In this document: one piece after another, positions 1-64,000 of the stretch
How the letters are laid out: every line of letters begins with the position of its first letter
How positions within the stretch are numbered: position 1 is the stretch's first letter
Source of the DNA: Okeania sp. SIO2G5
Lineage (GTDB): Bacteria > Cyanobacteriota > Cyanobacteriia > Cyanobacteriales > Microcoleaceae
Assembly: GCF_010672305.1 (NCBI RefSeq)
Contig: NZ_JAAHGX010000014.1
Coordinates: forward strand, 26,698-90,697
DNA: 64,000 nucleotides
Direction: 5' to 3'
The notes under the pieces: model-generated
Told to the model about the DNA's origin: nothing
Seen by the model: only the letters and a program-made list of their open reading frames with translations
Database searches by the model: none
Position numbers and translations under genes: made by a program

Positions 1-500
1 CTTTTCTGTAATGTGAATCGGCAAACGAATTGTACGACCTTTTTCTGCTATGGCCCTAGTTATGGCCTGGCGAATCCACCAATAAGCATAAGTGGAAAAT
101 CTATAACCCTTGGTAGGGTCAAATTTTTCTACCCCTCTCTGCATACCGATAGTGCCTTCCTGTATTAAGTCAAGCAAATCTACATTTCGTTTGATATACT
201 TTTTAGCAACAGATACTACCAATCGTAGATTGGCCTCGACCATTTTTCGTTTTGCTCTTTCACCTTCGCGAATAATTCGTTGCAATTCATAAGTCGATAA
301 TCTTGTTGCCTCAGCCCATTCTGCTATTGTCGGTTTGCGGCCTAAACTTTCGGTGAGGGTCTTATTTACTTCATGCAAAGCTGTGAAGCGTTGTACTTGT
401 TTTCCATAAAGAATTTCTTCTTCATGGGTTAATAGGGGGACACGGCCAATTTCTCTGAGGTAAGTGCGTACAGAATCGGTGTCTGAGGTTTTTGTCTTCA
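1..500 (-). CDS. RNA polymerase sigma-70 family factor (group-2-like); N-terminal about 166 aa in window, C-terminus runs off the window start
   Basis: Minus-strand frame from ATG (complement of 498-500) translates [34 protein letters not shown]...[41 protein letters not shown]...RTIRLPIH. These are the canonical sigma-70 regions 1.2, 2.1-2.4 and 3.0. Confidence 0.8.
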
Positions 501-1183
501 TAACTCTTCTCCCGCTAGATATCTCTACTGATAGGGTTTTGAGCGCCCTGTTTTGAGTTAGCAAGAAAAGCGGGCGGGTATTGCGCTTTCCTTGGATTTT
601 TTTTAAGAAGTTTGTTCTATGGCCATTTGATATAATTAATTTGGCCTACAGAAATTCTAAATTATAAATTTGATATTTCTGAGATTTTAGATCTGGTCAA
701 AAAACCAAATTATCTTTTATCTTTTGAATCTATTTGTAAGAATTTGTGGACAATAAAAGAAGTTTTACTATTTTTTGAGAATTTAGATTAGATTTTGACT
801 AAGATTCAAGTGCTTTAGTACAGAATCCAGATTGGATTGGCCTAAAGTACAGCTTTTTCGTTTCTTATCTATTCAGATAATTATGATGGCCTTTACACTA
901 CTCAATACTATGTTAAGAATGTTAACATTTATTACGTCTTATGGCTATACCTATAAGGATGATTTTTCAGATGAATGAGTTTAATTACCTAAATTAGTTA
1001 AATTATCTATAAGAGGGTACTCATAAATTCTTAAAAAAATTGCATCCTGCACAACAAAATCACAAAAATTTTGCAAAAATACTTAAACAAGGTCAAAAAA
1101 AGAGTATATGAAGTATATTTACTTGACTTTTGACTTTCAATTTTAAACTTTTGACTATCTTGAGTATGTCTTTAATTCTGTTT

Positions 1184-1211
1184 GCATAACATTTCGCAGC
1201 GAAATGTTTGC
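1184..1211. promoter_or_regulatory. Near-perfect 13-bp inverted repeat (GCATAACATTTCGC-A-GCGAAATGTTTGC) about 55 bp upstream of the Anbu-like ORF; candidate operator or hairpin
   Basis: Palindrome read directly from the sequence. No known binding motif recognised. Confidence 0.25.
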
Positions 1212-1265
1212 TCAGAATTACTTACTCGTTTTTGGCTTCCGCGAAGCGGTTGAGTTACTTAATAT

Positions 1266-1989
1266 ATGACTTATTGCCTTGGTATTATTACTGAATCTGG
1301 TATTGTAATGGCCTCTGACTCTCGTACTAATGCGGGAGTAGACTATATTTCCACTTACCTGAAGCTATTTGATTTTTCTCTGACTGGAGAGCGGGTTATC
1401 CTCATCAGCACTTCTGGAAATTTGTCAATTACTCAAGGAGTAATCACTGAACTAAAAAAAAGACTTCAAGATTTCTGAGGATACTAATCTTCATACTATT
1501 CCTACCCTTTACGAAATTGCTCGCTATATTGGGAGTAAAATTCGACAGATTCAAGAAAAAGACCGCTCTTGGCTACAAAAGGATCGAATTGACACTGGAT
1601 GCAGTATATTACTAGGGGGTCAAATTAAAGGACAAGATCCTGAATTATTTTTGATTTATTCTCAAGGGAATTGTATTTCTGCTACAAAAGAAACACCTTT
1701 TCTACAAATAGGTGAGACTAAGTATGGCAAACCAATTTTAGACCGTGCTTTAAGTTTTTATACTTTTTTAGAAGCTGCTGCTAAATGTGCTTTAGTTTCT
1801 CTAGATTCTACAATGAAATCTAATCTTTCTGTGGGACCTCCGATTAATTTGGTGATGTATGAAAAGGATAGTTTTCAAATTCGGCATCGCCTGCAAATGC
1901 GTCTGGGCGATCCTTATTTAGCTAAAGTGCGAAAGTTATGGGAGGAGTTTATCAAACAAGTTCTTGATGAAATGCCAGATTTAAACTGA
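1266..1989 (+). pseudogene. Anbu/HslV-like proteasome-type Ntn-hydrolase, interrupted by a +1/-1 frameshift at an A8 homopolymer (1453-1460)
   Basis: ORF 1266-1478 begins MTYCLGIITESGIVMASDSRTNAGVDYIST, which has the Thr-2 N-terminal nucleophile signature of Anbu/beta-subunit-like proteins. The frame is open from 1444 in the +1 frame through 1989 (…TIPTLYEIARYIG…). The two frames overlap only across the A8 run. Combined length is about 241 aa, typical for Anbu. Confidence 0.55.
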
Positions 1990-2039
1990 TTACATGATTC
2001 TCAAGAATCTCAGGAAGATATTTTGATTGATTGAACAAC

Positions 2040-2130
2040 ACAAGAGAGTGGAGGAGTGGGGGAGTGGGGGCGAACGGCCGTTTGCCCGTAGGAGTACAGG
2101 AGTCAGGGAGTGGGGGAGTGGGGGAGAAAT
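2040..2130. repeat. Short dispersed repeat cluster: GGGGAGT heptamer repeats flanking the imperfect palindrome GGGCGAACGGCCGTTTGCCC
   Basis: Direct reading. Related GTAGGGGCGAATGGCC(A)TTCGCCCCTAC palindromes also occur at about 5415-5445, 16258-16310 and 49442-49468. The six-frame ORF 2027-2248 is an artefact of this repeat. Confidence 0.6.
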
Positions 2131-2723
2131 AAACATCAGAATTACCACTTACACAGTACAACGTATTTCCGGAATGCTCCGCAAACGAGAACATCTCAAA
2201 AAAAATCTGCTGAAAGCTGTTTGCGCAGCATTCCGCAGGAAAAGCTGAACGCTGAGGTGCTTCTTTAATAATTTAAATGCTACCTAAGTTAAGCATTAAT
2301 TCATGGTAATTGGTATAAATTAATCGAATTAAGCGATCGCGCAAGTAGAACAGAATTCTATCCCTCTAATATAGTTTCACCCCCATCGCGGAGTGTCTTT
2401 TTGGACGATAAATCTTGATCGTTGGTAAAAAAATTTAGATGCGTTGTAATACTACAAGAACTTGGTTAGGACATTTTTCAATCCTAAAATCCTTTTACAG
2501 TTTGTGATTCCCTATTCCCTGATCCCTACTCCCTAGCGCGTAGGGCTATAATTTTTCAGTTTTCCCCATTTGTGGTTGTCAATAGTATAGTTAGAAAGAA
2601 TTGGTTAGGACATAGACTAATGACGAATCTTAGACTAGAAAATTTTTTTCCAACTGTCCCCTGTTCCCTGTTCCCTGTTCCCTGCTATACAATGTAACGG
2701 TTGTTTTAATTTTATTATAGAGT

Positions 2724-4019
2724 GTGATTGAACGTTACACCTTGCCCGAAATGGGTGAACTTTGGACTGAGAATGCCAAGCTAAAAACTTGGTTACAAGT
2801 AGAAATAGCTGTCTGTGAAGCTCAGGCAGAACTTGGGTATATACCTGCTGAGGCAGTAGAAGAAATCAAGGCCAAGGCTAATTTTGACCCAAAGCGGGTT
2901 CTCGAAATTGAGGCAGAAGTCCGCCATGATGTGATTGCTTTCTTGACAAATGTGAATGAGTATGTTGGTGATGTTGGGCGGTATATTCACTTAGGGTTGA
3001 CAAGTTCTGACGTTTTGGATACTGCATTAGCATTACAGATGGTTGCGAGTCTGGATCTGTTGTTGTCATGTGTTGAAGAGTTGGGACAAGCAATTCGCTA
3101 TCAGGCACAACAGCATCGGGAAACTGTGATGGTAGGTCGTTCCCATGGTATTCATGCGGAACCTATAACTTTTGGTTTTAAGTTGGCAGGATGGTTGGCA
3201 GAAGTTTGTCGCAACCGCCAGAGATTGGTAAAAATGCGTGATAATATTGCTGTGGGTAAGATTTCTGGAGCAGTGGGAACCTATGCAAATATTGACCCAC
3301 GAGTTGAGGCGATCGCCTGCCAAAAACTCGGACTTCAACCGGATACTGCATCTACTCAGGTAATTTCACGCGATCGCCATGCTGAGTATGTGCAAATTTT
3401 AGCGTTGCTCACTGCTTCTATAGAACGTTTTGCTGTAGAAGTTCGTAACCTTCAACGTACCGATGTTTTAGAGGTTGAGGAATATTTTTCTAAGCGTCAA
3501 AAAGGCTCGAGCGCCATGCCCCACAAACGCAACCCCATTCGTTCGGAAAGGTTAACGGGAATGGCGAGAATTGTGCGGGGTCATGCCGTTGCCGCTTTGG
3601 AAAATGTTGCTCTCTGGCACGAACGAGATATTTCCCATAGTTCTGTTGAAAGAGTGATTTTGCCGGATGCTTGCATTTTAACTCATTTTATGCTCAAAGA
3701 AACTACTAATTTAGTCAAAAATTTGTTAGTTTACCCAGAAAACATGAAGCGAAATATGAATGTTTATGGAGGGGTAATTTTTAGTCAGCGAGTGCTTTTG
3801 GCATTAGTAGAAAAAGGCATGATTCGAGAGGATGCTTATCAAATTGTTCAGTCTTGCGCCCATCAAGCTTGGAATCAACCAAATGGTAATTTTCAGGATT
3901 TAATTTGCAAAAATGAAGAAATTAAAAGTAAGTTATCTGAGGCAGAAATTGCAGCTTGTTTTGACCCGAAACATCATTTAAAACATTTGGATGATGTGTA
4001 TCAAAGATTAGGTATTTGA
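2724..4019 (+). CDS. purB: adenylosuccinate lyase
   Basis: 431 aa with GTG start. MIERYTLPEMGELWTENAKLKTWLQVEIAVCEAQAELGYIP...GLTSSDVLDTALALQ...SSAMPHKRNPIRSE are hallmark PurB/fumarate-lyase motifs. Confidence 0.95.
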   Translation: MIERYTLPEMGELWTENAKLKTWLQVEIAVCEAQAELGYIPAEAVEEIKAKANFDPKRVLEIEAEVRHDVIAFLTNVNEYVGDVGRYIHLGLTSSDVLDTALALQMVASLDLLLSCVEELGQAIRYQAQQHRETVMVGRSHGIHAEPITFGFKLAGWLAEVCRNRQRLVKMRDNIAVGKISGAVGTYANIDPRVEAIACQKLGLQPDTASTQVISRDRHAEYVQILALLTASIERFAVEVRNLQRTDVLEVEEYFSKRQKGSSAMPHKRNPIRSERLTGMARIVRGHAVAALENVALWHERDISHSSVERVILPDACILTHFMLKETTNLVKNLLVYPENMKRNMNVYGGVIFSQRVLLALVEKGMIREDAYQIVQSCAHQAWNQPNGNFQDLICKNEEIKSKLSEAEIAACFDPKHHLKHLDDVYQRLGI

Positions 4020-4538
4020 AGTTCAATTTTGAGTATGTAGAGATTTTTTTCCTTGATAGTGACTTTCAAATGTTGAGCGATCGAGATAAAATACACCAAG
4101 AAAATACTTGGCTGTTTTTACAAGTTAGGTTGAATTATTGAAGCTATAACTTACTTATTTATTCATACCAAATTTAACGCTATAATTTGGTAAAATTGTT
4201 TTTGGTTCTGAATTAATCAGTAATTCCAATTAAGAATTTCGGTAGCTCCTAAACTGAAGTTTCTATAAGAAAAAATCTCAATTTGTAGTTCCGCTAACTG
4301 CACCCAATTAAAGTAAGACCGGGTTGAGCGGAACTATGAGTTTGGTGATAATTAGTAAAAATTAATCACGCGCTAATCACGAAACTAATGCTCCAACAGC
4401 AACTGGTGGTGCTACTACTGCAACTATTGGAGCGATCGCTAATGCTTTACCAAGCTTACCTATTAGTAGACTAATAAGCTTAAAAATGTAGGTTGGGTTG
4501 AGCGGTAGCAAAACCCAACAAAAAGTTACTGGTTTTGA

Positions 4539-4856
4539 GTTTGTCTGAATCATGAGATTATTTTAGATATTCGCTATGCCACTACAAATAATTTCCTCAA
4601 CCAAAAATTATACCCTGTAGCAAAATGTGCTTGAAGAAAAGAAGTAGCAGAAAAATTATCACAAGTCCAGGCAGATTTAAAAATAATAGGATTAGGTTTA
4701 AAAGTTTATGATTGCTATCGACCTCTATCAGTGACAAAAAAGATGTGGGAAGTTTTGCCAGATTCTTGTTATTTTGCTAATCCTGAGAAAGGTTCTCGAC
4801 ATAATCGTGGTGCTGCAGTTGTCGTCTGCTTCTACTTGTTCCTCAATGATGCAAGT
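4539..4856 (+). pseudogene. VanX-like D-Ala-D-Ala dipeptidase (peptidase M15D) fragment lacking its N-terminus, with an in-frame TGA at 4632-4634 and a divergent C-terminus
   Basis: Translation reads ILDIRYATTNNFLNQKLYPVAKCA*RKEVAEKLSQVQADLKIIGLGLKVYDCYRPLSVTKKMWEVLPDSCYFANPEKGSRHNRGAAV, then diverges. No start codon is present. Confidence 0.5.
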
Positions 4857-4859
4857 TGA

Positions 4860-5079
4860 CCAGTTTCATAACGTGATGGCAGGTACGAGTATGGCAACGC
4901 CGTTTATTACTGGGTTGGTAGCGTTACTGTTGGAAAAGGAGCCGCAGTTAACCCCTGAAGAAATTAAGCAACGTTTGCATTCAAGTAGTTTTATTCCTGG
5001 AAAACCTGTTGGCAGTTTCGACCCAAAATGGGGTTTTGGTTTGATCGATGCTGAAAAATTATTGACGTTGGTGAATTAG
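4860..5079 (+). pseudogene. C-terminal fragment (about 70 aa) of an S8 subtilisin-like serine protease, juxtaposed to the VanX fragment
   Basis: …VMAGTSMATPFITGLVALLLEKEPQLTPEEIKQRL…GFGLIDAEKLL. GTSMATP is the catalytic-Ser motif of subtilases. The Asp and His catalytic regions are absent. Confidence 0.5.
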
Positions 5080-5990
5080 TGTATGATATTAATCTTAATT
5101 ATTTTAGGAGTCAACTCACCCCTCGCCCCTCCCCCTCCCAGGAGGGAAATTCAGGAGTCAGGAGTCAGGAGGCATCGAAGGAAGAGAATTGAGAAAGATT
5201 TAGCAATGACTAAAGATATAGCAGTATGCGCTAGTATATTCACAAATTGCAGGAACTACCCAATAGATAAAAGTCTGATATAACTCCTAAGAAATAGCCT
5301 AGCTATTTGCTGATAGTATTTCTCACAAACATCGATCGTGCTTGTTATTACTAATGATATTAAATCCGGTTGAATACTTATCATATATTTGGGAGTGGGG
5401 AGTAGGAGAGTAGGGGCGAATGGCATTAGCGAACGCTCTCAGTAGATTTAGTATCCGTGCAGAGGATCGGTTTTTCCCAGGCTGCTATTAAACAAATGGA
5501 CATGATATAAGTCCTAAAATATGTTTAAGAACTTATTAAGAATCTATATCAATAAAATTAAGGTTATGTTAGGTGATTTTTTGAATAAATTATAAATAAT
5601 ATCACCCATAAAAAAAAGGATTGTGCATGATGAACATTTCTTGCTACTAGGACTACTAAACTAATTGTTTCTTATATATCTCCTAGATTTTCCTGCTATT
5701 TCTTACTTGCTCTCCAACCCCAACTCAATTGATGTAACAGATACCCCTTAATAAAACTTCATATTTTATTGTTGATAAAAAATATTAATTGTGTTCAAAT
5801 AAAATTATTGATAATAAAGCTCAATTATAGTAGTCCTATTTCCGCTATGTAGAAAATATCCAACAGAGCAAAGGTATAAGGAATAATCATCATCAAAATT
5901 TTTATTCTACTTTGGGATTTTTACAAATTATTTAGGACTGCTATAGAGCCTTCTTTAACTGATCTTCATCAGACTGAGGACCAAATCTCT

Positions 5991-7091
5991 ATGCAAACAC
6001 TTGGCAATGAAGAAAGCAGCACCATGTCTACAACTAACGACAGTGGAGTTTTCTGGACACCTGTTTGGCGATCGCTAGGCTGGTATGTTGAGGCCACTGA
6101 AGAAGAAGGTGCAGCTTTATTAGGAGGTAATATCAGGTTCAAAGACCTCTCTGGGCAATTACTAGGTGCCCATGTAGCCCATGCTGGTTTAATCATGCTG
6201 TGGGCAGGTGCCATGACACTGTTTGAGCTATCTCAGTTTGACCCCAGCGTACCAATGTACGAGCAAAAACTAATATTACTACCTCATCTAGCAACATTAG
6301 GTATTGGTATCGAAGCAGGGGTACAAACAATCGACACCTATCCCTACTATGTCATCGGTATGCTGCATCTCATCAGTTCTGCTGTTTTGGGAGCAGGAGG
6401 TATCTACCATGCAGTTTTAGGGCCGAAACAGCTTGATGAGAAAGGTTTTGGCTACGACTGGGAAGATGGCAACAAGATGACTACTATTTTGGGTATTCAT
6501 CTAGTGCTGTTGGGGGTTGGAGCATCACTATTAGTCATTAAAGCAGTGATTTTAGGTGGTATTTACGACCCACTAATAGAACAAGTAAGGTTAATACAGC
6601 CTAATCTCGATCCCGTGAGAATTTTCGGTTATCTGTTTGGCTTTAGTCCTAATGGTTGGACAATTACTGGCATGGCTAGCGTAGATAATCTCGAAGATGT
6701 AATAGGCGGTCATGTTTGGGTCAGCCTACTCTGTATTGGAGGAGGTCTCTTTCACATTATTTCCAAACCTACAGGTTGGGCAAAAAAAATACTAATCTGG
6801 TCGGGAGAAGCTTACTTGTCCTACAGTTTAGGGGCACTTGCGATCGCAGGATTTAGCGTAGCTGTCTTTGTCTCCACTAACGAAATTGTTTATCCTAGCG
6901 TGTTTTACGGTCCTATTGGCAGCGACTCTGTGCGTTCTGCTCTTGCTAGCGTTCATGCTGGATTAGGTTTTTTAGCTTTGGTCGGACACTTATGGCACGC
7001 TTATCGAGCGCGAGCTGCTACTCGTAAAGTATTTTATGGAACCTTCTTTGACTTTATGGCTAAGAATGTCACACCTATTACACCTGCATGA
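5991..7091 (+). CDS. CP43'-family chlorophyll-binding protein (IsiA/Pcb-like), copy 1
   Basis: 366 aa. MQTLGN… start resembles Isi[47 protein letters not shown] is the psbC/isiA family signature. Six predicted TM helices. Confidence 0.9.
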
Positions 7092-7143
7092 ACATGAAGT
7101 CAAAATCTAAGTTCAATCACTAATAAGAAGGAGAACAACAGCA

Positions 7144-8175
7144 ATGACTGTAGTAACTGATGAGAATCTGCAAATCCCTTGGCGGGCAGGTAATGCTCGG
7201 CTTGTTGATCTATCCGGCAAGCTATTGGGCGCTCATGTAGCCCATGCCGGTCTAATTGTACTCTGGGCTGGAGCTATTACTTTGTTTGAAGTTGCCAACT
7301 TTGAACCCTCCCTACCGATGTACGAGCAGGGCTTAATTGTACTACCTAATCTAGCCCGCTTGGGAATTGGGGTTGGTGAAGGAGGTGCCGTTGTGGATAC
7401 TTACCCCTACTTCGTGATTGGGGCACTGCATTTGATTAGTTCAGCATTTTTGGGAGCAGGTGGAATGTTCCATGCTCTCAGAGGTCCTGCCAAGCTAGAG
7501 GGTACATTTTCCTTCTTTGGCTATAGCTGGGATAATCCAGGTAAAATGACAACTATCCTGGGTATACATCTAATGCTATTGGGAATCGGAGCCTTCTTAC
7601 TTGTGGCAAAGGCGATGGCATTTGGAGGATTATACGATCCAGTAGTTCAAAATGTAAGAGTCATATCAGATCCCACTCTAAATCCGATTACCATTTTCGG
7701 CTACTTATTTGGTACAGAAGGGAAATTCTGGCTTGCTGGTGTCAACTCTCTAGAGGATGTAGTAGGCGGTCATATATGGATTGGTGCTATCTGCATTTTG
7801 GGTGGTATCTGGCATATTCGCACCGTACCCTTTACCTGGGCTAAAGGCTTATTTGTCTGGTCTGGAGAAGCATATTTGTCTTACAGTATTGGCGCAGTTA
7901 GCTTAATGGCATTTATAGCAACATTGTTTGTGTCTGTTAACTCTCTAGTATTTCCCACAGAATTTTTCGGACCAACTTTGACTCTGGTGTTCGATCGCTT
8001 TCCTGTGTTTGTTAGCTCTGATGGGGCCTTGACTGCAAGAGTATGGTTAGCTAATGCCCACTTCTGGTTAGGATTTTTCTTCCTGCAAGGACATTTATTC
8101 CACGCCCTACGTGCAGCAGGCTATAGCTTCATCGAAGGCAGAGTAGTCACATTTACAAGAGGTCAAGTAAGCTAG
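7144..8175 (+). CDS. CP43'-family chlorophyll-binding protein (IsiA/Pcb-like), copy 2
   Basis: 343 aa, paralogous to the neighbouring genes ([28 protein letters not shown]…). AAGGAG Shine-Dalgarno 9 nt upstream of the start. Confidence 0.9.
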
Positions 8176-8177
8176 TT

Positions 8178-9743
8178 ATGACTGTCACTAAATCAAATCC
8201 ATTAAGGTTTTTAGGCTTTTCGACAGATGATAATATTGATGTTACGAACTATGTTGGAGATTCCCAAGAACCCTATTCCTGGTGGGCTGGTAATTTTCGC
8301 TTTGTTAACCTGTCTGGAAAGTTATTGGGAGCGCACATTGCTCATGCAGGGTTGATTGTACTCTGGGCTGGAGCAATGACTCTGTTTGAGCTATCACAAT
8401 TCGACCCTAGCCTTCCCATGTACGACCAAGGGCTGATTTTGCTGCCCCATTTGGCGACTCTGGGTATAGGGGTTGGAGCCAATGGTGAAATTATTGATAC
8501 TTATCCCTACTTGGCTATTGGTGTTGTCCATCTGGTTAGTTCAGCAATTCTAGGCGCTGGTGGGATTTACCATGCCGTGCTTGGACCTGACAAACTTGAT
8601 GAAAAAGGGTTTGGCTACAACTGGGAAGATGGCAAAAAAATGACTACTATCCTTGGTATTCATCTTCTGCTATTAGGGATGGGAGCATTTTTGCTAGTAG
8701 TCAAAGCTATGTATTTTGATGGTTTGTATGACCCGGCAGTAGCTGATGTGAGACTGATTACTCAACCTACTCTCAACCCACAGACTATCTTCGGTTACCT
8801 AGTAGGTATTACTCCTGACGGTTGGACTCTGAAGGGTATGGCTGCTGTCAACTCTCTAGAAGATGTGGTGGGCGGTCATATATGGATTGGTAGCATCTGT
8901 ATTCTAGGTGGTATCTGGCATATTACTACTGCTCCTACTAAATGGGCTAAGGGCTTATTTGTCTGGTCGGGAGAAGCATATCTTGCTTATAGTCAGGCAG
9001 CTCTGGCTTATATGGGCTTTTTCGCAGCCTACTTTGTCTGGGTGAATGATACAGTCTATCCTTCAGTATTTTATGGTCCTGTAGGTGTGACTAATGTTGA
9101 TGGTACAATCACTCCTCGTACCTGGCTGATGTTGTTCCAACTCATCTTTGCCTGTCTACTGTGGGCTGGCCACTTCTGGCATGGTCTCAGAGCTAGAGCG
9201 ATCGCTAGTGGATTTGTCTTCAGTAATCTGAAATTCAATCCTGGTGCCCTCTATGGAGACACTCAGTTTAATAACGAATCTCTAGTTACTGGTATTGTAC
9301 AGCCTTTCCAGAACAATCCTCAATTGGGTAATTTGGCAACCCCAATTAATTCCAGTCAGCTTACCATAACTTGGGTTAAGAACTTGCCAATTTACCGCAA
9401 TGGTTTATCTCCTATTGCACGGGGTCTAGAAATTGGCATGGCTCATGGCTACCTATTATTAGGGCCTTTTCTCAAGCTCGGACCATTGCGTAACACCGAC
9501 CAAGCTCTTCTGGCTGGAGGTGGTAGTGCATCTGGCTTAGTAGTGATTTTAAGTATCTGTCTGTTTGTTTATGGGGCGGTAGTGTTTCAAGGTTCTAGAG
9601 AACCAAGAGGCGTTTTACCGGAGAACCTACAAACTTATCAGGAATGGAGTTTGTTTACCTCTGGTTTTCTCATTGGAGGACTAGGCGGTGTAGTTTTTGC
9701 CTGCTTTATCCTTATAGAAATCGGGCGAGCGGGAATTTTGTAA
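8178..9743 (+). CDS. CP43'-family chlorophyll-binding protein fused to a C-terminal PsaL-like domain (Pcb-PsaL fusion type)
   Basis: 521 aa. The N-terminal 330 aa are Pcb/IsiA-like. The C-terminal about 170 aa (…[63 protein letters not shown]…) align to PsaL (…[29 protein letters not shown]…). The gene is translationally coupled to the previous gene (TAG..ATG, 2-bp gap). Confidence 0.85.
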
Positions 9744-9953
9744 CTTTGTTTGCTTGAGCAGGGGAAGAAGGGCAGAAGTTAATATTCCTAATTTTTATCA
9801 GGAAAGGCAGAAGGCAGGAGGCAGTAGGCAGAAGGGAATTCTGACTCGCCTGTTACCTTTAGGGAACAAGGGTATAAAAACCCCATCCAATTGTTCCTTC
9901 TGCCCTCTGCTCTCAGCATAGCTGCCTTAGTTCATCGGAGATTTACTATGTTT

Positions 9954-10077
9954 CCTGCTCTATAAAACTGACACAAAGCGTCACATAACGTGACAAATTG
10001 ATGTTTACTTCCTGCTTCTTGTGAGGCCGTCGGCGGTTACTCATCCACAGGCATTGACGGTCAAGCCAACCGCATCT
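9954..10077 (+). repeat. Copy A of a roughly 120-bp dispersed element containing GTCACATAACGTGAC and a GC-rich stem region
   Basis: About 90 percent identical to 39223-39339 in the same orientation (CCTGCTCTATAAAACTG…GGCCGTCGGCGGTTACTCATCCACA…CCGCATCT). The ORFs 10021-10272 and 39124-39405 that overlap the copies are not conserved between them. Confidence 0.6.
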
Positions 10078-10665
10078 GTTGAGTCTATACCTACATTTAA
10101 GTCTTTGTCAATCAACATCAGAAAAAATCCTCAAACCCTGACTGCGCCCTTCCTAGTAGGGAGCGGGATTTCTTCTGAGGTCTATGTCTATATAGATAGA
10201 CTGCCAGAAATGTTTAAGTCGCGATTAGTGCAGAAGATACAAAGCGTCACCATCGTTACTACTTGCGTGTGAGAACTAGCGTATTATTTCGGTAAATTGC
10301 GCAAATTGTTAACTAAGTCGAAACTCTCCTGCTTCAGTTAACAGCTCAAATATGTTTTGACAACTCTATGACCTAGAAGTTGTTTGTAAATAATTATTTT
10401 GTAAATAATTATAAAGTTTTTTTACTCCTCACTAATTATAAATCTCCGATAATTAATCTCAAACCCTTGTACTACTTGGGCAAAAACTTCACTTCTGGAG
10501 ATGTATATTGAGTATTTCAGAGTACAAAGTTTGGAATAAATAACTAAATTAAAGGTGTTCCTTTACCTTACAAAAATTTACAAACAGTCTCTTTGGAATT
10601 TTTAGGTAATTCACTCTATGATATAGTCGAATCTTATAATTTTTAGTTTTTACAGGATTTTATCA

Positions 10666-11379
10666 ATGACAATTCCTTTAATGTACTACCCACTCTCTAG
10701 TCAAAACCATCGTGTTCAAAGATTTGATGTCCCTGGAGATGAATATCCTATACAATACACTTTAGAGAACCTGCCTACTGCTACAGAGATGGATGAGATT
10801 ATCTGGGCAGCCTATAGGCAAATTTTCAATGAGCAGCAAATTATCGCAGCTCATCGACAGGTTGCTCTGGAGTCTCAACTGCGCAATGGTCAGATCACAA
10901 TGAAAGATTTCATTCAAGGTTTGTTACTTTCTGAGTCATTCCGGCGACTGATCTATGATGGCAATAGTAACTATCGTTGTGTTGAGCTTTGTATTCAAAG
11001 GGTTTTAGGACGCCCTGTCTATAACAATCAAGAGAAACTTGCCTGGTCTATTGTATTGGCAACAAAAGGACTTCAGGGTTTTGTCAATGACCTGTTAAAT
11101 AGCGAAGAATATGACAAGCACTTTGGCTATAACTCTGTTCCCTACCAACGTTGCCGAATTTTACCTCAACGCACTCAGGGAGAGCTGCCTTTTGCTCGGA
11201 TGGCTCGTTATGACAGCTATTACCTAAAGCAGTTATATAAAACAGGGCAACTCAGAAAATATCCTCAAGGTGTGGTAGACCCCAGCGCTAATGTTTATCG
11301 CAAAGCTCTATTATTTGTGGGAATACTCTCTATAGCAGTGTTATTAGTGACTCTGACTCTAGTACTTTCGCCCAAATAA
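10666..11379 (+). CDS. phycobilisome rod-core linker CpcG family with C-terminal hydrophobic membrane anchor (CpcL/CpcG2-type)
   Basis: 237 aa. Carries the PBS-linker domain motifs AAYRQIFNEQQI…ESQLRNGQITMKDFIQGLLLSESFRRL…NYRCVELCIQRVLGRPVYNNQEKLAWSIVLATKGLQGFVNDLLNSEEY. The C-terminus LLFVGILSIAVLLVTLTLVLSPK is a predicted TM helix. Confidence 0.8.
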   Translation: MTIPLMYYPLSSQNHRVQRFDVPGDEYPIQYTLENLPTATEMDEIIWAAYRQIFNEQQIIAAHRQVALESQLRNGQITMKDFIQGLLLSESFRRLIYDGNSNYRCVELCIQRVLGRPVYNNQEKLAWSIVLATKGLQGFVNDLLNSEEYDKHFGYNSVPYQRCRILPQRTQGELPFARMARYDSYYLKQLYKTGQLRKYPQGVVDPSANVYRKALLFVGILSIAVLLVTLTLVLSPK

Positions 11380-11634
11380 TATCAATAATCGGGACTTACG
11401 CAAAAGATGAAATCATACACCATCTGTAGTGAAAAATTGTACTTAACCTCTACTATATGTGGTATTTATGCGTAAGTCCTGTAATAAATGTAACATTATG
11501 ACAAACATCACAAAAACTTACATATCTACTTCACTCGATCAACACCAAAAAATCACGGTTGGTTGTACCATTAATCACTACCAAATCAGGAAAAAGAGTG
11601 GATGATTAAAATATAGAATTTAAGATTAATCTTA

Positions 11635-11829
11635 ATGCTTCAAATTAACTTACTTCCCGGTGCAATCAACGAAATTATGGCTTCTGCTGCCAAAAGTGGC
11701 TTTCTCACAAAATTAGACTGCTATGGCCTCATGGCTGCTGTATTAGACGATTCTCTAAGCACAGAAGATCGTTCTACTGTTAAGCGACTTTCATATTTTG
11801 TACTCAGAGGATGGGTACGAGTAGAGTAG
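11635..11829 (+). CDS. small hypothetical ORF (64 aa); coding status uncertain
   Basis: Open frame MLQINLLPGAINEIMASAAKSGFLTKLDCYGLMAAVLDDSL… with no obvious Shine-Dalgarno sequence. No homolog recognised. Confidence 0.25.
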   Translation: MLQINLLPGAINEIMASAAKSGFLTKLDCYGLMAAVLDDSLSTEDRSTVKRLSYFVLRGWVRVE

Positions 11830-11920
11830 ACATAGAGTTGGCGATCGATACTTTGTTTAAATGTTATGCCTCAACAAATTCATCAGGAAATGCTTACCTT
11901 CTTCCTTCTTCCTTCTTTTC

Positions 11921-13594
11921 CTAAAACAAAAAAATCATCCGAATAATTCCCACAGTAATAGTTTCATTATCCTCGTCATGTTCGGGATTAATAACTACTA
12001 AAACTCCCGGATTAATTGAAATATTGTCATTAATTTGATAACGATAAAAACCCTCCAAATGCCAAGCTGTATCATCATCATCTGGACCATTATCAGTATC
12101 AGTTACTTTAGGTGGATTTCCAATTACAAAACCAAGCAAACTTCCCTGTTTACCTAAGTCAGTAAATCCGAAAGTAACCGCCCAATTAAAAATAGTTGCT
12201 TCATCTCCTTCCTTAACCATACCAACAGATTTTTCAGCATCAGCAAAACTCCATCCAGTCCAACCGGAAACTGTAAAATTATTCAAAGCACGCCAACTTC
12301 CTTGAATACCTAAATGATCTGCGGAAGTGGGAACTAAATTACCAAAAGGTGCATTTGCTCTTCTACTACCTGTTGCTGCTGAGACAAATAACTTCCTTTT
12401 TGGATAGTAAGAACGGACATAAGTAACGCCAAAACGGAGGCGATCGCTTGGTCGAATATCTAGTTGTGCTAAACCTGCATTACTACCATTAAAAAATCCA
12501 TTACTTTCGCTTGGGTTTTCCGGGTCTCTTGCTAAATATCCTAATGATAAAGTTACGGATTTATTAATATTATAAACAACTGTTACTCCAGCACCTCGTG
12601 CCCCTTGGGCATAGATAGGATTGAAGCGTCCAAACCTAGAAATTGCCCCTGATATTCTATTTGCAAAAAGTCTGTTGAAGTTATCAGAAACATTCATATT
12701 ATACCTACCGCCAATAGCGTCAATATGAACTCTAAATTTTTTCCCAATGGGAAAACGATAGAATAATTTCCCAATATCAACAGTATTATTAGTATTTCTT
12801 TGAAATGCTAAACGAGTCATATTTATTCCAGTTATTGGCACTCCATAGGCAACAGTATCCAGAGCATCCAAACGAGTTCTAAATAAGTCTCGTCCTGTAA
12901 AGCTAGTATTAAAATTCAAACTTACTCGATTATTTAAAACAGTATTATCTTCTAAACTACCACCCCCAGCTTTCTCTTCTCCAAAGACATTACTAATAGC
13001 AAATACAATTTCTCCACCTAGTTTAGTTGTGCTAGAAAACTGATTTGCTTCTAGTTCTGTAGTCCGTGCTTCTAGAGCATCTATTCTGCCTTGAATTTCT
13101 GCAAGTTCGACAGCAAAATCTTCTTGTAAACGTTGTAAAACTGCTAAATCATCTTTAGTTACTAAGTCTGCTGTAGAGGCAGCAATTAATTCGGTAATTC
13201 TGTCTAAACAAGCATTTAAACCTGCGGCAAATTCATAGCGAGTCATAGGACGATTACCACGATAACTACTATCGGGATAACCAACAATACAACCGTAACG
13301 TTCTACTAAAGATTGTAATGCTTGAAATGCCCAATCTGTGGGTTGAACATCTGATAATTGAGATACAGAAGTAACTTGACCCATTGAGTCTGTATTTTGC
13401 TCAAGTTGATTTGGTTTAACGATAATTGCATCTTTAGCAACCGGAGTTATATTTGGTTTTGATGATTCTTTTTCTAATGTTTTTATTTCAGAATTTATTT
13501 GTGTATATTTAATTTCATTTGCTTGAGTTACAGCACAAAATATTACGGTGTTACAGAATATTAAGAAAAGACAATTAAATAAAATTTTTGACAT
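11921..13594 (-). CDS. SLH-domain plus OprB-type (carbohydrate-selective/iron-stress) porin
   Basis: 557 aa. Signal peptide, then SLH motif (DVQPTDWAFQALQSLVERYGCIVGYPDSSYRGNRPMTRYEFAAGLNACLDRI), a coiled coil, and a C-terminal beta-barrel region ending in F. This is typical of cyanobacterial Slr1841/SomA-like porins. Confidence 0.8.
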   Translation of the reverse strand: MSKILFNCLFLIFCNTVIFCAVTQANEIKYTQINSEIKTLEKESSKPNITPVAKDAIIVKPNQLEQNTDSMGQVTSVSQLSDVQPTDWAFQALQSLVERYGCIVGYPDSSYRGNRPMTRYEFAAGLNACLDRITELIAASTADLVTKDDLAVLQRLQEDFAVELAEIQGRIDALEARTTELEANQFSSTTKLGGEIVFAISNVFGEEKAGGGSLEDNTVLNNRVSLNFNTSFTGRDLFRTRLDALDTVAYGVPITGINMTRLAFQRNTNNTVDIGKLFYRFPIGKKFRVHIDAIGGRYNMNVSDNFNRLFANRISGAISRFGRFNPIYAQGARGAGVTVVYNINKSVTLSLGYLARDPENPSESNGFFNGSNAGLAQLDIRPSDRLRFGVTYVRSYYPKRKLFVSAATGSRRANAPFGNLVPTSADHLGIQGSWRALNNFTVSGWTGWSFADAEKSVGMVKEGDEATIFNWAVTFGFTDLGKQGSLLGFVIGNPPKVTDTDNGPDDDDTAWHLEGFYRYQINDNISINPGVLVVINPEHDEDNETITVGIIRMIFLF

Positions 13595-13835
13595 ATTTAA
13601 CTCCTTTTTAACTCCTTAAAAAAATTAAATTTATTACTAATAAAATTCTCAAATATATACCACATAGGGATTTCTATTTCGACGCTTACGGAAATGGAGA
13701 GTATGATTACCAAACCCCTAGATAAAACTGTGTTTTAATTTTTATTCTGTTAAAATAGAAGTAATTATTCATTACTAATTGCTGATAGCTGACTGCTAAT
13801 AGCTGTTTGCGCAACATTCCGCAGGAAATGCTTAC

Positions 13836-14110
13836 CCATAATAAAATTCATCATCGGGCAAACTTCCAGCAAAAAGTTTAGGATTTTGCTCCAATAAACG
13901 AGAATACCAAAACTCTAAATCCTCTTTTGCATCCTTAGCACTGACCATTTCTAATGGCGTATATCCCAGAGATTTTTTAATAACAGGAGCTTTCAAACCT
14001 AGATATTTTGCTCCCAAAGCAGCAGCATCATCAGGATTTTTTTGAGACCAATTTACCGCTTCAACTAATCCATTTTGAACAGTCTGAATTATATCGGGAT
14101 ATTGATCGAT
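13836..14110 (-). pseudogene. C-terminal fragment (about 90 aa) of a NitT/TauT-family ABC substrate-binding protein
   Basis: …DQYPDIIQTVQNGLVEAVNWSQKNPDDAAALGAKYLGLKAPVIKKSLGYTPLEMVSAKDAKEDLEFWYSRLLEQNPKLFAG…. A stop codon lies immediately upstream in frame. The fragment overlaps the start of the opposite-strand chrA fragment. Confidence 0.5.
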
Positions 14111-14851
14111 TTTGTGATACCAGCATCAATCTTGGGATTAAATAACATAATTGTTATTCTTCTTGGGGGATTTTTGGGTATGTTTTGGCTTCATTTTTAT
14201 CGGGAATTTACCACTGAAACTCCGGCAAATAGACCTTCGGAAAATTCTAGAATTAGATTACCAAAAACACTGATAATCTTATTGATACTCCTGGGAGTAT
14301 TTTTATTAATTGATATCCTGACAACATCCGAGATTTCTCTATGGAAACTTAGTAGTTTTTGCCTCAAGGTAGGCAGTTTATTATATGGCAGTGGTTATGT
14401 ATTAATTGCCTTCCTACAAGATTTAGTAGATCAGTTTCATTGGTTAACTCAACAACAATTGTTGGATGCTATTGCTATCGGACAAATCACACCAGGACCT
14501 TTGATTTCTAGCGTCACTTTTATCGGTTATTTATTATTAGGATTACCAGGAGCAATAGTGGGGACAATTTCAATTTTATTACCTGCATTTTTGTTTAGTG
14601 CTGCACTCAATTCTTTGGTGCCACAAATGCGTAATTTTCGGTGGACTTGTGAATTACTTGATGCGATTAATGTTACTTCTATTGCTTTGATGGCATCTGC
14701 TTTTCTGACATTATCTAGATCGACACTTATTAATTGGCAAACTTTGTTGATTGCTCTATTTGCTTGTCTGATAAATTTTCGTTGGAAACTAAATATTATT
14801 TTGATGATTTTTTTAGGTGCTATTTCTGGTTGGATACTGTTCAGATTTTAA
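14075..14851 (+). CDS. ChrA-family (chromate transporter) protein, single half-domain; probably a truncated remnant of a two-domain ChrA
   Basis: 258 aa. …LKVGSLLYGSGYVLIAFLQDLVDQFHWLTQQQLLDAIAIGQITPGPLISSVTFIGYLLLGLPGAIVGTISILLPAFL matches the conserved ChrA repeat unit. Confidence 0.6.
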   Translation: MNSLNYIGILIDFVIPASILGLNNIIVILLGGFLGMFWLHFYREFTTETPANRPSENSRIRLPKTLIILLILLGVFLLIDILTTSEISLWKLSSFCLKVGSLLYGSGYVLIAFLQDLVDQFHWLTQQQLLDAIAIGQITPGPLISSVTFIGYLLLGLPGAIVGTISILLPAFLFSAALNSLVPQMRNFRWTCELLDAINVTSIALMASAFLTLSRSTLINWQTLLIALFACLINFRWKLNIILMIFLGAISGWILFRF

Positions 14852-15199
14852 TTGTTAAAAAGCGTTCAGCAATTCAGCAATCAGCGGTCAGCTTTGTCCT
14901 AAGGGGATTAAACCCAAGCTTTTCCGTTCAGGAATGCTCCGCAAACAGATACCATTATCTATGCACACATTTTTAGACTTATAGCTGATAGCTAATAGCT
15001 TATAGCTAGTTAACTTTAAATAGGTAGTACCGAAAATCTATGAAAATAAAGCAAGAATAATAAAGAAAACTCTAAATAAAATTGCCACAAAGAATTCTCT
15101 TTAGAAATACTGAAATTATCTTTACTTTTGTTTCTTCCTTCTTCCTTCTTCCTTCTTTCTTCCCTCCTGACTCCTGTCTCCTGTCTCCTGACTCCTTCT

Positions 15200-16000
15200 T
15201 TACTTATTTTTTTCACCATGATGCCAAGGTTCTAAAAATCTGCGCATGGGGCGAATAACTAAATATTCAGATATCAAAATTAATACCACCGTCACAACCA
15301 CCCATGCCATTACTTCCGCTGTATCAAGATTAATTCTAGCTAGATTCATTTCTGCACCAATACCTGTTTCTGATGATAATAACTCAGACATTATTGCTAC
15401 TCGCCAAGCTAATCCTAATCCAGATGCTATTGAAGGAAATAAACTTGATAATAAATGTGGATAATATAAGTCTAATAATAAATTTTTGATAGGAATTTTC
15501 AAAGTAAAAGCCATTTCTATTAGCTGTAAATTGATATTTCTCACACCTTCCACAGCACCAATAAAAATAATTGGTAAAGTAGCAACAGCAACGGTAAATA
15601 TTGAAGTAGAATTACCAGTGCCAAACCAAAGTAATGCAATAACAATCCAAGCAATAGGTGGTACTCCTTGCAAAGCAGTAATCAGAGGTCTGACCGCTCG
15701 ACTAATCAAAGGTTTTATACCAGCTATTATTCCGAGGAAACTGCCACTTAATGTTGCTATTGTGAAACCACTAATTGCATTTAAATTAGTAGTTAAAATA
15801 GCCAAAGTTAATTTATTTGCCGTTGCCAAATTTTTCAGAGCAACTAGAGTTTCTAGGGGAGAAGGTAGAATAATTGAACTATAGTGCATTGCTAGTATTT
15901 GCCATATAGTTAGAAATCCTAGAAAACCGATTAATTCAGGTAAAATAACTTGAATTAGTTTGAATATATTTTTATCAAATTTATCAGATTGAATCATCAA
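15200..16000 (-). CDS. ABC transporter permease, NitT/TauT (SsuC/TauC/NrtB-like) family
   Basis: 266 aa, 6 TM helices. Binding-protein-dependent transport signature …LGLAWRVAIMSELLSSETGIGAEM…. Confidence 0.8.
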   Translation of the reverse strand: MMIQSDKFDKNIFKLIQVILPELIGFLGFLTIWQILAMHYSSIILPSPLETLVALKNLATANKLTLAILTTNLNAISGFTIATLSGSFLGIIAGIKPLISRAVRPLITALQGVPPIAWIVIALLWFGTGNSTSIFTVAVATLPIIFIGAVEGVRNINLQLIEMAFTLKIPIKNLLLDLYYPHLLSSLFPSIASGLGLAWRVAIMSELLSSETGIGAEMNLARINLDTAEVMAWVVVTVVLILISEYLVIRPMRRFLEPWHHGEKNK

Positions 16001-16084
16001 CTTGACTATGTTATTTTCAACTTGAATATAATCTTGACAGGATTTATCGCAGAAGGAAGAAGGAAGTCAGAGTAATATAATATC

Positions 16085-16235
16085 ATGTCCGCTGGTATCG
16101 TTTGTGTAAACCCAAGGGTGAATATTTACAGGAAATTTAGGTTTTTTCAAGCTTTTAAGCCTTCTTCCTTCTTCCCTCTTCCTTCTTCCTTACCTTCGCG
16201 TTTACAATACCGATGCTACCGGACATGATATAATT
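16085..16235. mobile_element. MITE-like element (about 150 bp) with roughly 32-bp terminal inverted repeats TATCATGTCCGGTAGCATCGGTATTGTAAAC and an internal GGAAGAA-type heptamer tract
   Basis: Left end AATATAATATCATGTCCGCTGGTATCGTTTGTGTAAAC is the reverse complement of right end GTTTACAATACCGATGCTACCGGACATGATATAAT. A second copy lies at 24135-24300. The end motif GGACATGATATAA also recurs at about 5497, 26041 and 37019. Confidence 0.5.
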
Positions 16236-16436
16236 CGTTTGATCATCATACAATGCGTAGGGGCGAATGGCCATTTGCGCTCCGCAAAGCTCCGAATGGC
16301 GCCCCTACAATATAGACTCTTAATCTTAAACAATGCTGAATAACACTGATGCGATCATATTTGAGATCAAACCCTTGTAGGAATGTTCCATGGAACGCCC
16401 CTACATTCTTTTTCGGAAGGAAAGCAAGTTAAAAAC

Positions 16437-17924
16437 CTACGAAGCACTTCCAATTACAATATCGCGCACCCGCACAGGTACACAACTATGAGTCATTTGA
16501 GCTAGCTGCATCGGTTCCCCTTTCCCACAAATATTAGTACCGCACTGCTCCCATTCTGCAGCACTTCCCACCGCATCAACACTATTCCAAAAATCTGTAG
16601 TCATCGAATGATAAGTCACATCTTTCAACATTCCCACAACTTTGCCTTTTTTCACCTGCCAAAAAGCATCTCCACCAAATTGAAAATTCCGTCGCTGTTG
16701 GTCAATAGAAAAACTACCAACACCATCAATTAAAATCCCATCTTCAGTATCCGCAATCATTTCGTCTAAAGTAGCAGTATGACTACCACCATCTGCACCC
16801 GCTTCTAACCCCAAATTCGGAATGCGCACCATCGGTACACTCGACCAACTGTCAGCAAAAGCACAACCATTACTACTACCACGTCCAAGTCGATAAGCTG
16901 TTTCTCGGTCTGTGAGATAATCAACCAATACCCCATCCTTAACAACATACCATTCTTGTGACTTCACACCCTCATCATCATATCCCATGGTGCTACGACC
17001 CCCTGGTTGAGTGCGATCGCATTTAAAATTCACCCAGGGAGCAGCATATTGAAGTTTACCCATTTTATCGGTAGTGGCAAAACTGGTACCAGCAAAATTA
17101 GATTCATAACCATAAACCCTATCTAATTCGGTGGGGTGTCCAACAGATTCGTGGATGGTTAAAAATAGATTCGTTGGCTTTAAAATTAGAGTGGAGCGAA
17201 TATCCGCAGGTCCTTTGGGAGCATAAACTTTTTCAATTGCTTCTTCAGCAACCCGTTCTACTTGACTCAATAGATCGGTGGGGTTAATATGCTCATAACC
17301 AATATTCAAAGGAGGTCGTTCGTAACTGCGACTTTGAGCATCATTATTGGCAATAGCTGTACAAGTAAACCCAGGATAACTGCGGTAAATTGTTTGCTCA
17401 ATTAAGGAATCATTAGTAGAAGCAAATATTTTCTCTTCTTTAGTAAAGCGGAGAAAAGAAGCAGCTTTTTTCACTCCTCGCTCCTCATAACTCAATAATT
17501 TCTCATTCAAATTTAGAAGTAATTCTGCCTTTTCGCCAATAGGTACTGCAAAAGGATCAATTTCAATCGGAGTAACATAACTATCGCGGTAGCTTTCCAC
17601 AGGTACTAACTTTACTGGTGTCTGTTGACAGAGACGACTACCCTTAGCAATATCTACTGCTAGAGCAACAACTCTAGCTACCTCTTCTACACTTTGGCGA
17701 TGACTGGCAGCAAAACCCCATGCACCATTGAGCAAAACTCTCACCCCAAAACCAGAATTGACCTTATCTTCTAATCTGTTGAGAGAGCGATCGCGAGCTG
17801 TTAAATTTTGGGAGCGATAAATACATAAACGAATATCTCCATATTCACATCCGGACTGACGAATTAAGTCTATTGCGAAGGTAGCTAATTCTGTAGTTTG
17901 AATCTTTGCTGGTGCTTGTACCAT
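16437..17924 (-). CDS. tldD: TldD/PmbA-family metallopeptidase
   Basis: 495 aa. …HESVGHPTELDRVYGYE…GGDAFWQVKKGKVVGMLKD… are hallmarks of the TldD/PmbA family. Confidence 0.85.
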   Translation of the reverse strand: MVQAPAKIQTTELATFAIDLIRQSGCEYGDIRLCIYRSQNLTARDRSLNRLEDKVNSGFGVRVLLNGAWGFAASHRQSVEEVARVVALAVDIAKGSRLCQQTPVKLVPVESYRDSYVTPIEIDPFAVPIGEKAELLLNLNEKLLSYEERGVKKAASFLRFTKEEKIFASTNDSLIEQTIYRSYPGFTCTAIANNDAQSRSYERPPLNIGYEHINPTDLLSQVERVAEEAIEKVYAPKGPADIRSTLILKPTNLFLTIHESVGHPTELDRVYGYESNFAGTSFATTDKMGKLQYAAPWVNFKCDRTQPGGRSTMGYDDEGVKSQEWYVVKDGVLVDYLTDRETAYRLGRGSSNGCAFADSWSSVPMVRIPNLGLEAGADGGSHTATLDEMIADTEDGILIDGVGSFSIDQQRRNFQFGGDAFWQVKKGKVVGMLKDVTYHSMTTDFWNSVDAVGSAAEWEQCGTNICGKGEPMQLAQMTHSCVPVRVRDIVIGSAS

Positions 17925-18307
17925 TCTATGTTAATCTGAATTTTATCTAATTTATTTTATATAATGCACCATTTTTGTCCAAAATTTTAGTTTGTAGTTG
18001 GGCTTTAGCCCAAGCAATACTTATTACCATTTCTCACGCAAGAATGCTATATCTGATTGGGTGAGAAAGTATGGGAGGTGTAGGGAGAGGAAAAGAAAGA
18101 AAAATCTATACTAACCAACTAAATAATTGTCAAAAACAAACTTTTAATCTTGGTAACTATTTAACTGTTGAAGTGTAGCATTAATGCATGGTAATTGGTA
18201 TCATATGAGGGCTAAAGCCCAACTACGAGCGTGATTATAACTTTTCTACCGAACATCATATTCATCAAAAATGGTTGTAGATTTGAGAGAATCCTGAGGA
18301 ATTAGCT

Positions 18308-19780
18308 ATGCCCAATCAATATTCATCTCCAAAAAATCTGTTAAAATCAAAGTTTTTATTAAAATTTATTGGATTAGTAGGAACACTGGTAATTAATTGG
18401 AGTTTTACTCGGCCAGTTTTTGCCGCCTTCTTAACAAACTGGTTTTTTGACCCAGACAATAATCAACTTCAGTTTACTCTCCCATCAGGTACCGCTCCTA
18501 GTTTTTCTTTGGAAAATCAACCAGCTCGTCTAATTGTATACATTCCTAATACTGAGGTTAGTGTAGATGTGACTGAGTTATATCCGGCAGGTTTGGTGCG
18601 CCGAGTTAGTCTTTCTCAAGAGCAACCAGAACAAGCAAAAGTTATTATAGATTTTGCTCCTGAAGTGGTTATTTCTACCAAACAAGTACAATTAGAACAG
18701 GTAGAACCACAGGAAAATAGTTGGCAGTTAAGTTTGCTTGTGACTGAGGGGGAATTTTCGGGGACACCAGAAGCAATAATTTCAGATCGACAGCCAACTG
18801 AGCCAGAAATTACTGAAGTTGAAAATTATCAAACTACCAACCAACAGCTAACTGAGCCAGAAACTACTGAATTAGAAAATTCTCAAATTACCGAAGAAGA
18901 AGAAAATAATCAAACTTCTACTCAACCAAAGCAAGATAGTGTCGGTTTGTTAGACACTGCTCCTGAAGAGGAATCTCCTTTACCGAACCCAGGCCCTTCT
19001 GCGGAGCCTTCCGTACCATTTCTGGTTATTCCCACTGACAGGCCAGGTAGATTTAGATCTCCAATAGTAGATGCTTTTGATAATGAAAAGCCGGAAACCG
19101 AAAATTCTCAGGTTGTAGAAACACCCACACTTCAGACTAGAGAGGAAGAAGAGACCGCTATTTCACTTCCTCCAGAGTACAGAGAAAAACCGAAATACAA
19201 TACAACAGAATCAGTAGGTGTAATTACTTTTGGAGAACCTTTGCCTGGTTCATCGGGGCAAAAACAATCTGAAGATGATTTTGCCGTATTAATTGAGGAA
19301 GGAGAAGTTATAAGTTTAATTTATCCCTCTCAAGAAGTTACATTACCACGAGATATTGAAATACAGGAAGTTTTGCTGCTCAAAGAGGCGATCGTTGACG
19401 AATCTGGTAGAGTTATAGTACCAGCTAGAACACCTGTAGTTGGTGGTTTTGATACTACCACTCATGGAAGTAAATTTATTGCCAGGGCTATATATTTAGA
19501 TGAGCGCTTAATTCCTTTTTCTGCTGAATCAGAATTACTTCGAGGCCATCGTAATATAAATGAAAAAGTTTTGGCTGCCAGTAGCGCTGGTGGGGGGTTA
19601 GGATTATTACTACTGACGGGTTCAGGTTTTGGTTTTCTGGCAGGAGCTGCTCTTGGTGCTGGTAGTGTTGTTCTTACTTCTCCTCGTTCTGTGACCCTAG
19701 AAGGCAATAATATCATAGAAGTTCGTGTAGTTGAGGATTTACCTAGTGCTAGGTTTTACGAAGATATTAGCAATTTTTAG
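18308..19780 (+). CDS. AMIN-domain protein with a Pro/Glu/Thr-rich linker and a C-terminal TrbI/VirB10-like domain
   Basis: N-terminal TM helix then AMIN-like LTNWFFDPDNNQLQFTLPSGTAPSFSLENQPARLIVYIPNTEV. Acidic repetitive linker. C-terminal …GRVIVPARTPVVGGFDTTTHGSKFIARAIYLDERLIPFSAESELLRGHRN… resembles the TrbI beta-barrel region. Confidence 0.6.
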   Translation: MPNQYSSPKNLLKSKFLLKFIGLVGTLVINWSFTRPVFAAFLTNWFFDPDNNQLQFTLPSGTAPSFSLENQPARLIVYIPNTEVSVDVTELYPAGLVRRVSLSQEQPEQAKVIIDFAPEVVISTKQVQLEQVEPQENSWQLSLLVTEGEFSGTPEAIISDRQPTEPEITEVENYQTTNQQLTEPETTELENSQITEEEENNQTSTQPKQDSVGLLDTAPEEESPLPNPGPSAEPSVPFLVIPTDRPGRFRSPIVDAFDNEKPETENSQVVETPTLQTREEEETAISLPPEYREKPKYNTTESVGVITFGEPLPGSSGQKQSEDDFAVLIEEGEVISLIYPSQEVTLPRDIEIQEVLLLKEAIVDESGRVIVPARTPVVGGFDTTTHGSKFIARAIYLDERLIPFSAESELLRGHRNINEKVLAASSAGGGLGLLLLTGSGFGFLAGAALGAGSVVLTSPRSVTLEGNNIIEVRVVEDLPSARFYEDISNF

Positions 19781-19827
19781 AGGTAGAGATATTTTCTACT
19801 CCCTACTCCCTGGTATAGTTAAATCAA

Positions 19828-20337
19828 CTAGAAGTTATTTTCAGGTGCATTCCCCCCAGGTCCTAACTGACCGGGCAAGAAAAGGTTTTGAGCACTATCG
19901 TTTTGATAGATACAATTAATCTCTGGATCGTCATTAATATTTCCTGTATAACCAAAGGTATTCATCCGATTTTTACAATCACGTACTTGCTCATTGTTGA
20001 CTAAGTTTCTTTTCTCTAGAATTGACCAGTTATTTCTGCGGATGACACATCCTGGTTTTATATTTGGTTGAGATACATATACATTAAAAGGATTGAGAGT
20101 CAAGAAAACTCTCATATTCATTACCATAGCACTAGCTCCAAACTGTACACAAAGTTCTGGATTTGGTACACTGCGGTCGATAAATTCACGAGAGGCCACA
20201 TTTTGGGGAGTAAAGTTAGCGGTAGAGCTAAAGGCAATGCCAATGCCAATACCTAAAACAAATACTCCTCCTAAAATTGCTATAGTGGCATAGTTGAATC
20301 TAGATGGTTGGGTGGTAGTTTGAGGTCTACGTTTCAT
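19828..20337 (-). CDS. conserved hypothetical membrane-anchored protein (DUF3172-like?)
   Basis: 169 aa. N-terminal basic segment plus a TM helix (ATIAILGGVFVLGIGIGIAF). No catalytic motif recognised. Confidence 0.45.
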   Translation of the reverse strand: MKRRPQTTTQPSRFNYATIAILGGVFVLGIGIGIAFSSTANFTPQNVASREFIDRSVPNPELCVQFGASAMVMNMRVFLTLNPFNVYVSQPNIKPGCVIRRNNWSILEKRNLVNNEQVRDCKNRMNTFGYTGNINDDPEINCIYQNDSAQNLFLPGQLGPGGNAPENNF

Positions 20338-20849
20338 ATAAATAAAAGTTAAGTTATGGAGCTTAGGCTATAAACTAATAGTGGACGAGCTAAATTTAGA
20401 TTTTTACTTTCCTAGTTTGACAAGCAAGTATGTATAATTTTACCAGGTAGATTATTTGTCCTTAAGTAAGCATAAATAACCATCAGTAAATTACCTAATT
20501 TGGAAATTTTTTGATTAATACTATCATAATTCTCAAATTAGAACGATTAAGTCAAAATTTAAAAGTCAAAAGTCAGATAACCCCCTAGTTGAGCAATGTT
20601 AAGTTTTATGTTATAATATTTCCAATATATGCTCATAATTTTTGAGTGTAGGCCAAAATATATATCAAATAATATTTAGCTATATGTTTGTTTTCGGGTA
20701 AGTTCTAATGAGTTAGCATTCCTGAAAGGTAAAATATTTGGCAAATATTATTGAACAGAGTTAAGTATTTCTACTTTATGTCTAGCCTAAGCATTGGTCT
20801 AGACTAATGTGTCTATGTCGTATTAGAATTTTTTAATCAGGATAGAGTA

Positions 20850-21137
20850 GTGTCTGTCGAGACTATAGAAAAGCGTTCCACTTCCACAGTCCGTAAACCT
20901 GCACCACGTTATCGTGTTTTACTCCATAACGATGATTTTAATAGTATGGAGTATGTAGTGCAAGCATTGATGAAGACAGTGCCGAGTCTAACTCAACCCC
21001 AAGCTGTCGATATTATGATGGAAGCTCACAGTAATGGTATTGCATTGGTGATTACCTGCGCTTTAGAACACGCTGAGTTTTATTGCGAAAATTTAAAAAA
21101 TCAGGGACTAACTAGCACTATAGAACCTGATGAGTGA
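20850..21137 (+). CDS. clpS: ATP-dependent Clp protease adaptor ClpS
   Basis: 95 aa with GTG start. …YRVLLHNDDFNSMEYVVQALMKTVPSLTQPQAVDIMMEAHSNGIALVITCALEHAEFYCENL is the ClpS signature. Confidence 0.9.
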   Translation: MSVETIEKRSTSTVRKPAPRYRVLLHNDDFNSMEYVVQALMKTVPSLTQPQAVDIMMEAHSNGIALVITCALEHAEFYCENLKNQGLTSTIEPDE

Positions 21138-21198
21138 TTTAATTGTAATATAGAAGCCGAGTTTCTACCTTGAGAAGCTCGGTTTCTCATTTGTATAG

Positions 21199-22236
21199 GT
21201 GTTGGTAGTGCCTAATTTATCATTTGGCAAAATTGCAAAGTTTTCGGTTCCTATCAGAATAGGAATTTTTATTTTAACATTATTTCTGGGTTGGATACCA
21301 CTAGCAGCACCAATATATTTTTTTGGGCGAGATGCAAATTTAGCGAGTATATTGGCGATCGCTCTATTATATATAGAGTTTATTATTTTAGTCCAGTTTT
21401 GGGGAAAGAAAGTTTATCAACAACCACACCTACTACGTCACTACGGTTTAGAAATAAGTAGGGTCAACTTTCAGAATTTTTTTCAAGGTTTAGGAATAGG
21501 TTTAGTTAGTCTGTTTGGTTTTTTTATTTTAGAAGCGCTTCTGGGATGGGTAATATGGCAGTCACCTTCAGCAAAGTTACCTCAATTTATTCTGGAAGGT
21601 TTATTGGTATCTGTGGGTATTGGTTTTGCTGAGGAGTTACTATTTCGAGGGTGGTTATTGGATGAGTTGGAGCGAGACTACAAACCAAAAGTAGCTTTGT
21701 GGGTAAGTAGTATTGTGTATGCCTTACTACACTTTATTAAACCAGTTGAGGAAATTTTGCGGATTTGGTTTCAGTTTCCTGGTTTGGTGTTGTTAGGTTT
21801 AATCTTTGTTTGGGCAAAACGTGGATCAGTTGAAGAAGGAAGAAGGAAGAAGGAAGAAGGAAGAAGGCATCCCCCCTTGCCCCCCTTTGAAAGGAAGAAG
21901 GAAGAAGGCATCCCCCCTTGCCCCCCTTTGAAAGGAAGAAGGAAGAAGTGGATGGTGACTCAAAACCCAACTAATTATCAACACCGTGTAGATAGCGGGG
22001 TATTAAACCCAAAAGAAAAAGATAAATTGACTTATTATCAACAACAATTATTGGGTTTGCCTATTGGTATTCATGCTGGTTTTGTTTGGGGTTATTACAT
22101 TATTAATGTGGGTGGTTTAGTTAAGTATTCTAGTGTAGTTGGAGAGTGGATAGTTGGGATAAATGGTAATCCTTTAGCAGGTGTAATGGGGTGGTTTTTT
22201 TTAGGAGCGATCGCTTTGTTTATTCAGCGAAAGTGA
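21199..22236 (+). CDS. CPBP-family (CAAX/Abi-type) intramembrane metalloprotease carrying an in-frame heptamer-repeat insertion
   Basis: 345 aa with multiple TM helices and the motifs EELLFRG and …YALLHF…. A 118-bp repeat block (21832-21949) is translated in frame as …EEGRRKKEEGRRHPPLPPFERKKEEGIPPCPPLKGRRKKW…. Confidence 0.75.
   Translation: MLVVPNLSFGKIAKFSVPIRIGIFILTLFLGWIPLAAPIYFFGRDANLASILAIALLYIEFIILVQFWGKKVYQQPHLLRHYGLEISRVNFQNFFQGLGIGLVSLFGFFILEALLGWVIWQSPSAKLPQFILEGLLVSVGIGFAEELLFRGWLLDELERDYKPKVALWVSSIVYALLHFIKPVEEILRIWFQFPGLVLLGLIFVWAKRGSVEEGRRKKEEGRRHPPLPPFERKKEEGIPPCPPLKGRRKKWMVTQNPTNYQHRVDSGVLNPKEKDKLTYYQQQLLGLPIGIHAGFVWGYYIINVGGLVKYSSVVGEWIVGINGNPLAGVMGWFFLGAIALFIQRK
21832..21949. 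repeat. (GGAAGAA)n heptamer tract plus a tandemly duplicated 41-bp unit (GGAAGAAGGAAGAAGGCATCCCCCCTTGCCCCCCTTTGAAA, x2) inserted inside the CPBP protease ORF without breaking the frame
   Basis: Direct reading. The same heptamer family occurs at about 11886-11915, 15135-15165, 16040-16065, 16155-16195, 27020-27045, 41735-41780, 53735-53770, 59735-59765 and 63240-63290. Confidence 0.7.
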
Positions 22237-22465
22237 ATTGGTATAACCTAGAGGTAGTTATAGTCATTTAACTTTAGATTGAGACAAAGCTTTCTTGCTA
22301 TGAGGGAGTTTCAGACGAAAAAACGTCTCATTTTTAAGTTAAACTACTATATATCATGTCTGGATAATAGCGTTCTGATTCAATATCAAATTGCTAATAG
22401 CTATAATGCTTATAGAACAAGTTTTTTGGGGAATTTATAATTTATAAAGCGACAAGTCTAATATT

Positions 22466-23845
22466 TTATACAGTTGCAACAGAGGGAGGTTTTGTTTGTG
22501 ACAGTATGCGTTTAGCTTTCATCAGCATTTTTACTCCTCCCTTGGGTCCTAAAGTTACTCCTCGACGTTGGGGTTTTACAGGTTGATTTTCTGCTAATTC
22601 CATCTCGAAATTAGATAATAGAGTTGCCAATACCAAGCGCATCTCAAAATCTGCTAGTGCCATTCCCAAACAGCGACGACTGCCACCTCCAAATGGCAAA
22701 TATTCATAGGGAGAAAACTTCTTCTCCAAAAATCGCTCTGGCTTAAACTTTTTCGGTTCTGGGTACAAATCTTCTCGTTGGTGAGTCAAATAAATAGAAC
22801 CACGAATTGTTGTATCTGCTTCCAAGTGATAACCCTGCAACTCAACAGGTTGTTTTGTCCGACGAGGAAATGTCATAACTACTACTGGATATATTCGTAA
22901 GGTTTCCTGACAAACTGCTGTGAGATAGGGTAAACGGAATATTGTCATGGGTTCAGCATCTATTTCCAGAGTTGTCAACTCTTCGATCAACTTTTGATAC
23001 ACTTGTGGTTGTTTATGAACCCAATAAACTGCCCAAGCTAGAGCTGTTGCAGTGGTTTCGTGACCAGCCAATAACAATGTCATCAACTCATCCCGAATTT
23101 CTTGGTCTGTCATACCTTGACCTTCTTCATCTTGTGCTAATAGCATTAAGGTCAAGATATCAGTACGATTTGGATCTAGTTGAGAGCGGCGAGTGGCAAT
23201 TTCTGTATATAGGAGTTCATTAAGTTTTTGTTGTTGACGCTGATACTTACCCCAAGGACTCCAAGGGCCTAAATCCTTTTGCAACCAGGGAAAAAATAAT
23301 AAACTAGCTCGGAGTGGAGAAGCTGTGAGTTCAAGAAAATCTGTCAACATTGACCTAATTTGTGATAAGCGGGGGCTATCATATAGACCAAAAACAGTTT
23401 GGAGTATCACCTGCATCGTAATTTCTTGCATCAGTTTACGGGCAATAAATGTTTTACTCACTGTTAAGTTGCTGGCTACTTCTTTGGTGATGTTACAGAT
23501 TAAATCACCATAGTTCCGCATTCTGTTGCCATGAAAGGGAGGCATTAATAATTTGCGTTCTCGACGGTGGCGATCACCTTCTAAGCAAGAAATTGAGTAT
23601 TCCCCAAACACTGATTGTAAAAGTTTATTAGCAGGAACTTCATACTCATTATTATCCTTTGTCAATACCTCCTGCAAAGCTTGCGGACTGCTGAGGATCA
23701 CAGCTTTCTCAGCAGGAGCAGGAGTTATCATGGTAAAAATATCTCCATACTTCTTGGCATAAAATTCAAGAGTATTGAGTGGAGCGAGAACCAATTGCAG
23801 TCTCTGAAAAAGCGGTGGTGTTTTTGGTCCTTTGATTAATTTCAT
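22466..23845 (-). CDS. cytochrome P450 (CYP110-like)
   Basis: Heme-binding loop FGGGSRRCLGMALADFEMRL. The ExxR motif (ETLRIYP) is present. Probable start is MKLIKGPKTPPLF…YGDIFT (ATG complement at 23843-23845). The six-frame ORF runs a further 33 codons upstream to 23944. Confidence 0.85.
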   Translation of the reverse strand: MKLIKGPKTPPLFQRLQLVLAPLNTLEFYAKKYGDIFTMITPAPAEKAVILSSPQALQEVLTKDNNEYEVPANKLLQSVFGEYSISCLEGDRHRRERKLLMPPFHGNRMRNYGDLICNITKEVASNLTVSKTFIARKLMQEITMQVILQTVFGLYDSPRLSQIRSMLTDFLELTASPLRASLLFFPWLQKDLGPWSPWGKYQRQQQKLNELLYTEIATRRSQLDPNRTDILTLMLLAQDEEGQGMTDQEIRDELMTLLLAGHETTATALAWAVYWVHKQPQVYQKLIEELTTLEIDAEPMTIFRLPYLTAVCQETLRIYPVVVMTFPRRTKQPVELQGYHLEADTTIRGSIYLTHQREDLYPEPKKFKPERFLEKKFSPYEYLPFGGGSRRCLGMALADFEMRLVLATLLSNFEMELAENQPVKPQRRGVTLGPKGGVKMLMKAKRILSQTKPPSVATV

Positions 23846-24134
23846 ATTAGTTACTTGTGAATTTTTGTACTGTTTAATATTATAACTTAACAAGAGCATT
23901 TTATCGGTTTTTTGTCTCAAATTCAATGCCCTAGTGTTAGACAAATTTTTATGTTGGCGACTGCCGTTTGCGTAGCATTCTGTAGGAAAATAATTAATAA
24001 TTAATTATTACTTATCTTTGGCCAAGTTCTTTACATTGAAAAAGTTTGATCGACCAAGAGAAGAAAAAATTTTCATTATTAGTCAATCCTCTTCTTTTCA
24101 AGTAGAGGTAATTATTAATTATTAATTATTAATA

Positions 24135-24300
24135 ATTATATCATGTCCGGTAGCATCGGTATTGTATAGCAAGGGTAGGGAACACTTAACTGGGAACAGG
24201 GAACAGTCAGGAATACTTAAGAGCAAGAAAAAAACTTAAATTTCCTGTAGATATTCACCTTTGGGTTTACACAAACGCGCCCCAGTGGACATGATATTAA
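24135..24300. mobile_element. Second copy of the MITE-like element with TATCATGTCCGGTAGCATCGGTATTGTA… terminal inverted repeats
   Basis: Left end TATATCATGTCCGGTAGCATCGGTATTGTATAGC. Right end GGGTTTACACAAACGCGCCCCAGTGGACATGATATTAA, whose reverse complement matches the left end of copy 1. Confidence 0.5.
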
Positions 24301-24332
24301 TTGTTGAATCCTATCTCCTCGCTCATTCCCAT

Positions 24333-24482
24333 TTCTCCCCTCCTGGGAGGGGTTAGGGGTGGGTTGTCTCCTGTCTCCTTTCTTCCCCTCCTGTCTCCTT
24401 TCTTCCCCTCCTGTCTCCTTTCTTCCCCTCCTGTCTCCTTTCTTCCCCTCCTGGGAGGGGTTAGGGGTGGGTTGTCTCCTAC
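24333..24482. repeat. Tandem array of four 20-bp units (TCCTGTCTCCTTTCTTCCCC) flanked by direct copies of TCCCCTCCTGGGAGGGGTTAGGGGTGGGTTGTCTCC
   Basis: Direct reading. ORF 24301-24534 is an artefact of this repeat. A related CCTCCCAGGAGGG short dispersed repeat occurs at about 5120-5160, 25950-26000 and 48350-48395. Confidence 0.6.
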
Positions 24483-24806
24483 CCCTACTAAAAGACTTTT
24501 GAGCGCAAACCCTAATTATTGCTCTGCTGATTAAATCTCAAAGCATTGATATATAAAGATATTAGCCTTTTTTAGCTGGAAATACCTGGTTTTGATCCCT
24601 TCACGCTCATGCATGAAGCGCATTTTGGGGTGACTATGGCAGAAAAATCACTCTTGCTATAATGAACAACCACCTTATCTATAACTCCCTCGTTCCTCCT
24701 GACTCTTAACTACTCCCTACTCCCTACTCCCTACCTCAACAAAAAGACTTTCCATAAGCAAACCCTAATTAGTATTAGAAGGTAGAGAGTTGAAGCGTCA
24801 TAAAAT

Positions 24807-25751
24807 TCAAATATCTTGTCTATTTCTGGCATCTAAAAATTTTAATTGTTGATACAACATCCCAATTTTATCTAGCTGAATACCTGCTGCACCTGTCATT
24901 CGTAAAGGGTTGCCAATAATACTTTCTATTTCTAAAGGTTGTCGTCGCTCATAATCAATTTTCATGCTAGTTAAATAAGGGTTTAACTTGTCAGTATGGT
25001 CTAACATATTTTGAATATAACTATTTGGAATTTCGCACTTACAACTTTTTGCACCTTCCAATACTTCTTGCATTATTTCTGTGATTAAGTTTCTAGTATT
25101 AGTATCTCCCATCATTTCATCAGTTCGAGCATCTAGAATTACTGACAAGCTGTTATAAGGAATATTCCAAACTAATTTTTTCCATCTTTCTTGGAATAAA
25201 TCTTCACTCAAATTAACTTGTATTCCAGCACTTTCAAAATCCTGGGAAATTTCACGCATTTTATTTGTAATACCAGCAGATTGATAATTTGTGGCATATT
25301 TTCCGATTCTAATCAAACCATAATCTACATGACGAATATGACCGTAACCTATTTTATTAGAAGCAAGATTACATACTCCTCCAATTACTCTTTCTTTACC
25401 AACAGCTTTAGCTATTTCAGGTTCTGCACCCAATCCATTTTGTAAGAGTAAGACAACGTTATTTTCTTTGCATAAAGGTGAGAGTAATTCTGGTAATAAA
25501 TGGTTTTGTGTTGTTTTTAATGCGACGATAATTACATCACATTTTGGTATTTTATTAGTATTGTTATAGGCATTAATTTGAGGGAGGTTAAAGTCGCCAT
25601 CTTTGGATTCTATGATTAAGCCATTTTTGAGAACGTGCTGATAATCACTACGCAGTAAAAAATGAACTTCTAATCCTGATTTTTGTAGTTTTGCACCGTA
25701 AAAACCTCCTAGTGCGCCACTGCCAATAATAGCGTAAGTATTTTTTGACAT
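24807..25751 (-). CDS. panE: 2-dehydropantoate 2-reductase (ketopantoate reductase, ApbA/PanE family)
   Basis: 314 aa. N-terminal Rossmann fold IIGSGALGGFYGAKL. ApbA_C domain with …IESIIGNPLRM…. Confidence 0.8.
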   Translation of the reverse strand: MSKNTYAIIGSGALGGFYGAKLQKSGLEVHFLLRSDYQHVLKNGLIIESKDGDFNLPQINAYNNTNKIPKCDVIIVALKTTQNHLLPELLSPLCKENNVVLLLQNGLGAEPEIAKAVGKERVIGGVCNLASNKIGYGHIRHVDYGLIRIGKYATNYQSAGITNKMREISQDFESAGIQVNLSEDLFQERWKKLVWNIPYNSLSVILDARTDEMMGDTNTRNLITEIMQEVLEGAKSCKCEIPNSYIQNMLDHTDKLNPYLTSMKIDYERRQPLEIESIIGNPLRMTGAAGIQLDKIGMLYQQLKFLDARNRQDI

Positions 25752-27067
25752 TTTATTGTTCTTAAATTAGACTCTGTTTCTATTTTATTGAATCAGGTAG
25801 AATAAAGCTGTTTAAATCAATTTTTAACTGGTAAAAATATTGTGTTATTATCAAGTCGATGAAAGTCTCCTTCAATATTATGGATAATACTTTTCAAGCT
25901 CTAGAATGCGATACTGATATTTTGATAAAACGATGGAGGAGTCAGGAGTCAACCCACCCCTCGCCCCTCCCCCTCCCAGGAGGGGAAGTCAGGAGTTAGG
26001 AGGAAAAAAGAAGGAAGTTTTTTATCAGTAATTAAGCGGACATGATATAAGTCAATTGCCTCTTGGTTTTTTCAAGAAAAGCTAGAAATTATTGAAAATG
26101 AAGTAAGAATTATCTTCGGAGATATAAAGTTAATTTTCCCAATAGAAGGTATTGAGTGTAAGATATTAAAACTTGGCTCTAAAACTTGGAAACCTGGTAA
26201 GCTGAGAATTCAAGTAATACTCAAAAATGCTAGTATTCAAACTATGGAATTTTAATTTTGTTATGACGAACCACCACAACAAGAATCACCATTAGACGAT
26301 ATTCGACAAAGAGAAGATTATCAACAACTTTTAAATAATCAATAAACTTATTACTGGCAAACTGGAAAACTAAAAAAATGAAAACTAAAAAAATATTCAG
26401 TGTGACACTACTAATTATACTGTAAGTATTATTTTGAGACTATAAGTATTATTTTAAATTTATTTATACAGCAGATTTCACCTAAGTTAAGTACACCAGT
26501 AGCGGAAAAAATACCCGCACCACAAAAGTTTTATTTAAACTCTATTATTAAGGGCGAAGTCTTAATTTTTTTTACTTCATATACTTGCATTTTGCTGTAT
26601 TAAACTCAACTCTATCATTATTTTATCTGTTCAAATTTTTCAACTTTAATTTTGCTACATGAATAGTCTTTCCATTATCCAGTTTAAAATTTTTCCTAAA
26701 GCAAATCCTCCTGCCAATGCTAAGAAAATATAATACAGTAGATTCCACTTTAATCAGATACACCCGTCGCTGGCAAGATGCCCGCACTAGAAACATTTAA
26801 TTGTTAATCTCTGTACTTCTTATGGGAGGAATCTGCTGTAATTTATATTTATAACTCCAGCTTAAGTTTCTAGAATGTTCTAAATAAAGAAAGATAGAAA
26901 AAAATAGCAGGCAAAAACAGTACTAAAACTAAAGTTATAGTGTTTATAAAAGTTATAGCAGTCGAAGGAAAGGTTAGGAGAAATAAAAAACTTAAAACTC
27001 AGACAAAGGAATATTTTTCCTTCTTCCCTCTTCCTTCTGCTATATACCAATTCCTAAAAATAATGCT

Positions 27068-27508
27068 CTACTTATATTCATTGTTAATTTTTGAATAACT
27101 AGGAAAACTCAATAACCATTTCCTCATTTCATCAGATAATTTTTGCCTACTTCTACTTTGAGGATGAATACAAACGTGCTTCGTAATAGCTCTGGCCACC
27201 CACTTATCCTCTGTTTCTTTTAAAAATACTTGATAGGAAATCTCAAACTCATCATCTCTCCAACTTTTAGGAATTAATTCAATAGTTAACTCATCCCCAC
27301 AAAACATCGGGCGACGAAAATCAACATTAGCATAAATAATTGGAATAGCTATTTCTTGATTACTAAAAAAAACTTTCAGATTAATACCAAATTCTACTAA
27401 AGATGCTTCATAAGTTTCATGGCACATTGCTAAAACATTAGCAAAATAAACTACTCCAGCAGCATCGGTATCTTGAAAATGAACTATTCTTGTATAGTAA
27501 AAAGACAT
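27068..27508 (-). CDS. hotdog-fold acyl-CoA thioesterase, likely 1,4-dihydroxy-2-naphthoyl-CoA hydrolase (phylloquinone pathway)
   Basis: 146 aa. MSFYYTRIVHFQDTDAAGVVYFANVLAMCHETYEASL is the 4HBT-family signature, with a catalytic Asp in the DTDAAG context. Resembles the cyanobacterial DHNA-CoA thioesterase (Slr0204-type). Confidence 0.65.
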   Translation of the reverse strand: MSFYYTRIVHFQDTDAAGVVYFANVLAMCHETYEASLVEFGINLKVFFSNQEIAIPIIYANVDFRRPMFCGDELTIELIPKSWRDDEFEISYQVFLKETEDKWVARAITKHVCIHPQSRSRQKLSDEMRKWLLSFPSYSKINNEYK

Positions 27509-27717
27509 TTATAGATATAGGTTTAATAGTAATACCATTTCTCTATGAATTTGCGCTGAATAAAAGATGATAATTATCAGAATAATAAGGTCAGGACAAA
27601 AATTATTAAGTGCATCGTTACAAAGAAATGATATTAGATTGAATAAAGTTTTAGGTAATAGGTATTAGGTTCAATTGAAGATTAAACTTTAACCAGTTAT
27701 AGAAACCGTAAAGACAG

Positions 27718-28200
27718 TCATATTTTCTACACTTATAACCTGACACCTACCAGGAAGGGTAGGGAGGATAAATCATATATTTAGGAATTAGGCATTTTTG
27801 AGTTCTAAACACTACATATCTGTAACGTTATAGTTTTTCTCGTTATATATAGTCTGTTTACCTAAATTCGGAACTATAACGTTATAGTTTTTCTCGTTAT
27901 ATATAGTTTGTTTACCTAAATTCCGAGTCGCCTACCACCTAGAACTAAAGTCCCGGTAGACAGGATAAATCATATATTTAGGAATTAGGCATTTTTGAGT
28001 TCTAGAGACGACATATCTGTAACGTTATAGTTTTTGCTCACTATATATAGTCTGTTTACCTAAATACCGATCGCCTGACACCTACCACTCAAGGAAGGGT
28101 AGGGAAAATAAATCATATATTTAAGAATTAGGGATTTTTGAGTTCTAAACACTACATATTTGTAACGTTATAGTTTTTGCTCACTATATATAGTAGTCGA
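27718..28200 (+). repeat. Complex nested tandem-repeat locus (about 190-bp macro-units x3, each containing one or two about 50-bp subunits …CTGTAACGTTATAGTTTTT(C/G)…TATATATAG…)
   Basis: Direct reading. The core GGCATTTTTGAGTTCTAAACACTACATATCTGTAACGTTATAGTTTTT is shared with the 76-bp array at 56483-56925. Confidence 0.6.
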
Positions 28201-28360
28201 AGCAAAGGGTGCGGACATATCAAAAGCTTAAAACTCAGACAACGCAAAATTTTTCAGTCCTTCGTTCCTTCCTTCTTCCTTTTCTGAACAATGAACAATC
28301 ACTACAATAAAATTGAGTATTGTTCATTGAACATTCATCAGGACTAATTTTGTAATTAAA

Positions 28361-28807
28361 TTAACCCTTATTTTTAATCATTATTACATCAATAATCTTA
28401 GTAGCTACTGCTTCGGAAATTTCCAAAGCATTATATAACTCATTCAAAAGTTGTTCCTCCTCTTCAGCAAGGTCTCCATCTACTAAAACCAAGTCTGTAC
28501 TAACAGCAAAAACTGTTTCCCTTAACTCCTTTGGAAGTTTAGCAACTGCAGCATCAAACAAAGGCTTAATTTCTTGATTTTTAATCATACCGAGAAGACG
28601 GTCTTGCATTTCTGTCTTACGTTCCTTTGAATAATCACTAAACAGTTCCATGCGAGAGAAAATATTATTAATACCTTGAGATTCACTCTTCGTAATAACA
28701 CCATCAGCAGCAACAGCAATTAAAGCGATCGCTGCAAAAGCTTCTGCCGGTTCTAATTGAATATCAGTAGCTTGTATTGTTGTTGTTCCTTGATCGAAAA
28801 GACCCAT
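28361..28807 (-). CDS. TerB-domain protein (tellurite-resistance TerB-like)
   Basis: 148 aa. …AEAFAAIALIAVAADGVITKSESQGINNIF…VSTDLVLVDGDLAEEEEQLLNELYNAL… shows the typical TerB two-helix-pair acidic motifs. Confidence 0.7.
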   Translation of the reverse strand: MGLFDQGTTTIQATDIQLEPAEAFAAIALIAVAADGVITKSESQGINNIFSRMELFSDYSKERKTEMQDRLLGMIKNQEIKPLFDAAVAKLPKELRETVFAVSTDLVLVDGDLAEEEEQLLNELYNALEISEAVATKIIDVIMIKNKG

Positions 28808-28921
28808 TTTAGTACCTCATCAATGATTTTTTTACCATCTCTATTTTGGAAAAATATTAGGTGTTATTAAATAAGTTTTAGATTGAATATACAACCTAAA
28901 ATTTACCACCTACTACCTTCT

Positions 28922-30277
28922 TCAATACTTCTCAAAAACTGCTAAATTAGCTTTGAGAAAATCAATAAATTGTCGTGCCGTTCGCCCAGAGCGACCATTA
29001 TATTTCGTAGCCCATTGTAAAGCTTGATAGTCTAAATCTTCAGGATTTAGATTAATTTTTGCCTGTTTTGCCAGATGTCTAACAATTGTTAAATAAGTAT
29101 CCTGGTTAGCAGGTTCAAAAGTTAAAGTTAAGCCAAAGCGATCGCTAAAAGAAAGCTTTTCTTGAACTGTATCCCAATTATGAACCTCATCACTATCTTT
29201 TGGGCGAGGGCGATCGTTAAAAAATTCTCTAATTAAATGCCTTCTATTTGATGTAGCATAGACTACCACATTTGTTGGTCTAGCAGTTAAATTACCCTCT
29301 AAAACAACTTTAAGAGCTTTAAAAGTATCATCATCTTCTTCAAAAGAAAGATCATCTACAAAGATAATAAATTTTTGTGGAATATCGCGTAATTTTTCTG
29401 CAATTAATGGTAAATCTTTTAAGTCTGATTTAGCTACTTCCACTAAACGAAGATTGCGTTGACTATATTCATTTAATAAAGCTTTTATTAAAGAAGATTT
29501 TCCAGAACCGCGACTACCATAAAGTAATACATTAAGTGCTGAATATCCTGCTAGGAGAAATTGTGTATTTTTGATTAAGGTATCTTTTTGAAATTCATAT
29601 CCGACTAATTCTTTTAATTCAACTGGGTCGGGGTAAGTAATAGTAAGTAGTTGACCGTTACGCCATTCAAAGGCAATTGATTCAGCAAATAAACCAGTGC
29701 CATTATGATGATAATGAGTGGCTAAGGTCTCAATGGCATCTGCCCAATTTTCTAATTTTTTTAACTCGTCGTAGATAGCTTCTTTTTGTTGTGATTGTAT
29801 TTCCCACGCAATAGGGGGATTCTCTAATTTAGCTATTGTTTTTACCCACTGACTAATTGTTTTACCACTGCACTGATAAAGATTTTGTAAAATTTGTAAA
29901 TCATGTTTTGCAGCTGCAATTAAATTTGGAGATAGGCTGGTAATATTTATTTTTTGAACTTGTTGACTAAAGGGATTATCATCTTGAATAATCTGAGCAA
30001 TTAGATATTCTTGCCAGGAAATATTTTGACTAGCAATATTTCTAAACCAGTTACCATAAGCTTGAAGGCATTCTATAGCAACTCCATCATTTTTAGACAA
30101 AGATTCTAATAATTGGATAAAAGCTTCACCCACTGTTTTTTTTAGAACAGACTGATATAACAATAGAGATGCTATTTGCTGTTGTAAGTTTTGAATTTTG
30201 GCTAACACTTGGGAACCTAAACAAGACATAATTAATGATATGATTGCCTTATTAAATAAAGGATCAGCACTTAGCAC
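28922..30277 (-). CDS. P-loop NTPase of the AAA-like DUF815 type
   Basis: 451 aa. Walker A LLYGSRGSGKSSLIKALL. Walker B IIFVDDLSFEEDD. C-terminal helical domain. Lies 114 bp upstream of the TerB gene on the same strand. Confidence 0.6.
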   Translation of the reverse strand: MLSADPLFNKAIISLIMSCLGSQVLAKIQNLQQQIASLLLYQSVLKKTVGEAFIQLLESLSKNDGVAIECLQAYGNWFRNIASQNISWQEYLIAQIIQDDNPFSQQVQKINITSLSPNLIAAAKHDLQILQNLYQCSGKTISQWVKTIAKLENPPIAWEIQSQQKEAIYDELKKLENWADAIETLATHYHHNGTGLFAESIAFEWRNGQLLTITYPDPVELKELVGYEFQKDTLIKNTQFLLAGYSALNVLLYGSRGSGKSSLIKALLNEYSQRNLRLVEVAKSDLKDLPLIAEKLRDIPQKFIIFVDDLSFEEDDDTFKALKVVLEGNLTARPTNVVVYATSNRRHLIREFFNDRPRPKDSDEVHNWDTVQEKLSFSDRFGLTLTFEPANQDTYLTIVRHLAKQAKINLNPEDLDYQALQWATKYNGRSGRTARQFIDFLKANLAVFEKY

Positions 30278-30692
30278 TCAGCAATTAGTAGGAGCATTTT
30301 TTTTAGGTTTAGAAGGGGATTTCAACTCCTACTAAACTATCTGAAACAATATTTGTTAGAGATTTTAACCCAAACTCAAAAAACTTTATAATAGCTGATA
30401 GCTTACCACTGGATACTTACCTATTTCTTTGGCGTAATGTAAATCTATGTAATTCTATAATAAATTTTACTCTTTGTAGTTATAAACCACTATTTTTTTA
30501 CATTTACTTAAGATGCAATTTAAGATCGAGAAATATTTCAAAAAATGTTATTGAATAGTTGAAAATTTCATTTTTAATCATAGTTTAATAATTATTGAAT
30601 CTTGATTAAGCAATATTAAGTTTTGATAAATTGGCTAGCTATTGCCACAAATAAGCTGTATAAGTTAGTTTTAGTTTTAGGAGTTAATAATA

Positions 30693-31031
30693 ATGACTAT
30701 AAATATCGCCATAATAGCAGCGATCGCCTATGGTATATTAGCCATTGTTGGGGGCATTATTGGATATACGAAAGTAGGCAGCAAAATATCTTTAATATCT
30801 GGTAGTATCAGTGGTTTACTACTAATTGTTAGTGGAATTATTCAACTAATGGGCATGAATTGGGGTCTAATATTTTCTACCCTCATTACAACTATTCTAG
30901 TAATTACATTCATTATTCGTTTAGCAAAAACTCGTAAAATGATGCCTGCGGGATTAATGATTTTAACTGGAGTTGCTGCTGTAGCAGTTATGGTTTATGA
31001 AATTACCATAAACAATTCAGCCACAATTTAA
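30693..31031 (+). CDS. small 4-TM membrane protein (TMEM14/UPF0136-like)
   Basis: 112 aa with four hydrophobic helices rich in G/A/I. GGAG-type Shine-Dalgarno (AGGAGTTAATAATAATG). Confidence 0.55.
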   Translation: MTINIAIIAAIAYGILAIVGGIIGYTKVGSKISLISGSISGLLLIVSGIIQLMGMNWGLIFSTLITTILVITFIIRLAKTRKMMPAGLMILTGVAAVAVMVYEITINNSATI

Positions 31032-31326
31032 AAAGAAACGTAAGTATTTAGCCGTCAGCTTTCAGCTCCATTAGAACTAATGACTATAGCCTTTAAAGCA
31101 GAAGTTACCATTGACAGATTTTATCTAATTAAAAATATGAATTAAAAGTTTCCCTAGTAACTTCTAAAGTCTTAAAAAATGCTTACTTCATTTATTAATC
31201 AAGATGAGAGCTGACCACTAATCACTGTTTGTGGAGCATTCAGGCACGGAAATCCTTATACCAATTTCATAAACTTGAGCTACTTAGGTTTGGAGTAGTC
31301 AGTAGTCAGTAGTCAGTAGTCAGGAG

Positions 31327-31350
31327 GTAAGGTGAGTAGCCTTACTTTTT
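31327..31350 (+). terminator. Candidate intrinsic terminator: hairpin GTAAGG-TGAGTAG-CCTTAC followed by T5
   Basis: Direct reading. Immediately follows a (CAGTAGT)x4 heptamer repeat. Confidence 0.35.
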
Positions 31351-31622
31351 GAATTTGGTATTACAAAGAAACAAAGAATATGGAAGAGATAAAAAAGTAG
31401 AAACTTGCTCAATAGACATATAGATATCTCCAGAAAAGAGATAACAGGTAACAGGAAGAAATAATAGAAATCATCAATTATTTCTCCCTACTCCCCTACT
31501 CCCCTACTCCCTGCTCCCTACTCCCTACTCCCTAAATTGGGATTAATCAACCCATTAGCCGTACCAAAAATATTAATTGGACTCTTACCATCAGTAATTA
31601 AAACACTCTGAAGACCAAGCCC

Positions 31623-33179
31623 CTACAACAACCTCGCCTGCATTTCTGGGCCATCTTGAGCGATCGCCCGAATTGTCTCAGCCCCCAAAGCCTCCACTTT
31701 TTGCTGAAACTCAGTAGCAGTAATTTCAGCCATTTGCCTTGCCTTCTCAATCTCTAAATTATTCAGTGTCTGCTGATGGGCTAACTCAGTCTCCTGACGC
31801 GCCCTCAACTGAGCCATCTCAGCCTCATGGCGAATCCGTGCTGCTTCTACTTCCTGCTGCGCCAAATTCACCGCCAACTGGCCTTGAAAAGGAGATAACA
31901 TATAAGCTTGAGGTCCATTGACTAATTTTAGTTCCCCACTTTGAACATCCCGTACATATATACCTTCATTTTTGTCTAGGGGAATAGCCTGAAGTTTTTC
32001 TAATACTTCTAATTCCACTGGGGGAATATAATCTCTTGGCCCAGTAATCATCCATAAATCTCCTGGTTGCCGAGTAATAACGTTTGCTCCTGTTCCCTCG
32101 GTGAAAGTTTCCTCAACTCTGATTAGGAGTGCTTCTTGTTCACCAAGAATATAGACCTTTTTAATTCCTGTTTCTAAATCTTCTCCTGGGTGCAAAAAGA
32201 AAGATGTTCTGCCCTGACGCACTTCTTTCATACCCCACTGCGGTTTACCATCTGCATCTATGGGATTAGTTACTATGCACCATTCGCGATCGCTTAAAGT
32301 AGTGATTTTGACTTCTCCCACTACTTCTTCATAAACGTCGGGAATATGAATTTCAGCATCTGCAAAAGTAACTAACTATTCATCTCCCGCTTTGCGTTGC
32401 TGACCAAAAATATCAGTAAAAGTCCGTTTTGCTTTTAGATGTAGTGCTTGACGTTCGGTTAATACATAGGCATCAATAGTATCGACAATTTCTTCATCTA
32501 CTCCAGGCAAATAAGCACCTTCTTCCCTGACCAACCATTATTCCCCAGTTCTACGTCTGTTACCTTGACGATCTATACAATTTTGTCGTGCCAGCAGTCG
32601 TAAGGCTTGGTTAGGTTTAATTATTTTAGCTATAACTGTGACTACCACTTCAACTTCTACCCTGGGAGTGTAAGTTCCTGGCCCCTCAAATAACCATTCA
32701 TCCCCTGTCGTACGAGTGACAGTTTGAGACTCTCCTGCAACGGTGACTGTATCAGTAAAATCTCGTATTGCTTTGAGACGTAGAGTTTGGTTTGTGTCAA
32801 TTACTTGTAGTTGAGTTACATCTTCTTCGAGTATTTCTCCTGGATATAGTGGGAAAGTGTCTTGAGCAAAGCGAATTTCCAGATCGCCATATTTGAGTCT
32901 AATTTAACCATACTCATCGGCCACAAGTTGATCTGAACTATTTCTTAGTACAGGGTTAGTTACTACACAATAATGGCGAGGTGGAACTACAATTGTCAGT
33001 TGTGGTTGTAAGACTAACCTTTCTGCATCTCCAAGGGTAATGGTTTGAGGGCCTATTTCTAGTCTGGTGACACCAGTGTTATTGTCAAGAACATGAATAT
33101 ACTGTTGTGGCTTCAGGAGAATTATACCATTGTTCTCTATTGTAATTGGATATTCTGTGGTACTTTTTATTTTACTCAT
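31623..33179 (-). pseudogene. Major vault protein (MVP) homolog with vault repeat domains and C-terminal coiled coil, interrupted by three in-frame nonsense codons (TAA 32904-32906, TAA 32538-32540, TAG 32377-32379) and no frameshifts
   Basis: One continuous minus-strand frame of 519 codons. N-terminus YIHVLDNNTGVTRLEIGPQT…VVPPRHYCVVTNPV matches the eukaryotic MVP N-terminus ([20 protein letters not shown]…VPPRHYCTVANPV). Repeat motifs [30 protein letters not shown] and GDE*LVTFADAEIHIPDVYEE are present. The middle region matches …GPDGKNQLG…SFFLQPGEQLEQGIQDVYVL…AIPLDENEGIYV…. C-terminal TIRAIAQDGPEMQARLL matches MVP STIRDLAVAGPEMQVKLL. Segments 2 and 3 lack any Met. Confidence 0.75.
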
Positions 33180-33242
33180 AGTTTAATAGTTTTGTAACTA
33201 GGAATTTTAAGTTATTCATTATCCATTATTAATTATCTCTTA

Positions 33243-35621
33243 CTATCGTCGCCAAATTTTAATAGTTCTGTCTTTACTACCACTAGCAATACTATTACCA
33301 TCAGGACTAAAAGTAACTGTATAAATCTCATCTTTATGCCCGGTCAAAGTACTAACTAATTCTCCTGTTTCTAAATCCCATATCTTAATATTATTATCCT
33401 TACTGCCACTAGCAATATATCGACCATCTTCGCTAATATCAACAGATACAACTTCAGCAGTATGACCAAGAATAGTTTTGATTAATTCTCCTGTTTTTAA
33501 GCTCCAAATTTTAATAGTATTATCGTAACTCCCACTCACTATTTTTTCCCCATCTGGACTAATATCAACAGACCTAATTACTCCTTCATGTCCAGTCAAT
33601 GTATTAATTAATTCTCCAGTATATAAATCTTCAATTTTTATAGTTTGATCTGCACTACCACTAACCAATATTCTGCCGTCAGGACTAATAGCAATAGAAT
33701 AAACTACATCTGAGTGATCGGGGAAATTAAAAATTAAGAAACCTGTTTCTAAATCCCAAACTTTAACTGTTTTATCTCCACTAGCACTAGCAATTGTTTG
33801 ATTATCAGAACTCATAGCAACTGACCAAACAGGTGCCCAATGTTCAAATACTCGAAATAATTCTCCTGTTTCCAAATTCCAGATCATTACTCTCCAATCA
33901 TAAGTACCTACCACTAATTTAGTACCATTATTATTCAAAGCAACTGACCAAATTGGAGAATCATCTGCAGCTAATGTGTTGATAACTTTTCCTGTAGGAA
34001 CTTCTAAAATTTTTACCGTTGTGTCTCTACTTCCAGTAACTAAAGTTTTGCCATTAGAACTAAATGCAAGAGTACCTATAGAAGCATTAAACCTAGACAA
34101 ATCTTCAACTTGATAATTCTGCCAATTTATACCTTGTTGACAATTTTGTAAAAGAGATTGAGCTTCAGCAAAAATGCTAGATTTTTCACTAATTAAAGTT
34201 CCTTGATTAATACATTCTTCATAGTTGCGCTCTATGTATAAGTTTTTTACAAAATTAAATTTTGCCGATTCTTGTTCTTGCTGTTGTAATACTTGTTGTT
34301 GACGTAATTGTAAATAATTTTGGAATTTAAGATATCTATATATAGCAAAGATTATTACAATTAAGGTAGCGATAAATCCTAAAATCAACTGCCAGTTAAA
34401 AGATGATTGTTTGTTATTATTGCTAAATATTTTTTTAAATTTAGTAAGTAGAGATTTTGGTAAAACTCTGTTTTCTATTAATTCTATATCTTCTTGAGTT
34501 AGTCCTAAAATTTGCTGTAGACGCTCTAACTCCTGGCGAGTTTCTTGACTAAAAGGATATTCTTCCTGAATCGCAGCTTTTAATGTTTCTTCATATCTTT
34601 CTCCTTTCATCCGATATTTACGGTAAGGATTTAATACTTCATCCTCAATTATTTCCGTTTCTTCCCGGGAGAGTTCTAAACTTTCTCTAAGTTCATCTAA
34701 AATTCTTCTCCCGACAATAGAAATATCTCCTCTATCGCTAGCTCGACGAATAACCTCTTCCCGATAAATTTCTTTATTATCTGTAGCGAAACTTGGAAAC
34801 TCATTAATTTTTTTTAAATCTGCTATAACTTCTGCTGCTGACTGGTAACGTTCGTGAAAGTTATAGCGCACCATTTTATCTAAAATATCTGCTAGAGAAG
34901 TAGAACAATTTGTTAGGTATCGCCAAAAAATCTCTTTTTTTTCACCATTTTCATTATCCTTTAGTTTCGATAATTCGCTGCTAGGCAATCCCGTAATTGC
35001 CTGAATGCCAATCATTCCTAAAGCATAAATATCACTATTGAATTGGGGATTATATTCAAATTGTTCAATTGGCATATATTCCATTGTGCCAATCCTAGCT
35101 GTACGATTTTGCTGACCAATATTAATTTCTTTAACAGCTCCAAAATCAATTAATACTAATTGATTATCCGATTTTCTTCTAATTAAATTAGCAGGCTTAA
35201 TATCTCGATGAATAACACTATTTTCATGCACAAATACTAAAATTTCTAATACTTCATTGAGAATTAAAATTACTTGTTTTTCAGATAGGGGTTTACCTGG
35301 TAATATTTCATTGTCTAAAGATTGACCAGGAATAAAAGATTGAACTAGAAAAAACTCTCGATCTTCTTCAAAATATGCAAGTAGTTTAGGAATTCGATCA
35401 TGTTGAGAAAGCTTTTCTAGCATCTGTGCTTCTTTTTGAAATCGATCGCGAACGATATTAATTAATCTTCGATCATAAATACTTGGTTGCAGATGCTTAA
35501 TAAAACATTGTGCTTCTCCAGGACGACGAATGTCTAAGGCCAGATAAGCATGGCCAATTTCCCCTGATTCAATAATTTTAATAATTTGATAGCGTCCATC
35601 TAAAATATTACCAATCATCAT
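33243..35621 (-). CDS. Ser/Thr protein kinase with TM segment and C-terminal WD40 beta-propeller
   Basis: 792 aa. Kinase subdomains (…HRDIKPANLI…DFG…), a helical linker, a TM helix (LILGFIATLIVIIFAIY), then at least 7 WD40 repeats (…GSRDTTVKI…SGDKTVKVWDL…SGSADQTIKI…SGSYDNTIKIWSL…SGSKDNNIKIWDL…SGSKDRTIKIW). Confidence 0.9.
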   Translation of the reverse strand: MMIGNILDGRYQIIKIIESGEIGHAYLALDIRRPGEAQCFIKHLQPSIYDRRLINIVRDRFQKEAQMLEKLSQHDRIPKLLAYFEEDREFFLVQSFIPGQSLDNEILPGKPLSEKQVILILNEVLEILVFVHENSVIHRDIKPANLIRRKSDNQLVLIDFGAVKEINIGQQNRTARIGTMEYMPIEQFEYNPQFNSDIYALGMIGIQAITGLPSSELSKLKDNENGEKKEIFWRYLTNCSTSLADILDKMVRYNFHERYQSAAEVIADLKKINEFPSFATDNKEIYREEVIRRASDRGDISIVGRRILDELRESLELSREETEIIEDEVLNPYRKYRMKGERYEETLKAAIQEEYPFSQETRQELERLQQILGLTQEDIELIENRVLPKSLLTKFKKIFSNNNKQSSFNWQLILGFIATLIVIIFAIYRYLKFQNYLQLRQQQVLQQQEQESAKFNFVKNLYIERNYEECINQGTLISEKSSIFAEAQSLLQNCQQGINWQNYQVEDLSRFNASIGTLAFSSNGKTLVTGSRDTTVKILEVPTGKVINTLAADDSPIWSVALNNNGTKLVVGTYDWRVMIWNLETGELFRVFEHWAPVWSVAMSSDNQTIASASGDKTVKVWDLETGFLIFNFPDHSDVVYSIAISPDGRILVSGSADQTIKIEDLYTGELINTLTGHEGVIRSVDISPDGEKIVSGSYDNTIKIWSLKTGELIKTILGHTAEVVSVDISEDGRYIASGSKDNNIKIWDLETGELVSTLTGHKDEIYTVTFSPDGNSIASGSKDRTIKIWRR

Positions 35622-35933
35622 TATTGTGGTAGAGCCTTTTTTAGTTGATTATGGCATGAAACAATTTACTCATTTTGACATCTACAATTATAAAAAAAAT
35701 AGTTTTAATTAAGAATATTTTCCTGATTCCAAAACTGAAAATTAGAAGTTTAATTGTAACCCTTAATCATTAATTGATAGAGATATGTTACTCCAGAACA
35801 CAAATTAATTCTGATAAAAAGTGTAATATAGAAACCAAAATAATAATTTTGGCCACTCAAAACAAAAGCACAATTTTAACAGTGCTATCATAGACAGAAG
35901 CAAAGCTAAAATCAGGTATAGGGAGTTAAGTGG

Positions 35934-36383
35934 ATGAGCCATGAAATAATAGCAATTAGGAGACCTGTTAGACCAAAACAGCCTATTGAGCCAAATTCTC
36001 CAAAGGAGGCGCTTCACGAACAAATTGAGTCAAAAGTAGAAAAACCAAATTCAATAAAAAATAGCCCCTCATCAAGAACAGAAGGTACGAATGAAAGGCA
36101 ATTAGGAAAACCAATAAGTAAATCAGAAAGACCCAAAAAACCAGGAAAACCAAAGCTAAAAGAATCTATCCAACAAGTCACCAATGCTAACGGAAAAGTT
36201 TTTAGTTCGGGGGATAAGATTTTAGTATCAGCACCCTGGAGTAGTATTGTAGAAGCTGAAATTACGGGTTTTTATAAAAGTCCTGGAGGTTCAATCTGGG
36301 CAATTTTTCTTCCCCAAGAATCTCTACCTAAGTGGAAGTGGGAAAAAGGTTGCATCCGAGCTGAATTATTAAAACAAGCATAA
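35934..36383 (+). CDS. hypothetical protein with a basic, low-complexity N-terminal half
   Basis: 149 aa open frame. No homolog recognised. Confidence 0.35.
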   Translation: MSHEIIAIRRPVRPKQPIEPNSPKEALHEQIESKVEKPNSIKNSPSSRTEGTNERQLGKPISKSERPKKPGKPKLKESIQQVTNANGKVFSSGDKILVSAPWSSIVEAEITGFYKSPGGSIWAIFLPQESLPKWKWEKGCIRAELLKQA

Positions 36384-36835
36384 TTAAGGCAAAAAAAATC
36401 TTAAATTCAGGATAATTTAGCATCTAAAAAAAATCCTAAAAAATATAACAGGATGATTTGGGTTGTGTAGAAAATATCCTGAATCAAATTAAGAGGAAAC
36501 AGGGAAAAAATATCCTGAATAAAGGGAGGGGGGAGAGGATATATTTTAAACTTTTCTCCTGTTCCATAAATATTTAATCAAACTTGATATAACTGATACT
36601 AAATCTGATTTAGATAGGTTACTTGTTAAGGTAGTAAATATTTATCCAAATGGTTAAATTCAAACAAATCAATTTCTTAAAGTGCTGAAAGTGTTAGTTT
36701 TTCAGGAGTTAATTCTTGAGCAAATTGGAAAACAAAATTTTCTTGCTGTTTAGTTTCTATTGTGTATTGAAGAGTTTCTCTGACCTTAGCGATCGCCTCA
36801 CTATCAGTTCCGGTGCTCCCTACTCCCTCTCTTGG

Positions 36836-36995
36836 TGAGCGTTCCTTGCCTTGGTCGATTGGATATGGCGTTAGCGCAACGGATCTGCCAGAGCGGGTTT
36901 CCTCGCCATTTCACCCTACGGGAAGCTCCAAAGATCGACCGCTTGCGTCTGTCGCACCCCGCGGGGTCGCACCGCTGCTCCCTACTCCCTAAATT
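36836..36995. repeat. GC-rich structured element with inverted-repeat arms around the core …GGCGTTAGCGCAACGGATCTGCCAGAGCGGGTTTCCTCGCCAT…
   Basis: Arms CTTGGTCGATTGGATATGG and CTCCAAAGATCGACCGCTTGCG. A related copy at 61975-62058 carries the reverse-complemented arms. Diverged fragments (GCGCTAACAGAGGATCTGCCTCCGAG) occur again at about 37160-37230. Flanked by CTCCCTACTCCCT heptamer repeats. Confidence 0.45.
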
Positions 36996-37434
36996 TTTGA
37001 TTGTGGTTATTCAAACAGACATGATATAATAGTAAAAATCCTTAAAAAAAATTTAGAGACGCGATCGCCCACATCTCTAAAATTACTATTCGACTATTTC
37101 AGCCAGAATTGATATCCTCTCGACGTTGCGCTTAGGCGACAACGTGGGATTCCTAACCATCACTGATTAGGTTTTTCTGTTCCCTCTTGCCTCCTCCGGA
37201 GGAGCTGCGCTAACAGAGGATCTGCCTCCGAGGTCTTTCCCTCTTTTTGGTCTTAAGGTCGCTCCACAGTACGTCACCAATCCGATGGCTCCCCTAGACA
37301 CTGCTAGCCCAGTAGCCTCAATTTAAGTATTATAGCACATGGTTTGAAAAAAACCCAATATTGATTGGTTTTCCCATAGGATTATCCCGCACTCTCCTGA
37401 GGGCGGGTCTTCAACCAACGTTGAAATAAGTAAC

Positions 37435-38919
37435 TTAATTATTGCGTGACACAGAAGCCTCTTCTACAAAATTGTCACCATCTCTCCTCTGATTTTTAGG
37501 AGAAGGTTTTTGATGACGAATCTTCGGTGAGCGTGGCTTTGGCTTTGGCTTCGGAGTTTCATAGACAGGGATTTCTTCCTCCTGAGCATAATCAGGCCCC
37601 ATCCAAGCAGGACGAGTTTCATCATAAGCTATTTGTAAAGCTGCTGCAGCGATCGCATGGGGGTCATACTCTTCACCCAACTGAGCAATCAATGGTAAGA
37701 AAGAAGCCATTCGTTCCCCACTCAGAGCATCTCGTACCTTATTCTGTAACTTCTGCAACTGTCGGGCTTCAATTTGAGACCGCTTAGGAATCGAGCGAGT
37801 ATCCAAACGTTGACGTAGATGACGTTCTATCAACCGTAACTTCCGCTTATCTAAAGGATTAATTAACGAAATCGCTGTACCTTCACGACCTGCACGACCT
37901 GTACGACCAATACGGTGAACATAATTTTCCACACTATCAGGTAAATCGTAGTTAATCACATGAGTTAAGTGGTCCACATCTAAACCACGAGCTGCAATAT
38001 CAGTTGCCACTACCCAACGTACTTGTTGATTACGAAAGCGACTTAGCAACCGTTCTCGTTGGGATTGATTCAAGTTACCATGATATTCATCAACACTATG
38101 ACCTGCTGACTGTAATTGGTTTGTTAGTTCAGCCGCTGCTTGCCTTGTCCGCACAAATATCAAAGCTGCTTCTGGGTCTTCGAGTTCTAGAACTGGCTGT
38201 AAGGCTTTAGCTTTCGGCCAACCACGAGGCACCATGTAAGCAATCTGAGAAATTCGCTTCGGAGTTGTCTTTTGTTGAGCAACTTTGACTGTTACTGGCG
38301 ATCGCAAATATTTATTCACCAGTTTCTTGATTGAGTAGTCCATGGTAGCAGAGAAGAAAGCTGTTTGATGTTCAGTGGGTGCTGCATCCAAAATTCTTTC
38401 TACATCCTGAATAAAACCCATACTCAACATTTCGTCAGCTTCGTCTAAAACCATCATTTTCAAACTATCTAGTTTTAAACTATTGCGACTCAGCATATCC
38501 AGAATCCGTCCTGGCGTTCCAACTACGATATGAACACCTCTTTGAAGGCGCTGAATCTGACGTTCAATAGATTGACCGCCATAAACAGTTAAGACCTGTA
38601 ATCGATGTTTCGTTGGACTCTTGTTATCCAAACCAGCAATTTGACGAATCGCTTCTGTAACTTGCAGCGCTAACTCACGAGTGGGAGTCAAAATCAAAGC
38701 TTGAACTGCCTTTGTCTCCAGGTCAATTCTCTCCAATATGGGTAACGAAAACGCTGCGGTTTTACCTGTTCCTGTTTGGGCTTGACCTACAATATCGGTT
38801 CCTGCCAGCAAATGAGGTATTGCTTGGACTTGAATCGGAGTAGGTTCAGTAAAACCAATTGTTTCCAGATGATTTACACGCTCTTGTGAAATTCCTAAAT
38901 TTGCAAACGATAAATCCAT
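37435..38919 (-). CDS. DEAD-box ATP-dependent RNA helicase (CrhR/DeaD-like)
   Basis: Probable start is MDLSFANLGISQ… with an AGGAG Shine-Dalgarno 8 nt upstream (the ORF track extends a further 15 codons upstream). Q-motif (…FTEPTPIQ), Walker A AQTGTGKT, DEAD box (VLDEADEM), SAT, HRIGRTGR, and a basic C-terminal tail. Confidence 0.9.
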   Translation of the reverse strand: MDLSFANLGISQERVNHLETIGFTEPTPIQVQAIPHLLAGTDIVGQAQTGTGKTAAFSLPILERIDLETKAVQALILTPTRELALQVTEAIRQIAGLDNKSPTKHRLQVLTVYGGQSIERQIQRLQRGVHIVVGTPGRILDMLSRNSLKLDSLKMMVLDEADEMLSMGFIQDVERILDAAPTEHQTAFFSATMDYSIKKLVNKYLRSPVTVKVAQQKTTPKRISQIAYMVPRGWPKAKALQPVLELEDPEAALIFVRTRQAAAELTNQLQSAGHSVDEYHGNLNQSQRERLLSRFRNQQVRWVVATDIAARGLDVDHLTHVINYDLPDSVENYVHRIGRTGRAGREGTAISLINPLDKRKLRLIERHLRQRLDTRSIPKRSQIEARQLQKLQNKVRDALSGERMASFLPLIAQLGEEYDPHAIAAAALQIAYDETRPAWMGPDYAQEEEIPVYETPKPKPKPRSPKIRHQKPSPKNQRRDGDNFVEEASVSRNN

Positions 38920-39222
38920 TAATTCTCCTAAGTAAATTATTTGACATCTGGTTTTGTTACCCAACTTGGAGGCAGATTTATGCTCAACTATAGCTGCTTA
39001 TCAGCCCTTGCTCACGATAAACCTGTAGTTATTTGGTAGGGCAATGCCTTTGCCAATCACAGTCTCTACTAAACTGATAGCATTAGAGTTAGTAGCTAAA
39101 ATTTTAGTAGTGTCTGTGTGTTCTTAACGGCTAGGTTTTAACCTGAAGATCGACGACAGAATTAAAGGCAAAATGCCTGTTCCTTTTCTCCCTAGTTGGG
39201 TATAGTGAAGTACCTGCTGCTC

Positions 39223-39339
39223 TATAAAACTGGTACAAAGCGTCACATAAAGTGACAAATTGACGTTTACTTCTTGCTTCAACTGAGGCCGTCGGCGGTT
39301 ACTCATCCACAAGTATTTACGGTCGAGCCGACCGCATCT
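39223..39339 (+). repeat. Copy B of the roughly 120-bp dispersed element (see 9954-10077)
   Basis: CTGCTCTATAAAACTGGTACAAAGCGTCACATAAAGTGACAAATTGACGTTTACTTCTTGCTTCAACTGAGGCCGTCGGCGGTTACTCATCCACAAG…CCGCATCT. Confidence 0.6.
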
Positions 39340-40268
39340 CTCAAATTTATACTGGCGTTTAAATCTCCTCAAAAGGAGAATCCACGCAGCCACCCTGCTT
39401 CTCAAGGCGGATAAATTCTGATTTTTTTTGTAGAGGCTTTCCGATTTTACAGGCAGACAAACATGAACATTATTAAGTTATGTAGTTTGTCTGATTACCT
39501 GAACTACCGCTAGTACATATACTAGAAAATTTACATTGTTTCTAAGACCTTTTAAGTAGGTCAGGCAGGTTATCAACCACTACAATATCAACAATATAAG
39601 GATAAAGATATAGAGATTACTACCATCTCACAGATGTCAATCTCAGGAATTTTAAACCCCTGTGATTGAGCCTTCTTTCGTCTCACTCTTAAACCTATGG
39701 CTATAGACAGGAATTTCCTAGAGGGACTTTTTCCCAAAGATTAGAGCCTATATTTGGCGATCATTAAGCTGTTGTATATATCAAGTTATCGTTGGACAAA
39801 GGAAGAAAAAATGACCTTAATTTTGAGGTTTTCCATGTCCCCGCATATCTACCTAAGTTCCCGTAGGTATTTTATGATACTTAACAGCTTGCTTTGGGTA
39901 CCTTGTCTTTATCTTCATAATCATTAACATAATAACAAATGACTTAACATTTGCCACATTTATTACATATTTTCCTGGAATTAACTTAATTTTTTAGATT
40001 TTGTACATTGATGTAGAGGTTTTGGGACATTATACACTTTTTACAGAAGTTACTTAAAAGTGATACAGGCGTTACATATAAAGTCTGTAAAGCAATCAAA
40101 GTTAAGAATAATTTCTGATGTATATATTGTAATGTGTTAAGATTTTAAGTTGGGCAAGAAGTCTAGTATAGTTTATATCTTCATAAGTATCATTTAGTTG
40201 CAAGACTTTATGTGTCTAATGATGCTTTGGCAATCCCTAAAAATTTACCCTACACTTCAACTGAATGA

Positions 40269-41600
40269 CTAATTGCTTGATTTACTCAAATCTACATAAC
40301 CATACAAATCGTAAACATCTGCATCTGTAATCATCACTGGCACAATTGAACCCAAACGAGCTTTACCTTGGAGATAAACAAGTCCATCCACTTCTGGAGA
40401 AAACCGTGGTGACCTACCAATCAACTCTCCTGTCTGAGGATTTTCCTGTTCAATCAGTACATCAACTACTTGTCCCACTGATTTTTGATTCTGTTTCCCA
40501 GATATGGGCTGCTGGACTTGCATAATTTCTTCTCTGCGGGCCTCCATCACCGCTTTGGGTAACTGATTAGGCAAAGTATAGGCGGGTGTTCCTTCTTCTG
40601 GAGAAAAAGTAAATACCCCAACATGATCAAACTCGTGGCGCTTGACAAATTCTACTAAATGTGCATGATGCTCTTCCGTTTCACCAGGGAAGCCCACTAT
40701 AAAGGTTGTCCGCAACACGGCATTGGGCATAGCTGCTTTTATTTTTTCGATTATATCATCATTAACCCGACCTTGCCAAGGTCTATTCATGGCCTGCAAT
40801 ATTTGGGGATGAGAATGTTGTAAAGGCAAGTCTAGATAGGGTAAAATATTGGGAGTTTCTTGAATAGCAGCTATTACTTTGGGAGTCAAACCTGTAGGAT
40901 AGGCATAGTGCATTCTAATCCAGGGTATATCAACTTTTCCTAGGGCGCGGAGAAGTTCGGCGAGTTTGGGTTCGCCATAAATATCGATTCCATAGTTAGT
41001 GGTTATTTGGGAGATGAGGATGATTTCTTTTACCCCTTGGTCTGCTAGTTGTTGAGCTTCAGTGACAATAGATTCTATGGTGCGCGATCGCTGATTTCCT
41101 CGTAGATGAGGAATAATACAAAAAGCACAACGATAATCACAACCTTCAGCTATTCGCACATAAGCAACTCCTTCGGATGTGGTGCGGTAACGTGGGGTTG
41201 TTTCATCGGCAATATAGGTGGGTTGAGGGGAGACTTCTGTGACGCGATCGCCTTTTTCTACCCGTTGCATCACATCAACTATTTTATGATAATCACCAGT
41301 CCCCACAACTGCTACTGCTTCTGGTAACTCTGCAAGTAATTCTTCTTGGAAGTGTTGCGCCATACAACCTGCGATGACTATTTTTTTGTTAGCTTCTGCT
41401 AATTCTACCAAAGTACGAACAGATTCTTCTCTGGCAGTTTGAATAAAACTACAGGTGTTAACGACTACATAATCTGCTAATTCTTCGTTAGCATCTACTT
41501 GATAACCCGCTTGTGCTAGTAAACCTATGATATGTTCGGTATCGATACGATTTTTTTCGCACCCTAAGTGAGAGAATGAAATGGTAGGTTTTGTAGACAT
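40269..41600 (-). CDS. rimO: ribosomal protein S12 methylthiotransferase (radical-SAM MiaB family)
   Basis: 443 aa. MTTase N-terminal domain (…[12 protein letters not shown]…NTCSFI), radical-SAM CxxxCxxC ([11 protein letters not shown]), C-terminal TRAM domain. Spacing and length are RimO-like. Confidence 0.9.
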
Positions 41601-41904
41601 TTAGAGTTCTGAGTTATTAATTTTGATCGGGAATAGTCTTTATAATATAGCATATTACCTATGGCCAAATAAGGTATGGCAGTCGAAGGAAAGGGTGCGA
41701 ACAGATCGAGAGCTTAAAACTCAGACAACACAATATTTTTTCTTTTTCCTTCTTCCTTCTTTACTTCTTCCTTCTTCTTTCTGCTATAAAGCAAGTCAAA
41801 GGTCTTAAACAGACAAAAACTGGCATTAAATCCTAGAATTTGGCATCTGCCAGTCGAAAAATAAGAGTTAAAAATTAATATTGATTTTGTGAAGAAGTTC
41901 AAAG

Positions 41905-42897
41905 TTAATTAGCGGGTGTCAAAATAATTACTGTTCGCTGATTGACATCAGCAGCAGGATCGCTACCAGGGAGTGGTTGAGAAAATCCCATTCCTTTGCC
42001 AACAACCTGATATGGTAAATTCTGCTGTTTCAAATATTCGACTACTGCATTTGCTCGGTCTTGAGATATTTCTTGGTTTAACTGAGCACCACCGACCTGA
42101 GATGTATGACCTTCAACTCTAATCGTAACTTTATTAGGATCGTATTCTTTAATTTCTGAGATGAGACTATTTATAGTTTGCTCTGCTTGGGGAGATAATT
42201 CAAATTCATCAAATCCAAATTTTACTTGACCTAAAGTTTTGGCTTTACTCAAATTCTTGCCTTGTGGTTGAGATGTTGTAGATGTGTTAGTAGAGGTAGC
42301 AGCAGAAGTTTCGATTTCTGGCGATGATGTAGCAGTTGGTTGTGCAGTTCCAGATCCAGAGGTAGTAGTAATATTAGTAGTAGGTGATACGGTCGCAGAT
42401 GGAGAAGTAGATACTGAGCTAGTAGTTGTTTCAGTGTCTGTGGTTTCTGTAGTTGTAGTTATAGACTCTGCTTCAGTGGTTGTTGTATCAGTTGTAATAG
42501 GAGTGGGAGACTCTGCTGTAGTAGTTGTTTCGGTTTCTGTGGTTTCTGTAGTTGTAGTTATAGACTCTGCTTCAGTGGTTGTTGTATCAGTTGTGATGGG
42601 AGTGGGAGACTCTGCTGTAGTAGTTGTTTCGGTTTCTGTAGTTTCTGTAGTTGTAGTTATAGACTCTGCTTCAGTGGTTGTTGTATCAGTTGTTTCAGTT
42701 TCTATTCTTTGTACTTGAGTAACTTCTGTTTTATCATCTACATCTTCAGTTTCAGTCAATTGAACATCAATAGTAGGTTTTTCAAAAGCTTTAGGACCTG
42801 CAAATGCCCAAGCACAAATCATCATAAAGCCCATACATCCTGCTAAGATACTAGGACTTAAAGTTTGTTGGTGATGTATTTTTTTTTCAGCAGTCAT
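41905..42897 (-). CDS. OmpA-family (peptidoglycan-associating) protein with a long Thr/Glu-rich tandem-repeat linker
   Basis: 330 aa. N-terminal TM/signal segment. Three roughly 60-nt near-identical repeats encoding TTDTTTTEAESITTTTETTETETTTTAESPTPI. C-terminal OmpA_C-like domain …VEGHTSQVGGAQLNQEISQDRANAVVEYL…. Confidence 0.75.
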   Translation of the reverse strand: MTAEKKIHHQQTLSPSILAGCMGFMMICAWAFAGPKAFEKPTIDVQLTETEDVDDKTEVTQVQRIETETTDTTTTEAESITTTTETTETETTTTAESPTPITTDTTTTEAESITTTTETTETETTTTAESPTPITTDTTTTEAESITTTTETTDTETTTSSVSTSPSATVSPTTNITTTSGSGTAQPTATSSPEIETSAATSTNTSTTSQPQGKNLSKAKTLGQVKFGFDEFELSPQAEQTINSLISEIKEYDPNKVTIRVEGHTSQVGGAQLNQEISQDRANAVVEYLKQQNLPYQVVGKGMGFSQPLPGSDPAADVNQRTVIILTPAN

Positions 42898-43151
42898 ATC
42901 TAATAATATAGCTCCAAACTAGGTTGATCTGAAATAACTTCTATTAAACTAATATGATATTGATAGAATCAGCAACTGGCAAAAAATCCAAAATCATTGA
43001 GATTCTTGTTATTATTTATAGCAGCATTTTATGACAAATGGAATAAATCGTAAATTATTTTTTTTAAGTTCTTTATATCCTTTTAATATTACTATTTAAT
43101 ATTACTATATTCTAAATAAATTGGATTTTAATTGAAAATTAAATATCTTAA

Positions 43152-43178
43152 AGAGACGTTCCGCCAGAACGTCTCTAG
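43152..43178 (-). terminator. Perfect 9-bp-stem hairpin (AGAGACGTT-CCGCCAG-AACGTCTCT) 20 nt downstream of the small minus-strand ORF; U-rich on the minus strand afterwards
   Basis: Direct reading. Confidence 0.45.
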
Positions 43179-43198
43179 AAAACTTGTATTGTTGTTAA

Positions 43199-43339
43199 CT
43201 AGCCAACTGTATAAGCGGTACTAAGTCCCCACAAAAGAAGCAAGACTATTGCACCTAGAATCACAATCGCAGAAATGGCGATCGCGCTGGGAGTATCTGC
43301 TCCCTTAAATTTCATTATTCCACGGTCAAGGTCTGACAT
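43199..43339 (-). CDS. small (46 aa) single-TM protein, hypothetical
   Basis: MSDLDRGIMKFKGADTPSAIAISAIVILGAIVLLLLWGLSTAYTVG. Followed by a terminator hairpin. Not matched to a known PSI/PSII small subunit. Confidence 0.35.
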   Translation of the reverse strand: MSDLDRGIMKFKGADTPSAIAISAIVILGAIVLLLLWGLSTAYTVG

Positions 43340-44309
43340 AATATTTATCTCCTAATTATGTTTTTGATTTTAGCTAAGATTTTCTGGAAATATGTCTATA
43401 TTGCTACTATATTTTCTCCCATTTCTGTTTATGATTTGTCTCTAATATTAAAATAATAATAAAGATTGGCAATGGTCATATTTTAGGCCGTTTATAAATT
43501 AGATAATTCTATGATTTTGTCATCAGTGTTAATTAATTATTGACTGAGATCAGACTCAAATTGTTTCCTAATCTAATCAGGGGTGTTAAAAAAAGGGAAG
43601 ATACTTCAGAATATGATAATTATTCTGGTAATTCTGAGCAGGTTAAAACTGAGGAGGAATCTGAGCAAATTAATGAAGTTTTGCATGTTTAAACAGCAGA
43701 TTCTCAGGAGTTATCTCAAGATATTAGTTTGCTCAGGGATTTTTTATACTTATTTGTACGGTTCTCTTTACAATCCAAGGGCTTAATTTACTTTTTAAAT
43801 GTTCGGGAAATTAAGAAGAATGGATTTTATGTTTTTTGAACGCAGCACATAAACAACCAGAATTAATGTTGATGATGATATTATTTATTCCAAGTATCAC
43901 AGTTTCATTGTTTGTGATTTACTGGCTAATACTTCAGTTTATTAAAGCTCTGGCTTTGCTTAAGCAAAAGTTTCTTGAAATATACTTCTCCGACATTAAC
44001 TTTAATCCCTTGTAATACCTGGGAAAAAACTTAGTTTCCGGAGATGAATAATCCAGAAATAGGAAGGTAAAAAACATCAAAAAATTCCCGAAAAAAAAAT
44101 GATATAAATGTTAGGTAGATTGCCTTCTCTAAATATAGAAGCTAGAAATAAGAATTGTTTAGATAGATCGGTTCTGACAATATGTAGATAACGACTGTAC
44201 AGATCTCTACATTTATAATGATAGCTTTTTGTCGAATATCTTTACTCACTAATAACTTTGATTCAGGTATAATAATAATATCTCAATAAAAGATTAAATA
44301 TATATACCT

Positions 44310-46925
44310 ATGGATACTGCAAAAATTAGCACCGAATCAGTAAAGTTACTATCTATTATTACTGGCAATAAACTAAGCAAAAGAGATATTAATCCACCAG
44401 TATTGTTTCTGGCAAATTTAGTCATCATATTGATAGGTGTTATTTATGCAGATGGGAAAGTAGCAGAGGAAGAAAGAGCAAGATTAAAAATTACCCTCCA
44501 TAAATTTATCCCGCCGAAAGGAAATATCTTGGAATTAACTAAGTTAATGATTAAAGGAGTATCAAAGCAACATCTTTACAAAAAAATTGAGGCGATTTTG
44601 ACATTAACTTATCCTCTGTCTCCTCCAGAAAAATTGTTATTAATTTGCTTTGGTTATGAGATGTCTGCTGCTGATGGAAATATTGATGTACGAGAAAAAA
44701 AATATTTGGAAATTATTAGTCGTAAGTTAGGCATTAAAACCAAACATTTGCAGGTATTAGAAGCAGGATTTACTCATCAAGAAAATTTCGCCCATAAGGC
44801 AATGGAGGAAGTGGCATATTTACTCAATCCAGCACGTTTCCATCAGTTAGATAATATTTTTGTCAAAGCTGCTAGTGAAATGCTAAATTCACTCTTACCC
44901 AACTACAATCAAAATCAAAACAAAAAAAATCAGCCTCAACAAACTGTTGTTTATCAAAGATTAAAAGAGTTTCAAAAATATAAACAACAATTGCATAATC
45001 TTTGCTCCGAAATTTATCAAATAGTTACAGTATCAACTGAGAGAGATTTACTGCCCAATACTTTAATATCTGAAGTAAATAAAATATTAAAAAAATTCCA
45101 ATCCCAAAAATTCCGAGTTGCAGTGGTTGGAGAATTTAGTCAAGGTAAATCAACCTTATTAAATGCTTTGTTAGGAGAAGAAATTCAACCAGTCAGAGAA
45201 ATTCCTTGCAGTGGCACAGTTACAGTTTTAAAATATGGCGAACAAAAGCGGGTAATTTGTCGTGATAAAAATGGTAATGAGATAGAAATTTCTTTAGCAG
45301 AATATCAGGAAAAATCTACTATTTCAGAATCAGCAGCTTTAGGAGATATGAGTCAAGAATTAGCACACTCAGAGATAGAATCAATATTTTTTGAACATCC
45401 AGATTTAGAGTTATGTAAAAGTGGGGTAGAAATTATTGATTCTCCTGGTTTAAATGAAAATCCTAACCGTACAGCTATTACTCAAAAACTATTAGAAGAT
45501 ACTGATGCAGTGATTTTCTTAACTAATGCTTCTCGACCATTAACTCAAGGGGAACAAGAGTTAATTCAAAGTATAAAGTTGCAGTTAAATGGGAATCAAA
45601 TTAATTTACCTGCAGATAATTTATTTGTGTTGGTGAATTTTCTAGATTTGGTCAGGAGTGAAAAAAGCCGTCAGCAAATTAGGCAACGATTAGAAAATTT
45701 TGTATTTGGTGAAAAACCGATTATTTCTACTAATAGTCATTTACATTTTATTTCTGCTCAAGCTGCTTTAGATGCAATTTTAGAGAGTGAAGAAAATGAA
45801 TATTTAACCTCTTTTAATAATTTTACAAAGTCCATAGAAAAGTTTCTGACTATTGAGCGAGGTGTTGTGGAATTTCAGCAGTTTGTAACTAAGATGAATA
45901 GTTTAATTTCTGAGTCAATAAAAGGATTAGAACAAGCAGAAAAAATTTTAGATGGTCAGGTGTATTTGCCGGAAGAGGCAAAACAGAAAATATTGGAAAA
46001 AATAGGGGAAGCTAGTGAAGGGGATGTGAAAATTTTATCAACTACTGAAAAACTGAAAGATAAGAGTATTAAAAAAGTGGCTGAAGCATGGGTTCAATGG
46101 ACAGAAGGATTGAGCGATCACTTATCTGAAAAAATTAATGAATGGGATTCAGAACATTCACCTCTTTGGGATAAGGAAAAAGTTATCAAAGATTATGCTG
46201 AAGGATTTACAAGTTCTCTTTCTACAGAATTAGAAAATTGGGGTAATACAGAAGTCAAGAAAATTGTGGTGAATAATTTACAGATTTTAAGTAAAGAAGT
46301 TTGTCAAAACTTAGAGGTTGTTAGAATGAATTTACAAGAGGTTGATGAGCAAATAAATTCTAATTTGAATGAGCAATTTAATTTGGCAATTAAAAATATT
46401 AAAGTAGATGGATTAGATATAAATTCTGTAATTAAGTTAGAAGAGTATGATGATAATGGAGGTGCTTTATGGGAAGGATTACAATTAGGTAGTCTCACGG
46501 CAGGTGCATTATTTATGTTTACAGGATTGGGAATTTTGCCTATTATTATAGCTGGGGGAGCAGTGGCTTTGATTAGCTCATTTTTTGGTATTGGTGGTGA
46601 TGAAGAAAAAGCAGATATGAAAATTAAACAACAAGTTTATAATGTGGGTTTTCAAAAGTTTCAGGAGTCTTCTGAAGAAATACTTGATAAGGTTTGTGAC
46701 AATATTGCTGAAGTTTTCTATACTCAGTTTAAATCTGTAAGTACGGTAATTGAACAGGCAATCTTGCTTTACGAAAATATCCTGGAACAACAAGATAAAG
46801 CTCACAAAGAAACTCAGTCACAACTACAAGTTGAAAAAGTATTTATATCCACTAAACAACAGCAACTTAAACAAATACAAAGCCGACTTGAAATAATCTT
46901 AACTCAAATTAGTGGGAGTAAATAA
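44310..46925 (+). CDS. TerB-domain to dynamin-family GTPase fusion (bacterial dynamin-like protein with N-terminal TerB module)
   Basis: 871 aa. Residues about 1-150 are TerB-like (…VIYADGKVAEEERARLKITL…SAADGNIDVREKKYLEIISRKLGI). Then dynamin G1 VAVVGEFSQGKSTLLNALLG, G2/T-loop …SGTVTV…, G3 DSPGLNE. A long helical stalk follows, then a hydrophobic paddle LGSLTAGALFMFTGLGILPIIIAGGAVALISSFFGIGG and C-terminal helices. Confidence 0.75.
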   Translation: MDTAKISTESVKLLSIITGNKLSKRDINPPVLFLANLVIILIGVIYADGKVAEEERARLKITLHKFIPPKGNILELTKLMIKGVSKQHLYKKIEAILTLTYPLSPPEKLLLICFGYEMSAADGNIDVREKKYLEIISRKLGIKTKHLQVLEAGFTHQENFAHKAMEEVAYLLNPARFHQLDNIFVKAASEMLNSLLPNYNQNQNKKNQPQQTVVYQRLKEFQKYKQQLHNLCSEIYQIVTVSTERDLLPNTLISEVNKILKKFQSQKFRVAVVGEFSQGKSTLLNALLGEEIQPVREIPCSGTVTVLKYGEQKRVICRDKNGNEIEISLAEYQEKSTISESAALGDMSQELAHSEIESIFFEHPDLELCKSGVEIIDSPGLNENPNRTAITQKLLEDTDAVIFLTNASRPLTQGEQELIQSIKLQLNGNQINLPADNLFVLVNFLDLVRSEKSRQQIRQRLENFVFGEKPIISTNSHLHFISAQAALDAILESEENEYLTSFNNFTKSIEKFLTIERGVVEFQQFVTKMNSLISESIKGLEQAEKILDGQVYLPEEAKQKILEKIGEASEGDVKILSTTEKLKDKSIKKVAEAWVQWTEGLSDHLSEKINEWDSEHSPLWDKEKVIKDYAEGFTSSLSTELENWGNTEVKKIVVNNLQILSKEVCQNLEVVRMNLQEVDEQINSNLNEQFNLAIKNIKVDGLDINSVIKLEEYDDNGGALWEGLQLGSLTAGALFMFTGLGILPIIIAGGAVALISSFFGIGGDEEKADMKIKQQVYNVGFQKFQESSEEILDKVCDNIAEVFYTQFKSVSTVIEQAILLYENILEQQDKAHKETQSQLQVEKVFISTKQQQLKQIQSRLEIILTQISGSK

Positions 46926-47018
46926 ACTGCTATTGACTGAAATGAAAAGTCCTCAATAATTTATTTACTAGAAAAGGCGATCGCTCAAATTATTCAGCGG
47001 GGGAGTAGAGGAGAATTC

Positions 47019-47130
47019 AACAATTAATAATTAATAATTACCTCTCCTTAAAAAGAAGAGGATTGACGCTGAAGGAATTTTTTTTCTTTTTTCTCCTTTA
47101 AAGGAGAGGCTTTTAATCTTAATTATTCGG
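47019..47130. mobile_element. MITE-like repeat family AATTAATAATTAATAATTACCTCTCC…AAGGAGAGG…CTTAATTATTCGG (copy 1)
   Basis: Internal inverted repeats (GGAGAGG/CCTCTCC) and AT-rich AATTA termini. Further copies at 48415-48506, 48760-48902 and 55187-55300. AATTATTAATTATT tracts occur at 24095-24135. Confidence 0.5.
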
Positions 47131-47488
47131 TAAATACAAGAGTAATTAACAATAACTGGTTAATAATTACTAAAAGTTTATTCAGTATATAGCGTTTTTC
47201 AAATTAGTGAGATACAGTTGTTTTTCTTTTTTTCTATCCCCTGTTTCTCGAATTACTACTCCCTACTCCCTACTCCCTACTCCCTAAAACAAACGAATTT
47301 TGTACCTCACCAATATGAGAATTGCTATATGTTAATTAATTAATAATTGAAGTGTTACTTAAGTATAGTATTTTTTATTTCAAATTGGTATAAAAGTGGG
47401 TAGGGAATAGTAAGTAGAAGAATATCCACGCCCTATTTGCGTAGTGCTATATTTATTCAAATTGTATAATTCAGAGGAATAAAATCAA

Positions 47489-47932
47489 ATGAGTCGCAAG
47501 AAACCTTTTTCTCCAGAAGAGTTTAAACTGCTATATTCTCAAGTTCCTAGATTAGTTGTAGAAGTAGTTGTGAAAACTGATTTAGGTGTGGCATTAACTC
47601 TTAGAAAAGATGCTGCATGGAATAATCTGTGGCATATTCCTGGAGGTACGGTTTTTTATCAAGAATATATTGAAGATGCTATTCAAAGAATTGCCGTAGA
47701 AGAGTTGAGTATTACAGTTACAAAACAACAGTTATTAGGATATTTAGAATATCCGAGTGAAGAAAAACAACGTGGTTTTGGTTGGTCTGTAGGATTAGTA
47801 TTTTTATGTACTCCTAATTCTCCGCTCCCGACCGAAAATCAAGAAGGAGAAAAAATTCAAATTTTCGATTATGTTCCTGAAAATATTGTTGAAGAACACA
47901 AAAAAATTTTGACTCAAGTTTTATCGACTTAA
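47489..47932 (+). CDS. NUDIX-like hydrolase domain protein (weak Nudix box)
   Basis: 147 aa. …WHIPGGTVFYQEYIEDAIQRIAVEELSI… approximates the Nudix box GX5EX7REUXEEXGU. Confidence 0.45.
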   Translation: MSRKKPFSPEEFKLLYSQVPRLVVEVVVKTDLGVALTLRKDAAWNNLWHIPGGTVFYQEYIEDAIQRIAVEELSITVTKQQLLGYLEYPSEEKQRGFGWSVGLVFLCTPNSPLPTENQEGEKIQIFDYVPENIVEEHKKILTQVLST

Positions 47933-48759
47933 GAGGAAACAGAAAACCAGAAATTTATATTCTTAAAAATTAGAAATTAACTACACTGTGTTACAGGTTG
48001 AGAGTATTAGATAGGGAAAAAGATTACCAAATAATGAATAATTAGGATTTGCTGAAAAAGTATTATGATTGAGGTTAGGAGTCAGGATAAATAGGAATTA
48101 TAGAGTAGGTATGAGTAAGAATTGTCCCTATATTTTTCTGCCCAACTCTTGCACAAAATGCTAACTTTTTGAGCTTGAGCAACCGAAAAGCTGGCACTTT
48201 TTTTCAGCCTAAAACAGTTAAAAACTTTATCTATCAATCCTTTGATATTTAATCAGCAAGTCCTAATTATTCATTAAAGTTTAAATTCAGATTCCCCACG
48301 TCAATTTGTTACATAAAAAGTTTGCTGAAAAAGTCTTTTAGTAGGCGTAGGAGACAACCCACCCCTAACCCCTCCCAGGAGGGGAGAAATGGGAATGATC
48401 CAGGAGGTAGGATTCAACAATTAAGAATTAATAATTAATAATTACTTCTCTTTGAAAGCAGATAGGATTGACTCAAAGGAAAATTTTTTTCTCCTTTAAA
48501 GATAATAAAGCTGATACCTGATAGCTGACTGCTGTTTGCGCAGCATTCCGCAAGAAATGCTTACAACTGTATTGACTTATAAATAGGGAGTATCGGAAAT
48601 ATTTCTCGTTGAGAAGAGGCTTCAAACCCAAATTTTTCGGTGAATATGGGGGCAATTTTCTACCTTTTTCCCTATTGTATTTCTCGAACTCCTAACTCTT
48701 GACTCCTTTGCCAAAAACCCTTACCTTTGCAAAGATATCTAAGGGTTCTTTCATTAATG

Positions 48760-48902
48760 GATAATTGATAATTGATAATTACCTCTCCCTTTTAGGGAGA
48801 GGATTGACCAATAAGGAAAGAATTTATTTTTTCCCTTTGAAAGGGGAGACTTTCAACCTGAATTATTTAATTATTTAATTATTTAATTATTAATTATTCG
48901 GT
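48760..48902. mobile_element. MITE-like repeat, AATTA…CCTCTCC family (copy 3; copy 2 at 48415-48506)
   Basis: GGATAATTGATAATTGATAATTACCTCTCCCTTTTAGGGAGAGGATTGACC…CCCTTTGAAAGGGGAGACTTTCAACC…TTAATTATTCGG. Confidence 0.5.
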
Positions 48903-49526
48903 CATACCAGAATACGCGATAAATTTTGGCTACAAATAATAGAAAATTGTGATGATAATTTCTCTATATTATTGCTCTTTTCTTACTTCATTCTACTTCT
49001 TCCTTACTCCTTATCAAAAAACTAAATATTACAAAAATTTCAACTTAGATAATTAACCTTTTCTTGACTACCTTCTACTATAGCAATCAGGAATCAGTTG
49101 TGAGAATTGAGTTATTCCTTAAAAATATAGAATATAGCAATTATGATATTCATATGATACGTTTTTTTCTTCTTATCTGTTGCCTGTTCCCTGTTGCCTG
49201 TTCCCTAAAAGTTTCCAATATCTCACAACTCAAATCATATTGCTATATAAACTTACTGTCGCGATCGCAATTGCTTTACTATTACGATCTACTTTTATTA
49301 TCCAAAATCTAAAAATAGTAAATTCTTGATTATATATTACTCAGTGTAATATGTATGTAATATAATTGATATAGCACTACGCAAATAGGTTAGGAAATTT
49401 ATAAATACTCAAAGTTAGTCAGGGATTACTTCTAACTTTTGTAGGGGCAAATGGCCATTCGCCCCTGCTGACTTCTGACTTGCGTAGCGCCATAGCTGTG
49501 CCTCTAAAATATTTGATAGTAGAATT

Positions 49527-51353
49527 ATGGCAACTTTTCGGGACATCATTAAATACTACCAGGCATATCTACCACTTTCCATCTTAGGTATCGGAGCATC
49601 TAGCACTCTCGAACTAATTGATTTAATAGTTCCTTATGCCATCGGTCAGACTTTGAACATACTTTCAGACCGCTCTACAGACTGGCCAATGGAAAACTTG
49701 ATTGGAGCAGTCTCCAATGTAACTGGACTACCAACTAATCAACTATTATCCCTATCAGTGACATTAGGACTAATATTTTTAGTCAGCATCACCAAAGGTC
49801 CAACTATGGCTTGGTTAGGACACTGGTATCACTGGGTAGTTCCTCTAAAAGCACGTCGAGACCATTTCCAAAACGCCGTCAAAAAAATCCTCACCCTACC
49901 TATAGAATTTTATGATGAAAATAACCCAGGACGGATAGCTAACCGTATTTCTAAAGGAGTCTTAAACCACACTTGGACTTATCCTGAAATTGCTGGTGTA
50001 TTAATACCCAAATTAGTGCGTGTAGTTGGAATTTTTATCGTCATCTGTTTAATAGAATGGCAGATTGCTATTCTATTCTTAATTTCTTTTATCTTTATCC
50101 TCAGCTTTACTATCAAAACTCTTCAAAATCTTGCCAAAACAGAAGTAACTTTTGATAAGTATGAAGAAAACACAGAAAGTCGCAACTCAGAAATTATTAC
50201 CAATATTAAAACAGTCAAAGCATTTGCCACAGAAACTCAAGAACTGCGCAAACAAACTACCCGAATTAACCGCGCTCTCAAATTTATTATCTATCGAATT
50301 CATCGAGGCTATGTTTGGCTATCTATGTATCAGACAACAGTTGTTCAATTTTGCCTTTTCTTCATTCTAGGTTTAACATTATCAGCAACATTGTCTGGCG
50401 AAATTTCTCTAGGATATTTCGTGACTGTATATACACTAGCAAGTATGGCTTATGCAGAGATAACTCCTATTAGTCAGCTAACTGAAGAATTTGTCCGTCG
50501 CTATGCTTCAATGATTCGTTTCCATGAATTTATGAAGTTACCTATAGGTTCTGATGCTGCTAATTTATCAGGAAAAATAACCAGCTACTCACAGATTAAT
50601 GCCTATAAATTTACAGGAAAAGTTGAGTTATCTAATTTAAGTTTTGGTTACAACCCAAACCAACTTGTTTTACAGGATATAAATCTCTTAATTACACCTT
50701 GCCAAACAGTCGCTTTAGTCGGAAAATCTGGCTCAGGAAAATCTACTTTAGTCAAATTAATATTTAGATATTTTCAACCAAATCAAGGGAAAATTTTAAT
50801 TGATGGAGAAGATATTAATACTCTGGATATTACAGGTTATCGACGTAGATTAGCAATTGTTCATCAAGAAGTAGATATATTCAATGGCACTCTATTAAGT
50901 AACTTGACTTACGGTAATCCTCAAGCAACTTTTGCCCAAGTTAAAGATGCTTGTAAAATTGCTAAAGCTGATGAATTTATTGAACAAATGCCTCAAGGTT
51001 ACTATACAGTTGTTGGTGAAAGAGGAATGCGATTATCCGGTGGTCAACGACAACGTATAGGAATTGCTAGGGCATTATTAGTAGACCCAGATGTGCTAAT
51101 TTTTGATGAGGCAACTTCAAGTTTGGACTATGAAAGTGAGCGATCGATTCAGTTAGCAATGCGTAATATTTTTGGTACTCGCACTACAATTATTATTGCC
51201 CATAGATTAAGTACAGTTAGGGAGGCGGATAAAATCGTAGTTCTTGACCAAGGTAAAATTGTCGAAGTTGGTAGTCACGAAGAATTATTAGCTCAAAAAG
51301 GTATTTATAGACGACTACATTCATTGCAAGAGACTGGAGAATTAATAGCTTAA
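49527..51353 (+). CDS. ABC exporter, fused transmembrane and ATP-binding domains (type-I exporter, MsbA/CydD-like)
   Basis: 608 aa. Six-TM domain then NBD with Walker A GKSGSGKST, signature LSGGQRQRIGIARAL, Walker B LIFDEATSSLD, and H-loop AHRLST. Confidence 0.9.
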   Translation: MATFRDIIKYYQAYLPLSILGIGASSTLELIDLIVPYAIGQTLNILSDRSTDWPMENLIGAVSNVTGLPTNQLLSLSVTLGLIFLVSITKGPTMAWLGHWYHWVVPLKARRDHFQNAVKKILTLPIEFYDENNPGRIANRISKGVLNHTWTYPEIAGVLIPKLVRVVGIFIVICLIEWQIAILFLISFIFILSFTIKTLQNLAKTEVTFDKYEENTESRNSEIITNIKTVKAFATETQELRKQTTRINRALKFIIYRIHRGYVWLSMYQTTVVQFCLFFILGLTLSATLSGEISLGYFVTVYTLASMAYAEITPISQLTEEFVRRYASMIRFHEFMKLPIGSDAANLSGKITSYSQINAYKFTGKVELSNLSFGYNPNQLVLQDINLLITPCQTVALVGKSGSGKSTLVKLIFRYFQPNQGKILIDGEDINTLDITGYRRRLAIVHQEVDIFNGTLLSNLTYGNPQATFAQVKDACKIAKADEFIEQMPQGYYTVVGERGMRLSGGQRQRIGIARALLVDPDVLIFDEATSSLDYESERSIQLAMRNIFGTRTTIIIAHRLSTVREADKIVVLDQGKIVEVGSHEELLAQKGIYRRLHSLQETGELIA

Positions 51354-51439
51354 GTTTGGCAGGAGGAAACAAGAAAAAAAGTGTCTACTTTCGTAGCATG
51401 ATCTAGTACACTGACACATCTAAAATGGTGCAATAAATA

Positions 51440-51495
51440 TAGGTTGGGTTGCGGGACGTTAGCGGAAGCAAGCTACAACCCAACCTACATTTTTA
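51440..51495 (+). terminator. Candidate intrinsic terminator: 12-bp-stem hairpin (TAGGTTGGGTTG…CAACCCAACCTA) followed by ATTTTTAGG, about 85 nt after the ABC exporter stop
   Basis: Direct reading. The GGTTGGGTTG arms belong to a short dispersed repeat family also seen at 4484-4512. Confidence 0.4.
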
Positions 51496-51982
51496 GGCAT
51501 GTCGGTCCACTAGGAAAAGTTAGTCCAAAAAAGAGAATAACTTCAATCTCCTAAAAATGACTAATACCCTTGATATTTAAGTATTTATGCCTTTTTTAGA
51601 TCAAACCGTCTGCCTGTATATATTTGAGTCTATTCCATCGCTCTGTTTTGTCTAAGTCCCACTAATATCAATTTTATAAATATTTGCTACAAATGACTGA
51701 GCTTTTTACCCGGAGTTAGGACTCAGAATCGGGAGTCATAATAATGGCTTTAATACCATTTTTAAGTCGAAAATTCTCTTTTTTGTCAAAGGCATATCTG
51801 CTACAAAGTATGCACTATCACACTTATTATTTGTAACATTATTTTTTTAATTGGTACAACTACTATTTCTCCCTGTTGCCTGTTGCCTGTTCCCTCTTTT
51901 CTAGAGATGTCTAATAAATTTTTTCCCAAAAACTATTGCAATTAATTTTTTTTGTGTTATTATATATAGATGTGAGTAGTAA

Positions 51983-52064
51983 GGGTCGATGCCCGAGTGG
52001 TTAATGGGGGCGGACTGTAAATCCGCTGGCTATGCCTACGCTGGTTCAAATCCAGCTCGGCCCA
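51983..52064 (+). tRNA. tRNA-Tyr (anticodon GTA), long variable arm
   Basis: Acceptor GGGTCGA/TCGGCCC, anticodon stem-loop GCGGA-CTGTAAA-TCCGC, T-arm GCTGG-TTCAAAT-CCAGC, discriminator A. CCA not encoded. Confidence 0.85.
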
Positions 52065-52094
52065 CTCACAAATAAAAAGGATTGAAAGAAAAAC

Positions 52095-52166
52095 GCCCGT
52101 GTGGCTCAGTGGTAGAGCACACCCTTGGTAAGGGTGAGGTCACGAGTTCAATCCTCGTCACGGGCT
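52095..52166 (+). tRNA. tRNA-Thr (anticodon GGT)
   Basis: Acceptor GCCCGTG/CACGGGC, D-arm GCTC-AGTGGTAGA-GAGC, anticodon stem-loop CACCC-TTGGTAA-GGGTG, T-arm ACGAG-TTCAATC-CTCGT. Confidence 0.85.
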
Positions 52167-52406
52167 TTTAAAATAATTAACATTATTCCTAAACGTATAA
52201 TATAATATAATAATAAACAAGTTTTGCTTTTTTCAATTATATATAGTCATGGTTAGAGCCAGATGAAAAAAGCCTAAAGCATCAGATGATGATGTAATTA
52301 AAGCTTTAGTATTTTAAGTAGAGTTATACATATTTAGCTATCATTTTCAAATAGCTTCAATGGTATGGCACAATCAATAAACTAAGTATTTTTTGGGGAA
52401 GGTGGT

Positions 52407-53339
52407 ATGACACCTACAAAACTTTCAGATTCAGAAAAATTAGAAATTGTTGAGCTGTATCAAACTACAGAAAATAATACTATTACTCTAGCAGACCTCT
52501 ATGGAGTAAGTAGTTCTACGATTAGACGTATATTGCAAAGTAGCATACCAGAAGATGAATATAAAGACCTAGTTCAACACAAACAAAAACGTCCATCTCG
52601 TTCCCAAAAAAATATCGACCAGGATACAGCAGACGACTTGGATGAGTTCAAATTAAAGGAAGATCAAGCTCGAGAAGTATTAGATGATGGGGAAGATGAA
52701 TCAGGTGAAGTAGTCAAAAAAAGACGACGACGGTCTTCTTCATCTAATAATTCTGAGATTAATCAGCAAACAGAAGTTTCTAAATTATCTTTAACTTCTC
52801 AAGACAAGCAAAGATCAAGCGATCGCCTTGAGAATAATTACGATCTGCCAAAAGAAGAAATAGAAGAGATTTTAGCAGCAGATTTACTAGAGCAAACCCA
52901 AAACTTAGATGATTTTGAGGATGATGATTTAGAAGATTTTGCTCAAGAATTTGACGATGAAGATAAGCTTGACGAAGAAGAGGATGTAGAAACCCCTTAT
53001 AACTTATCTATTCAGAATTCTAGTTATTCTGAAATTAGAGTATATCCTCTCACAGAATCTGTTCTGCCAAAAATTTGTTATCTAGTAGTAGATAAATTTA
53101 CAGAGTTAGTTACTAAACCTTTGATGGCCTTTGGCGAGCTAGGACAAATACCTATAGAAGATTCTCAAGAGAGGACTTTACCAGTTTTTGACAATCACCG
53201 AGTAGCTCATAGATTTTCTACCCGCAACCAAAGAGTGCTAAAAGTGCCTGATGGTAGAATGTTGCAAAAAACTTCAGTATATTTACAAGCAAAAGGAATT
53301 ACTCGACTACTGATTGATGGTCAAGTATACAAGTTATAG
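52407..53339 (+). CDS. hypothetical protein with N-terminal helix-turn-helix-like segment, long acidic low-complexity middle and a conserved-looking C-terminal domain
   Basis: 310 aa. HTH-like ITLADLYGVSSSTIRRIL. D/E-rich region. C-terminal …VLPKICYLVVDKFTELVTKPLMAFGELGQIPIEDSQERTLPVFDNHRVAHRF…. Confidence 0.5.
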   Translation: MTPTKLSDSEKLEIVELYQTTENNTITLADLYGVSSSTIRRILQSSIPEDEYKDLVQHKQKRPSRSQKNIDQDTADDLDEFKLKEDQAREVLDDGEDESGEVVKKRRRRSSSSNNSEINQQTEVSKLSLTSQDKQRSSDRLENNYDLPKEEIEEILAADLLEQTQNLDDFEDDDLEDFAQEFDDEDKLDEEEDVETPYNLSIQNSSYSEIRVYPLTESVLPKICYLVVDKFTELVTKPLMAFGELGQIPIEDSQERTLPVFDNHRVAHRFSTRNQRVLKVPDGRMLQKTSVYLQAKGITRLLIDGQVYKL

Positions 53340-53428
53340 TAACTACTGAGGTCAGGAAATTCTTGACTAAATTCTTTAAATTAAAATCTAAGAATAAGAA
53401 TAGGCACAATTTATTTTCCAGAATCAAA

Positions 53429-53674
53429 TCAAAAATCTTCTTGATGATCTTTCATCTGTCCAATACCAAGCAGAGGTGGTAGGAGAATAGAACTAACGAT
53501 AACTCCTATACTCACGCTAAATGCCAAAATTACTCCGATAGGTATCTCGATAGACCGGAAAACAATAAATTTCAAAGATATTGGGGCAGAATTCTGGACT
53601 GAGAAGATTGCAATACCACTCACCCACAATGCCAGAATTATACTACTGAGAATTGGCGAAATGAATTTTTGCAT
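53429..53674 (-). CDS. small 2-TM membrane protein (LapA/DUF1049-like)
   Basis: 81 aa with two hydrophobic helices. Typical of the small lipopolysaccharide-assembly-A-domain proteins. Confidence 0.4.
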   Translation of the reverse strand: MQKFISPILSSIILALWVSGIAIFSVQNSAPISLKFIVFRSIEIPIGVILAFSVSIGVIVSSILLPPLLGIGQMKDHQEDF

Positions 53675-54248
53675 TAAAAAATCAGCTTAGGAAACGGAAT
53701 ATAACTAATTATCACCTTACCATGAATTACAACATTGAAGAAGGAAGAATGAAGAAGGAAGAAGGAAAGACTGTAGTCCTGCTCGCGTAATGTTAGATGG
53801 GGATTAACAACGGTCCTTTATGGGAGTATCTTGCTCCCACTACTGTTGTCCTTAACCAAAAAAATTACAATAGACCACTATTACAATGCACTACCACCGA
53901 AAAAACTAAAGGACTGGAAAGGTGGATGGAGATACTAATACAATTTCTGAATAGTAATGCTATGTTTAATTACCATCTCCCCATTAAAAAGATACATAGC
54001 AAACTGTTTGAGATTTGGTCTAAAATGTCGCTGCTTGATCGAACCCCAAAAAACTTGTAGATACCGCAGTTGACTTACGTGGGTATTAAATCCATAAGAG
54101 AAAAGATAAAGGAAACTAATGGTAACTAAATAGTATAAAAAATTTGCCAGATTAAGTGTAATAATATTACTCATCTAAATTATATTTAATTCATTGATGT
54201 ACCGTAGTCTAAAATTAAATCAATTCATCTAAACTTTAAAATCTATAA

Positions 54249-54938
54249 ATGCTAGTTCCTCTAACTCGTAAAACATTTGAGCAACTAATTCCAACTGTAG
54301 CTACGAGCGACCAATATAAATATTATTGGGGAAAATTCTCTGATGTGTTGAAACGAGCTTTAATTTCTGCTGTTGCAGTTTTGACCATTGTTTTAATTAA
54401 CGTATTTGCTCATAACGATGGAGACCCTTTATTTTTACTAATTGGTATTACAGCAGGTCTTTATTGGTTTTGGGGACCTGTTTTATTAGCTAGTCTTCGC
54501 AATATGGAATGTAGGCGATATCCATATAGTGGTCTATGGCAAGGACGAGTTTTAGATGTATATATGACAGAAGAAGTTGTTGGTGAAGAAGAAACAGTTA
54601 ATAAGAAAGGGGAACTAATGATCGTAGAAAATTTAGAGCAACGAATTAATTTAGAAGTAGGCGATAAAACAGGATTTGTAACTGAAATTCAGGCTCCACT
54701 GCGCCGTCATCATCAAGGTGTTTCTAGAGGTCAGGTAGCTGTAATGTTGGTGATGTCTTATCAAGAAGATTTAGGAAAAATTGTGAAAAGTTCAGATGTT
54801 TATCTTCCTACTGTAAATCTCTGGGTTAGTGATTATCCATATCTGAGAAGAGATGCTTTTATTGAAGTAATTAATCAGGTACGCTCATCTCGTAAAAAAA
54901 GTAAGCAAGGTCAATCAAGTGATATGAGATTTAGTTAA
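54249..54938 (+). CDS. conserved hypothetical membrane protein
   Basis: 229 aa. Two TM helices in the N-terminal half, soluble C-terminal half, basic C-terminal tail. Confidence 0.5.
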   Translation: MLVPLTRKTFEQLIPTVATSDQYKYYWGKFSDVLKRALISAVAVLTIVLINVFAHNDGDPLFLLIGITAGLYWFWGPVLLASLRNMECRRYPYSGLWQGRVLDVYMTEEVVGEEETVNKKGELMIVENLEQRINLEVGDKTGFVTEIQAPLRRHHQGVSRGQVAVMLVMSYQEDLGKIVKSSDVYLPTVNLWVSDYPYLRRDAFIEVINQVRSSRKKSKQGQSSDMRFS

Positions 54939-55186
54939 AATTCTACAAGTTAGACTATAAACATATTTAACTCTATCTTCTTATAGATGATTAAAATTAG
55001 GTTATTTTCCTAACAAAACTTCGATATGGCTTATTTCTAAATAGTACAATTTCACGAAATATTCAATAAATAAATATTACTTAGTTTATACAGTAAAAAT
55101 TTATAATTCGGCATTAATGTTTTTGTCAATACATATTTCTAGAATCATAAAATTTATCTGATAGTCGGTATTATAAAGGTTATTCA

Positions 55187-55300
55187 ACCATTAATAATTA
55201 ACAATTACCTCTTCTTTTCAAGGAGAAGATTGACGTGGTAGGAAAAATTTTTTCTTGTTTCTCCTTTAAAGATGAGGCTTTAAACCTTAATTATTCGGTA
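55187..55300. mobile_element. MITE-like repeat, AATTA…CCTCTTC…GGAGAAG family (copy 4), abutting a fragment of the CACATTCCGCACTTCAATTTGTAACAT TIR family at 55322-55370
   Basis: CCATTAATAATTAACAATTACCTCTTCTTTTCAAGGAGAAGATTGACG…CTCCTTTAAAGATGAGGCTTTAAACCTTAATTATTCGG. Confidence 0.5.
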
Positions 55301-55596
55301 ATTTATGATCTATATTTTTATTTTTAATCCCACATTCCGCACTTCAATTTGTAACATGAAAGTTAGTATAAAATCCGTAGCTTGCTTAGGTATTTATACT
55401 ATATAAATTATCTTCATTTACCTTAATCGGAAGTCAAATTCTCAGTTAAATATTAAGCGCATAAATACTTACTGAATCCTTAACTCCTATTGACCACTAT
55501 AATTTTCTTCTTACTTGTTATTTCTGACTTTTGACTTTTTACTTTTGAATTTTGGCTTTTGACTTGTTATAATAATTTATAATCAAATTCAGTAGT

Positions 55597-56223
55597 TCAC
55601 TTACCTTGACCTTGTTGACCATAAGCTTGCCAAGCTAAGTCCACTAAACCATTAATAACAGCCACTGCTACCACAGCACTACCCTTACGACCATCAATTC
55701 TAATATGAGGAATCATCGAATCGTATAAACGTGACTTAGCTACATCCACCCCCACAAAACCAGAAGGAGTACCAATAACCAAAGCAGGTCTAATTTCCTC
55801 CGCTTCAATTAAGTCAACAATTGCACAGAGGGCAGTTTGAGCTTCACCTATAACAAAAATTCCCTCTGGATAACGTCTAGCTAAAGTTTCAATTCCCCAA
55901 GCTGCCGTAGTTTTTTCCTTCTGGGGTCTAGTTATAGCATCAATTGAACAATAAACAGGATTAACAAAGGTACTTTGAATTACTGGTGTAATACCCACCT
56001 GAACCATTGGCACATCTACGACAATAGTTGTACGAGCGGCTAAAGCAGCAGCTCCAGACTGTAAAGCATGGTCAGAGAAACTAATTAGAGACTTATATTC
56101 AAAATCTGCCGTAGCATATATTACCCGTCTCACAATTTCGTACTCCGCAGGAGAGAAGGCGTGAGGGCCAATTTCTCTGTCAATAATTCCTAAGCTTTGG
56201 GCATCTGTGATGTGCCATTCCAT
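55597..56223 (-). CDS. cobH: precorrin-8X methylmutase
   Basis: 208 aa with the CbiC/CobH fold signature …IVRRVIYATADFEY…HALQSGAAALAA…VVDVPMVQVGI…GNAPTAL-like (GEAQTALCAI). Confidence 0.85.
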   Translation of the reverse strand: MEWHITDAQSLGIIDREIGPHAFSPAEYEIVRRVIYATADFEYKSLISFSDHALQSGAAALAARTTIVVDVPMVQVGITPVIQSTFVNPVYCSIDAITRPQKEKTTAAWGIETLARRYPEGIFVIGEAQTALCAIVDLIEAEEIRPALVIGTPSGFVGVDVAKSRLYDSMIPHIRIDGRKGSAVVAVAVINGLVDLAWQAYGQQGQGK

Positions 56224-56482
56224 ATCAAATTATCCCCTGCCTGCAATAGTTAATTAATATAAAGATTCAAATAAATGAAAATATTAGCACTTAATAATAC
56301 CCTGGAAGGGCAAAATTTTCCAGAAATCTCCACGGAAGTAAATCTATACTTTATAGATATTAAATCAGCTATAGCGTTTTTATAGATATGTTTAACCATC
56401 GTCAATTTATACTTTCTTCTGCTTTAATCGGTGGTGATCTAATTAGGGTTTGCTGAAAAAGTCTTTTTGCTCTTCGTAGTAG

Positions 56483-56925
56483 TCAGTTTTGGGTCTTAAA
56501 CACTATGTATCTATAACGTTATAGTTTTTCAACGCTATATATTATATTCAGGAGTTTGGCATTTTTGGGTCTTAAACACTATGTATCTATAACGTTATAG
56601 TTTTTCAACGCTATATATTATATTCAGGAGTTTGGCATTTTTGGGTCTTAAACACTATGTATCTATAACGTTATAGTTTTTCAACGCTATATATTATATT
56701 CAGGAGTTTGGCATTTTTGAGTCTCAAACACTATGTATCTATAACGTTATAGTTTTTCAACGCTATATATTATATTCAGGAGTTTGGCATTTTTGAGTCT
56801 CAAACACGATTTATCTATAACGTTATAGTTTTTCAACGCTATATATTATATTCAGGAGTTTGGCATTTTTGAGTCTCAAACACTATGTATCTATAACGTT
56901 ATAGTTTTTCAACGCTATATATAGT
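56483..56925 (+). repeat. Tandem array of about 5.8 copies of a 76-bp unit (…CAGGAGTTTGGCATTTTTGGGTCTTAAACACTATGTATCTATAACGTTATAGTTTTTCAACGCTATATATTATATT…)
   Basis: Period of 76 measured from recurring GGGT at 56491, 56567 and 56643. Copies differ by a few SNPs (GGGTCTT vs GAGTCTC). Each unit contains the perfect 14-nt palindrome CTATAACGTTATAG followed by T5, and an AT-rich TATATT box. Confidence 0.8.
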
Positions 56926-57012
56926 GTCTCTGCGTAAATCCTGATTCTGTTTCCCCCATTTTTTAACAAGTTGAGGGATACTCGACACACCATTAATAAG
57001 CAATATTATTTC

Positions 57013-57378
57013 CTACTCCGCATTATTCCAGCCATCAATCGAAGCCATTAAAATATTAACTGCTGGATGGTCAATCAACTCCTTAAAAGCTTCCTTTCCT
57101 CCCTGTTTTAAAGCTTCAATTATTCGAGATTTCAGAGAGGGATTTTTCTCAATTTCTTGCATTACTTCACCTACAATTATTGCATTTTCCGTAGGAGTTG
57201 CAGAATAGTCCGGTTTAGACAATTGTTGTAATAATTGTTGAATTTCTTTTGCTGCCTCTGCTAAATTTTGCTTTTGCTCTGGGGAATAATTATATTGAAT
57301 TACTTTATCTATCTTTGGTTTACCCGCAGCAATAATAGAACGATCACCCTTAATATCATATTTATTTTCCTCAGTCAT
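57013..57378 (-). CDS. hypothetical protein (121 aa), downstream part of the split gene; has its own AAGGAG Shine-Dalgarno and ATG
   Basis: MTEENKYDIKGDRSIIAAGKPKIDKVIQYNY… The same frame is open for 246 nt upstream (…KLIIPVKEASTKYFRKVFSTLEGIVNQAKEQNKYEAIKAKFKFDDIIQYLENNSEKVVQQTTTEYKINGTNIFVNSEIRRLK) back to the TAA of the preceding ORF. Confidence 0.5.
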   Translation of the reverse strand: MTEENKYDIKGDRSIIAAGKPKIDKVIQYNYSPEQKQNLAEAAKEIQQLLQQLSKPDYSATPTENAIIVGEVMQEIEKNPSLKSRIIEALKQGGKEAFKELIDHPAVNILMASIDGWNNAE

Positions 57379-57624
57379 TTTTAATCTCCTTATTTCACTA
57401 TTTACAAAAATATTAGTACCATTAATTTTATACTCAGTAGTTGTCTGTTGAACAACCTTTTCTGAATTGTTCTCCAGATATTGGATAATATCGTCAAACT
57501 TAAACTTAGCTTTTATTGCTTCATATTTATTCTGCTCCTTAGCTTGATTAACTATACCTTCCAGAGTTGAAAAGACTTTCCTAAAATATTTTGTAGACGC
57601 TTCTTTAACGGGAATAATAAGCTT

Positions 57625-58731
57625 TTATTGACCGGATATTTCTGTTAAAGGCGGCAAGAACACTAAGCAAGGCAGTTGTGCAATAGGAACGCCTAAGTCT
57701 CGTGCTATTTTGTAAGATTCATTTCGATTAAATGGCTTTTTAGTAAACAGTCTAATTGGTTTAAATATTTCATGCAGCTCTGATAAAAGTAGATACTTCC
57801 AATACTTGATGAAAAGCTTCCAGTTAATTCCTTTTTTTTCTAAGACATATATATAGCACCACTTACCAGTTAGCTCGTCAAAGTCTTCAAAGTTATTCAT
57901 CATATAGTCTACTATTTCCGCATCTCCATCTGTACACAGGAAAATTCCTTTGACTAAACTATGTGAGTATTTCTTGATATTTTTGTCAGTGATTATAGTG
58001 TCTTCATATAGAGTTTTGCTTGCAGGGATAAAAGGGACAAAACCAAAAATCTCTTTGTATAAAGCTTCGATTGTAGGGACAGGAGGCACAGAACTTTGAA
58101 AATAGGGACGATAGTCCTCTAAAAACTTGTAATACTTTTCCTCAATTACAGGGGCAAAAACTTTACTAATTACAGGGACAAAAACTTTACTGTTCTTTTC
58201 AATTAAATTTACCTCCATTAGGTCAATTAATCTTTGATATTTAGCCTTGATTGCAGAAGCAAAATTAGGATTATGATTACCTCGTAGAGGGTAGTAAATA
58301 TCTTCAATTATTGTTCCATACATTACCTTGATTGCAAAGATAACATTTGTCCTATTACTCTCAGCTAAATTTGATTTTGCCAACTCCACTAATTCTAGGT
58401 ACTGTTTCTCAATTCTCAGGACAATACTTACCTCGTTATGTGCATCTATACCTCGCTCAATTAACAATTCAGCTAATTCAATTAACTTTTTATGTACTAG
58501 CTCAATTCTAAATAAAATAGATGTATTATCTTCAGTTGAACTTAACTCAATTAACCCAATTACTTGTTGATTGACTTCCTCAAGGACAGAAACAATGTTA
58601 GTTGTTTTATTATTAATTGAATTTAACTCTATATTTGATGCACTTAATGTTCTGAGCTTTCTTATAACAAACTTTCCCAATTGCTCTAATAGTTCGTCCC
58701 GACTCTTATTACCCATAATAATCTCCCCCAA
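57625..58731 (-). CDS. hypothetical protein (368 aa), upstream part of a gene split by a single in-frame TAA
   Basis: Open frame with an internal 16-codon duplication (KVFVPVISKVFAPVIEEKYY). Its TAA at 57625-57627 is in frame with 82 further stop-free codons leading into ORF 57013-57378. Confidence 0.5.
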   Translation of the reverse strand: MGEIIMGNKSRDELLEQLGKFVIRKLRTLSASNIELNSINNKTTNIVSVLEEVNQQVIGLIELSSTEDNTSILFRIELVHKKLIELAELLIERGIDAHNEVSIVLRIEKQYLELVELAKSNLAESNRTNVIFAIKVMYGTIIEDIYYPLRGNHNPNFASAIKAKYQRLIDLMEVNLIEKNSKVFVPVISKVFAPVIEEKYYKFLEDYRPYFQSSVPPVPTIEALYKEIFGFVPFIPASKTLYEDTIITDKNIKKYSHSLVKGIFLCTDGDAEIVDYMMNNFEDFDELTGKWCYIYVLEKKGINWKLFIKYWKYLLLSELHEIFKPIRLFTKKPFNRNESYKIARDLGVPIAQLPCLVFLPPLTEISGQ

Positions 58732-59101
58732 TTAACCCAACTTCTTAACAACCAACAACTCATTCCCTTGATCGTCGCGCCTTAACTGCTATCTCCCGAT
58801 ATTCCCCTGATTCAAACGGTGCGTTGGTAGTACCTGCCAAATGTTCTTACACAGAATCTTCATAACTACCTTTCAATTCTTTCTTGATACTATCCCAAAC
58901 ATTTGTCCGCTGAATTCTAAATTCTGAATTCTACATTCTAAATTCTTGTAGCGATCGCCTCCTTATAGCTTTTATATAAATTTCAGGAGACATCTGTACA
59001 ATAAAAAACCAGCTCAATTAACTTATAAATTCTCAATTCCCAATTCTAAATTCTGAATTCTAAATTCTACATTCCAAATTTCCAATTCTAAATTCTGAAT
59101 T

Positions 59102-59731
59102 CTAAATTCTACATTCCAAGTTTCCTTTATTTAAAGTCCAACATTTATCAGCTATGGGTAAAAGGTCACTAGCATCATGGGTGACAACCAATAAACTCCA
59201 ATGATTTTTCAATTTAGCCAGTAAATTGACAAGTTGTTTTCGCATTGACCAATCTAATCCTGCTGTTGGTTCGTCTAACATTAAAAGATGAGGTTGTCTA
59301 ATTAGTTGTACTGCTAAAGCAAGGCGACGTTGCTGACCTCCACTTAAAGCATGAGGTGATGTACTTAATAATAAATCCTGAAGTCCTACTTCTTCCAGAG
59401 CAGAAGATATTTGTTCTGACCGTATCTCTGGATGGCCTAATCGTAATTCTTCGAGAATAGTAGCGCCACAAAAATGTCTTTCTGGGAATTGAAATACTAA
59501 ACCACCGAGTTGTTGTAGGTGTTCGGAGGTTAATTTTTGGTCTCGCCAGCAAATTTCTCCTTTAGAACATTCAGCTAAACCAGCTAATATTTCTAATAAT
59601 GTAGTTTTGCCGGAACCGCTACGACCGATAATTAGTCCCATTTGTTGAGGTGCTAGTTCCAGATTTATATTTTTGAGTATAGGGGTGATACTAGCGGCTG
59701 GATGATAGTGTAGGTTTTTGAGATATAGCAT
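59102..59731 (-). CDS. ABC transporter ATP-binding protein (short, single NBD; ECF/CbiO-like)
   Basis: 209 aa. Walker A GRSGSGKTT, signature LSGGQQRRLALA, Walker B LLMLDEPTAGLD, H-loop VTHD. Confidence 0.8.
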   Translation of the reverse strand: MLYLKNLHYHPAASITPILKNINLELAPQQMGLIIGRSGSGKTTLLEILAGLAECSKGEICWRDQKLTSEHLQQLGGLVFQFPERHFCGATILEELRLGHPEIRSEQISSALEEVGLQDLLLSTSPHALSGGQQRRLALAVQLIRQPHLLMLDEPTAGLDWSMRKQLVNLLAKLKNHWSLLVVTHDASDLLPIADKCWTLNKGNLECRI

Positions 59732-60003
59732 TGATGAAGAAAGAAGAAGGAAGAAGGAAGAAGGGAGAATTTAATTTTCTGTAATACCCTTGTTCTTTTA
59801 AATATATTTTTTATTGTTTCTACTCATAAATTTTTCTGAGTTTGGGTTAAAACGTTTTCTGGATTTAGATGAAAATTGTCTAAAAAATTATATATAATCT
59901 AGCTTAGATAATAACATAGAACATCACAAAATCCACTCTAGTAGTAAATTTCTCTATTAACAACCCAAGCACCGTCACAATCTAATTAGTCTCAAAATAA
60001 ATT

Positions 60004-61011
60004 ATGCGAAAAATATTATTTAATTGGTGTCAAAAAAAATCAGTCTTGAAACAAATATCAGTTCTTTATAGCGCTACTTTCATCAGTTTAAATCTATTAG
60101 TAAATCCAGCAATAGGAGACCCATTTCGCAAAAAAAATCCTATTGAAATAGGAGAAAAAACTGAAGCAGCTTTTAAAGCGATGTTTGAGGAAGGAGATTA
60201 TAAACAAGCAAAAGATTATCTTAAAATAGCTGAATCTGAAGAGATAAGTGAGCCACTTGTTTATGCAATGATATCTTCCTTACATTACTTAGATGAAAAT
60301 TGGGAATCGTTAAAATTGTATGCCCAGAAAACTACTGAAGTAGCAGAAAATTTAATTACAATTAATCCAGTTCGCGGTAATATTTATGCTGCCACTGGTA
60401 AATTTTTAGAAGGTGCTTATATTATATCTACTGAAGGTACATTAAAAGGCGCTCCAAAAGCTCTGGAGAAACTTCGGAAAGCTTTAAGTCATTTTGAAAC
60501 AGCAGAGAGAATAAATTCATCAGATCCAGAGTTAAATTTGCTCAAAGGATATATGGATTTAATGTTGGCTGTTAATTTACCATTTTCTGACCCGGAAAAG
60601 GCAATAAAAACATTGCAAGATAAAGCTTATCCTCATCATTTAGCTTATCGAGGAGTGGCAGTAGCTTATCGAGATTTAGACAAGCTTGAAAAAGCTTTGG
60701 AATATGTGGATAAAGTTTTGTTAGAAGTTCCAGATAATCCTGAAGTACATTATCTAAAAGCACAAATTCTAGTTGCTCAAGCTAGAGATAAAGATAATGA
60801 TTTATCAATGAGAAAAAAAGCTAGGGAAAACTTTGATATGGCTTTGGAAAATTCAGATAAAATGCCAAGACGTTTGGTAGCACAAGTATTTTTTGAACAG
60901 TGTAAAAATATTAATAACATAGATGATGGTAAACGACCTTGTGACCCAATGCGAGATGCTATTAGGGATGGTTTAGGTACATGGGGACCAACAGAATTAC
61001 CACTGCTTTAA
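60004..61011 (+). CDS. hypothetical secreted/anchored helical-repeat (TPR-like) protein
   Basis: 335 aa. N-terminal hydrophobic segment, helical repeats (…AVAYRDLDKLEKALEYVDKVLLEVPDNPEVHYLKAQILVAQ…). Confidence 0.5.
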   Translation: MRKILFNWCQKKSVLKQISVLYSATFISLNLLVNPAIGDPFRKKNPIEIGEKTEAAFKAMFEEGDYKQAKDYLKIAESEEISEPLVYAMISSLHYLDENWESLKLYAQKTTEVAENLITINPVRGNIYAATGKFLEGAYIISTEGTLKGAPKALEKLRKALSHFETAERINSSDPELNLLKGYMDLMLAVNLPFSDPEKAIKTLQDKAYPHHLAYRGVAVAYRDLDKLEKALEYVDKVLLEVPDNPEVHYLKAQILVAQARDKDNDLSMRKKARENFDMALENSDKMPRRLVAQVFFEQCKNINNIDDGKRPCDPMRDAIRDGLGTWGPTELPLL

Positions 61012-61302
61012 AGTAGCATTTAGCAATTAGTAATCAGCACTCAGCAGTAGTGGAGCATTCCGGTACGGAAACGCTAAAAGCTAGTTAAATTGTTAATTCA
61101 AAAGTATAAATTTTCAACTAAATTATATTTTTTTCTATAACAATTCTTGGGGTAGTGGTGGATAAAATATCTGGGAATGAGAGAACAGATGTAAGGATTC
61201 ATAGTTTTTTTATCCTGGTAATTTTTGATGATTTATACCCAGATTACTATATTGATAAATCGTTATAATTACTCTAAATAAAATCAGGTATGACAAACAT
61301 TT

Positions 61303-61755
61303 ATGGAAATACAATTTCGCGAATTTAATCCTTTTGATGTGTGGATTTGGTTAGAGTTTAGCACTGTTCCTTCAACGGCAGAAAAGCATTACATAGAGGA
61401 ACTATTTGATTCCTGGTTTTTATTAGGAAAACTGGGTGGCTTTAATGCAGAAAATCTACAGGTTCAAGATGCAGGAATAGAGGTTAGTTATATGGAATAT
61501 AGCCAGGAAGTTGCAGGTCAAAGTATGATGGCTGTTATGCACAATATGGGAGAAGTAGAATATCAAGGATTTTGGGGTCGTTGTTGGTTCGATTTGGGAA
61601 CTAGCGATGCTTTAGCAATAGATATTTTGACTAATAGTTTTCAACGATTAGATGAGGAATTTGTCAAGATAGAAAAACTTATTATTGGGGGGCAAAATGA
61701 GGACTGGCCTGTACCAGAAAATAACTATGAAATGGGTTTTTCTGATGATAATTGA
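61303..61755 (+). CDS. conserved cyanobacterial/plastid-lineage protein (DUF3531-like)
   Basis: 150 aa. MEIQFREFNPFDVWIWLEFSTVPSTAEKHYIEELFDSWFLLGKLGGFN…. Assigned to the family from memory of the N-terminal motif only. Confidence 0.45.
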   Translation: MEIQFREFNPFDVWIWLEFSTVPSTAEKHYIEELFDSWFLLGKLGGFNAENLQVQDAGIEVSYMEYSQEVAGQSMMAVMHNMGEVEYQGFWGRCWFDLGTSDALAIDILTNSFQRLDEEFVKIEKLIIGGQNEDWPVPENNYEMGFSDDN

Positions 61756-61974
61756 TTGTCAGTAGGTAGGCGTTAAAATTTATCGCTAGAGGAAGCCAGC
61801 AGGCAGAAGGGAAAAGGCTTATAAACTACTTTACTTTTTGTTACATACTAAATTTTTTTGTGCCTACCTACTTAATTTCTTTTTTTTCTATATTGTAAAA
61901 ATTAAACCTGATTAAGCTTTTTTTACTGACAAAAAAATTAGGTTTCAACCTTCCCCTTTTAAGGGGATAAAAAG

Positions 61975-62058
61975 CGGTCGATATTCGGAGCTGGATGGCG
62001 TTACGGAGCGGCTCTGTCAAGAGCGGGTTTCCTCGCCATATCCAATCGACCAAGAGAA
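61975..62058. repeat. Second copy of the GC-rich structured element (see 36836-36995)
   Basis: AAGCGGTCGATATTCGGAGCTGGATGGCGTTACGGAGCGGCTCTGTCAAGAGCGGGTTTCCTCGCCATATCCAATCGACCAAG. The arms are reverse complements of those of copy A. Confidence 0.45.
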
Positions 62059-62179
62059 AGAAAATTCAGTATTTCAAGCCCCCTAATGAAGTAGGAGGTA
62101 CTGTTAAATGTTAACGGCTAACTGATAACTGAATTGACTTGTATTTCCCAATTAACTTTGATATTTATGTGAGAAAATT

Positions 62180-62611
62180 ATGAGTAAGAAGAATAAAATA
62201 AGGGTCTTAGCTTTGGGTTTAATTAGAGATGACGATCACTTGTTTATTTCTCAAGGTTATGACTCTATAAAACAGGAAAGTTTCTATCGAGTTATGGGTG
62301 GGGGCGTTGATTTTGGAGAGTATAGTCGTGATGCTTTACAGAGAGAGTTTCAAGAGGAGATTGAAGCTGAGTTGACTAATATTAAATATTTGGGATGTAT
62401 GGAAAATATTTTTATGTTTAATGGAGAGGAAAGACATGAGTTAATTCAATTATATAAATGTGATTTTGCTGACCCAAAGTTTTATCAAATAGAGGAGTTA
62501 ACTTTTTGGGAGAAGGAACGAAAAAAAACGGCACTTTGGGTTTCGATAGATAGATTTAAGTCTGGAGAATTGAAAATAGTTCCAGAAAATTTTTTAGAAT
62601 ACTGTGATTAG
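62180..62611 (+). CDS. NUDIX hydrolase
   Basis: 143 aa. Canonical Nudix box GGGVDFGEYSRDALQREFQEEIEAEL. Confidence 0.8.
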   Translation: MSKKNKIRVLALGLIRDDDHLFISQGYDSIKQESFYRVMGGGVDFGEYSRDALQREFQEEIEAELTNIKYLGCMENIFMFNGEERHELIQLYKCDFADPKFYQIEELTFWEKERKKTALWVSIDRFKSGELKIVPENFLEYCD

Positions 62612-62624
62612 GAGAATAATTAAA

Positions 62625-63242
62625 ATGGAGATTAATATTCCAGATGTCGTGGCAGAGGTAACAGGAGGATTTGAGCAATATGAAGTTGCTTTGATTAGTA
62701 ATAATGTGAATGTTTTAGCCCACATTCCGTACTTCAATATGTAGTATAAAAATCAGGAAGACCGAGTCAGGAAGACCGAGTCAGGAGAAAAAAATAGTGG
62801 TTAATAGGAGTAAATAATTAAGTATTTATACTTAATATTTTCCTGAGAATTTGACTTTGAGAAAGGTCAATGAATAGGATCTATATAGTATAAATACTGA
62901 TCGATCCTCCGATTTTTATACTACTTTTAATGTTACAATTTGACGTGCGGAATGCGAGTTTTAGATGAATTATTTTGGCATATTCCCCAGACTATCCGTT
63001 ATGCAGTAAATGAAAATCTCTATGGATATGAGGCAATATCAGCTTTTAGAAAAGCGCGTGGAAAAGTTAATTTAGAGCGAGTATTAATGAATACTGTTAT
63101 TACAACTTATGGTCAAGATTTTGCCACAGCAAATACTGAATTTCAGCGTCAAAAAACTGGAAAAATGGGTAGGCAAAGTCAAACTTGGATGTGTACTTCT
63201 GTTGGTTGGCGAGTTGTGAGTGCTCATGTTTCTTTCTTATAA
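62625..63242 (+). pseudogene. SnoaL/NTF2-like (DUF4440-type) protein gene disrupted by a 240-bp MITE insertion
   Basis: N-terminal part MEINIPDVVAEVTGGFEQYEVALISNNVNVL (62625-62717). C-terminal part [92 protein letters not shown] (62964-63242). The two parts share a frame and are separated by the insertion; the N-terminal frame stops at TAG inside the insert. Confidence 0.6.
62718..62957. mobile_element. MITE (240 bp) with imperfect roughly 30-bp terminal inverted repeats (GCCCACATTCCGTACTTCAATATGTAGTATAAAA / reverse complement CTCGCATTCCGCACGTCAAATTGTAACATTAAAAGTAGTAT) and a 6-bp target-site duplication GTTTTA (62712-62717 and 62958-62963)
   Basis: Direct reading. Related TIR fragments at 55322-55370 and about 48293-48318. 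Contains an internal (AGGAAGACCGAGTC)x2 direct repeat. Confidence 0.6.
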
Positions 63243-63322
63243 GGAAGGGAGAAGGAAGAAGGAAGGAGGAAGGAGGAAGAAATAAAGGGAAAAAATTAGT
63301 TGAGATCAGTAGCTTTTAGAAG

Positions 63323-63916
63323 ATGAATCAAAATTTACAAGATAAAAAAACTTTTCAACAAAATAATAAATCTCAAAATTATACTGAATTAAGTCAAGTA
63401 AAAAATGATTATTCAGAGTTATGGAAATATGAACAAGATGATGTTGATACTATTAATAAGTTAGCTGAGATTTATTATAATCAGGGAAATTTTACTGAAG
63501 CGATCGCTGTTTGTCAGAAAGTATTAAAAGAACAAGCAAATTTTGCTCCAGTCTACAAAACTTTGGGAAACATCCTACAAGCACAAAATAAAATAGATGC
63601 TGCTATTCGTGCTTATTCATTGGCAATAAAAATCAATCCAAATTTTATTGAAGCTATTGTCAATTTGGCGAGTATGTTTTATAAAAAAGGGCAAATTGAT
63701 GCAGCAATGATTAATTATAGAAAAGCAATTAAAATGAAACCCGATCTAGCAGAAGCTTATTGGAATTTAGGCAAAGTTTTAGAACAAGAGGGCAGATTTT
63801 ACGAAGCATTTTTTTTTCAAGAAAAAGCTTTAGAGCTTCAGCCTAGTTTAGTTGATAATACTGAAAATAATCATCAATATAGTCATTTTCAAAAGTGGAA
63901 TAATATAGAGAGTTAA
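63323..63916 (+). CDS. tetratricopeptide-repeat protein
   Basis: 197 aa. At least four TPR units (…AEIYYNQGNFTEAIAVCQKVLK…YKTLGNILQAQNKIDAAIRAYSLAIKINPNF…NLASMFYKKGQIDAAMINYRKAIKMKPDLAEAYWNLGKVL…). Confidence 0.7.
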   Translation: MNQNLQDKKTFQQNNKSQNYTELSQVKNDYSELWKYEQDDVDTINKLAEIYYNQGNFTEAIAVCQKVLKEQANFAPVYKTLGNILQAQNKIDAAIRAYSLAIKINPNFIEAIVNLASMFYKKGQIDAAMINYRKAIKMKPDLAEAYWNLGKVLEQEGRFYEAFFFQEKALELQPSLVDNTENNHQYSHFQKWNNIES

Positions 63917-64000
63917 ATCAGTTATCAGTTATCAGCAATTAATAATTAAAAATTACTGCTACGGTTAATATAGGGTAAGTAATTTTTTATCTATAGCAAT

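Follow-up and report, generated by a model that had tools for sequence, protein, structure and literature searches.

Piecemeal decay of accessory genes in a repeat-rich region of an Okeania hirsuta-group chromosome

The DNA analysed here, a single stretch of 64 kb referred to as the window, is, judged by sequence identity, part of an Okeania hirsuta-group chromosome (Oscillatoriales, Microcoleaceae; sister of Trichodesmium and Dapis). Its PurB was 100% identical at the amino acid level to that of Okeania hirsuta PAB10Feb10-1, 91-94% identical to PurB of Trichodesmium and Dapis (93-94% for Dapis) and at most 86% identical to PurB elsewhere, and Okeania assemblies, several of them metagenome bins, matched the window at 93-100% nucleotide identity. 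The Nostocales setting suggested by a first-pass annotation of the sequence is incompatible with the PurB match. Intact coding sequences covered 56% of the window, or 67% with gene remnants and tRNAs added, and the median spacer was 424 bp. About 10 of the 47 protein loci (21%) were broken. Against a 5% background this gave a binomial P of 9e-5, a post-hoc value for a window picked because it looked unusual; for that reason, and because only 64 kb is covered, the 21% may exceed the genome-wide figure. Every lesion listed in the first-pass annotation was present in the sequence, and most were compared with intact orthologues from other Okeania assemblies; remnants of a KGK-domain gene and of a small membrane protein were additional to that list.

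Near the start of the window lay an Anbu (proteasome-like) pseudogene (1263-1989, forward strand) with a +1 frameshift at a run of eight A residues (1453-1460). The frameshift had been noted from the sequence alone, and comparison bore it out: the A8 run was common to the window and an independent contig (L001), whereas four other Okeania loci had A7 and an intact ORF of 256 amino acids. The joined Anbu protein matched the Pfam Proteasome profile over positions 7-179 of 189. The PAB10 gene had been hit differently, by a nonsense codon of its own and the insertion of 1 bp, which makes three separate mutations that broke Anbu in two lineages. A test for programmed frameshifting or transcriptional slippage on Anbu found no conservation of a slippery two-frame layout; the orthologues read through A7 in a single frame, and a conserved recoding site is therefore absent. 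Polymerase slippage at the A8 run could in principle give partial rescue. Downstream, a fragment of a VanX-type D-Ala-D-Ala dipeptidase (4539-4829, forward) contained an in-frame TGA (4632-4634) and was fused to the C-terminal tail of a subtilase of family S8 (4840-5079, forward). This arrangement was as first described (4539-5079), and both profile matches were partial (Peptidase_M15, 13-97 of 199 only; Peptidase_S8, 231-273 of 288 only). Both pieces were found in O. hirsuta PAB10Feb10-1, and the subtilase tail was shared with L002; the VanX/S8 remnant and Anbu A8 recurred in L001 and L002. On the reverse strand at 4297-4389 was the C-terminal remnant of the small Ala/Gly/Thr-rich membrane protein, in which a stop replaced the W of intact proteins and the upstream part of the gene was swapped for a repeat element; intact proteins of 94-96 amino acids were encoded in L004, L005 and L007.

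Two further fragments met at position 14111, namely the C-terminal part of an SsuA-like substrate-binding protein (13835-14111, reverse; NCBIfam SsuA_fam 186-250 of 290) and the 3' part of the chromate transporter gene chrA (14111-14851, forward; TIGR00937 140-368 of 368, with the first 139 positions gone). With L082 as reference, the junction was a single deletion of 1,114 bp that cost ChrA its first domain. The two had been described as fragments overlapping on opposite strands: fragments they are, but the 50-bp overlap was an artefact of ORF calling at the deletion junction. The chrA gene of L082 itself carried a stop. The KGK-domain gene remnant (25835-26345, forward) was disrupted by an inserted repeat, by a frameshift and by an in-frame stop, and intact ORFs of 171 amino acids were present in L087 and L090.

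The major vault protein (MVP) gene (31518-33179, reverse) was a pseudogene with four in-frame stops (TAA at 32904 and 32538, TAG at 32376 and 31623), one more than initially counted, and with an in-frame deletion of about 315 amino acids relative to the intact, syntenic 926-amino-acid orthologue of Okeania sp. SIO3I5. All four stops were also found in two O. hirsuta assemblies, and the RCBY and RCBZ pseudogenes had acquired one further stop and a 98-bp insertion. A gene of unknown function at 57-58 kb (P0125; 57013-58731, reverse) was split by one nonsense codon, as had been proposed: TAA at 57625-57627 occupied the position of a conserved Glu (GAA in the orthologue), and the orthologues were single proteins of 570-617 amino acids. 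Its N-terminal product of 363 amino acids was recorded on 4 contigs. The N-terminal part of 368 amino acids was similar to stand-alone proteins of 360-400 amino acids, and some broken genes, this one for example, may retain partial function. An AtzH-like/HpxZ gene (62625-63242, forward), first described as SnoaL-like, was indeed interrupted by a miniature inverted-repeat element (MITE). The element was 233 bp long (62725-62957; 62718-62957 with the upstream copy of its target duplication), had the ends CCCACATTCCGTAC and GTGCGGAATGCGA with imperfect terminal inverted repeats (core CATTCCG(Y)AC), and lay between the two copies of a 7-bp target duplication, GTTTTAG (62718-62724 and 62958-62964). 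Its removal in silico restored the frame and a protein spanning the HpxZ profile from 1 to 122 of 122. A second copy (55333-55529) was 77% identical and more occurred in L096 and L097, so that the element was short, non-coding and multicopy as well as bounded by inverted repeats and a target duplication. The split gene recurred in L094 and L095, and in SIO3B5 HpxZ was deleted.

Repeats were numerous. Where at least five families had been proposed, at least eight were found, and heptamer tandem arrays or MITE-like repeats occurred in 27 of the 40 spacers (4.6 kb in total). There were 12 exact heptamer arrays of three or more copies, against none in shuffled sequence, and about 27 arrays of period 7 overall, such as seven copies of CTCCCTA at 31484-31534; copy number varied among strains. 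A 76-bp tandem array of 5.7 copies (56487-56922) was related to a 143-bp array of 2.2 copies (27877-28194), the copy number of which also differed among strains. One block, a heptamer (GAAGAAG) and 41-bp tandem repeat (21832-21948, forward), lay within a loop of a CPBP/Rce1-like protease encoded at 21199-22236. It was indeed in frame, but it was wrongly included among the gene-disrupting lesions: the block was in frame in 10 of 10 strains compared and spared the catalytic motifs, and is thus a tolerated loop expansion rather than a demonstrable lesion. It was missing from homologues outside Okeania. In the 64-kb window, a sample too small to decide for the genome, Pfam and Rfam searches detected neither transposases nor group II introns nor retroelements. 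One IS605-type gene was called in the related locus L088.

Comparison among strains showed that the lesions are real, recent mutations that differ between strains. They recurred in L001, L002, L091-L095 and, for P0125, 4 contigs, and lesions shared by independent assemblies are not sequencing errors. Within this 64-kb region close strains also had lesions of their own that differed from these, including a 246-bp deletion in isiA1 of PAB10, a split P450 gene in RCBZ, and a 2.8-kb deletion common to five assemblies that truncates OprB and a permease; decay is therefore ongoing. All five nonsense codons for which an intact orthologue was available were G/C-to-A/T changes. The first-pass annotation had called for a comparison of dN/dS with relatives and had proposed relaxed selection on the strain or region. 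For MVP, dN/dS was 0.15 against SIO3I5 and 0.9 inside the hirsuta group, and for Anbu 0.08 against SIO1I7 and 0.71 against PAB10; this indicates recent inactivation after long constraint. Values for PurB, TldD, ClpS, DUF3172 and CbiC were 0-0.11, and every core gene in the window was unbroken (purB, tldD, clpS, panE, deaD, rimO, cbiC and two tRNAs). Since no core gene is broken and constraint on these genes is strong, decay proceeds gene by gene in dispensable genes, and the proposal of relaxed selection is supported for the latter in particular, not for the genome at large. Many intact non-core genes had dN/dS of 0.2-0.5 at low dS (0.05-0.3), which may stem from short divergence, though some general weakening of selection is also possible.

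Such intermediate values, together with so many broken genes and repeats, are what could be expected of symbiont-like relaxed selection across the genome and reductive erosion as in 'Nostoc azollae', the analogy drawn in the first-pass annotation. We regard this as very unlikely: only accessory genes were broken and core dN/dS did not exceed 0.11, and the O. hirsuta group, which is marine, is known from free-living benthic mats and lies outside the Nostocales. Moreover, related genomes are large and expanded rather than shrinking (10.45 Mb in Dapis, PMC13643306; an expanding genome in T. erythraeum, PMC3141437). Equally improbable, in our view, is the reading of the window as a variable island, atypical and rich in junk, within an otherwise ordinary genome, its pattern being a local coincidence. 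Identity to other strains formed a mosaic (90-100%), insertions and deletions set the strains apart in many places, and the gene content beside purB varied between Okeania species, as an island would lead one to expect, but housekeeping genes were distributed all through the window, loci flanking it in other Okeania also contained split genes, and its coding fraction and spacer length equalled the genome-wide values of Dapis and Trichodesmium (PMC13643306; PMC3655545).

Sequencing or assembly artefacts, with the genes intact in the organism, would be a natural suspicion, raised already in the first-pass annotation: assembly errors explain many purported bacterial pseudogenes (PMC11017572), no type of lesion is more error-prone than a frameshift in a homopolymer, and metagenome bins are among the relatives. 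We can give this hardly any credence, as every lesion reappeared in one or more other assemblies made from different samples, five stops were clean single-base substitutions, other lesions took the form of a MITE with its target duplication or of deletions spanning 0.3-1.1 kb, and dN/dS of the broken genes climbed to about 1 inside the hirsuta group. That certain lesions serve as functional switches or are circumvented, by phase variation at A7/A8 or in heptamers, programmed frameshifting or stop read-through, is scarcely credible either, for although A7/A8 is polymorphic among strains, heptamer copy number varies and the CPBP array always stays in frame, Anbu orthologues are in frame without a conserved recoding site, PAB10 lost Anbu through irreversible mutations, MVP has both TAA and TAG stops together with its 315-amino-acid deletion, and the window holds no suppressor tRNA.

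It is thus likely that the window is an ordinary piece of an O. hirsuta-group chromosome, with the architecture of Trichodesmium and Dapis, where spacers are long and both short repeats and dead genes abound, and that its dispensable accessory genes are lost one by one. Ordinary mutational processes would do this: homopolymer slippage (A7 to A8), G/C-to-A/T substitutions that create stop codons, deletions of 0.3-1.1 kb, and MITEs and heptamer-type repeats that insert themselves. The genes hit would be accessory ones, here those for Anbu, a VanX-type dipeptidase, a subtilase, SsuA, ChrA, a KGK protein, MVP, HpxZ and two proteins of unknown function, while strong purifying selection would keep core genes intact. 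Dead copies would be removed slowly, leaving recognisable remnants that swell the non-coding fraction. The cause would presumably be loss of selection on individual genes, with nonsense changes probably supplied by AT-biased mutation and remnants probably persisting because either deletion bias or selection on genome size is weak, and we infer that the window is typical of the entire genome. Of the 28 kb outside intact coding sequence, about 40% consisted of recognisable remnants of genes (6.9 kb) and of repeats (4.6 kb). More speculatively, and on balance doubtfully, the 40% non-coding DNA of the clade may be mostly dead accessory genes and heptamer/MITE repeats, arising from fast inactivation and unusually slow deletion. 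The strain comparison catches inactivation and deletion under way and, should this be true of the whole genome, the source of such non-coding DNA could be measured directly by setting Okeania strains side by side.

Both repeat types have known counterparts. Known bacterial MITEs, of which the Nezha family of Nostocales is one, resemble the element in HpxZ in being small and non-coding, with imperfect inverted repeats, target duplications, diverged copies and precise interruption, but it has no sequence relation to Nezha or any other named family. Cyanobacterial short tandemly repeated repetitive (STRR) heptamers were reportedly described by Mazel et al. in 1990. Long simple-sequence repeats in cyanobacteria are treated by Mrazek et al. 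(2007), as relayed by PMC4679880. Like STRR, the heptanucleotide arrays of the window lay mostly in spacers, with period 7 strongly over-represented; the units (GAAGAAG, CTCCCTA, CTGTTCC, AATTCTA and TAATTAT) differ from classical STRR1-3, and one array is in frame within a coding loop, unlike classical STRR. To our knowledge, decay resolved lesion by lesion and differing between strains has not been reported for Okeania. 'Nostoc azollae' 0708 (Ran et al. 2010, PMC2900214) is likewise a cyanobacterium that is filamentous and rich in pseudogenes and repeats, but it is an obligate, vertically inherited symbiont belonging to the Nostocales that has lost core functions too (PMC2900214), whereas the organism studied here is probably not a symbiont, is no member of that order and has no inactivated core gene in the window. 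Dapis spp. are closer, sharing with the window a GC of about 36% and having a coding density of 63.7% compared with 83.7% in reference cyanobacteria, and large, dynamic genomes (PMC13643306); Dapis is another genus, and that study covers coding density and IS content rather than pseudogenisation of individual genes. The closest likeness is to T. erythraeum IMS101, which is about 60% coding and 40% non-coding with numerous pseudogenes (PMC3141437, PMC3655545, PMC4143802) and has a median spacer of about 459 bp compared with 14-231 bp in other cyanobacteria (PMC3655545). With 56% intact coding sequence (67% with remnants and tRNAs) beside the roughly 60-64% of the Trichodesmium type, spacers of 424 bp, numerous pseudogenes and a place in the Trichodesmium/Okeania/Dapis clade, the window shares these traits. 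It differs from the published picture in that IS elements, transposases and group II introns, abundant there, were absent from the 64 kb, and from the Trichodesmium studies in that decay was resolved per lesion and varied between close strains. "Erosion in an expanded genome" has been published for Trichodesmium (PMC3141437), as has the wider Trichodesmium/Dapis type of genome, expanded but rich in pseudogenes and low in coding density (PMC3141437, PMC3655545, PMC13643306), and the gene-poor, pseudogene-rich style of the window is real and already described for this sister genus, not a new kind of thing.

The adenylosuccinate lyase (PurB) encoded in the window (35% GC, no ambiguous bases) matched its Okeania hirsuta PAB10Feb10-1 (PAB10) counterpart at 100% identity; other Okeania enzymes gave 97-99%, those of Trichodesmium and Dapis 91-94%, and those of all remaining cyanobacteria at most 86%. 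As Okeania belongs to the Oscillatoriales, family Microcoleaceae, the first-pass annotation was mistaken in placing the sequence in Nostocales. Aligned with about 15 Okeania assemblies, the window showed a mosaic of nucleotide identities (90-100%). Three assemblies were near-identical to the window (L001, 99.9%; L091, 100%; L094, 99.8-100%), and since their contigs are small or joined differently they represent independent assemblies of the same lineage; exact-protein matches of CbiC and DUF3531 were confined to near-identical assemblies, and P0123 had no database record. An outgroup covering 57-64 kb was therefore taken via the database protein P0121.

Pfam and NCBIfam matches described an ordinary chromosomal gene set, comprising housekeeping genes (sigma-70 factor, PurB, TldD, ClpS, PanE, thioesterase, DeaD, RimO and CbiC), tRNA-Tyr and tRNA-Thr, photosynthesis genes, and envelope, signalling and other genes (OprB porin, CPBP protease, P450, DUF815 and a Ser/Thr kinase with WD40 repeats), together with OmpA, ABC transporters and an 871-aa dynamin-like GTPase with an N-terminal TerB domain (44310-46925). 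A separate TerB-like protein of 148 aa was encoded at 28361-28807. The photosynthesis cluster at 5991-9743 (and 10666-11379) held three tandem IsiA/CP43'-like genes, each with a full-length Rfam IsrR antisense match and the third fused in frame to PsaL (521 aa), followed by a CpcL-like linker whose C-terminus carries a membrane segment; in PAB10 an additional isiA copy was fused into a 941-aa ORF. Intact genes covered 56% of the window, or 67% when remnants and tRNAs were added, with a median spacer of 424 bp. Recognisable remnants (6.9 kb) and repeats (4.6 kb) made up about 40% of the DNA outside intact genes. Searched against Rfam with the gathering threshold and with an E-value cut-off of ≤0.1, the window yielded only three IsrR copies and two tRNAs; the long spacers are not explained by known RNA.

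About 10 of the 47 protein loci were broken, by several kinds of lesion, which upholds the first-pass observation in corrected form. The gene for Anbu, a proteasome-like protein, contained a run of eight A at 1453-1460 in the window and L001, and of seven in L002 (PAB10), L003, L005 and L006, with flanks otherwise near-identical; removal of one A restored a continuous match to the Proteasome family. A VanX-type D-Ala-D-Ala dipeptidase survived as a fragment (profile positions 13-97 of 199) interrupted by TGA at 4632 and fused to the C-terminal ~80 residues of a subtilase. Immediately upstream, a tail of 25 residues remained of a small membrane protein that is intact in three other Okeania (94-96 aa); a stop took the place of a tryptophan of the intact versions. 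Comparison with L082 revealed a single 1,114-bp deletion (junction at 14111) that took out the 5' portion of chrA and a further piece of an SsuA-like gene that had been truncated before; both genes were indeed fragmentary, as first read, but their apparent overlap was merely an ORF crossing this junction. The major vault protein (MVP) gene had four stops in one frame and, without a change of frame, lacked residues 488-802 (shoulder and cap helix); the reference was the 926-aa protein encoded intact in Okeania sp. SIO3I5, where it occupies the same neighbourhood (kinase-WD40, MVP, Tmemb_14, DUF815). In the gene at 57013-58731 (minus strand), TAA at 57625-57627 replaced a Glu that is conserved among the 570-617-aa orthologues in three Okeania species. 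An AtzH-like/HpxZ gene was split by a 233-bp MITE whose inverted ends are imperfect and which is flanked by a GTTTTAG duplication, and removal of the element gave a full-length HpxZ match (184 bits; cut-off 135). A newly found KGK gene, intact in two other Okeania, had been disrupted three times over, by an inserted repeat, by a frameshift and by a stop. When ORFs of relatives (at least 90-100 aa) were compared with the window's spacers by tblastn, only the KGK and small membrane protein remnants were recovered, a tally for long spacers that may miss further, very decayed remnants. All five nonsense codons with an intact orthologue were single-base G/C-to-A/T changes.

Full-length homologues of the MVP at 31518-33179 (~870-930 aa, complete in Vault repeat, shoulder and cap domains) were widespread in filamentous cyanobacteria (P0001-P0120). 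Their NCBI label is 'colicin uptake protein', and the search gave 2,579 hits. The ~200-aa C-terminal domain encoded at 57013-57624 is elsewhere joined to pentapeptide-repeat, Roc/COR GTPase and HEAT/NACHT proteins of other cyanobacteria (P0147-P0155), and the N-terminal domain of the same gene is known as stand-alone proteins of 360-400 aa. One product, P0133 from Okeania sp. SIO2C9, ended at the exact position of the window's stop codon.

The lesions had been attributed to relaxed selection on the strain or region, and the data support this for the broken genes, all of them dispensable, rather than genome-wide. For MVP, dN/dS was 0.15 against SIO3I5 and ~0.9 inside the hirsuta group, and for Anbu 0.08 against SIO1I7 and 0.71 against PAB10, ratios that support recent inactivation following long constraint. 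Core genes were tightly constrained on the same measure (PurB, 0.04-0.07; TldD, ~0.1; ClpS and DUF3172, ~0; CbiC, 0.02). The remaining intact genes gave values of 0.2-0.5, at low divergence (dS 0.05-0.3) where such values are common. Because the core was constrained and only dispensable genes were broken, the data support a loss of constraint gene by gene rather than a symbiont-like global erosion; the analogy first drawn with the Azolla symbiont does not hold, and the window does not fit the 'Nostoc azollae' model (PMC2900214).

Assembly error, which is known to generate false pseudogenes (PMC11017572), had been offered as an alternative explanation of some of the lesions. It does not fit their recurrence, every lesion being present in at least one further assembly, and it accounts neither for the deletions nor for a MITE with a target duplication. 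The A8 run and the VanX/subtilase remnant were found in L001, and the latter also in PAB10; the four MVP stops recurred in two O. hirsuta assemblies from a separate study; a 363-aa N-terminal product, encoded by the split gene at 57013-58731, was recorded on four contigs; and the split HpxZ recurred in L094 and L095. Recoding of in-frame stops was rejected in view of their mixture of TAA, TAG and TGA, the sense codons at the same positions in orthologues, and the large deletion in MVP.

The repeat block in the CPBP protease, initially listed among the lesions, was not counted as one. It comprises a (GAAGAAG)5 array and a 41-bp tandem repeat, forming a loop ~54 residues larger than in homologues from other genera; its length differed among strains, with the frame kept in all ten and the motifs EExxxR, FxxxH and H retained. 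Three unrelated predicted proteins (P0195, P0239 and P0248) matched CPBP at residues 212-283 only, which is the repeat-encoded part, indicating that this repeat DNA is also translated inside other ORF calls in public data, which creates spurious protein families.

Gene-by-gene decay was both real and ongoing, as sister strains carried differing lesions in the same region. In PAB10, Anbu had the A7 run yet was broken by a nonsense codon (residue 14) and an insertion of 1 bp (near residue 216), and the first isiA copy had a 246-bp in-frame deletion. The MVP pseudogene of both O. hirsuta assemblies (RCBY, which is PAB10, and RCBZ) had an extra fifth stop and a 98-bp insertion. P450 was split in one strain, chrA of L082 had a stop, and HpxZ was deleted in SIO3B5. 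In five assemblies a shared 2.8-kb deletion cut OprB back to residues 248-557 and the permease to residues 1-115, whereas the window encodes both at full length.

The region at 12853-16228 is a rearrangement hot spot. In five Okeania assemblies (L083-L086 and L089) the OprB N-terminus/SsuA/ChrA/permease segment was replaced by deletion, and these carry a gene for a 436-aa EF-Tu-like GTPase that the window lacks; at the same spot, L082, L087, L088 and L090 have response-regulator and histidine-kinase genes.

Repeats occurred in 27 of the 40 spacers. Self-comparison and Tandem Repeats Finder identified about 27 period-7 arrays, with units including GAAGAAG, CTCCCTA, CTGTTCC, AATTCTA and TAATTAT; exact arrays of at least three copies numbered 12 at period 7 and 0-2 at each other period from 5 to 11, with none in 50 shuffles. 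Besides the MITE there were at least five dispersed families of 55-150 nt. Tandem arrays of 76-bp (56487-56922) and 143-bp (27877-28194) units shared the core TATAACGTTATAGTTTTT, and their copy number varied even among near-identical assemblies (~3.7 extra 76-bp units in L094, more 143-bp units in L088), which may be true variation or assembly collapse. Two GC-rich islands (36780-36990 and 37100-37320; 51-60% GC) lay in the AT-rich spacer 3' of deaD, the first flanked by CTCCCTA heptamers and the second recurring in part, at unrelated sites, in Okeania, Dapis and Trichodesmium-like loci (L005, L010, L012, L013 and L096). Neither had an Rfam match; a dispersed element and a structured RNA not yet described are both candidates. 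An ORF of 93-116 aa at 39124-39405 (minus strand), 95% conserved in two O. hirsuta assemblies and without any Pfam match, contained a 150-nt repeat with a second copy at 9955-10104 (85% identity), and may be either a gene or a repeat element.

The main value here is the set of closely related Okeania assemblies, in which single inactivation and deletion events can be traced, dated and counted, such as one gene broken three ways or deletions nested within older remnants. In practice, as these genomes are a heavily mined source of natural-product clusters, their gene calls need pseudogene-aware annotation. Dated inactivation events could also help explain why the clade retains ~40% non-coding DNA. 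Trichodesmium erythraeum has ~40% non-coding DNA, a median spacer of 459 bp and numerous pseudogenes (PMC3655545, PMC4143802, PMC3141437), and Dapis genomes are 63.7% coding with 36% GC (PMC13643306). The 64-kb window departed from that pattern in having no transposase or intron, but agreed with it in pseudogene load, in the clade it belongs to, and in coding fraction and spacer length. This extends erosion of the Trichodesmium type, within a genome that is itself expanded, to Okeania, the benthic sister genus.

Follow-up and report, generated by a model that had tools for sequence, protein, structure and literature searches.

A decayed major vault protein gene beside an intact kinase-WD40 gene in an Okeania genome

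The 64,000-nt stretch of the Okeania sp. SIO2G5 genome analyzed here (the window) contains a minus-strand frame homologous to major vault protein (MVP) that we regard, with a probability of roughly 0.93, as the non-functional relic of a single-copy cyanobacterial MVP gene in a genome of the Okeania hirsuta type. The locus is an ordinary case of gene loss rather than a new system, and it should be annotated as one MVP pseudogene over 31518-33179, neither as a 519-codon gene nor as several small ORFs. Its features are as follows.

31518..33179, minus strand: MVP pseudogene, 553 sense or former sense codons, closed by the natural TAG (31518-31520)
32904..32906, minus strand: nonsense codon 1 (codon 92), TAA; all homologues have Gln here (YGQIRL); CAA>TAA
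32538..32540, minus strand: nonsense codon 2 (codon 214), TAA; invariant Glu of GEEWLV; GAA>TAA
32376..32378, minus strand: nonsense codon 3 (codon 268), TAG; invariant Trp of GDEWLV; TGG>TAG
31887..31889, minus strand: hybrid TTT codon at the junction of a 942-nt in-frame deletion
31623..31625, minus strand: nonsense codon 4 (codon 519), TAG; conserved Glu/Gln of 'RLLEGLGL'; GAG>TAG
31484..31534, no strand assigned: heptanucleotide tandem array of 7 copies, overlapping the last MVP codons and the natural stop

The ATG at 33179 opens a single minus-strand frame, as the original prediction had it, and on sequence comparison this frame is evidently an orthologue of cyanobacterial and eukaryotic MVP, which bears out the homology proposed there. 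Profile matches were obtained to Pfam Vault (PF01505; 9.4e-64, in four stretches), Vault_2 (PF17794; 9.8e-35, in two stretches), and Vault_4 (4.4e-08, profile positions 1-30 of 63 only). Rat MVP (7pkz_A; 4.3e-162) matched in two blocks, with query residues 17-430 aligning to MVP 5-410 and residues 431-546 to MVP 735-850. Amino acid identity is 88% to the intact homolog P0001 (924 aa) and 86% to the intact P0002, and the natural TAG ends the protein exactly where P0001 ends. Position 31623, formerly taken as the end of the gene, belongs to a fourth nonsense codon, beyond which the frame runs to 31518. Vault repeats ~R1-R7/8 survive in the relic, together with the cap-ring motif and the cap helix in its C-terminal half.

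Known cyanobacterial MVPs (Moorena/Lyngbya F4Y3B4, Oscillatoria acuminata K9TKX8, and Allocoleopsis (Microcoleus) PCC 7113 K9WB38), which are annotated 'colicin uptake protein' or 'major vault protein', share with the window frame the YIHVLD/PPRHYC N-terminus, the GDEWL repeats, and the GPEMQARLL...ITDG.SPINLF C-terminus, at 72-88% amino acid identity over the retained parts. These proteins are intact, with 860-930 aa and Vault_3, Vault_4, and MVP_shoulder domains, whereas the window frame is 314 codons shorter and, in place of an uninterrupted ORF of 860-930 codons, consists of 553 codons with four in-frame stops. Likewise, its repeats align residue for residue to positions 5-410 of eukaryotic MVP (rat, mouse, and human; PDB 4V60, 4HL8, and 7PKZ), but residues 411-734 are missing and the frame is interrupted.

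An alignment over the whole length without indels, as had been described, does not exist: between MVP codons 430 and 432 a run of 314 codons (942 nt) has dropped out, and microhomology at the junction is limited to 1-2 nt. The deleted stretch is equivalent to P0002 residues 488-801 and rat MVP residues 411-734. With it went the remainder of the Vault_4/R8-R9 repeats, the shoulder domain in its entirety, and the cap helix in its first half; the window MVP is shorter by about 40%. In the vault structure of Tanaka et al. 2009, rat residues 411-734 reportedly comprise the final repeats, the SPFH-like shoulder, and the cap helix in its N-terminal half. Neither MVP_shoulder (PF11978) nor Vault_3 gave a profile match in the window frame, and 120 of the 120 top homologs carry MVP_shoulder together with complete Vault_3 and Vault_4; of the cap region only the part matching rat residues 735-850 is left, and the cap helix is not full-length. 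No small frameshifting indels were found in the window MVP, and the large deletion happened to preserve the frame. The frame also lacks a 54-aa insert found in its two closest intact relatives.

Four in-frame stops interrupt the frame rather than the three originally counted, and all four are single-base changes from sense codons. The two TAA codons lie where they had been placed; the TAG following them is real as well, at a position one base from the one given (32376-32378, not 32377-32379). The residues named for these three, Gln, Glu, and Trp, were also correct and correspond to the conserved Q92, E214, and W268 of the alignment. The two middle segments between the stops contain no Met, as had been noted, and the fragment ORFs with potential residual translation are a 91-aa N-terminal piece and a 232-aa GTG-initiated piece (31623-32321). 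The decay pattern of three nonsense codons and zero indels arose because two lesions, the fourth stop and the 942-nt deletion, had been overlooked. We also considered and rejected an unusual, nonsense-rich mode of decay: under six mutation spectra, the expected nonsense share of non-synonymous changes was P = 0.06-0.09, stops account for 3 of the 11 changes at conserved MVP columns (p = 0.03-0.06, post hoc), and the share among private changes (2/10) is not significant. Counted with the missense changes at conserved sites, the nonsense excess is only marginal.

The ancestral gene probably encoded a complete MVP of ~870-925 aa, from the vault repeats through the shoulder to the cap helix and cap ring. 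Three kinds of damage befell it in this lineage: an illegitimate in-frame deletion of 942 nt removed domains needed for shell closure, four single-base nonsense substitutions struck conserved Q/E/W/E codons, and missense changes arose at otherwise invariant positions. Any order among these lesions is inferred, and a protein product is presumably absent. With the stops present and the shoulder and cap helix deleted, assembly of a 78-mer vault is predicted to be impossible for the window copy; no MVP fragment would be able to form a vault shell, and none is preserved as an ORF from strain to strain.

The sister-strain sequence, from Okeania hirsuta PAB10Feb10-1 (L003, NZ_RCBY01000026.1), is 99.3% identical to the window over 1921 nt and shows all four stops along with the 942-nt deletion in an independent assembly; the lesions are therefore real. 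For O. hirsuta, a pattern-based scan returned a single MVP locus. Since each stop is one base from sense, one might read the stops as sequencing or assembly errors, or as strain-specific alleles of a gene that is intact in the living organism. The shared stops and deletion and the extra lesions of NZ_RCBY01000026.1 effectively refute this reading, to which we assign virtually no chance, and even with the stops disregarded the deletion costs the gene its shoulder and half of its cap helix. The earlier suggestion of strain-specific stops with intact alleles in relatives is right as to the alleles, since the gene of Okeania SIO3I5 is intact, and wrong as to the stops, all four of which recur in PAB10Feb10-1.

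The extra lesions of L003 are two stops, L57>TGA and E512>TAA, together with an insertion of 101 bp that has inverted ends of 13 nt. No further copies of this insertion were found in the window or in all compared loci. The window copy has three private missense changes relative to L003. Of the changes between the two, 10/12 are non-synonymous. Both fragment ORFs are broken in L003, the N-terminal piece by L57* and the insertion and the C-terminal piece by E512*. Judging from these two sequences, decay of the gene is ongoing and proceeds independently in the sister strains. Constraint on the window MVP is relaxed: it deviates at 11 of 226 near-invariant columns, compared with 0.75 on average and at most 6 among 120 intact homologs. 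The inactivation is fairly recent, as predicted, with dN/dS of the window copy against intact relatives (0.14-0.18) no higher than that of two intact genes with each other (0.23).

Could the gene still be expressed, through stop read-through or recoding or in the form of functional truncated mini-proteins? The frame is kept along the whole relic, the large deletion is in frame, and dN/dS against relatives stays low, all of which would fit; nonetheless we consider it highly improbable. A gene long under selection and only briefly neutral would be expected to show low dN/dS, and replacements at conserved sites run at ~10x the usual number. The lesions are TAA and TAG in the window, with TGA and TAA as additions in the sister strain; reassignment of any one codon does not account for this set, and the adjacent kinase-WD40 ORF itself terminates at TAG. 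Mini-proteins are opposed by the further breakage of each fragment ORF in the sister strain.

The relic is not an isolated case. MVP had been called rare in bacteria, a view that is outdated: a database search returned 2605 matches, with full-length genes in 70 of the species-representative loci. Intact MVP is common in filamentous cyanobacteria, where homologs have already been described (Daly et al. 2013, PMC3762200; Sokolskyi 2019, bioRxiv 10.1101/872010), and intact alleles occur in other Okeania such as SIO3I5. Further relics were found in Dapis sp. BLCC M229 (a different deletion plus frameshifts), in at least two other Okeania genomes, namely sp. SIO2F4 (a frameshift; the contig is too short for neighbors) and sp. 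SIO2C2 (only ~90 shredded codons left), and in Floridaenema evergladense, L076, and the MAG MFD03250; in Trichodesmium, nothing lies between the kinase and Tmemb_14 genes that flank MVP in the window. The relics of Dapis and Okeania SIO2C2 represent the same gene in the same chromosomal slot as the window copy, which, its deletion aside, is the least decayed of the relics. The lesions in Dapis, SIO2F4, SIO2C2, Floridaenema evergladense, and MFD03250 are unlike those of the window and unlike each other; because they differ from genome to genome (deletions, frameshifts, near-complete erasure), the losses are independent. As one more decayed member of a gene family known in cyanobacteria, the window copy matters little alone. 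MVP apparently has been repeatedly dispensable in Okeania, Dapis, and Trichodesmium, a dispensability in this marine clade that presumably lies behind the loss, yet many other filamentous cyanobacteria maintain it by purifying selection, and this contrast provides a comparative handle on the function of the bacterial vault protein.

The genes surrounding the relic are as follows.

33243..35621, minus strand: Ser/Thr kinase with 7 WD40 repeats, 792 aa, intact; Pkinase and WD40 profile matches
33180..33242, minus strand: 63-bp spacer from the kinase stop to the MVP start, without a terminator-like site on the minus strand
30693..31031, plus strand: Tmemb_14-family gene, 112 aa; conserved downstream neighbor on the strand opposite to MVP, part of the synteny block
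28922..30277, minus strand: DUF815 AAA-type ATPase gene, conserved member of the synteny block

The upstream gene had been described accurately as a co-oriented, membrane-spanning kinase ending 63 bp before the MVP frame; its one hydrophobic (TM) helix is at ~aa 409-430. It had further been proposed that the two genes form a functional unit or operon, for example with a membrane kinase regulating vault assembly, in which MVP has just been inactivated. The co-orientation and the short spacer free of a terminator-like site speak for such a unit, as does the recurrence of the kinase-then-MVP order, with spacers of ~80-200 bp, in Okeania SIO3I5, in Dapis, and in a second lineage (L054, L061, L063, and L081) that keeps the adjacency despite different downstream genes. 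We nevertheless consider the proposal unlikely. The adjacency is confined to 7 of the 73 compared loci (window included) plus L081, that is, to a few Oscillatoriales lineages, and the kinase is absent near MVP in ~65 of the 72 other MVP loci. No neighbor is common across MVP loci, as clustering of 971 ORFs from the 73 loci in search of a universal one yielded lineage-restricted clusters only, the two largest non-MVP clusters being generic response-regulator/histidine kinases and pentapeptide-repeat proteins. Conversely, the kinase persists without a working MVP: full-length orthologs are found in Trichodesmium erythraeum and Microcoleus vaginatus with no MVP at the site, and the kinase is intact beside a dead MVP in O. 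hirsuta, Okeania SIO2C2, and Dapis; the Kamptonema contig, which stops at the kinase, gave no information. Given a kinase at the N-terminus and a single TM helix, the WD40 propeller would also be placed across the membrane from a cytoplasmic vault.

The pairing is, moreover, embedded in a longer inherited block with the order 149-aa gene, kinase, [MVP], Tmemb_14, DUF815, 148-aa gene, 4HBT. In this family, MVP probably sits, or sat, between the kinase and Tmemb_14-DUF815 because of inherited gene order. The kinase-WD40 gene itself is conserved among Microcoleaceae orthologs, independent of MVP, and still under selection. A narrower version, which we find unlikely, is that in the Okeania/Dapis clade and in L054/L061/L063/L081 kinase-WD40 and MVP are a genuine co-transcribed pair, the kinase modulating a bacterial vault, and that Okeania, Dapis, and Trichodesmium form a natural series of independent MVP losses (intact, recently dead, shredded, and absent); if true, comparison along this marine series could help to reveal the role of bacterial vaults. 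Over 31200-35900, promoter and terminator sites were no more numerous than in shuffled sequence, and an exact-product look-up of the window kinase, P0123, and P0124 returned no record.

Among the partners of the eukaryotic vault, vault RNA gave no Rfam match at the gathering threshold within the 64-kb window, and no TROVE, NACHT, or PARP domain characteristic of TEP1/vPARP was found in the neighbors examined. The 7-bladed WD40 propeller of the window kinase cross-matches the beta-propeller Pfam models of eukaryotic TEP1 (TROVE, NACHT, WD40), but these matches rank far below those to generic WD40 families. Unlike TEP1, the window kinase combines a Ser/Thr kinase domain with a TM helix, lacks TROVE and NACHT, and is kept in genomes without MVP at the locus.

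The minus-strand frame from window position 33179 to 31623 translates to 519 codons with three internal stops. Pfam matched it to Vault (9.4e-64, in four stretches), Vault_2 (9.8e-35) and part of Vault_4 (profile positions 1-30 of 63), and no match to Vault_3 or MVP_shoulder was found in the frame. On the translation, the raw sequence and these Pfam matches, the homology to major vault protein (MVP) claimed in the original prediction is borne out and the three stops are real: the two TAA codons lie at 32904-32906 and 32538-32540 as described, and the TAG is present in frame, at 32376-32378, one base off the position first assigned to it. Past the supposedly terminal TAG at 31623-31625, the raw sequence stays in frame for 34 residues and reaches a true C-terminus, ...NPNLGSRE, that is the same as in P0001, the closest intact MVP relative. 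The features of the locus are as follows.

Features of the MVP locus
31518-31520, minus strand: natural stop of the MVP frame (C-terminal match to P0001)
31887-31889, minus strand: deletion junction codon (DNA-level comparison)
33243-35621, minus strand: protein kinase domain and seven WD40 repeats (Pfam)
32941/32942: point at which the sister strain locus L003 carries a 101-bp insertion (L003:10239-10339; L003/window comparison)

When the MVP read-through was aligned with six intact cyanobacterial homologues, four stops were found at the conserved positions Q92, E214, W268, and E519, each one substitution away from its sense codon, and approximately 314 residues were missing between 'YMLSP' and 'QGQLAV'. 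The same gap was evident by tblastn, in which residues 1-487 and 802-918 of P0002 (the intact 926-aa MVP of Okeania sp. SIO3I5) matched the window in the same frame, and by phmmer against solved structures, in which query residues 17-430 and 431-546 corresponded to rat MVP residues 5-410 and 735-850. With domain names from the rat vault structure, we take the missing part to comprise all of the shoulder together with the final repeats and the first half of the cap helix. The DNA comparison shows an in-frame deletion of 942 nt whose junction has only 1-2 nt of microhomology; the frame had been described as free of indels and as aligning with MVP over its whole length, and both statements are therefore wrong.

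A scan of species-representative genomes returned a near-identical locus, L003, in the sister strain Okeania hirsuta PAB10Feb10-1, which differs from the window over 1921 nt by 14 substitutions and the 101-bp insertion. All of these differences lie outside the four stops and the deletion junction. Because all the lesions are common to two independent assemblies, sequencing error and strain-private alleles, one of the two explanations originally offered for the stops, are ruled out. Decay has gone further in L003, which carries two extra stops (L57 TTA>TGA and E512 GAA>TAA), five missense changes, and two synonymous changes, and in which every imaginable fragment ORF of the window relic is broken again; three missense changes, at conserved sites, are private to the window copy, and non-synonymous changes account for 10 of the 12 between the strains. 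The 101-bp insertion, which resembles a MITE, is bounded by imperfect terminal inverted repeats of 13 nt (AGCAATGAGCGCT...AGCGCACATTGCT); no further copies were found in the window or any fetched locus. Twice in L003, at window 33067/33069 and 32743/32745, two C>T changes spaced 2 nt apart have turned GTCACC into GTTATC; both cases lie within the relic and are the only two of nine such hexamers in 21.7 kb to have changed, a pattern that could come from chance or from context-specific mutation, e.g. deamination where a motif is methylated.

Against intact relatives, the window MVP has a dN/dS of 0.14-0.18, which does not exceed the value for two intact genes (0.23); the gene spent most of its history under selection, in agreement with the recent inactivation that had been proposed as the other explanation. 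A neutral period is detectable, since at 226 columns near-invariant among 121 sequences the window MVP deviates 11 times (through 3 stops and 8 missense changes), whereas intact homologues average 0.75 deviations and reach 6 at most. Nonsense changes are expected to make up 6-9% of non-synonymous mutations for this sequence, depending on mutation spectrum, and the 3 of 11 observed give p = 0.03-0.06, post hoc. The decay pattern, originally thought unusual, is not remarkable once the large deletion is counted. The MVP frame is a recently inactivated, still-decaying pseudogene belonging to the MVP family already known from cyanobacteria; the genome is of Okeania hirsuta type, and the host clade is one with repeated loss of the gene.

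The upstream kinase-WD40 protein contains a single hydrophobic helix, at about residues 409-430. Using the window kinase, its linker, its WD40 region, and DUF815 as tblastn queries against 76 fetched locus records, we found the kinase-then-MVP order in few loci (Okeania, Dapis, and MAGs L054, L061, and L063, with L081 added later), and clustering of all neighboring ORFs identified no neighbor common to MVP loci. Full-length kinase orthologues occur throughout Microcoleaceae. In Trichodesmium erythraeum a gap of 158 bp separates the kinase from Tmemb_14, with DUF815, a 148-aa gene, and 4HBT next in order and no trace of MVP at the locus; in Microcoleus vaginatus two other genes lie between the kinase and Tmemb_14; in Okeania sp. 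SIO2C2 only ~90 shredded C-terminal MVP codons remain; and in Dapis the kinase is intact beside an MVP with a different deletion and frameshifts. Because of these contexts, the conserved element is a family-level synteny block with MVP as an optional occupant. The kinase is independent of MVP, and most MVP genes lack such a kinase. The suggestion of a kinase-vault functional unit is thus not supported, as the kinase is kept without MVP and the two adjoin in few loci; a facultative operon is unlikely, its small remaining share owed to the L054/L061/L063/L081 lineage, in which the adjacency is kept while downstream genes differ. Promoter- and terminator-like sites were no commoner than in shuffled sequence, with none on the minus strand between kinase and MVP, and a search of the window for RNA families revealed neither a vault RNA nor any other of relevance. 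In the comparison of window 28900-33240 with the SIO2C2 locus (L077), nucleotide identity of 96-98% extends as far as the kinase stop codon, then falls to 80% in the MVP remnant, 83% in Tmemb_14, and 91% in DUF815 before returning to 93-97% farther along, a profile that resembles a recombination or introgression tract centered on the MVP slot.

Filamentous cyanobacteria abound in intact MVP genes (860-930 aa, with the full set of five Pfam domains), and Thiomargarita/Beggiatoa-like and Anaerolineae MAGs have them as well. The cyanobacterial homologues and their "colicin uptake" mis-annotation have been described (Daly et al. 2013, PMC3762200; Sokolskyi 2019, bioRxiv 10.1101/872010), so the relic adds a decayed copy to a known family. 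Full-length homologues with 61-68% identity are present in seven non-cyanobacterial loci (L047, L055, L056, L057, L059, L060, and L062), whose hosts are giant or filamentous (Thiotrichaceae, Thiomargarita, Ca. Parabeggiatoa, Anaerolineales, Chloroflexaceae), which suggests that the gene is distributed preferentially among large filamentous bacteria. Interrupted cyanobacterial genes were also seen in Hormoscilla GM7CHS1pb, MAG MFD01721, Floridaenema evergladense, and MAG MFD03250 (L065, L068, L074, and L076), with large deletions in Floridaenema and MFD03250; single frameshifts in long-read MAGs may be assembly errors. P0001 and P0002, the two closest intact MVPs, contain a 54-aa acidic insert at residues about 347-400 (L004:11017-11162 and L001) that is absent from the window MVP and all other cyanobacterial MVPs examined. 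It is in part a copy of the 'KEVRQG.TSFF' segment before it, has GAAACAG direct repeats on either side, and was either gained in P0001/P0002 or precisely lost in the window.

Elsewhere in the window, three tandem ORFs (366, 343, and 521 aa) lie at 5991-9743 on the plus strand, each with one strong antisense Rfam match to IsrR (121-139 bits), the antisense regulator of isiA:

6459-6633, minus strand: IsrR
7528-7705, minus strand: IsrR
8622-8799, minus strand: IsrR

This arrangement suggests a putative isiA/CP43'-like array of three genes, each paired with its own antisense RNA. At 27877-28194, downstream of the TerB-like gene, 2.2 copies of a 143-bp unit stand in tandem, with a different copy number in L003, and two heptanucleotide arrays lie at 31294-31323 and 31484-31534, one of them overlapping the point at which the MVP frame naturally ends.

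Follow-up and report, generated by a model that had tools for sequence, protein, structure and literature searches.

A TerB domain fused to a BDLP-type dynamin-like GTPase in Okeania and other, mostly filamentous, cyanobacteria: a candidate TerB-gated membrane-remodelling protein

The window analysed here, 64,000 nt of DNA from Okeania sp. SIO2G5, contains at 44310..46925 on the forward strand a complete ORF with an ATG start, encoding 871 aa followed by a stop codon. The ORF list and its translation agree in this with the coordinates and length given by an earlier, sequence-only reading of the same DNA. The encoded protein, here called TerB-BDLP, is 100% identical to that of an Okeania hirsuta locus (L001). 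Among the other Okeania loci recovered, six of seven also carry a full-length ORF, and the remaining one (L008) covers query residues 158-871 only. Comparison with the Okeania, Dapis and Trichodesmium orthologues gave dN/dS values of 0.21-0.32. Values of 0.2-0.3 are not especially low. A promoter scan of the AT-rich gene region performed no better than on shuffled sequences.

The nearest sizeable ORFs on both sides, to about 7 kb, encode a DEAD-box helicase, a MiaB/RimO-type radical-SAM enzyme, an OmpA-family protein, a NUDIX hydrolase and an ABC exporter, with one further ORF that has no Pfam match; judged by these predicted products, the gene context is housekeeping. No ter operon genes (TerC, TerD, TerZ or others) were found among these flanking ORFs, and no ter gene appeared among the recurrent neighbour families inspected in 80 loci. 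A phmmer search with the G domain found the gene itself alone, and a second dynamin-like protein (DLP) is thus absent from the 64-kb window. A stand-alone TerB gene lies 14 kb away at 28361..28807 on the reverse strand (PF05099, E=1e-6, 29.5 bits) and adjoins a DUF815 AAA ATPase gene at 28922..30277 (PF05673, E=1.5e-96), matching the earlier description of a second TerB gene beside a P-loop ATPase. The link between the two TerB genes hinted at in that description found no support, as the two have no detectable sequence similarity and the second adjoins a different ATPase; looking up the product of the second gene by its exact sequence returned no record.

On the reverse strand at 43402..43572 lies the decayed C-terminal remnant of a partner gene. 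By tblastn this pseudogene matches a partner fragment from another locus (L017) with 65% identity over 57 aa (E=7e-17); its translation holds four in-frame stops, and no intact ORF runs across it. The partner, a protein of 420-470 aa, is encoded head-to-head with TerB-BDLP in 61 of 77 loci, upstream and on the opposite strand, the two genes being separated by 142 bp at the median. It has one hydrophobic segment and is an orphan with no recognisable fold or family. An intact partner is absent from the Okeania, Dapis and Trichodesmium loci. The sequence-only reading had noted neither the partner gene nor its remnant in the window. Since the partner is a pseudogene in the Okeania genome, the DLP would act without it here. 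Purifying selection acts on TerB-BDLP also in the clade that lacks the partner. In some lineages the GTPase domain has been lost while the partner remains, as do the TerB module and stalk; the existence of such natural GTPase-less versions suggests that part of the family's function is independent of GTP hydrolysis. The genes upstream of two distant TerB-DLPs (L081 and L082) were considered as partner homologues and rejected, the hhalign probability being 2% with the hydrophobic Gly/Ala stretch alone aligning. These genes resemble the partner in length and in the position of the hydrophobic segment. All members of this distant TerB-DLP clade come from metagenome assemblies.

The protein begins with a TerB module of about 195 aa (coordinates of this and the following protein features refer to the forward strand). 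Pfam TerB (PF05099) matches aa 37-147 (E=1.6e-9) and spans profile positions 4-113 of 118; its score of 38.5 bits exceeds the gathering cut-off of 24.4, in keeping with the N-terminal TerB pattern recognised in the sequence-only reading. The TerB domain as a whole is assigned to aa 29-155 (44394..44774) and has seven helices in the AF2 model (pLDDT 75-92). It is preceded by a conserved N-terminal helix in aa 1-28 (44310..44393; AF2 helix 8-18, pLDDT 84-88), where the N-terminal alignment (A2) shows no variation at S15, G19, K21 or L22 and mean column identity is 0.74, and it is followed by conserved post-TerB helices at aa 156-200 (44775..44909), with L171, L172, P174, F177, L180, D181 and F184 invariant. 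Together with aa 1-155 these helices recur as a unit, and the same 1-195 module is found in GTPase-less proteins and in tandem-TerB proteins. Within the domain, the acidic motifs ADGKVAEEE at aa 47-55 and AADGNIDVREKKY at aa 120-132 supply a duplicated D-G-x5-E motif (D48/E55 and D122/E129), a putative cation or ligand site; D48, E55 and D122 do not vary among 65 homologues and E129 is kept in at least 90% of them, in an alignment that reaches down to about 48% overall identity. From what is generally known of TerB-like domains, these D/E pairs are a candidate metal site. Column identity is 0.74 for TerB against 0.61 for the stalk, and TerB is, by this alignment, conserved as well as the remaining protein. 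The family profile matches the TerB-like structure 2OU3 weakly (E=0.0045, over half of the domain), and a phmmer search of the PDB with the single N-terminal sequence gave no match. A hydrophobic helix at aa 29-45 (AF2 pLDDT 84-91) overlaps the Pfam TerB match that starts at aa 37. Since this helix belongs to the TerB match and no transmembrane segment occurs between TerB and the G domain, TerB is predicted to be cytoplasmic.

The TerB module leads into the first neck helices at aa 216-265 (44955..45104; AF2 helices 216-244 and 250-265), which align to the N-terminal neck of the bacterial dynamin-like protein (BDLP) of Nostoc punctiforme in both phmmer and Foldseek. The dynamin-type GTPase domain follows at aa 266-495 (45105..45794), as defined by a Pfam Dynamin_N (PF00350) match over aa 270-421 (E=4e-28; 99 bits, cut-off 27) and by alignment with Nostoc BDLP 2J68. 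G1 (GEFSQGKST, aa 274-282), G3 (DSPGLNE, aa 377-383) and G4 (NFLD, aa 443-446) are all intact, and switch I has P-C-S at aa 299-301. Residues G274, G279, K280, S281 and T282 of G1, D377 and G380 of G3, and N443 and D446 of G4 are invariant across the 65 homologues, so that the G1 and G3 motifs picked out in the sequence-only reading are secure; the G domain is the most conserved region, with a column identity of 0.81. Because both Pfam matches exceed their cut-offs and the motif residues are conserved across these homologues, chance is ruled out, at the level of sequence, as a source of the TerB plus dynamin pattern.

Beyond the G domain a helical stalk or trunk extends over aa 496-725 (45795..46484; AF2 helices 497-547, 555-611 and 622-682) and, after a hydrophobic segment, returns as C-terminal stalk and neck helices at aa 764-871 (46599..46922; AF2 helices 765-833 and 836-869, pLDDT 79-94) that follow BDLP topology in the Foldseek alignment. 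The segment between them, LGSL...GIGG at aa 726-763 (46485..46598), is an uncharged Gly/Ala-rich stretch of 38 residues with Kyte-Doolittle values above 1.4 throughout, located at the stalk tip. In all family members examined the corresponding stretch counts 37-44 uncharged residues, of which 28-50% are Gly or Ala. The hydrophobic segment is therefore present in the paddle position, as had been claimed from the letters alone; the structure prediction proposed as a check on the paddle modelled it at pLDDT <50, at which a membrane paddle and a true transmembrane hairpin, either of which it could be, are not distinguishable. For the protein as a whole the AF2 model has a mean pLDDT of 79, with segments N- and C-terminal to the G domain building the neck and trunk, as in the closed BDLP fold. 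Its best Foldseek match is closed Nostoc BDLP (2J69/2J68; E=2e-19, target TM 0.67, 709 columns), and 2J68 is also the nearest solved structure by sequence (phmmer, E=4.6e-26), which upholds the comparison with Nostoc BDLP made at the outset. Lesser Foldseek matches were, in order, IniA, the Campylobacter DLP1/2 pair (5OWV/5OXF), SynDLP and the mitofusins. The gene product is a bacterial dynamin-like GTPase of BDLP type, from the branch that includes Nostoc BDLP, IniA and mitofusin.

Database searches returned 947 matches, and among the 120 listed PF05099 and PF00350 were precomputed together in 119. Relatives occur in 509 GTDB species; all of the 80 best carry cyanobacterial labels, most of them filamentous, and the family includes the genetically tractable Nostoc punctiforme (orthologue UniProt B2J872, ACC79321.1). 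Relatives that seemed to lack TerB, some of 600-680 aa, are probably truncated gene calls, since the one cluster checked also holds an 849-aa member. Identity to the window protein is 89-93% in Okeania, 74% in Dapis, 68-70% in Trichodesmium and about 50% in Nostocales. Because identity drops with taxonomic distance and the orphan partner is the only syntenic gene, the family looks, on this comparative evidence, like one inherited vertically among cyanobacteria, most of them filamentous, rather than part of a mobile defence island. The sequence-only reading had taken the combination of TerB and dynamin to be uncharacterised, and this stood in part. No paper describing a TerB-dynamin fusion was found in the literature search, although the comparative genomics of Anantharaman, Iyer & Aravind (2012) might list it, and the sole published survey of cyanobacterial DLPs does not mention TerB. 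The architecture itself, however, is common and already carries domain labels, namely 'dynamin family protein' at NCBI and 'tellurite resistance protein B-like protein/GTPase' at JGI, and its annotation value is accordingly routine.

The best match by sequence and fold, Nostoc punctiforme BDLP (Npun_R6513; 2J68, 2J69, 2W6D), has in common with the window protein a G domain with an extended GKSTxLNALxG P-loop, neck and trunk helices flanking the G domain, and, at the tip of the trunk, a hydrophobic segment that in the window protein is a putative membrane segment. It lacks the TerB module, is about 180 aa shorter and shares 17-18% identity in the structural alignment. In contrast to Nostoc BDLP, the uncharged run of the window protein is continuous and could form a true transmembrane hairpin. 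The gene for Nostoc BDLP has another DLP gene in tandem with it (Jilly 2018, PMC5827413), whereas the window gene is solitary within 64 kb. Mycobacterial IniA (6J72, 6J73), which ranks second by fold (E about 1e-12), and Bacillus subtilis DynA are BDLP-type dynamins tied to membrane maintenance under stress, and a secondary citation links DynA to phage resistance. Both are without TerB, and DynA consists of two DLPs fused within one protein; the NCBIfam DynA model matches the window protein at 78.9 bits against a family cut-off of 1600, a score so far under the cut-off that the protein is no DynA-family orthologue. Mitofusin, Fzo1 and plant FZL have a BDLP-like fold (Foldseek E about 1e-9, with truncated G-domain/HD1 structures only) and, between stalk helices, a hydrophobic hairpin to which the uncharged segment of the window protein may correspond, but are eukaryotic organelle proteins without TerB. 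Eleos LeoA has dynamin-family homology with the window protein, the PADLOC LeoA model aligning to aa 371-866. Eleos systems are operons of two or three DLP genes that occur in defence islands, whereas the window gene is a single DLP in a housekeeping context with vertical conservation.

TerB and TerB-like proteins (PF05099, 2OU3) are all-helical domains with the repeated D-G-x5-E motif that the window protein also has. TerB has been proposed as a membrane-proximal sensor and is a component of the Bunzi, Shango and Dionysus systems; TerB proteins are described as amphitropic, candidate 'membrane surveillance' modules (10.1101/2022.05.11.491447; 10.1101/2025.09.30.679545). Other TerB domains are found with helicases, with pore-formers or as stand-alone proteins, whereas that of the window is fused to a mechanochemical GTPase and carries extra conserved helices on both sides, giving the 195-aa module. 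In DjlA, a TerB-like N-terminal domain precedes a DnaJ effector that acts at the inner membrane. Its effector is a J domain where the window protein has a dynamin GTPase, and the design logic is, by description, alike.

We consider a TerB-gated dynamin for membrane repair or remodelling to be the most likely function of this protein, with a probability of about one half, and the earlier description of it as a 'TerB-regulated or TerB-targeted' membrane-remodelling GTPase is a plausible one. In the proposed mechanism, the hydrophobic hairpin would anchor or insert the protein on the cytoplasmic side of the plasma or thylakoid membrane, and GTP-driven dimerisation of G domains with a closed-to-open transition of the stalk would deform that membrane, leading to repair, fusion or fission as with BDLP, IniA and DynA. 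The TerB module of about 195 aa, predicted to be cytoplasmic, precedes the first neck helix and would lie beside the hinge between G domain and neck. There D48, E55, D122 and E129 might form a binding site for a cation or small ligand, or else drive reversible attachment to the membrane, and the module would serve as the input switch through which membrane or ionic stress releases or recruits the dynamin. In most lineages the divergent orphan of 420-470 aa would be the likely membrane-side partner.

The TerB module may instead be no sensor at all and, as a passive structural element for dimerisation, tethering or partner docking, sit on an ordinary constitutive BDLP, a possibility that we lean against. 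Isolated TerB proteins of Dionysus are predicted to homodimerise (TerB preprint), tandem-TerB proteins share the module, and its persistence with the stalk and partner gene even after loss of the GTPase would fit a docking role; the near-complete conservation of the four acidic residues, however, appears to favour a specific binding site over a scaffold, and Okeania keeps the module intact though the partner is gone. That same loss, with its four stops, might mark TerB-BDLP itself as a functionless relic heading for decay in the Okeania genome, as might a gene G+C of 31.8%, somewhat under the 35.8% of the window. Such a relic is very improbable given the full-length ORFs in the window and in most other Okeania loci, the retention of all catalytic and TerB motif residues, and the dN/dS values from Okeania, Dapis and Trichodesmium, all without an intact partner.

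An anti-phage role is unlikely in our view, although the PADLOC models match the protein (LeoA, E=1.8e-21; LeoBC, E=1.2e-12), TerB is present in validated defence systems as dynamins are in Eleos, and one distant TerB-DLP (P0227, locus L081) lies near genes for a McrB-like AAA_5 protein and a caspase-family peptidase. As a single-gene relative of Eleos (LeoA/LeoBC), the protein would use TerB to detect perturbation of the membrane by phage and its dynamin to seal or remodel that membrane, blocking infection or delaying lysis. The PADLOC matches, however, reflect common dynamin ancestry only, and those on the housekeeping neighbours are weak and generic; Eleos requires two to three consecutive DLP genes where the window has one, and the pattern of inheritance described above, with the orphan partner alone syntenic, speaks against a defence island.

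For Nostoc BDLP, DynA, IniA, LeoABC and SynDLP, structures and in-vitro activities are available, and we know of no defined physiological trigger for any of them. A TerB-gated dynamin, in which a sensor-type domain is fused straight to the motor in hundreds of cyanobacterial species, would give an experimental handle on dynamin switching. It could also shed light on TerB, which is now found in several anti-phage systems without a known mechanism, and the orphan partner, together with the lineages lacking GTPase or partner, provides natural comparative experiments. A more specific proposal, which we put forward as doubtful, is that TerB-BDLP and the orphan partner constitute an unrecognised, largely cyanobacterial membrane-damage response module, in which TerB would act as an autoinhibitory sensor of a cation or ligand and switch the dynamin from a closed to an open, membrane-active form; inputs might be, for example, Ca2+ influx via a breached membrane or phage-induced vesiculation. 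If true, this would give prokaryotes a counterpart to Ca2+-triggered membrane repair and would be the first input signal to be defined for any dynamin of bacteria; sensor, scaffold and motor functions would then be separable, as marked by the lineages that lack the GTPase or the partner.

The open reading frame at 44310-46925 (+), starting at the first ATG past a stop codon, encodes 871 aa as the sequence-only reading had proposed, and each motif quoted in that reading was found at its position. Pfam searches confirmed the predicted fusion, identifying a TerB domain (PF05099, aa 37-147, E=1.6e-9, 38.5 bits versus a gathering cut-off of 24.4) followed by Dynamin_N (PF00350, aa 270-421, E=4e-28, 99 bits). 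NCBIfam dynamin models (DynA, LeoA, CrfC) all matched far below threshold, and this TerB-dynamin-like protein (TerB-DLP) is therefore orthologous to none of the named families. In an alignment of 65 full-length homologues, with identity down to ~48%, the P-loop (G274, G279, K280, S281, T282), G3 (D377, G380) and G4 (N443, D446) residues are invariant, as are acidic residues D48, E55 and D122 of TerB, with E129 kept in at least 90%. Two hydrophobic stretches are present. The one at aa 29-47 corresponds to TerB helix 1, which falls within the domain that Pfam calls as TerB (from aa 37) and is modelled as helix with a pLDDT of 84-91; the other, aa 726-763, comprises 38 uncharged, Gly/Ala-rich residues in a row. 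Since no transmembrane segment lies between TerB and the G domain, both are cytoplasmic.

An AlphaFold2 model based on this 65-sequence alignment had a mean pLDDT of 79 and a pTM of 0.57, and was poor only at aa 201-210 (a linker), aa 295-300 (a switch loop) and aa 701-762. The top Foldseek match in the PDB was the Nostoc dynamin-like protein BDLP (2J69, E=2e-19, target TM 0.67, 709 columns), with 2J68 second, and BDLP is also the nearest solved structure by sequence (E=4.6e-26), so the suspected likeness to this protein holds at both levels. IniA, the Campylobacter DLP1/2 pair (5OWV/5OXF), SynDLP, mitofusins, Fzo1 and LeoA followed. In the model, TerB consists of seven helices (pLDDT 75-92). 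A profile made from the first 200 residues weakly matched the TerB-like structure 2OU3 (E=0.0045), and the single N-terminal sequence gave zero matches in the PDB. TerB-DLP belongs to the BDLP type of dynamin, and both its cytoplasmic TerB module and its hydrophobic tip are conserved.

A protein database search with TerB-DLP gave 947 matches. Among the 120 listed, all carry a cyanobacterial label or no name except one Methylacidiphilales-labelled MAG, 115 have lengths of 840-910 aa, and PF05099 and PF00350 matches are precomputed for 119. Relatives were found in 509 species in a GTDB scan with one genome per species; the best 80 of these have cyanobacterial labels, the exceptions being two 'uncultured bacterium' MAGs and a single entry labelled Sericytochromatia. 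Filamentous taxa predominate (Okeania, Dapis, Trichodesmium, Nostoc, Calothrix, Lyngbya, Planktothrix, Microcoleus, Coleofasciculaceae), with Waterburya and Chlorogloea also among the 80. An exhaustive search of 50%-identity representatives yielded 150 clusters at E<=1e-30, ~35 of which are full-length TerB-DLPs. The Okeania hirsuta protein is 100% identical to the window sequence, and identity drops with taxonomic distance (Okeania 89-93%, Dapis 74%, Trichodesmium 68-70%, Nostocales ~50%), a pattern of sequence divergence that suggests vertical inheritance. Existing names are 'dynamin family protein' at NCBI and 'uncharacterized tellurite resistance protein B-like protein/GTPase ...' at JGI. 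The sequence-only reading had taken the combination to be uncharacterised, and was to be downgraded if the architecture proved already common and annotated. No paper on the fusion came up in full-text searches that paired dynamin with TerB or tellurite, although an earlier mention may exist. The architecture is widespread and already annotated by domain, and the interpretation given in that reading is partly supported.

TerB-DLP is solitary in the window: its neighbours encode a DEAD-box helicase, a MiaB/RimO-type radical-SAM enzyme, an OmpA-domain protein, a NUDIX hydrolase and an ABC exporter, and no second dynamin gene occurs within the 64 kb. The gene has a G+C content of 31.8% (window, 35.8%) and long flanking intergenic gaps (1.4 kb upstream, 0.56 kb downstream), and a terminator-like hairpin is found at 47090-47109 (+). 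Clustering of the ORFs of 80 related loci identified one strongly syntenic family, a partner ORF of 420-470 aa. In 61 of 77 loci it directly precedes TerB-DLP on the other strand, with a median of 142 bp between the two. The partner had no match in Pfam. It has 952 database relatives, and the 120 listed are unnamed or 'hypothetical protein', save for an acyl-carrier-protein label on a few longer gene calls, with cyanobacterial sources in every named case. It contains one hydrophobic segment, near aa 90-110; its AlphaFold2 model was mediocre (pLDDT 62) and had no significant structural neighbour.

No intact partner was found in any Okeania, Dapis or Trichodesmium locus examined. Most of these loci hold no more than C-terminal pieces of 59-185 aa, and Trichodesmium loci gave zero matches. 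In the window a C-terminal pseudogene remnant of 57 codons with four in-frame stops lies at 43402-43572 (-), 65% identical (E=7e-17) to a partner fragment from a Microcoleaceae locus; it explains some of the 'empty' 1.4 kb ahead of TerB-DLP (42898-44309). TerB-DLP itself is intact in this clade, with a dN/dS of 0.21-0.32, and evidently works without the partner there.

The converse loss was also observed. The whole G domain is absent from at least two 50%-identity clusters, P0208 (Symploca, 538 aa) and P0209 (505 aa), and P0231 and P0257 have the same TerB-only Pfam pattern. In P0208 the TerB module (195 aa, 41% identical) is joined straight to the stalk, paddle and C-terminus (30% identical). 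Both derivatives occupy the orthologous locus (P0208 in Symploca sp. SIO2E6, L087 1489-3105; P0209, L085 6001-7518 and L086 1688-3205), divergently oriented from an intact partner orthologue 56% and 52% identical, respectively, to that of Lyngbya. TerB, stalk and partner can thus persist without the motor, and the partner-less clade indicates that the motor protein can likewise be kept where the partner is lost. A distant clade (23-27% identity, 860-976 aa), all of whose members are metagenome-derived, keeps TerB and Dynamin_N; two of its loci (L082 2594-9775; L081 527-10590) are on contigs of 51-54% G+C. Upstream on the same strand is a 419-428 aa gene of partner-like size with a hydrophobic segment at the partner's position, which was rejected as a partner homologue after hhalign profile comparison detected no homology. 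In L082, a gene for a 530-aa TerB protein and a radical-SAM gene also precede the TerB-DLP, and the L081 copy is near McrB-like AAA_5 and caspase-family genes. P0408 of Pantanalinema rosaneae CENA516, a longer relative of 1313 aa, is a possible protease-TerB-dynamin fusion, as its precomputed Pfam matches include trypsin-like peptidase (PF13365 and PF00089) together with TerB and Dynamin_N. P0216, P0240, P0241 and P0256 (377-396 aa) carry two TerB domains, some with weak DUF533 matches, and one copy in this type is 28-38% identical to aa 1-195 of TerB-DLP, suggesting that the module circulates independently of dynamin.

A second TerB gene, reported earlier beside an ATPase, is genuine (28361-28807 (-), PF05099 E=1e-6) and adjoins a DUF815 AAA ATPase on the same strand (28922-30277 (-), PF05673 E=1.5e-96) across a 114-bp gap. 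The stand-alone protein gave no record in an exact-sequence look-up. The implied link to TerB-DLP found no support: the two TerB domains have no detectable sequence similarity, and nothing connects the two loci. Elsewhere in the window, the 792-aa product of 33243-35621 (-) combines a Ser/Thr kinase domain at its N-terminus (Pkinase E=8e-34) with a seven-blade WD40 propeller at its C-terminus.

Cyanobacterial DLPs have been surveyed in a single paper (Jilly et al. 2018, PMC5827413), which lists 121 of them in its Supplementary Data Sheet 1 and never mentions TerB. Its gene table enters only Npun_R6512 and Npun_R6513 for N. punctiforme, which also has an 855-aa TerB-DLP (ACC79321.1/B2J872), and contains no gene near AMR41_16405, the Hapalosiphon MRB220 partner. 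The TerB-DLP clade seems to have been overlooked in this only classification of cyanobacterial dynamins.

TerB has been described as amphitropic, with a proposed 'membrane surveillance' role (10.1101/2022.05.11.491447, 10.1101/2025.09.30.679545). We propose that the hydrophobic tip would anchor TerB-DLP at the cytoplasmic face of a membrane, which GTP-driven opening and assembly would then remodel, as in BDLP, IniA and DynA. Adjoining the G-domain/neck hinge and bearing a conserved putative four-carboxylate site, the TerB module might gate or recruit the motor on cation, ligand or membrane state. To this whole reading, a TerB-gated or TerB-recruited membrane-remodelling dynamin, we assign a probability of roughly 0.5. 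The module may instead be purely structural, a possible but doubtful alternative. Millman et al. mention TerB in Bunzi and Shango, and dynamins in a different system, Eleos. A dedicated anti-phage role for TerB-DLP is unlikely, as genomic context and inheritance pattern speak against a defence island. That TerB-DLP, under the dN/dS observed in the partner-less clade, is a decaying relic appears highly improbable.

Taken together, the data suggest that TerB-DLP is vertically maintained in mostly filamentous cyanobacteria, usually co-inherited with a putative membrane-associated orphan partner. As far as our literature search found, the fusion is unstudied, and this TerB-bearing BDLP subfamily is of value chiefly because it offers a tractable way into the triggers of bacterial dynamins and into what TerB domains sense.
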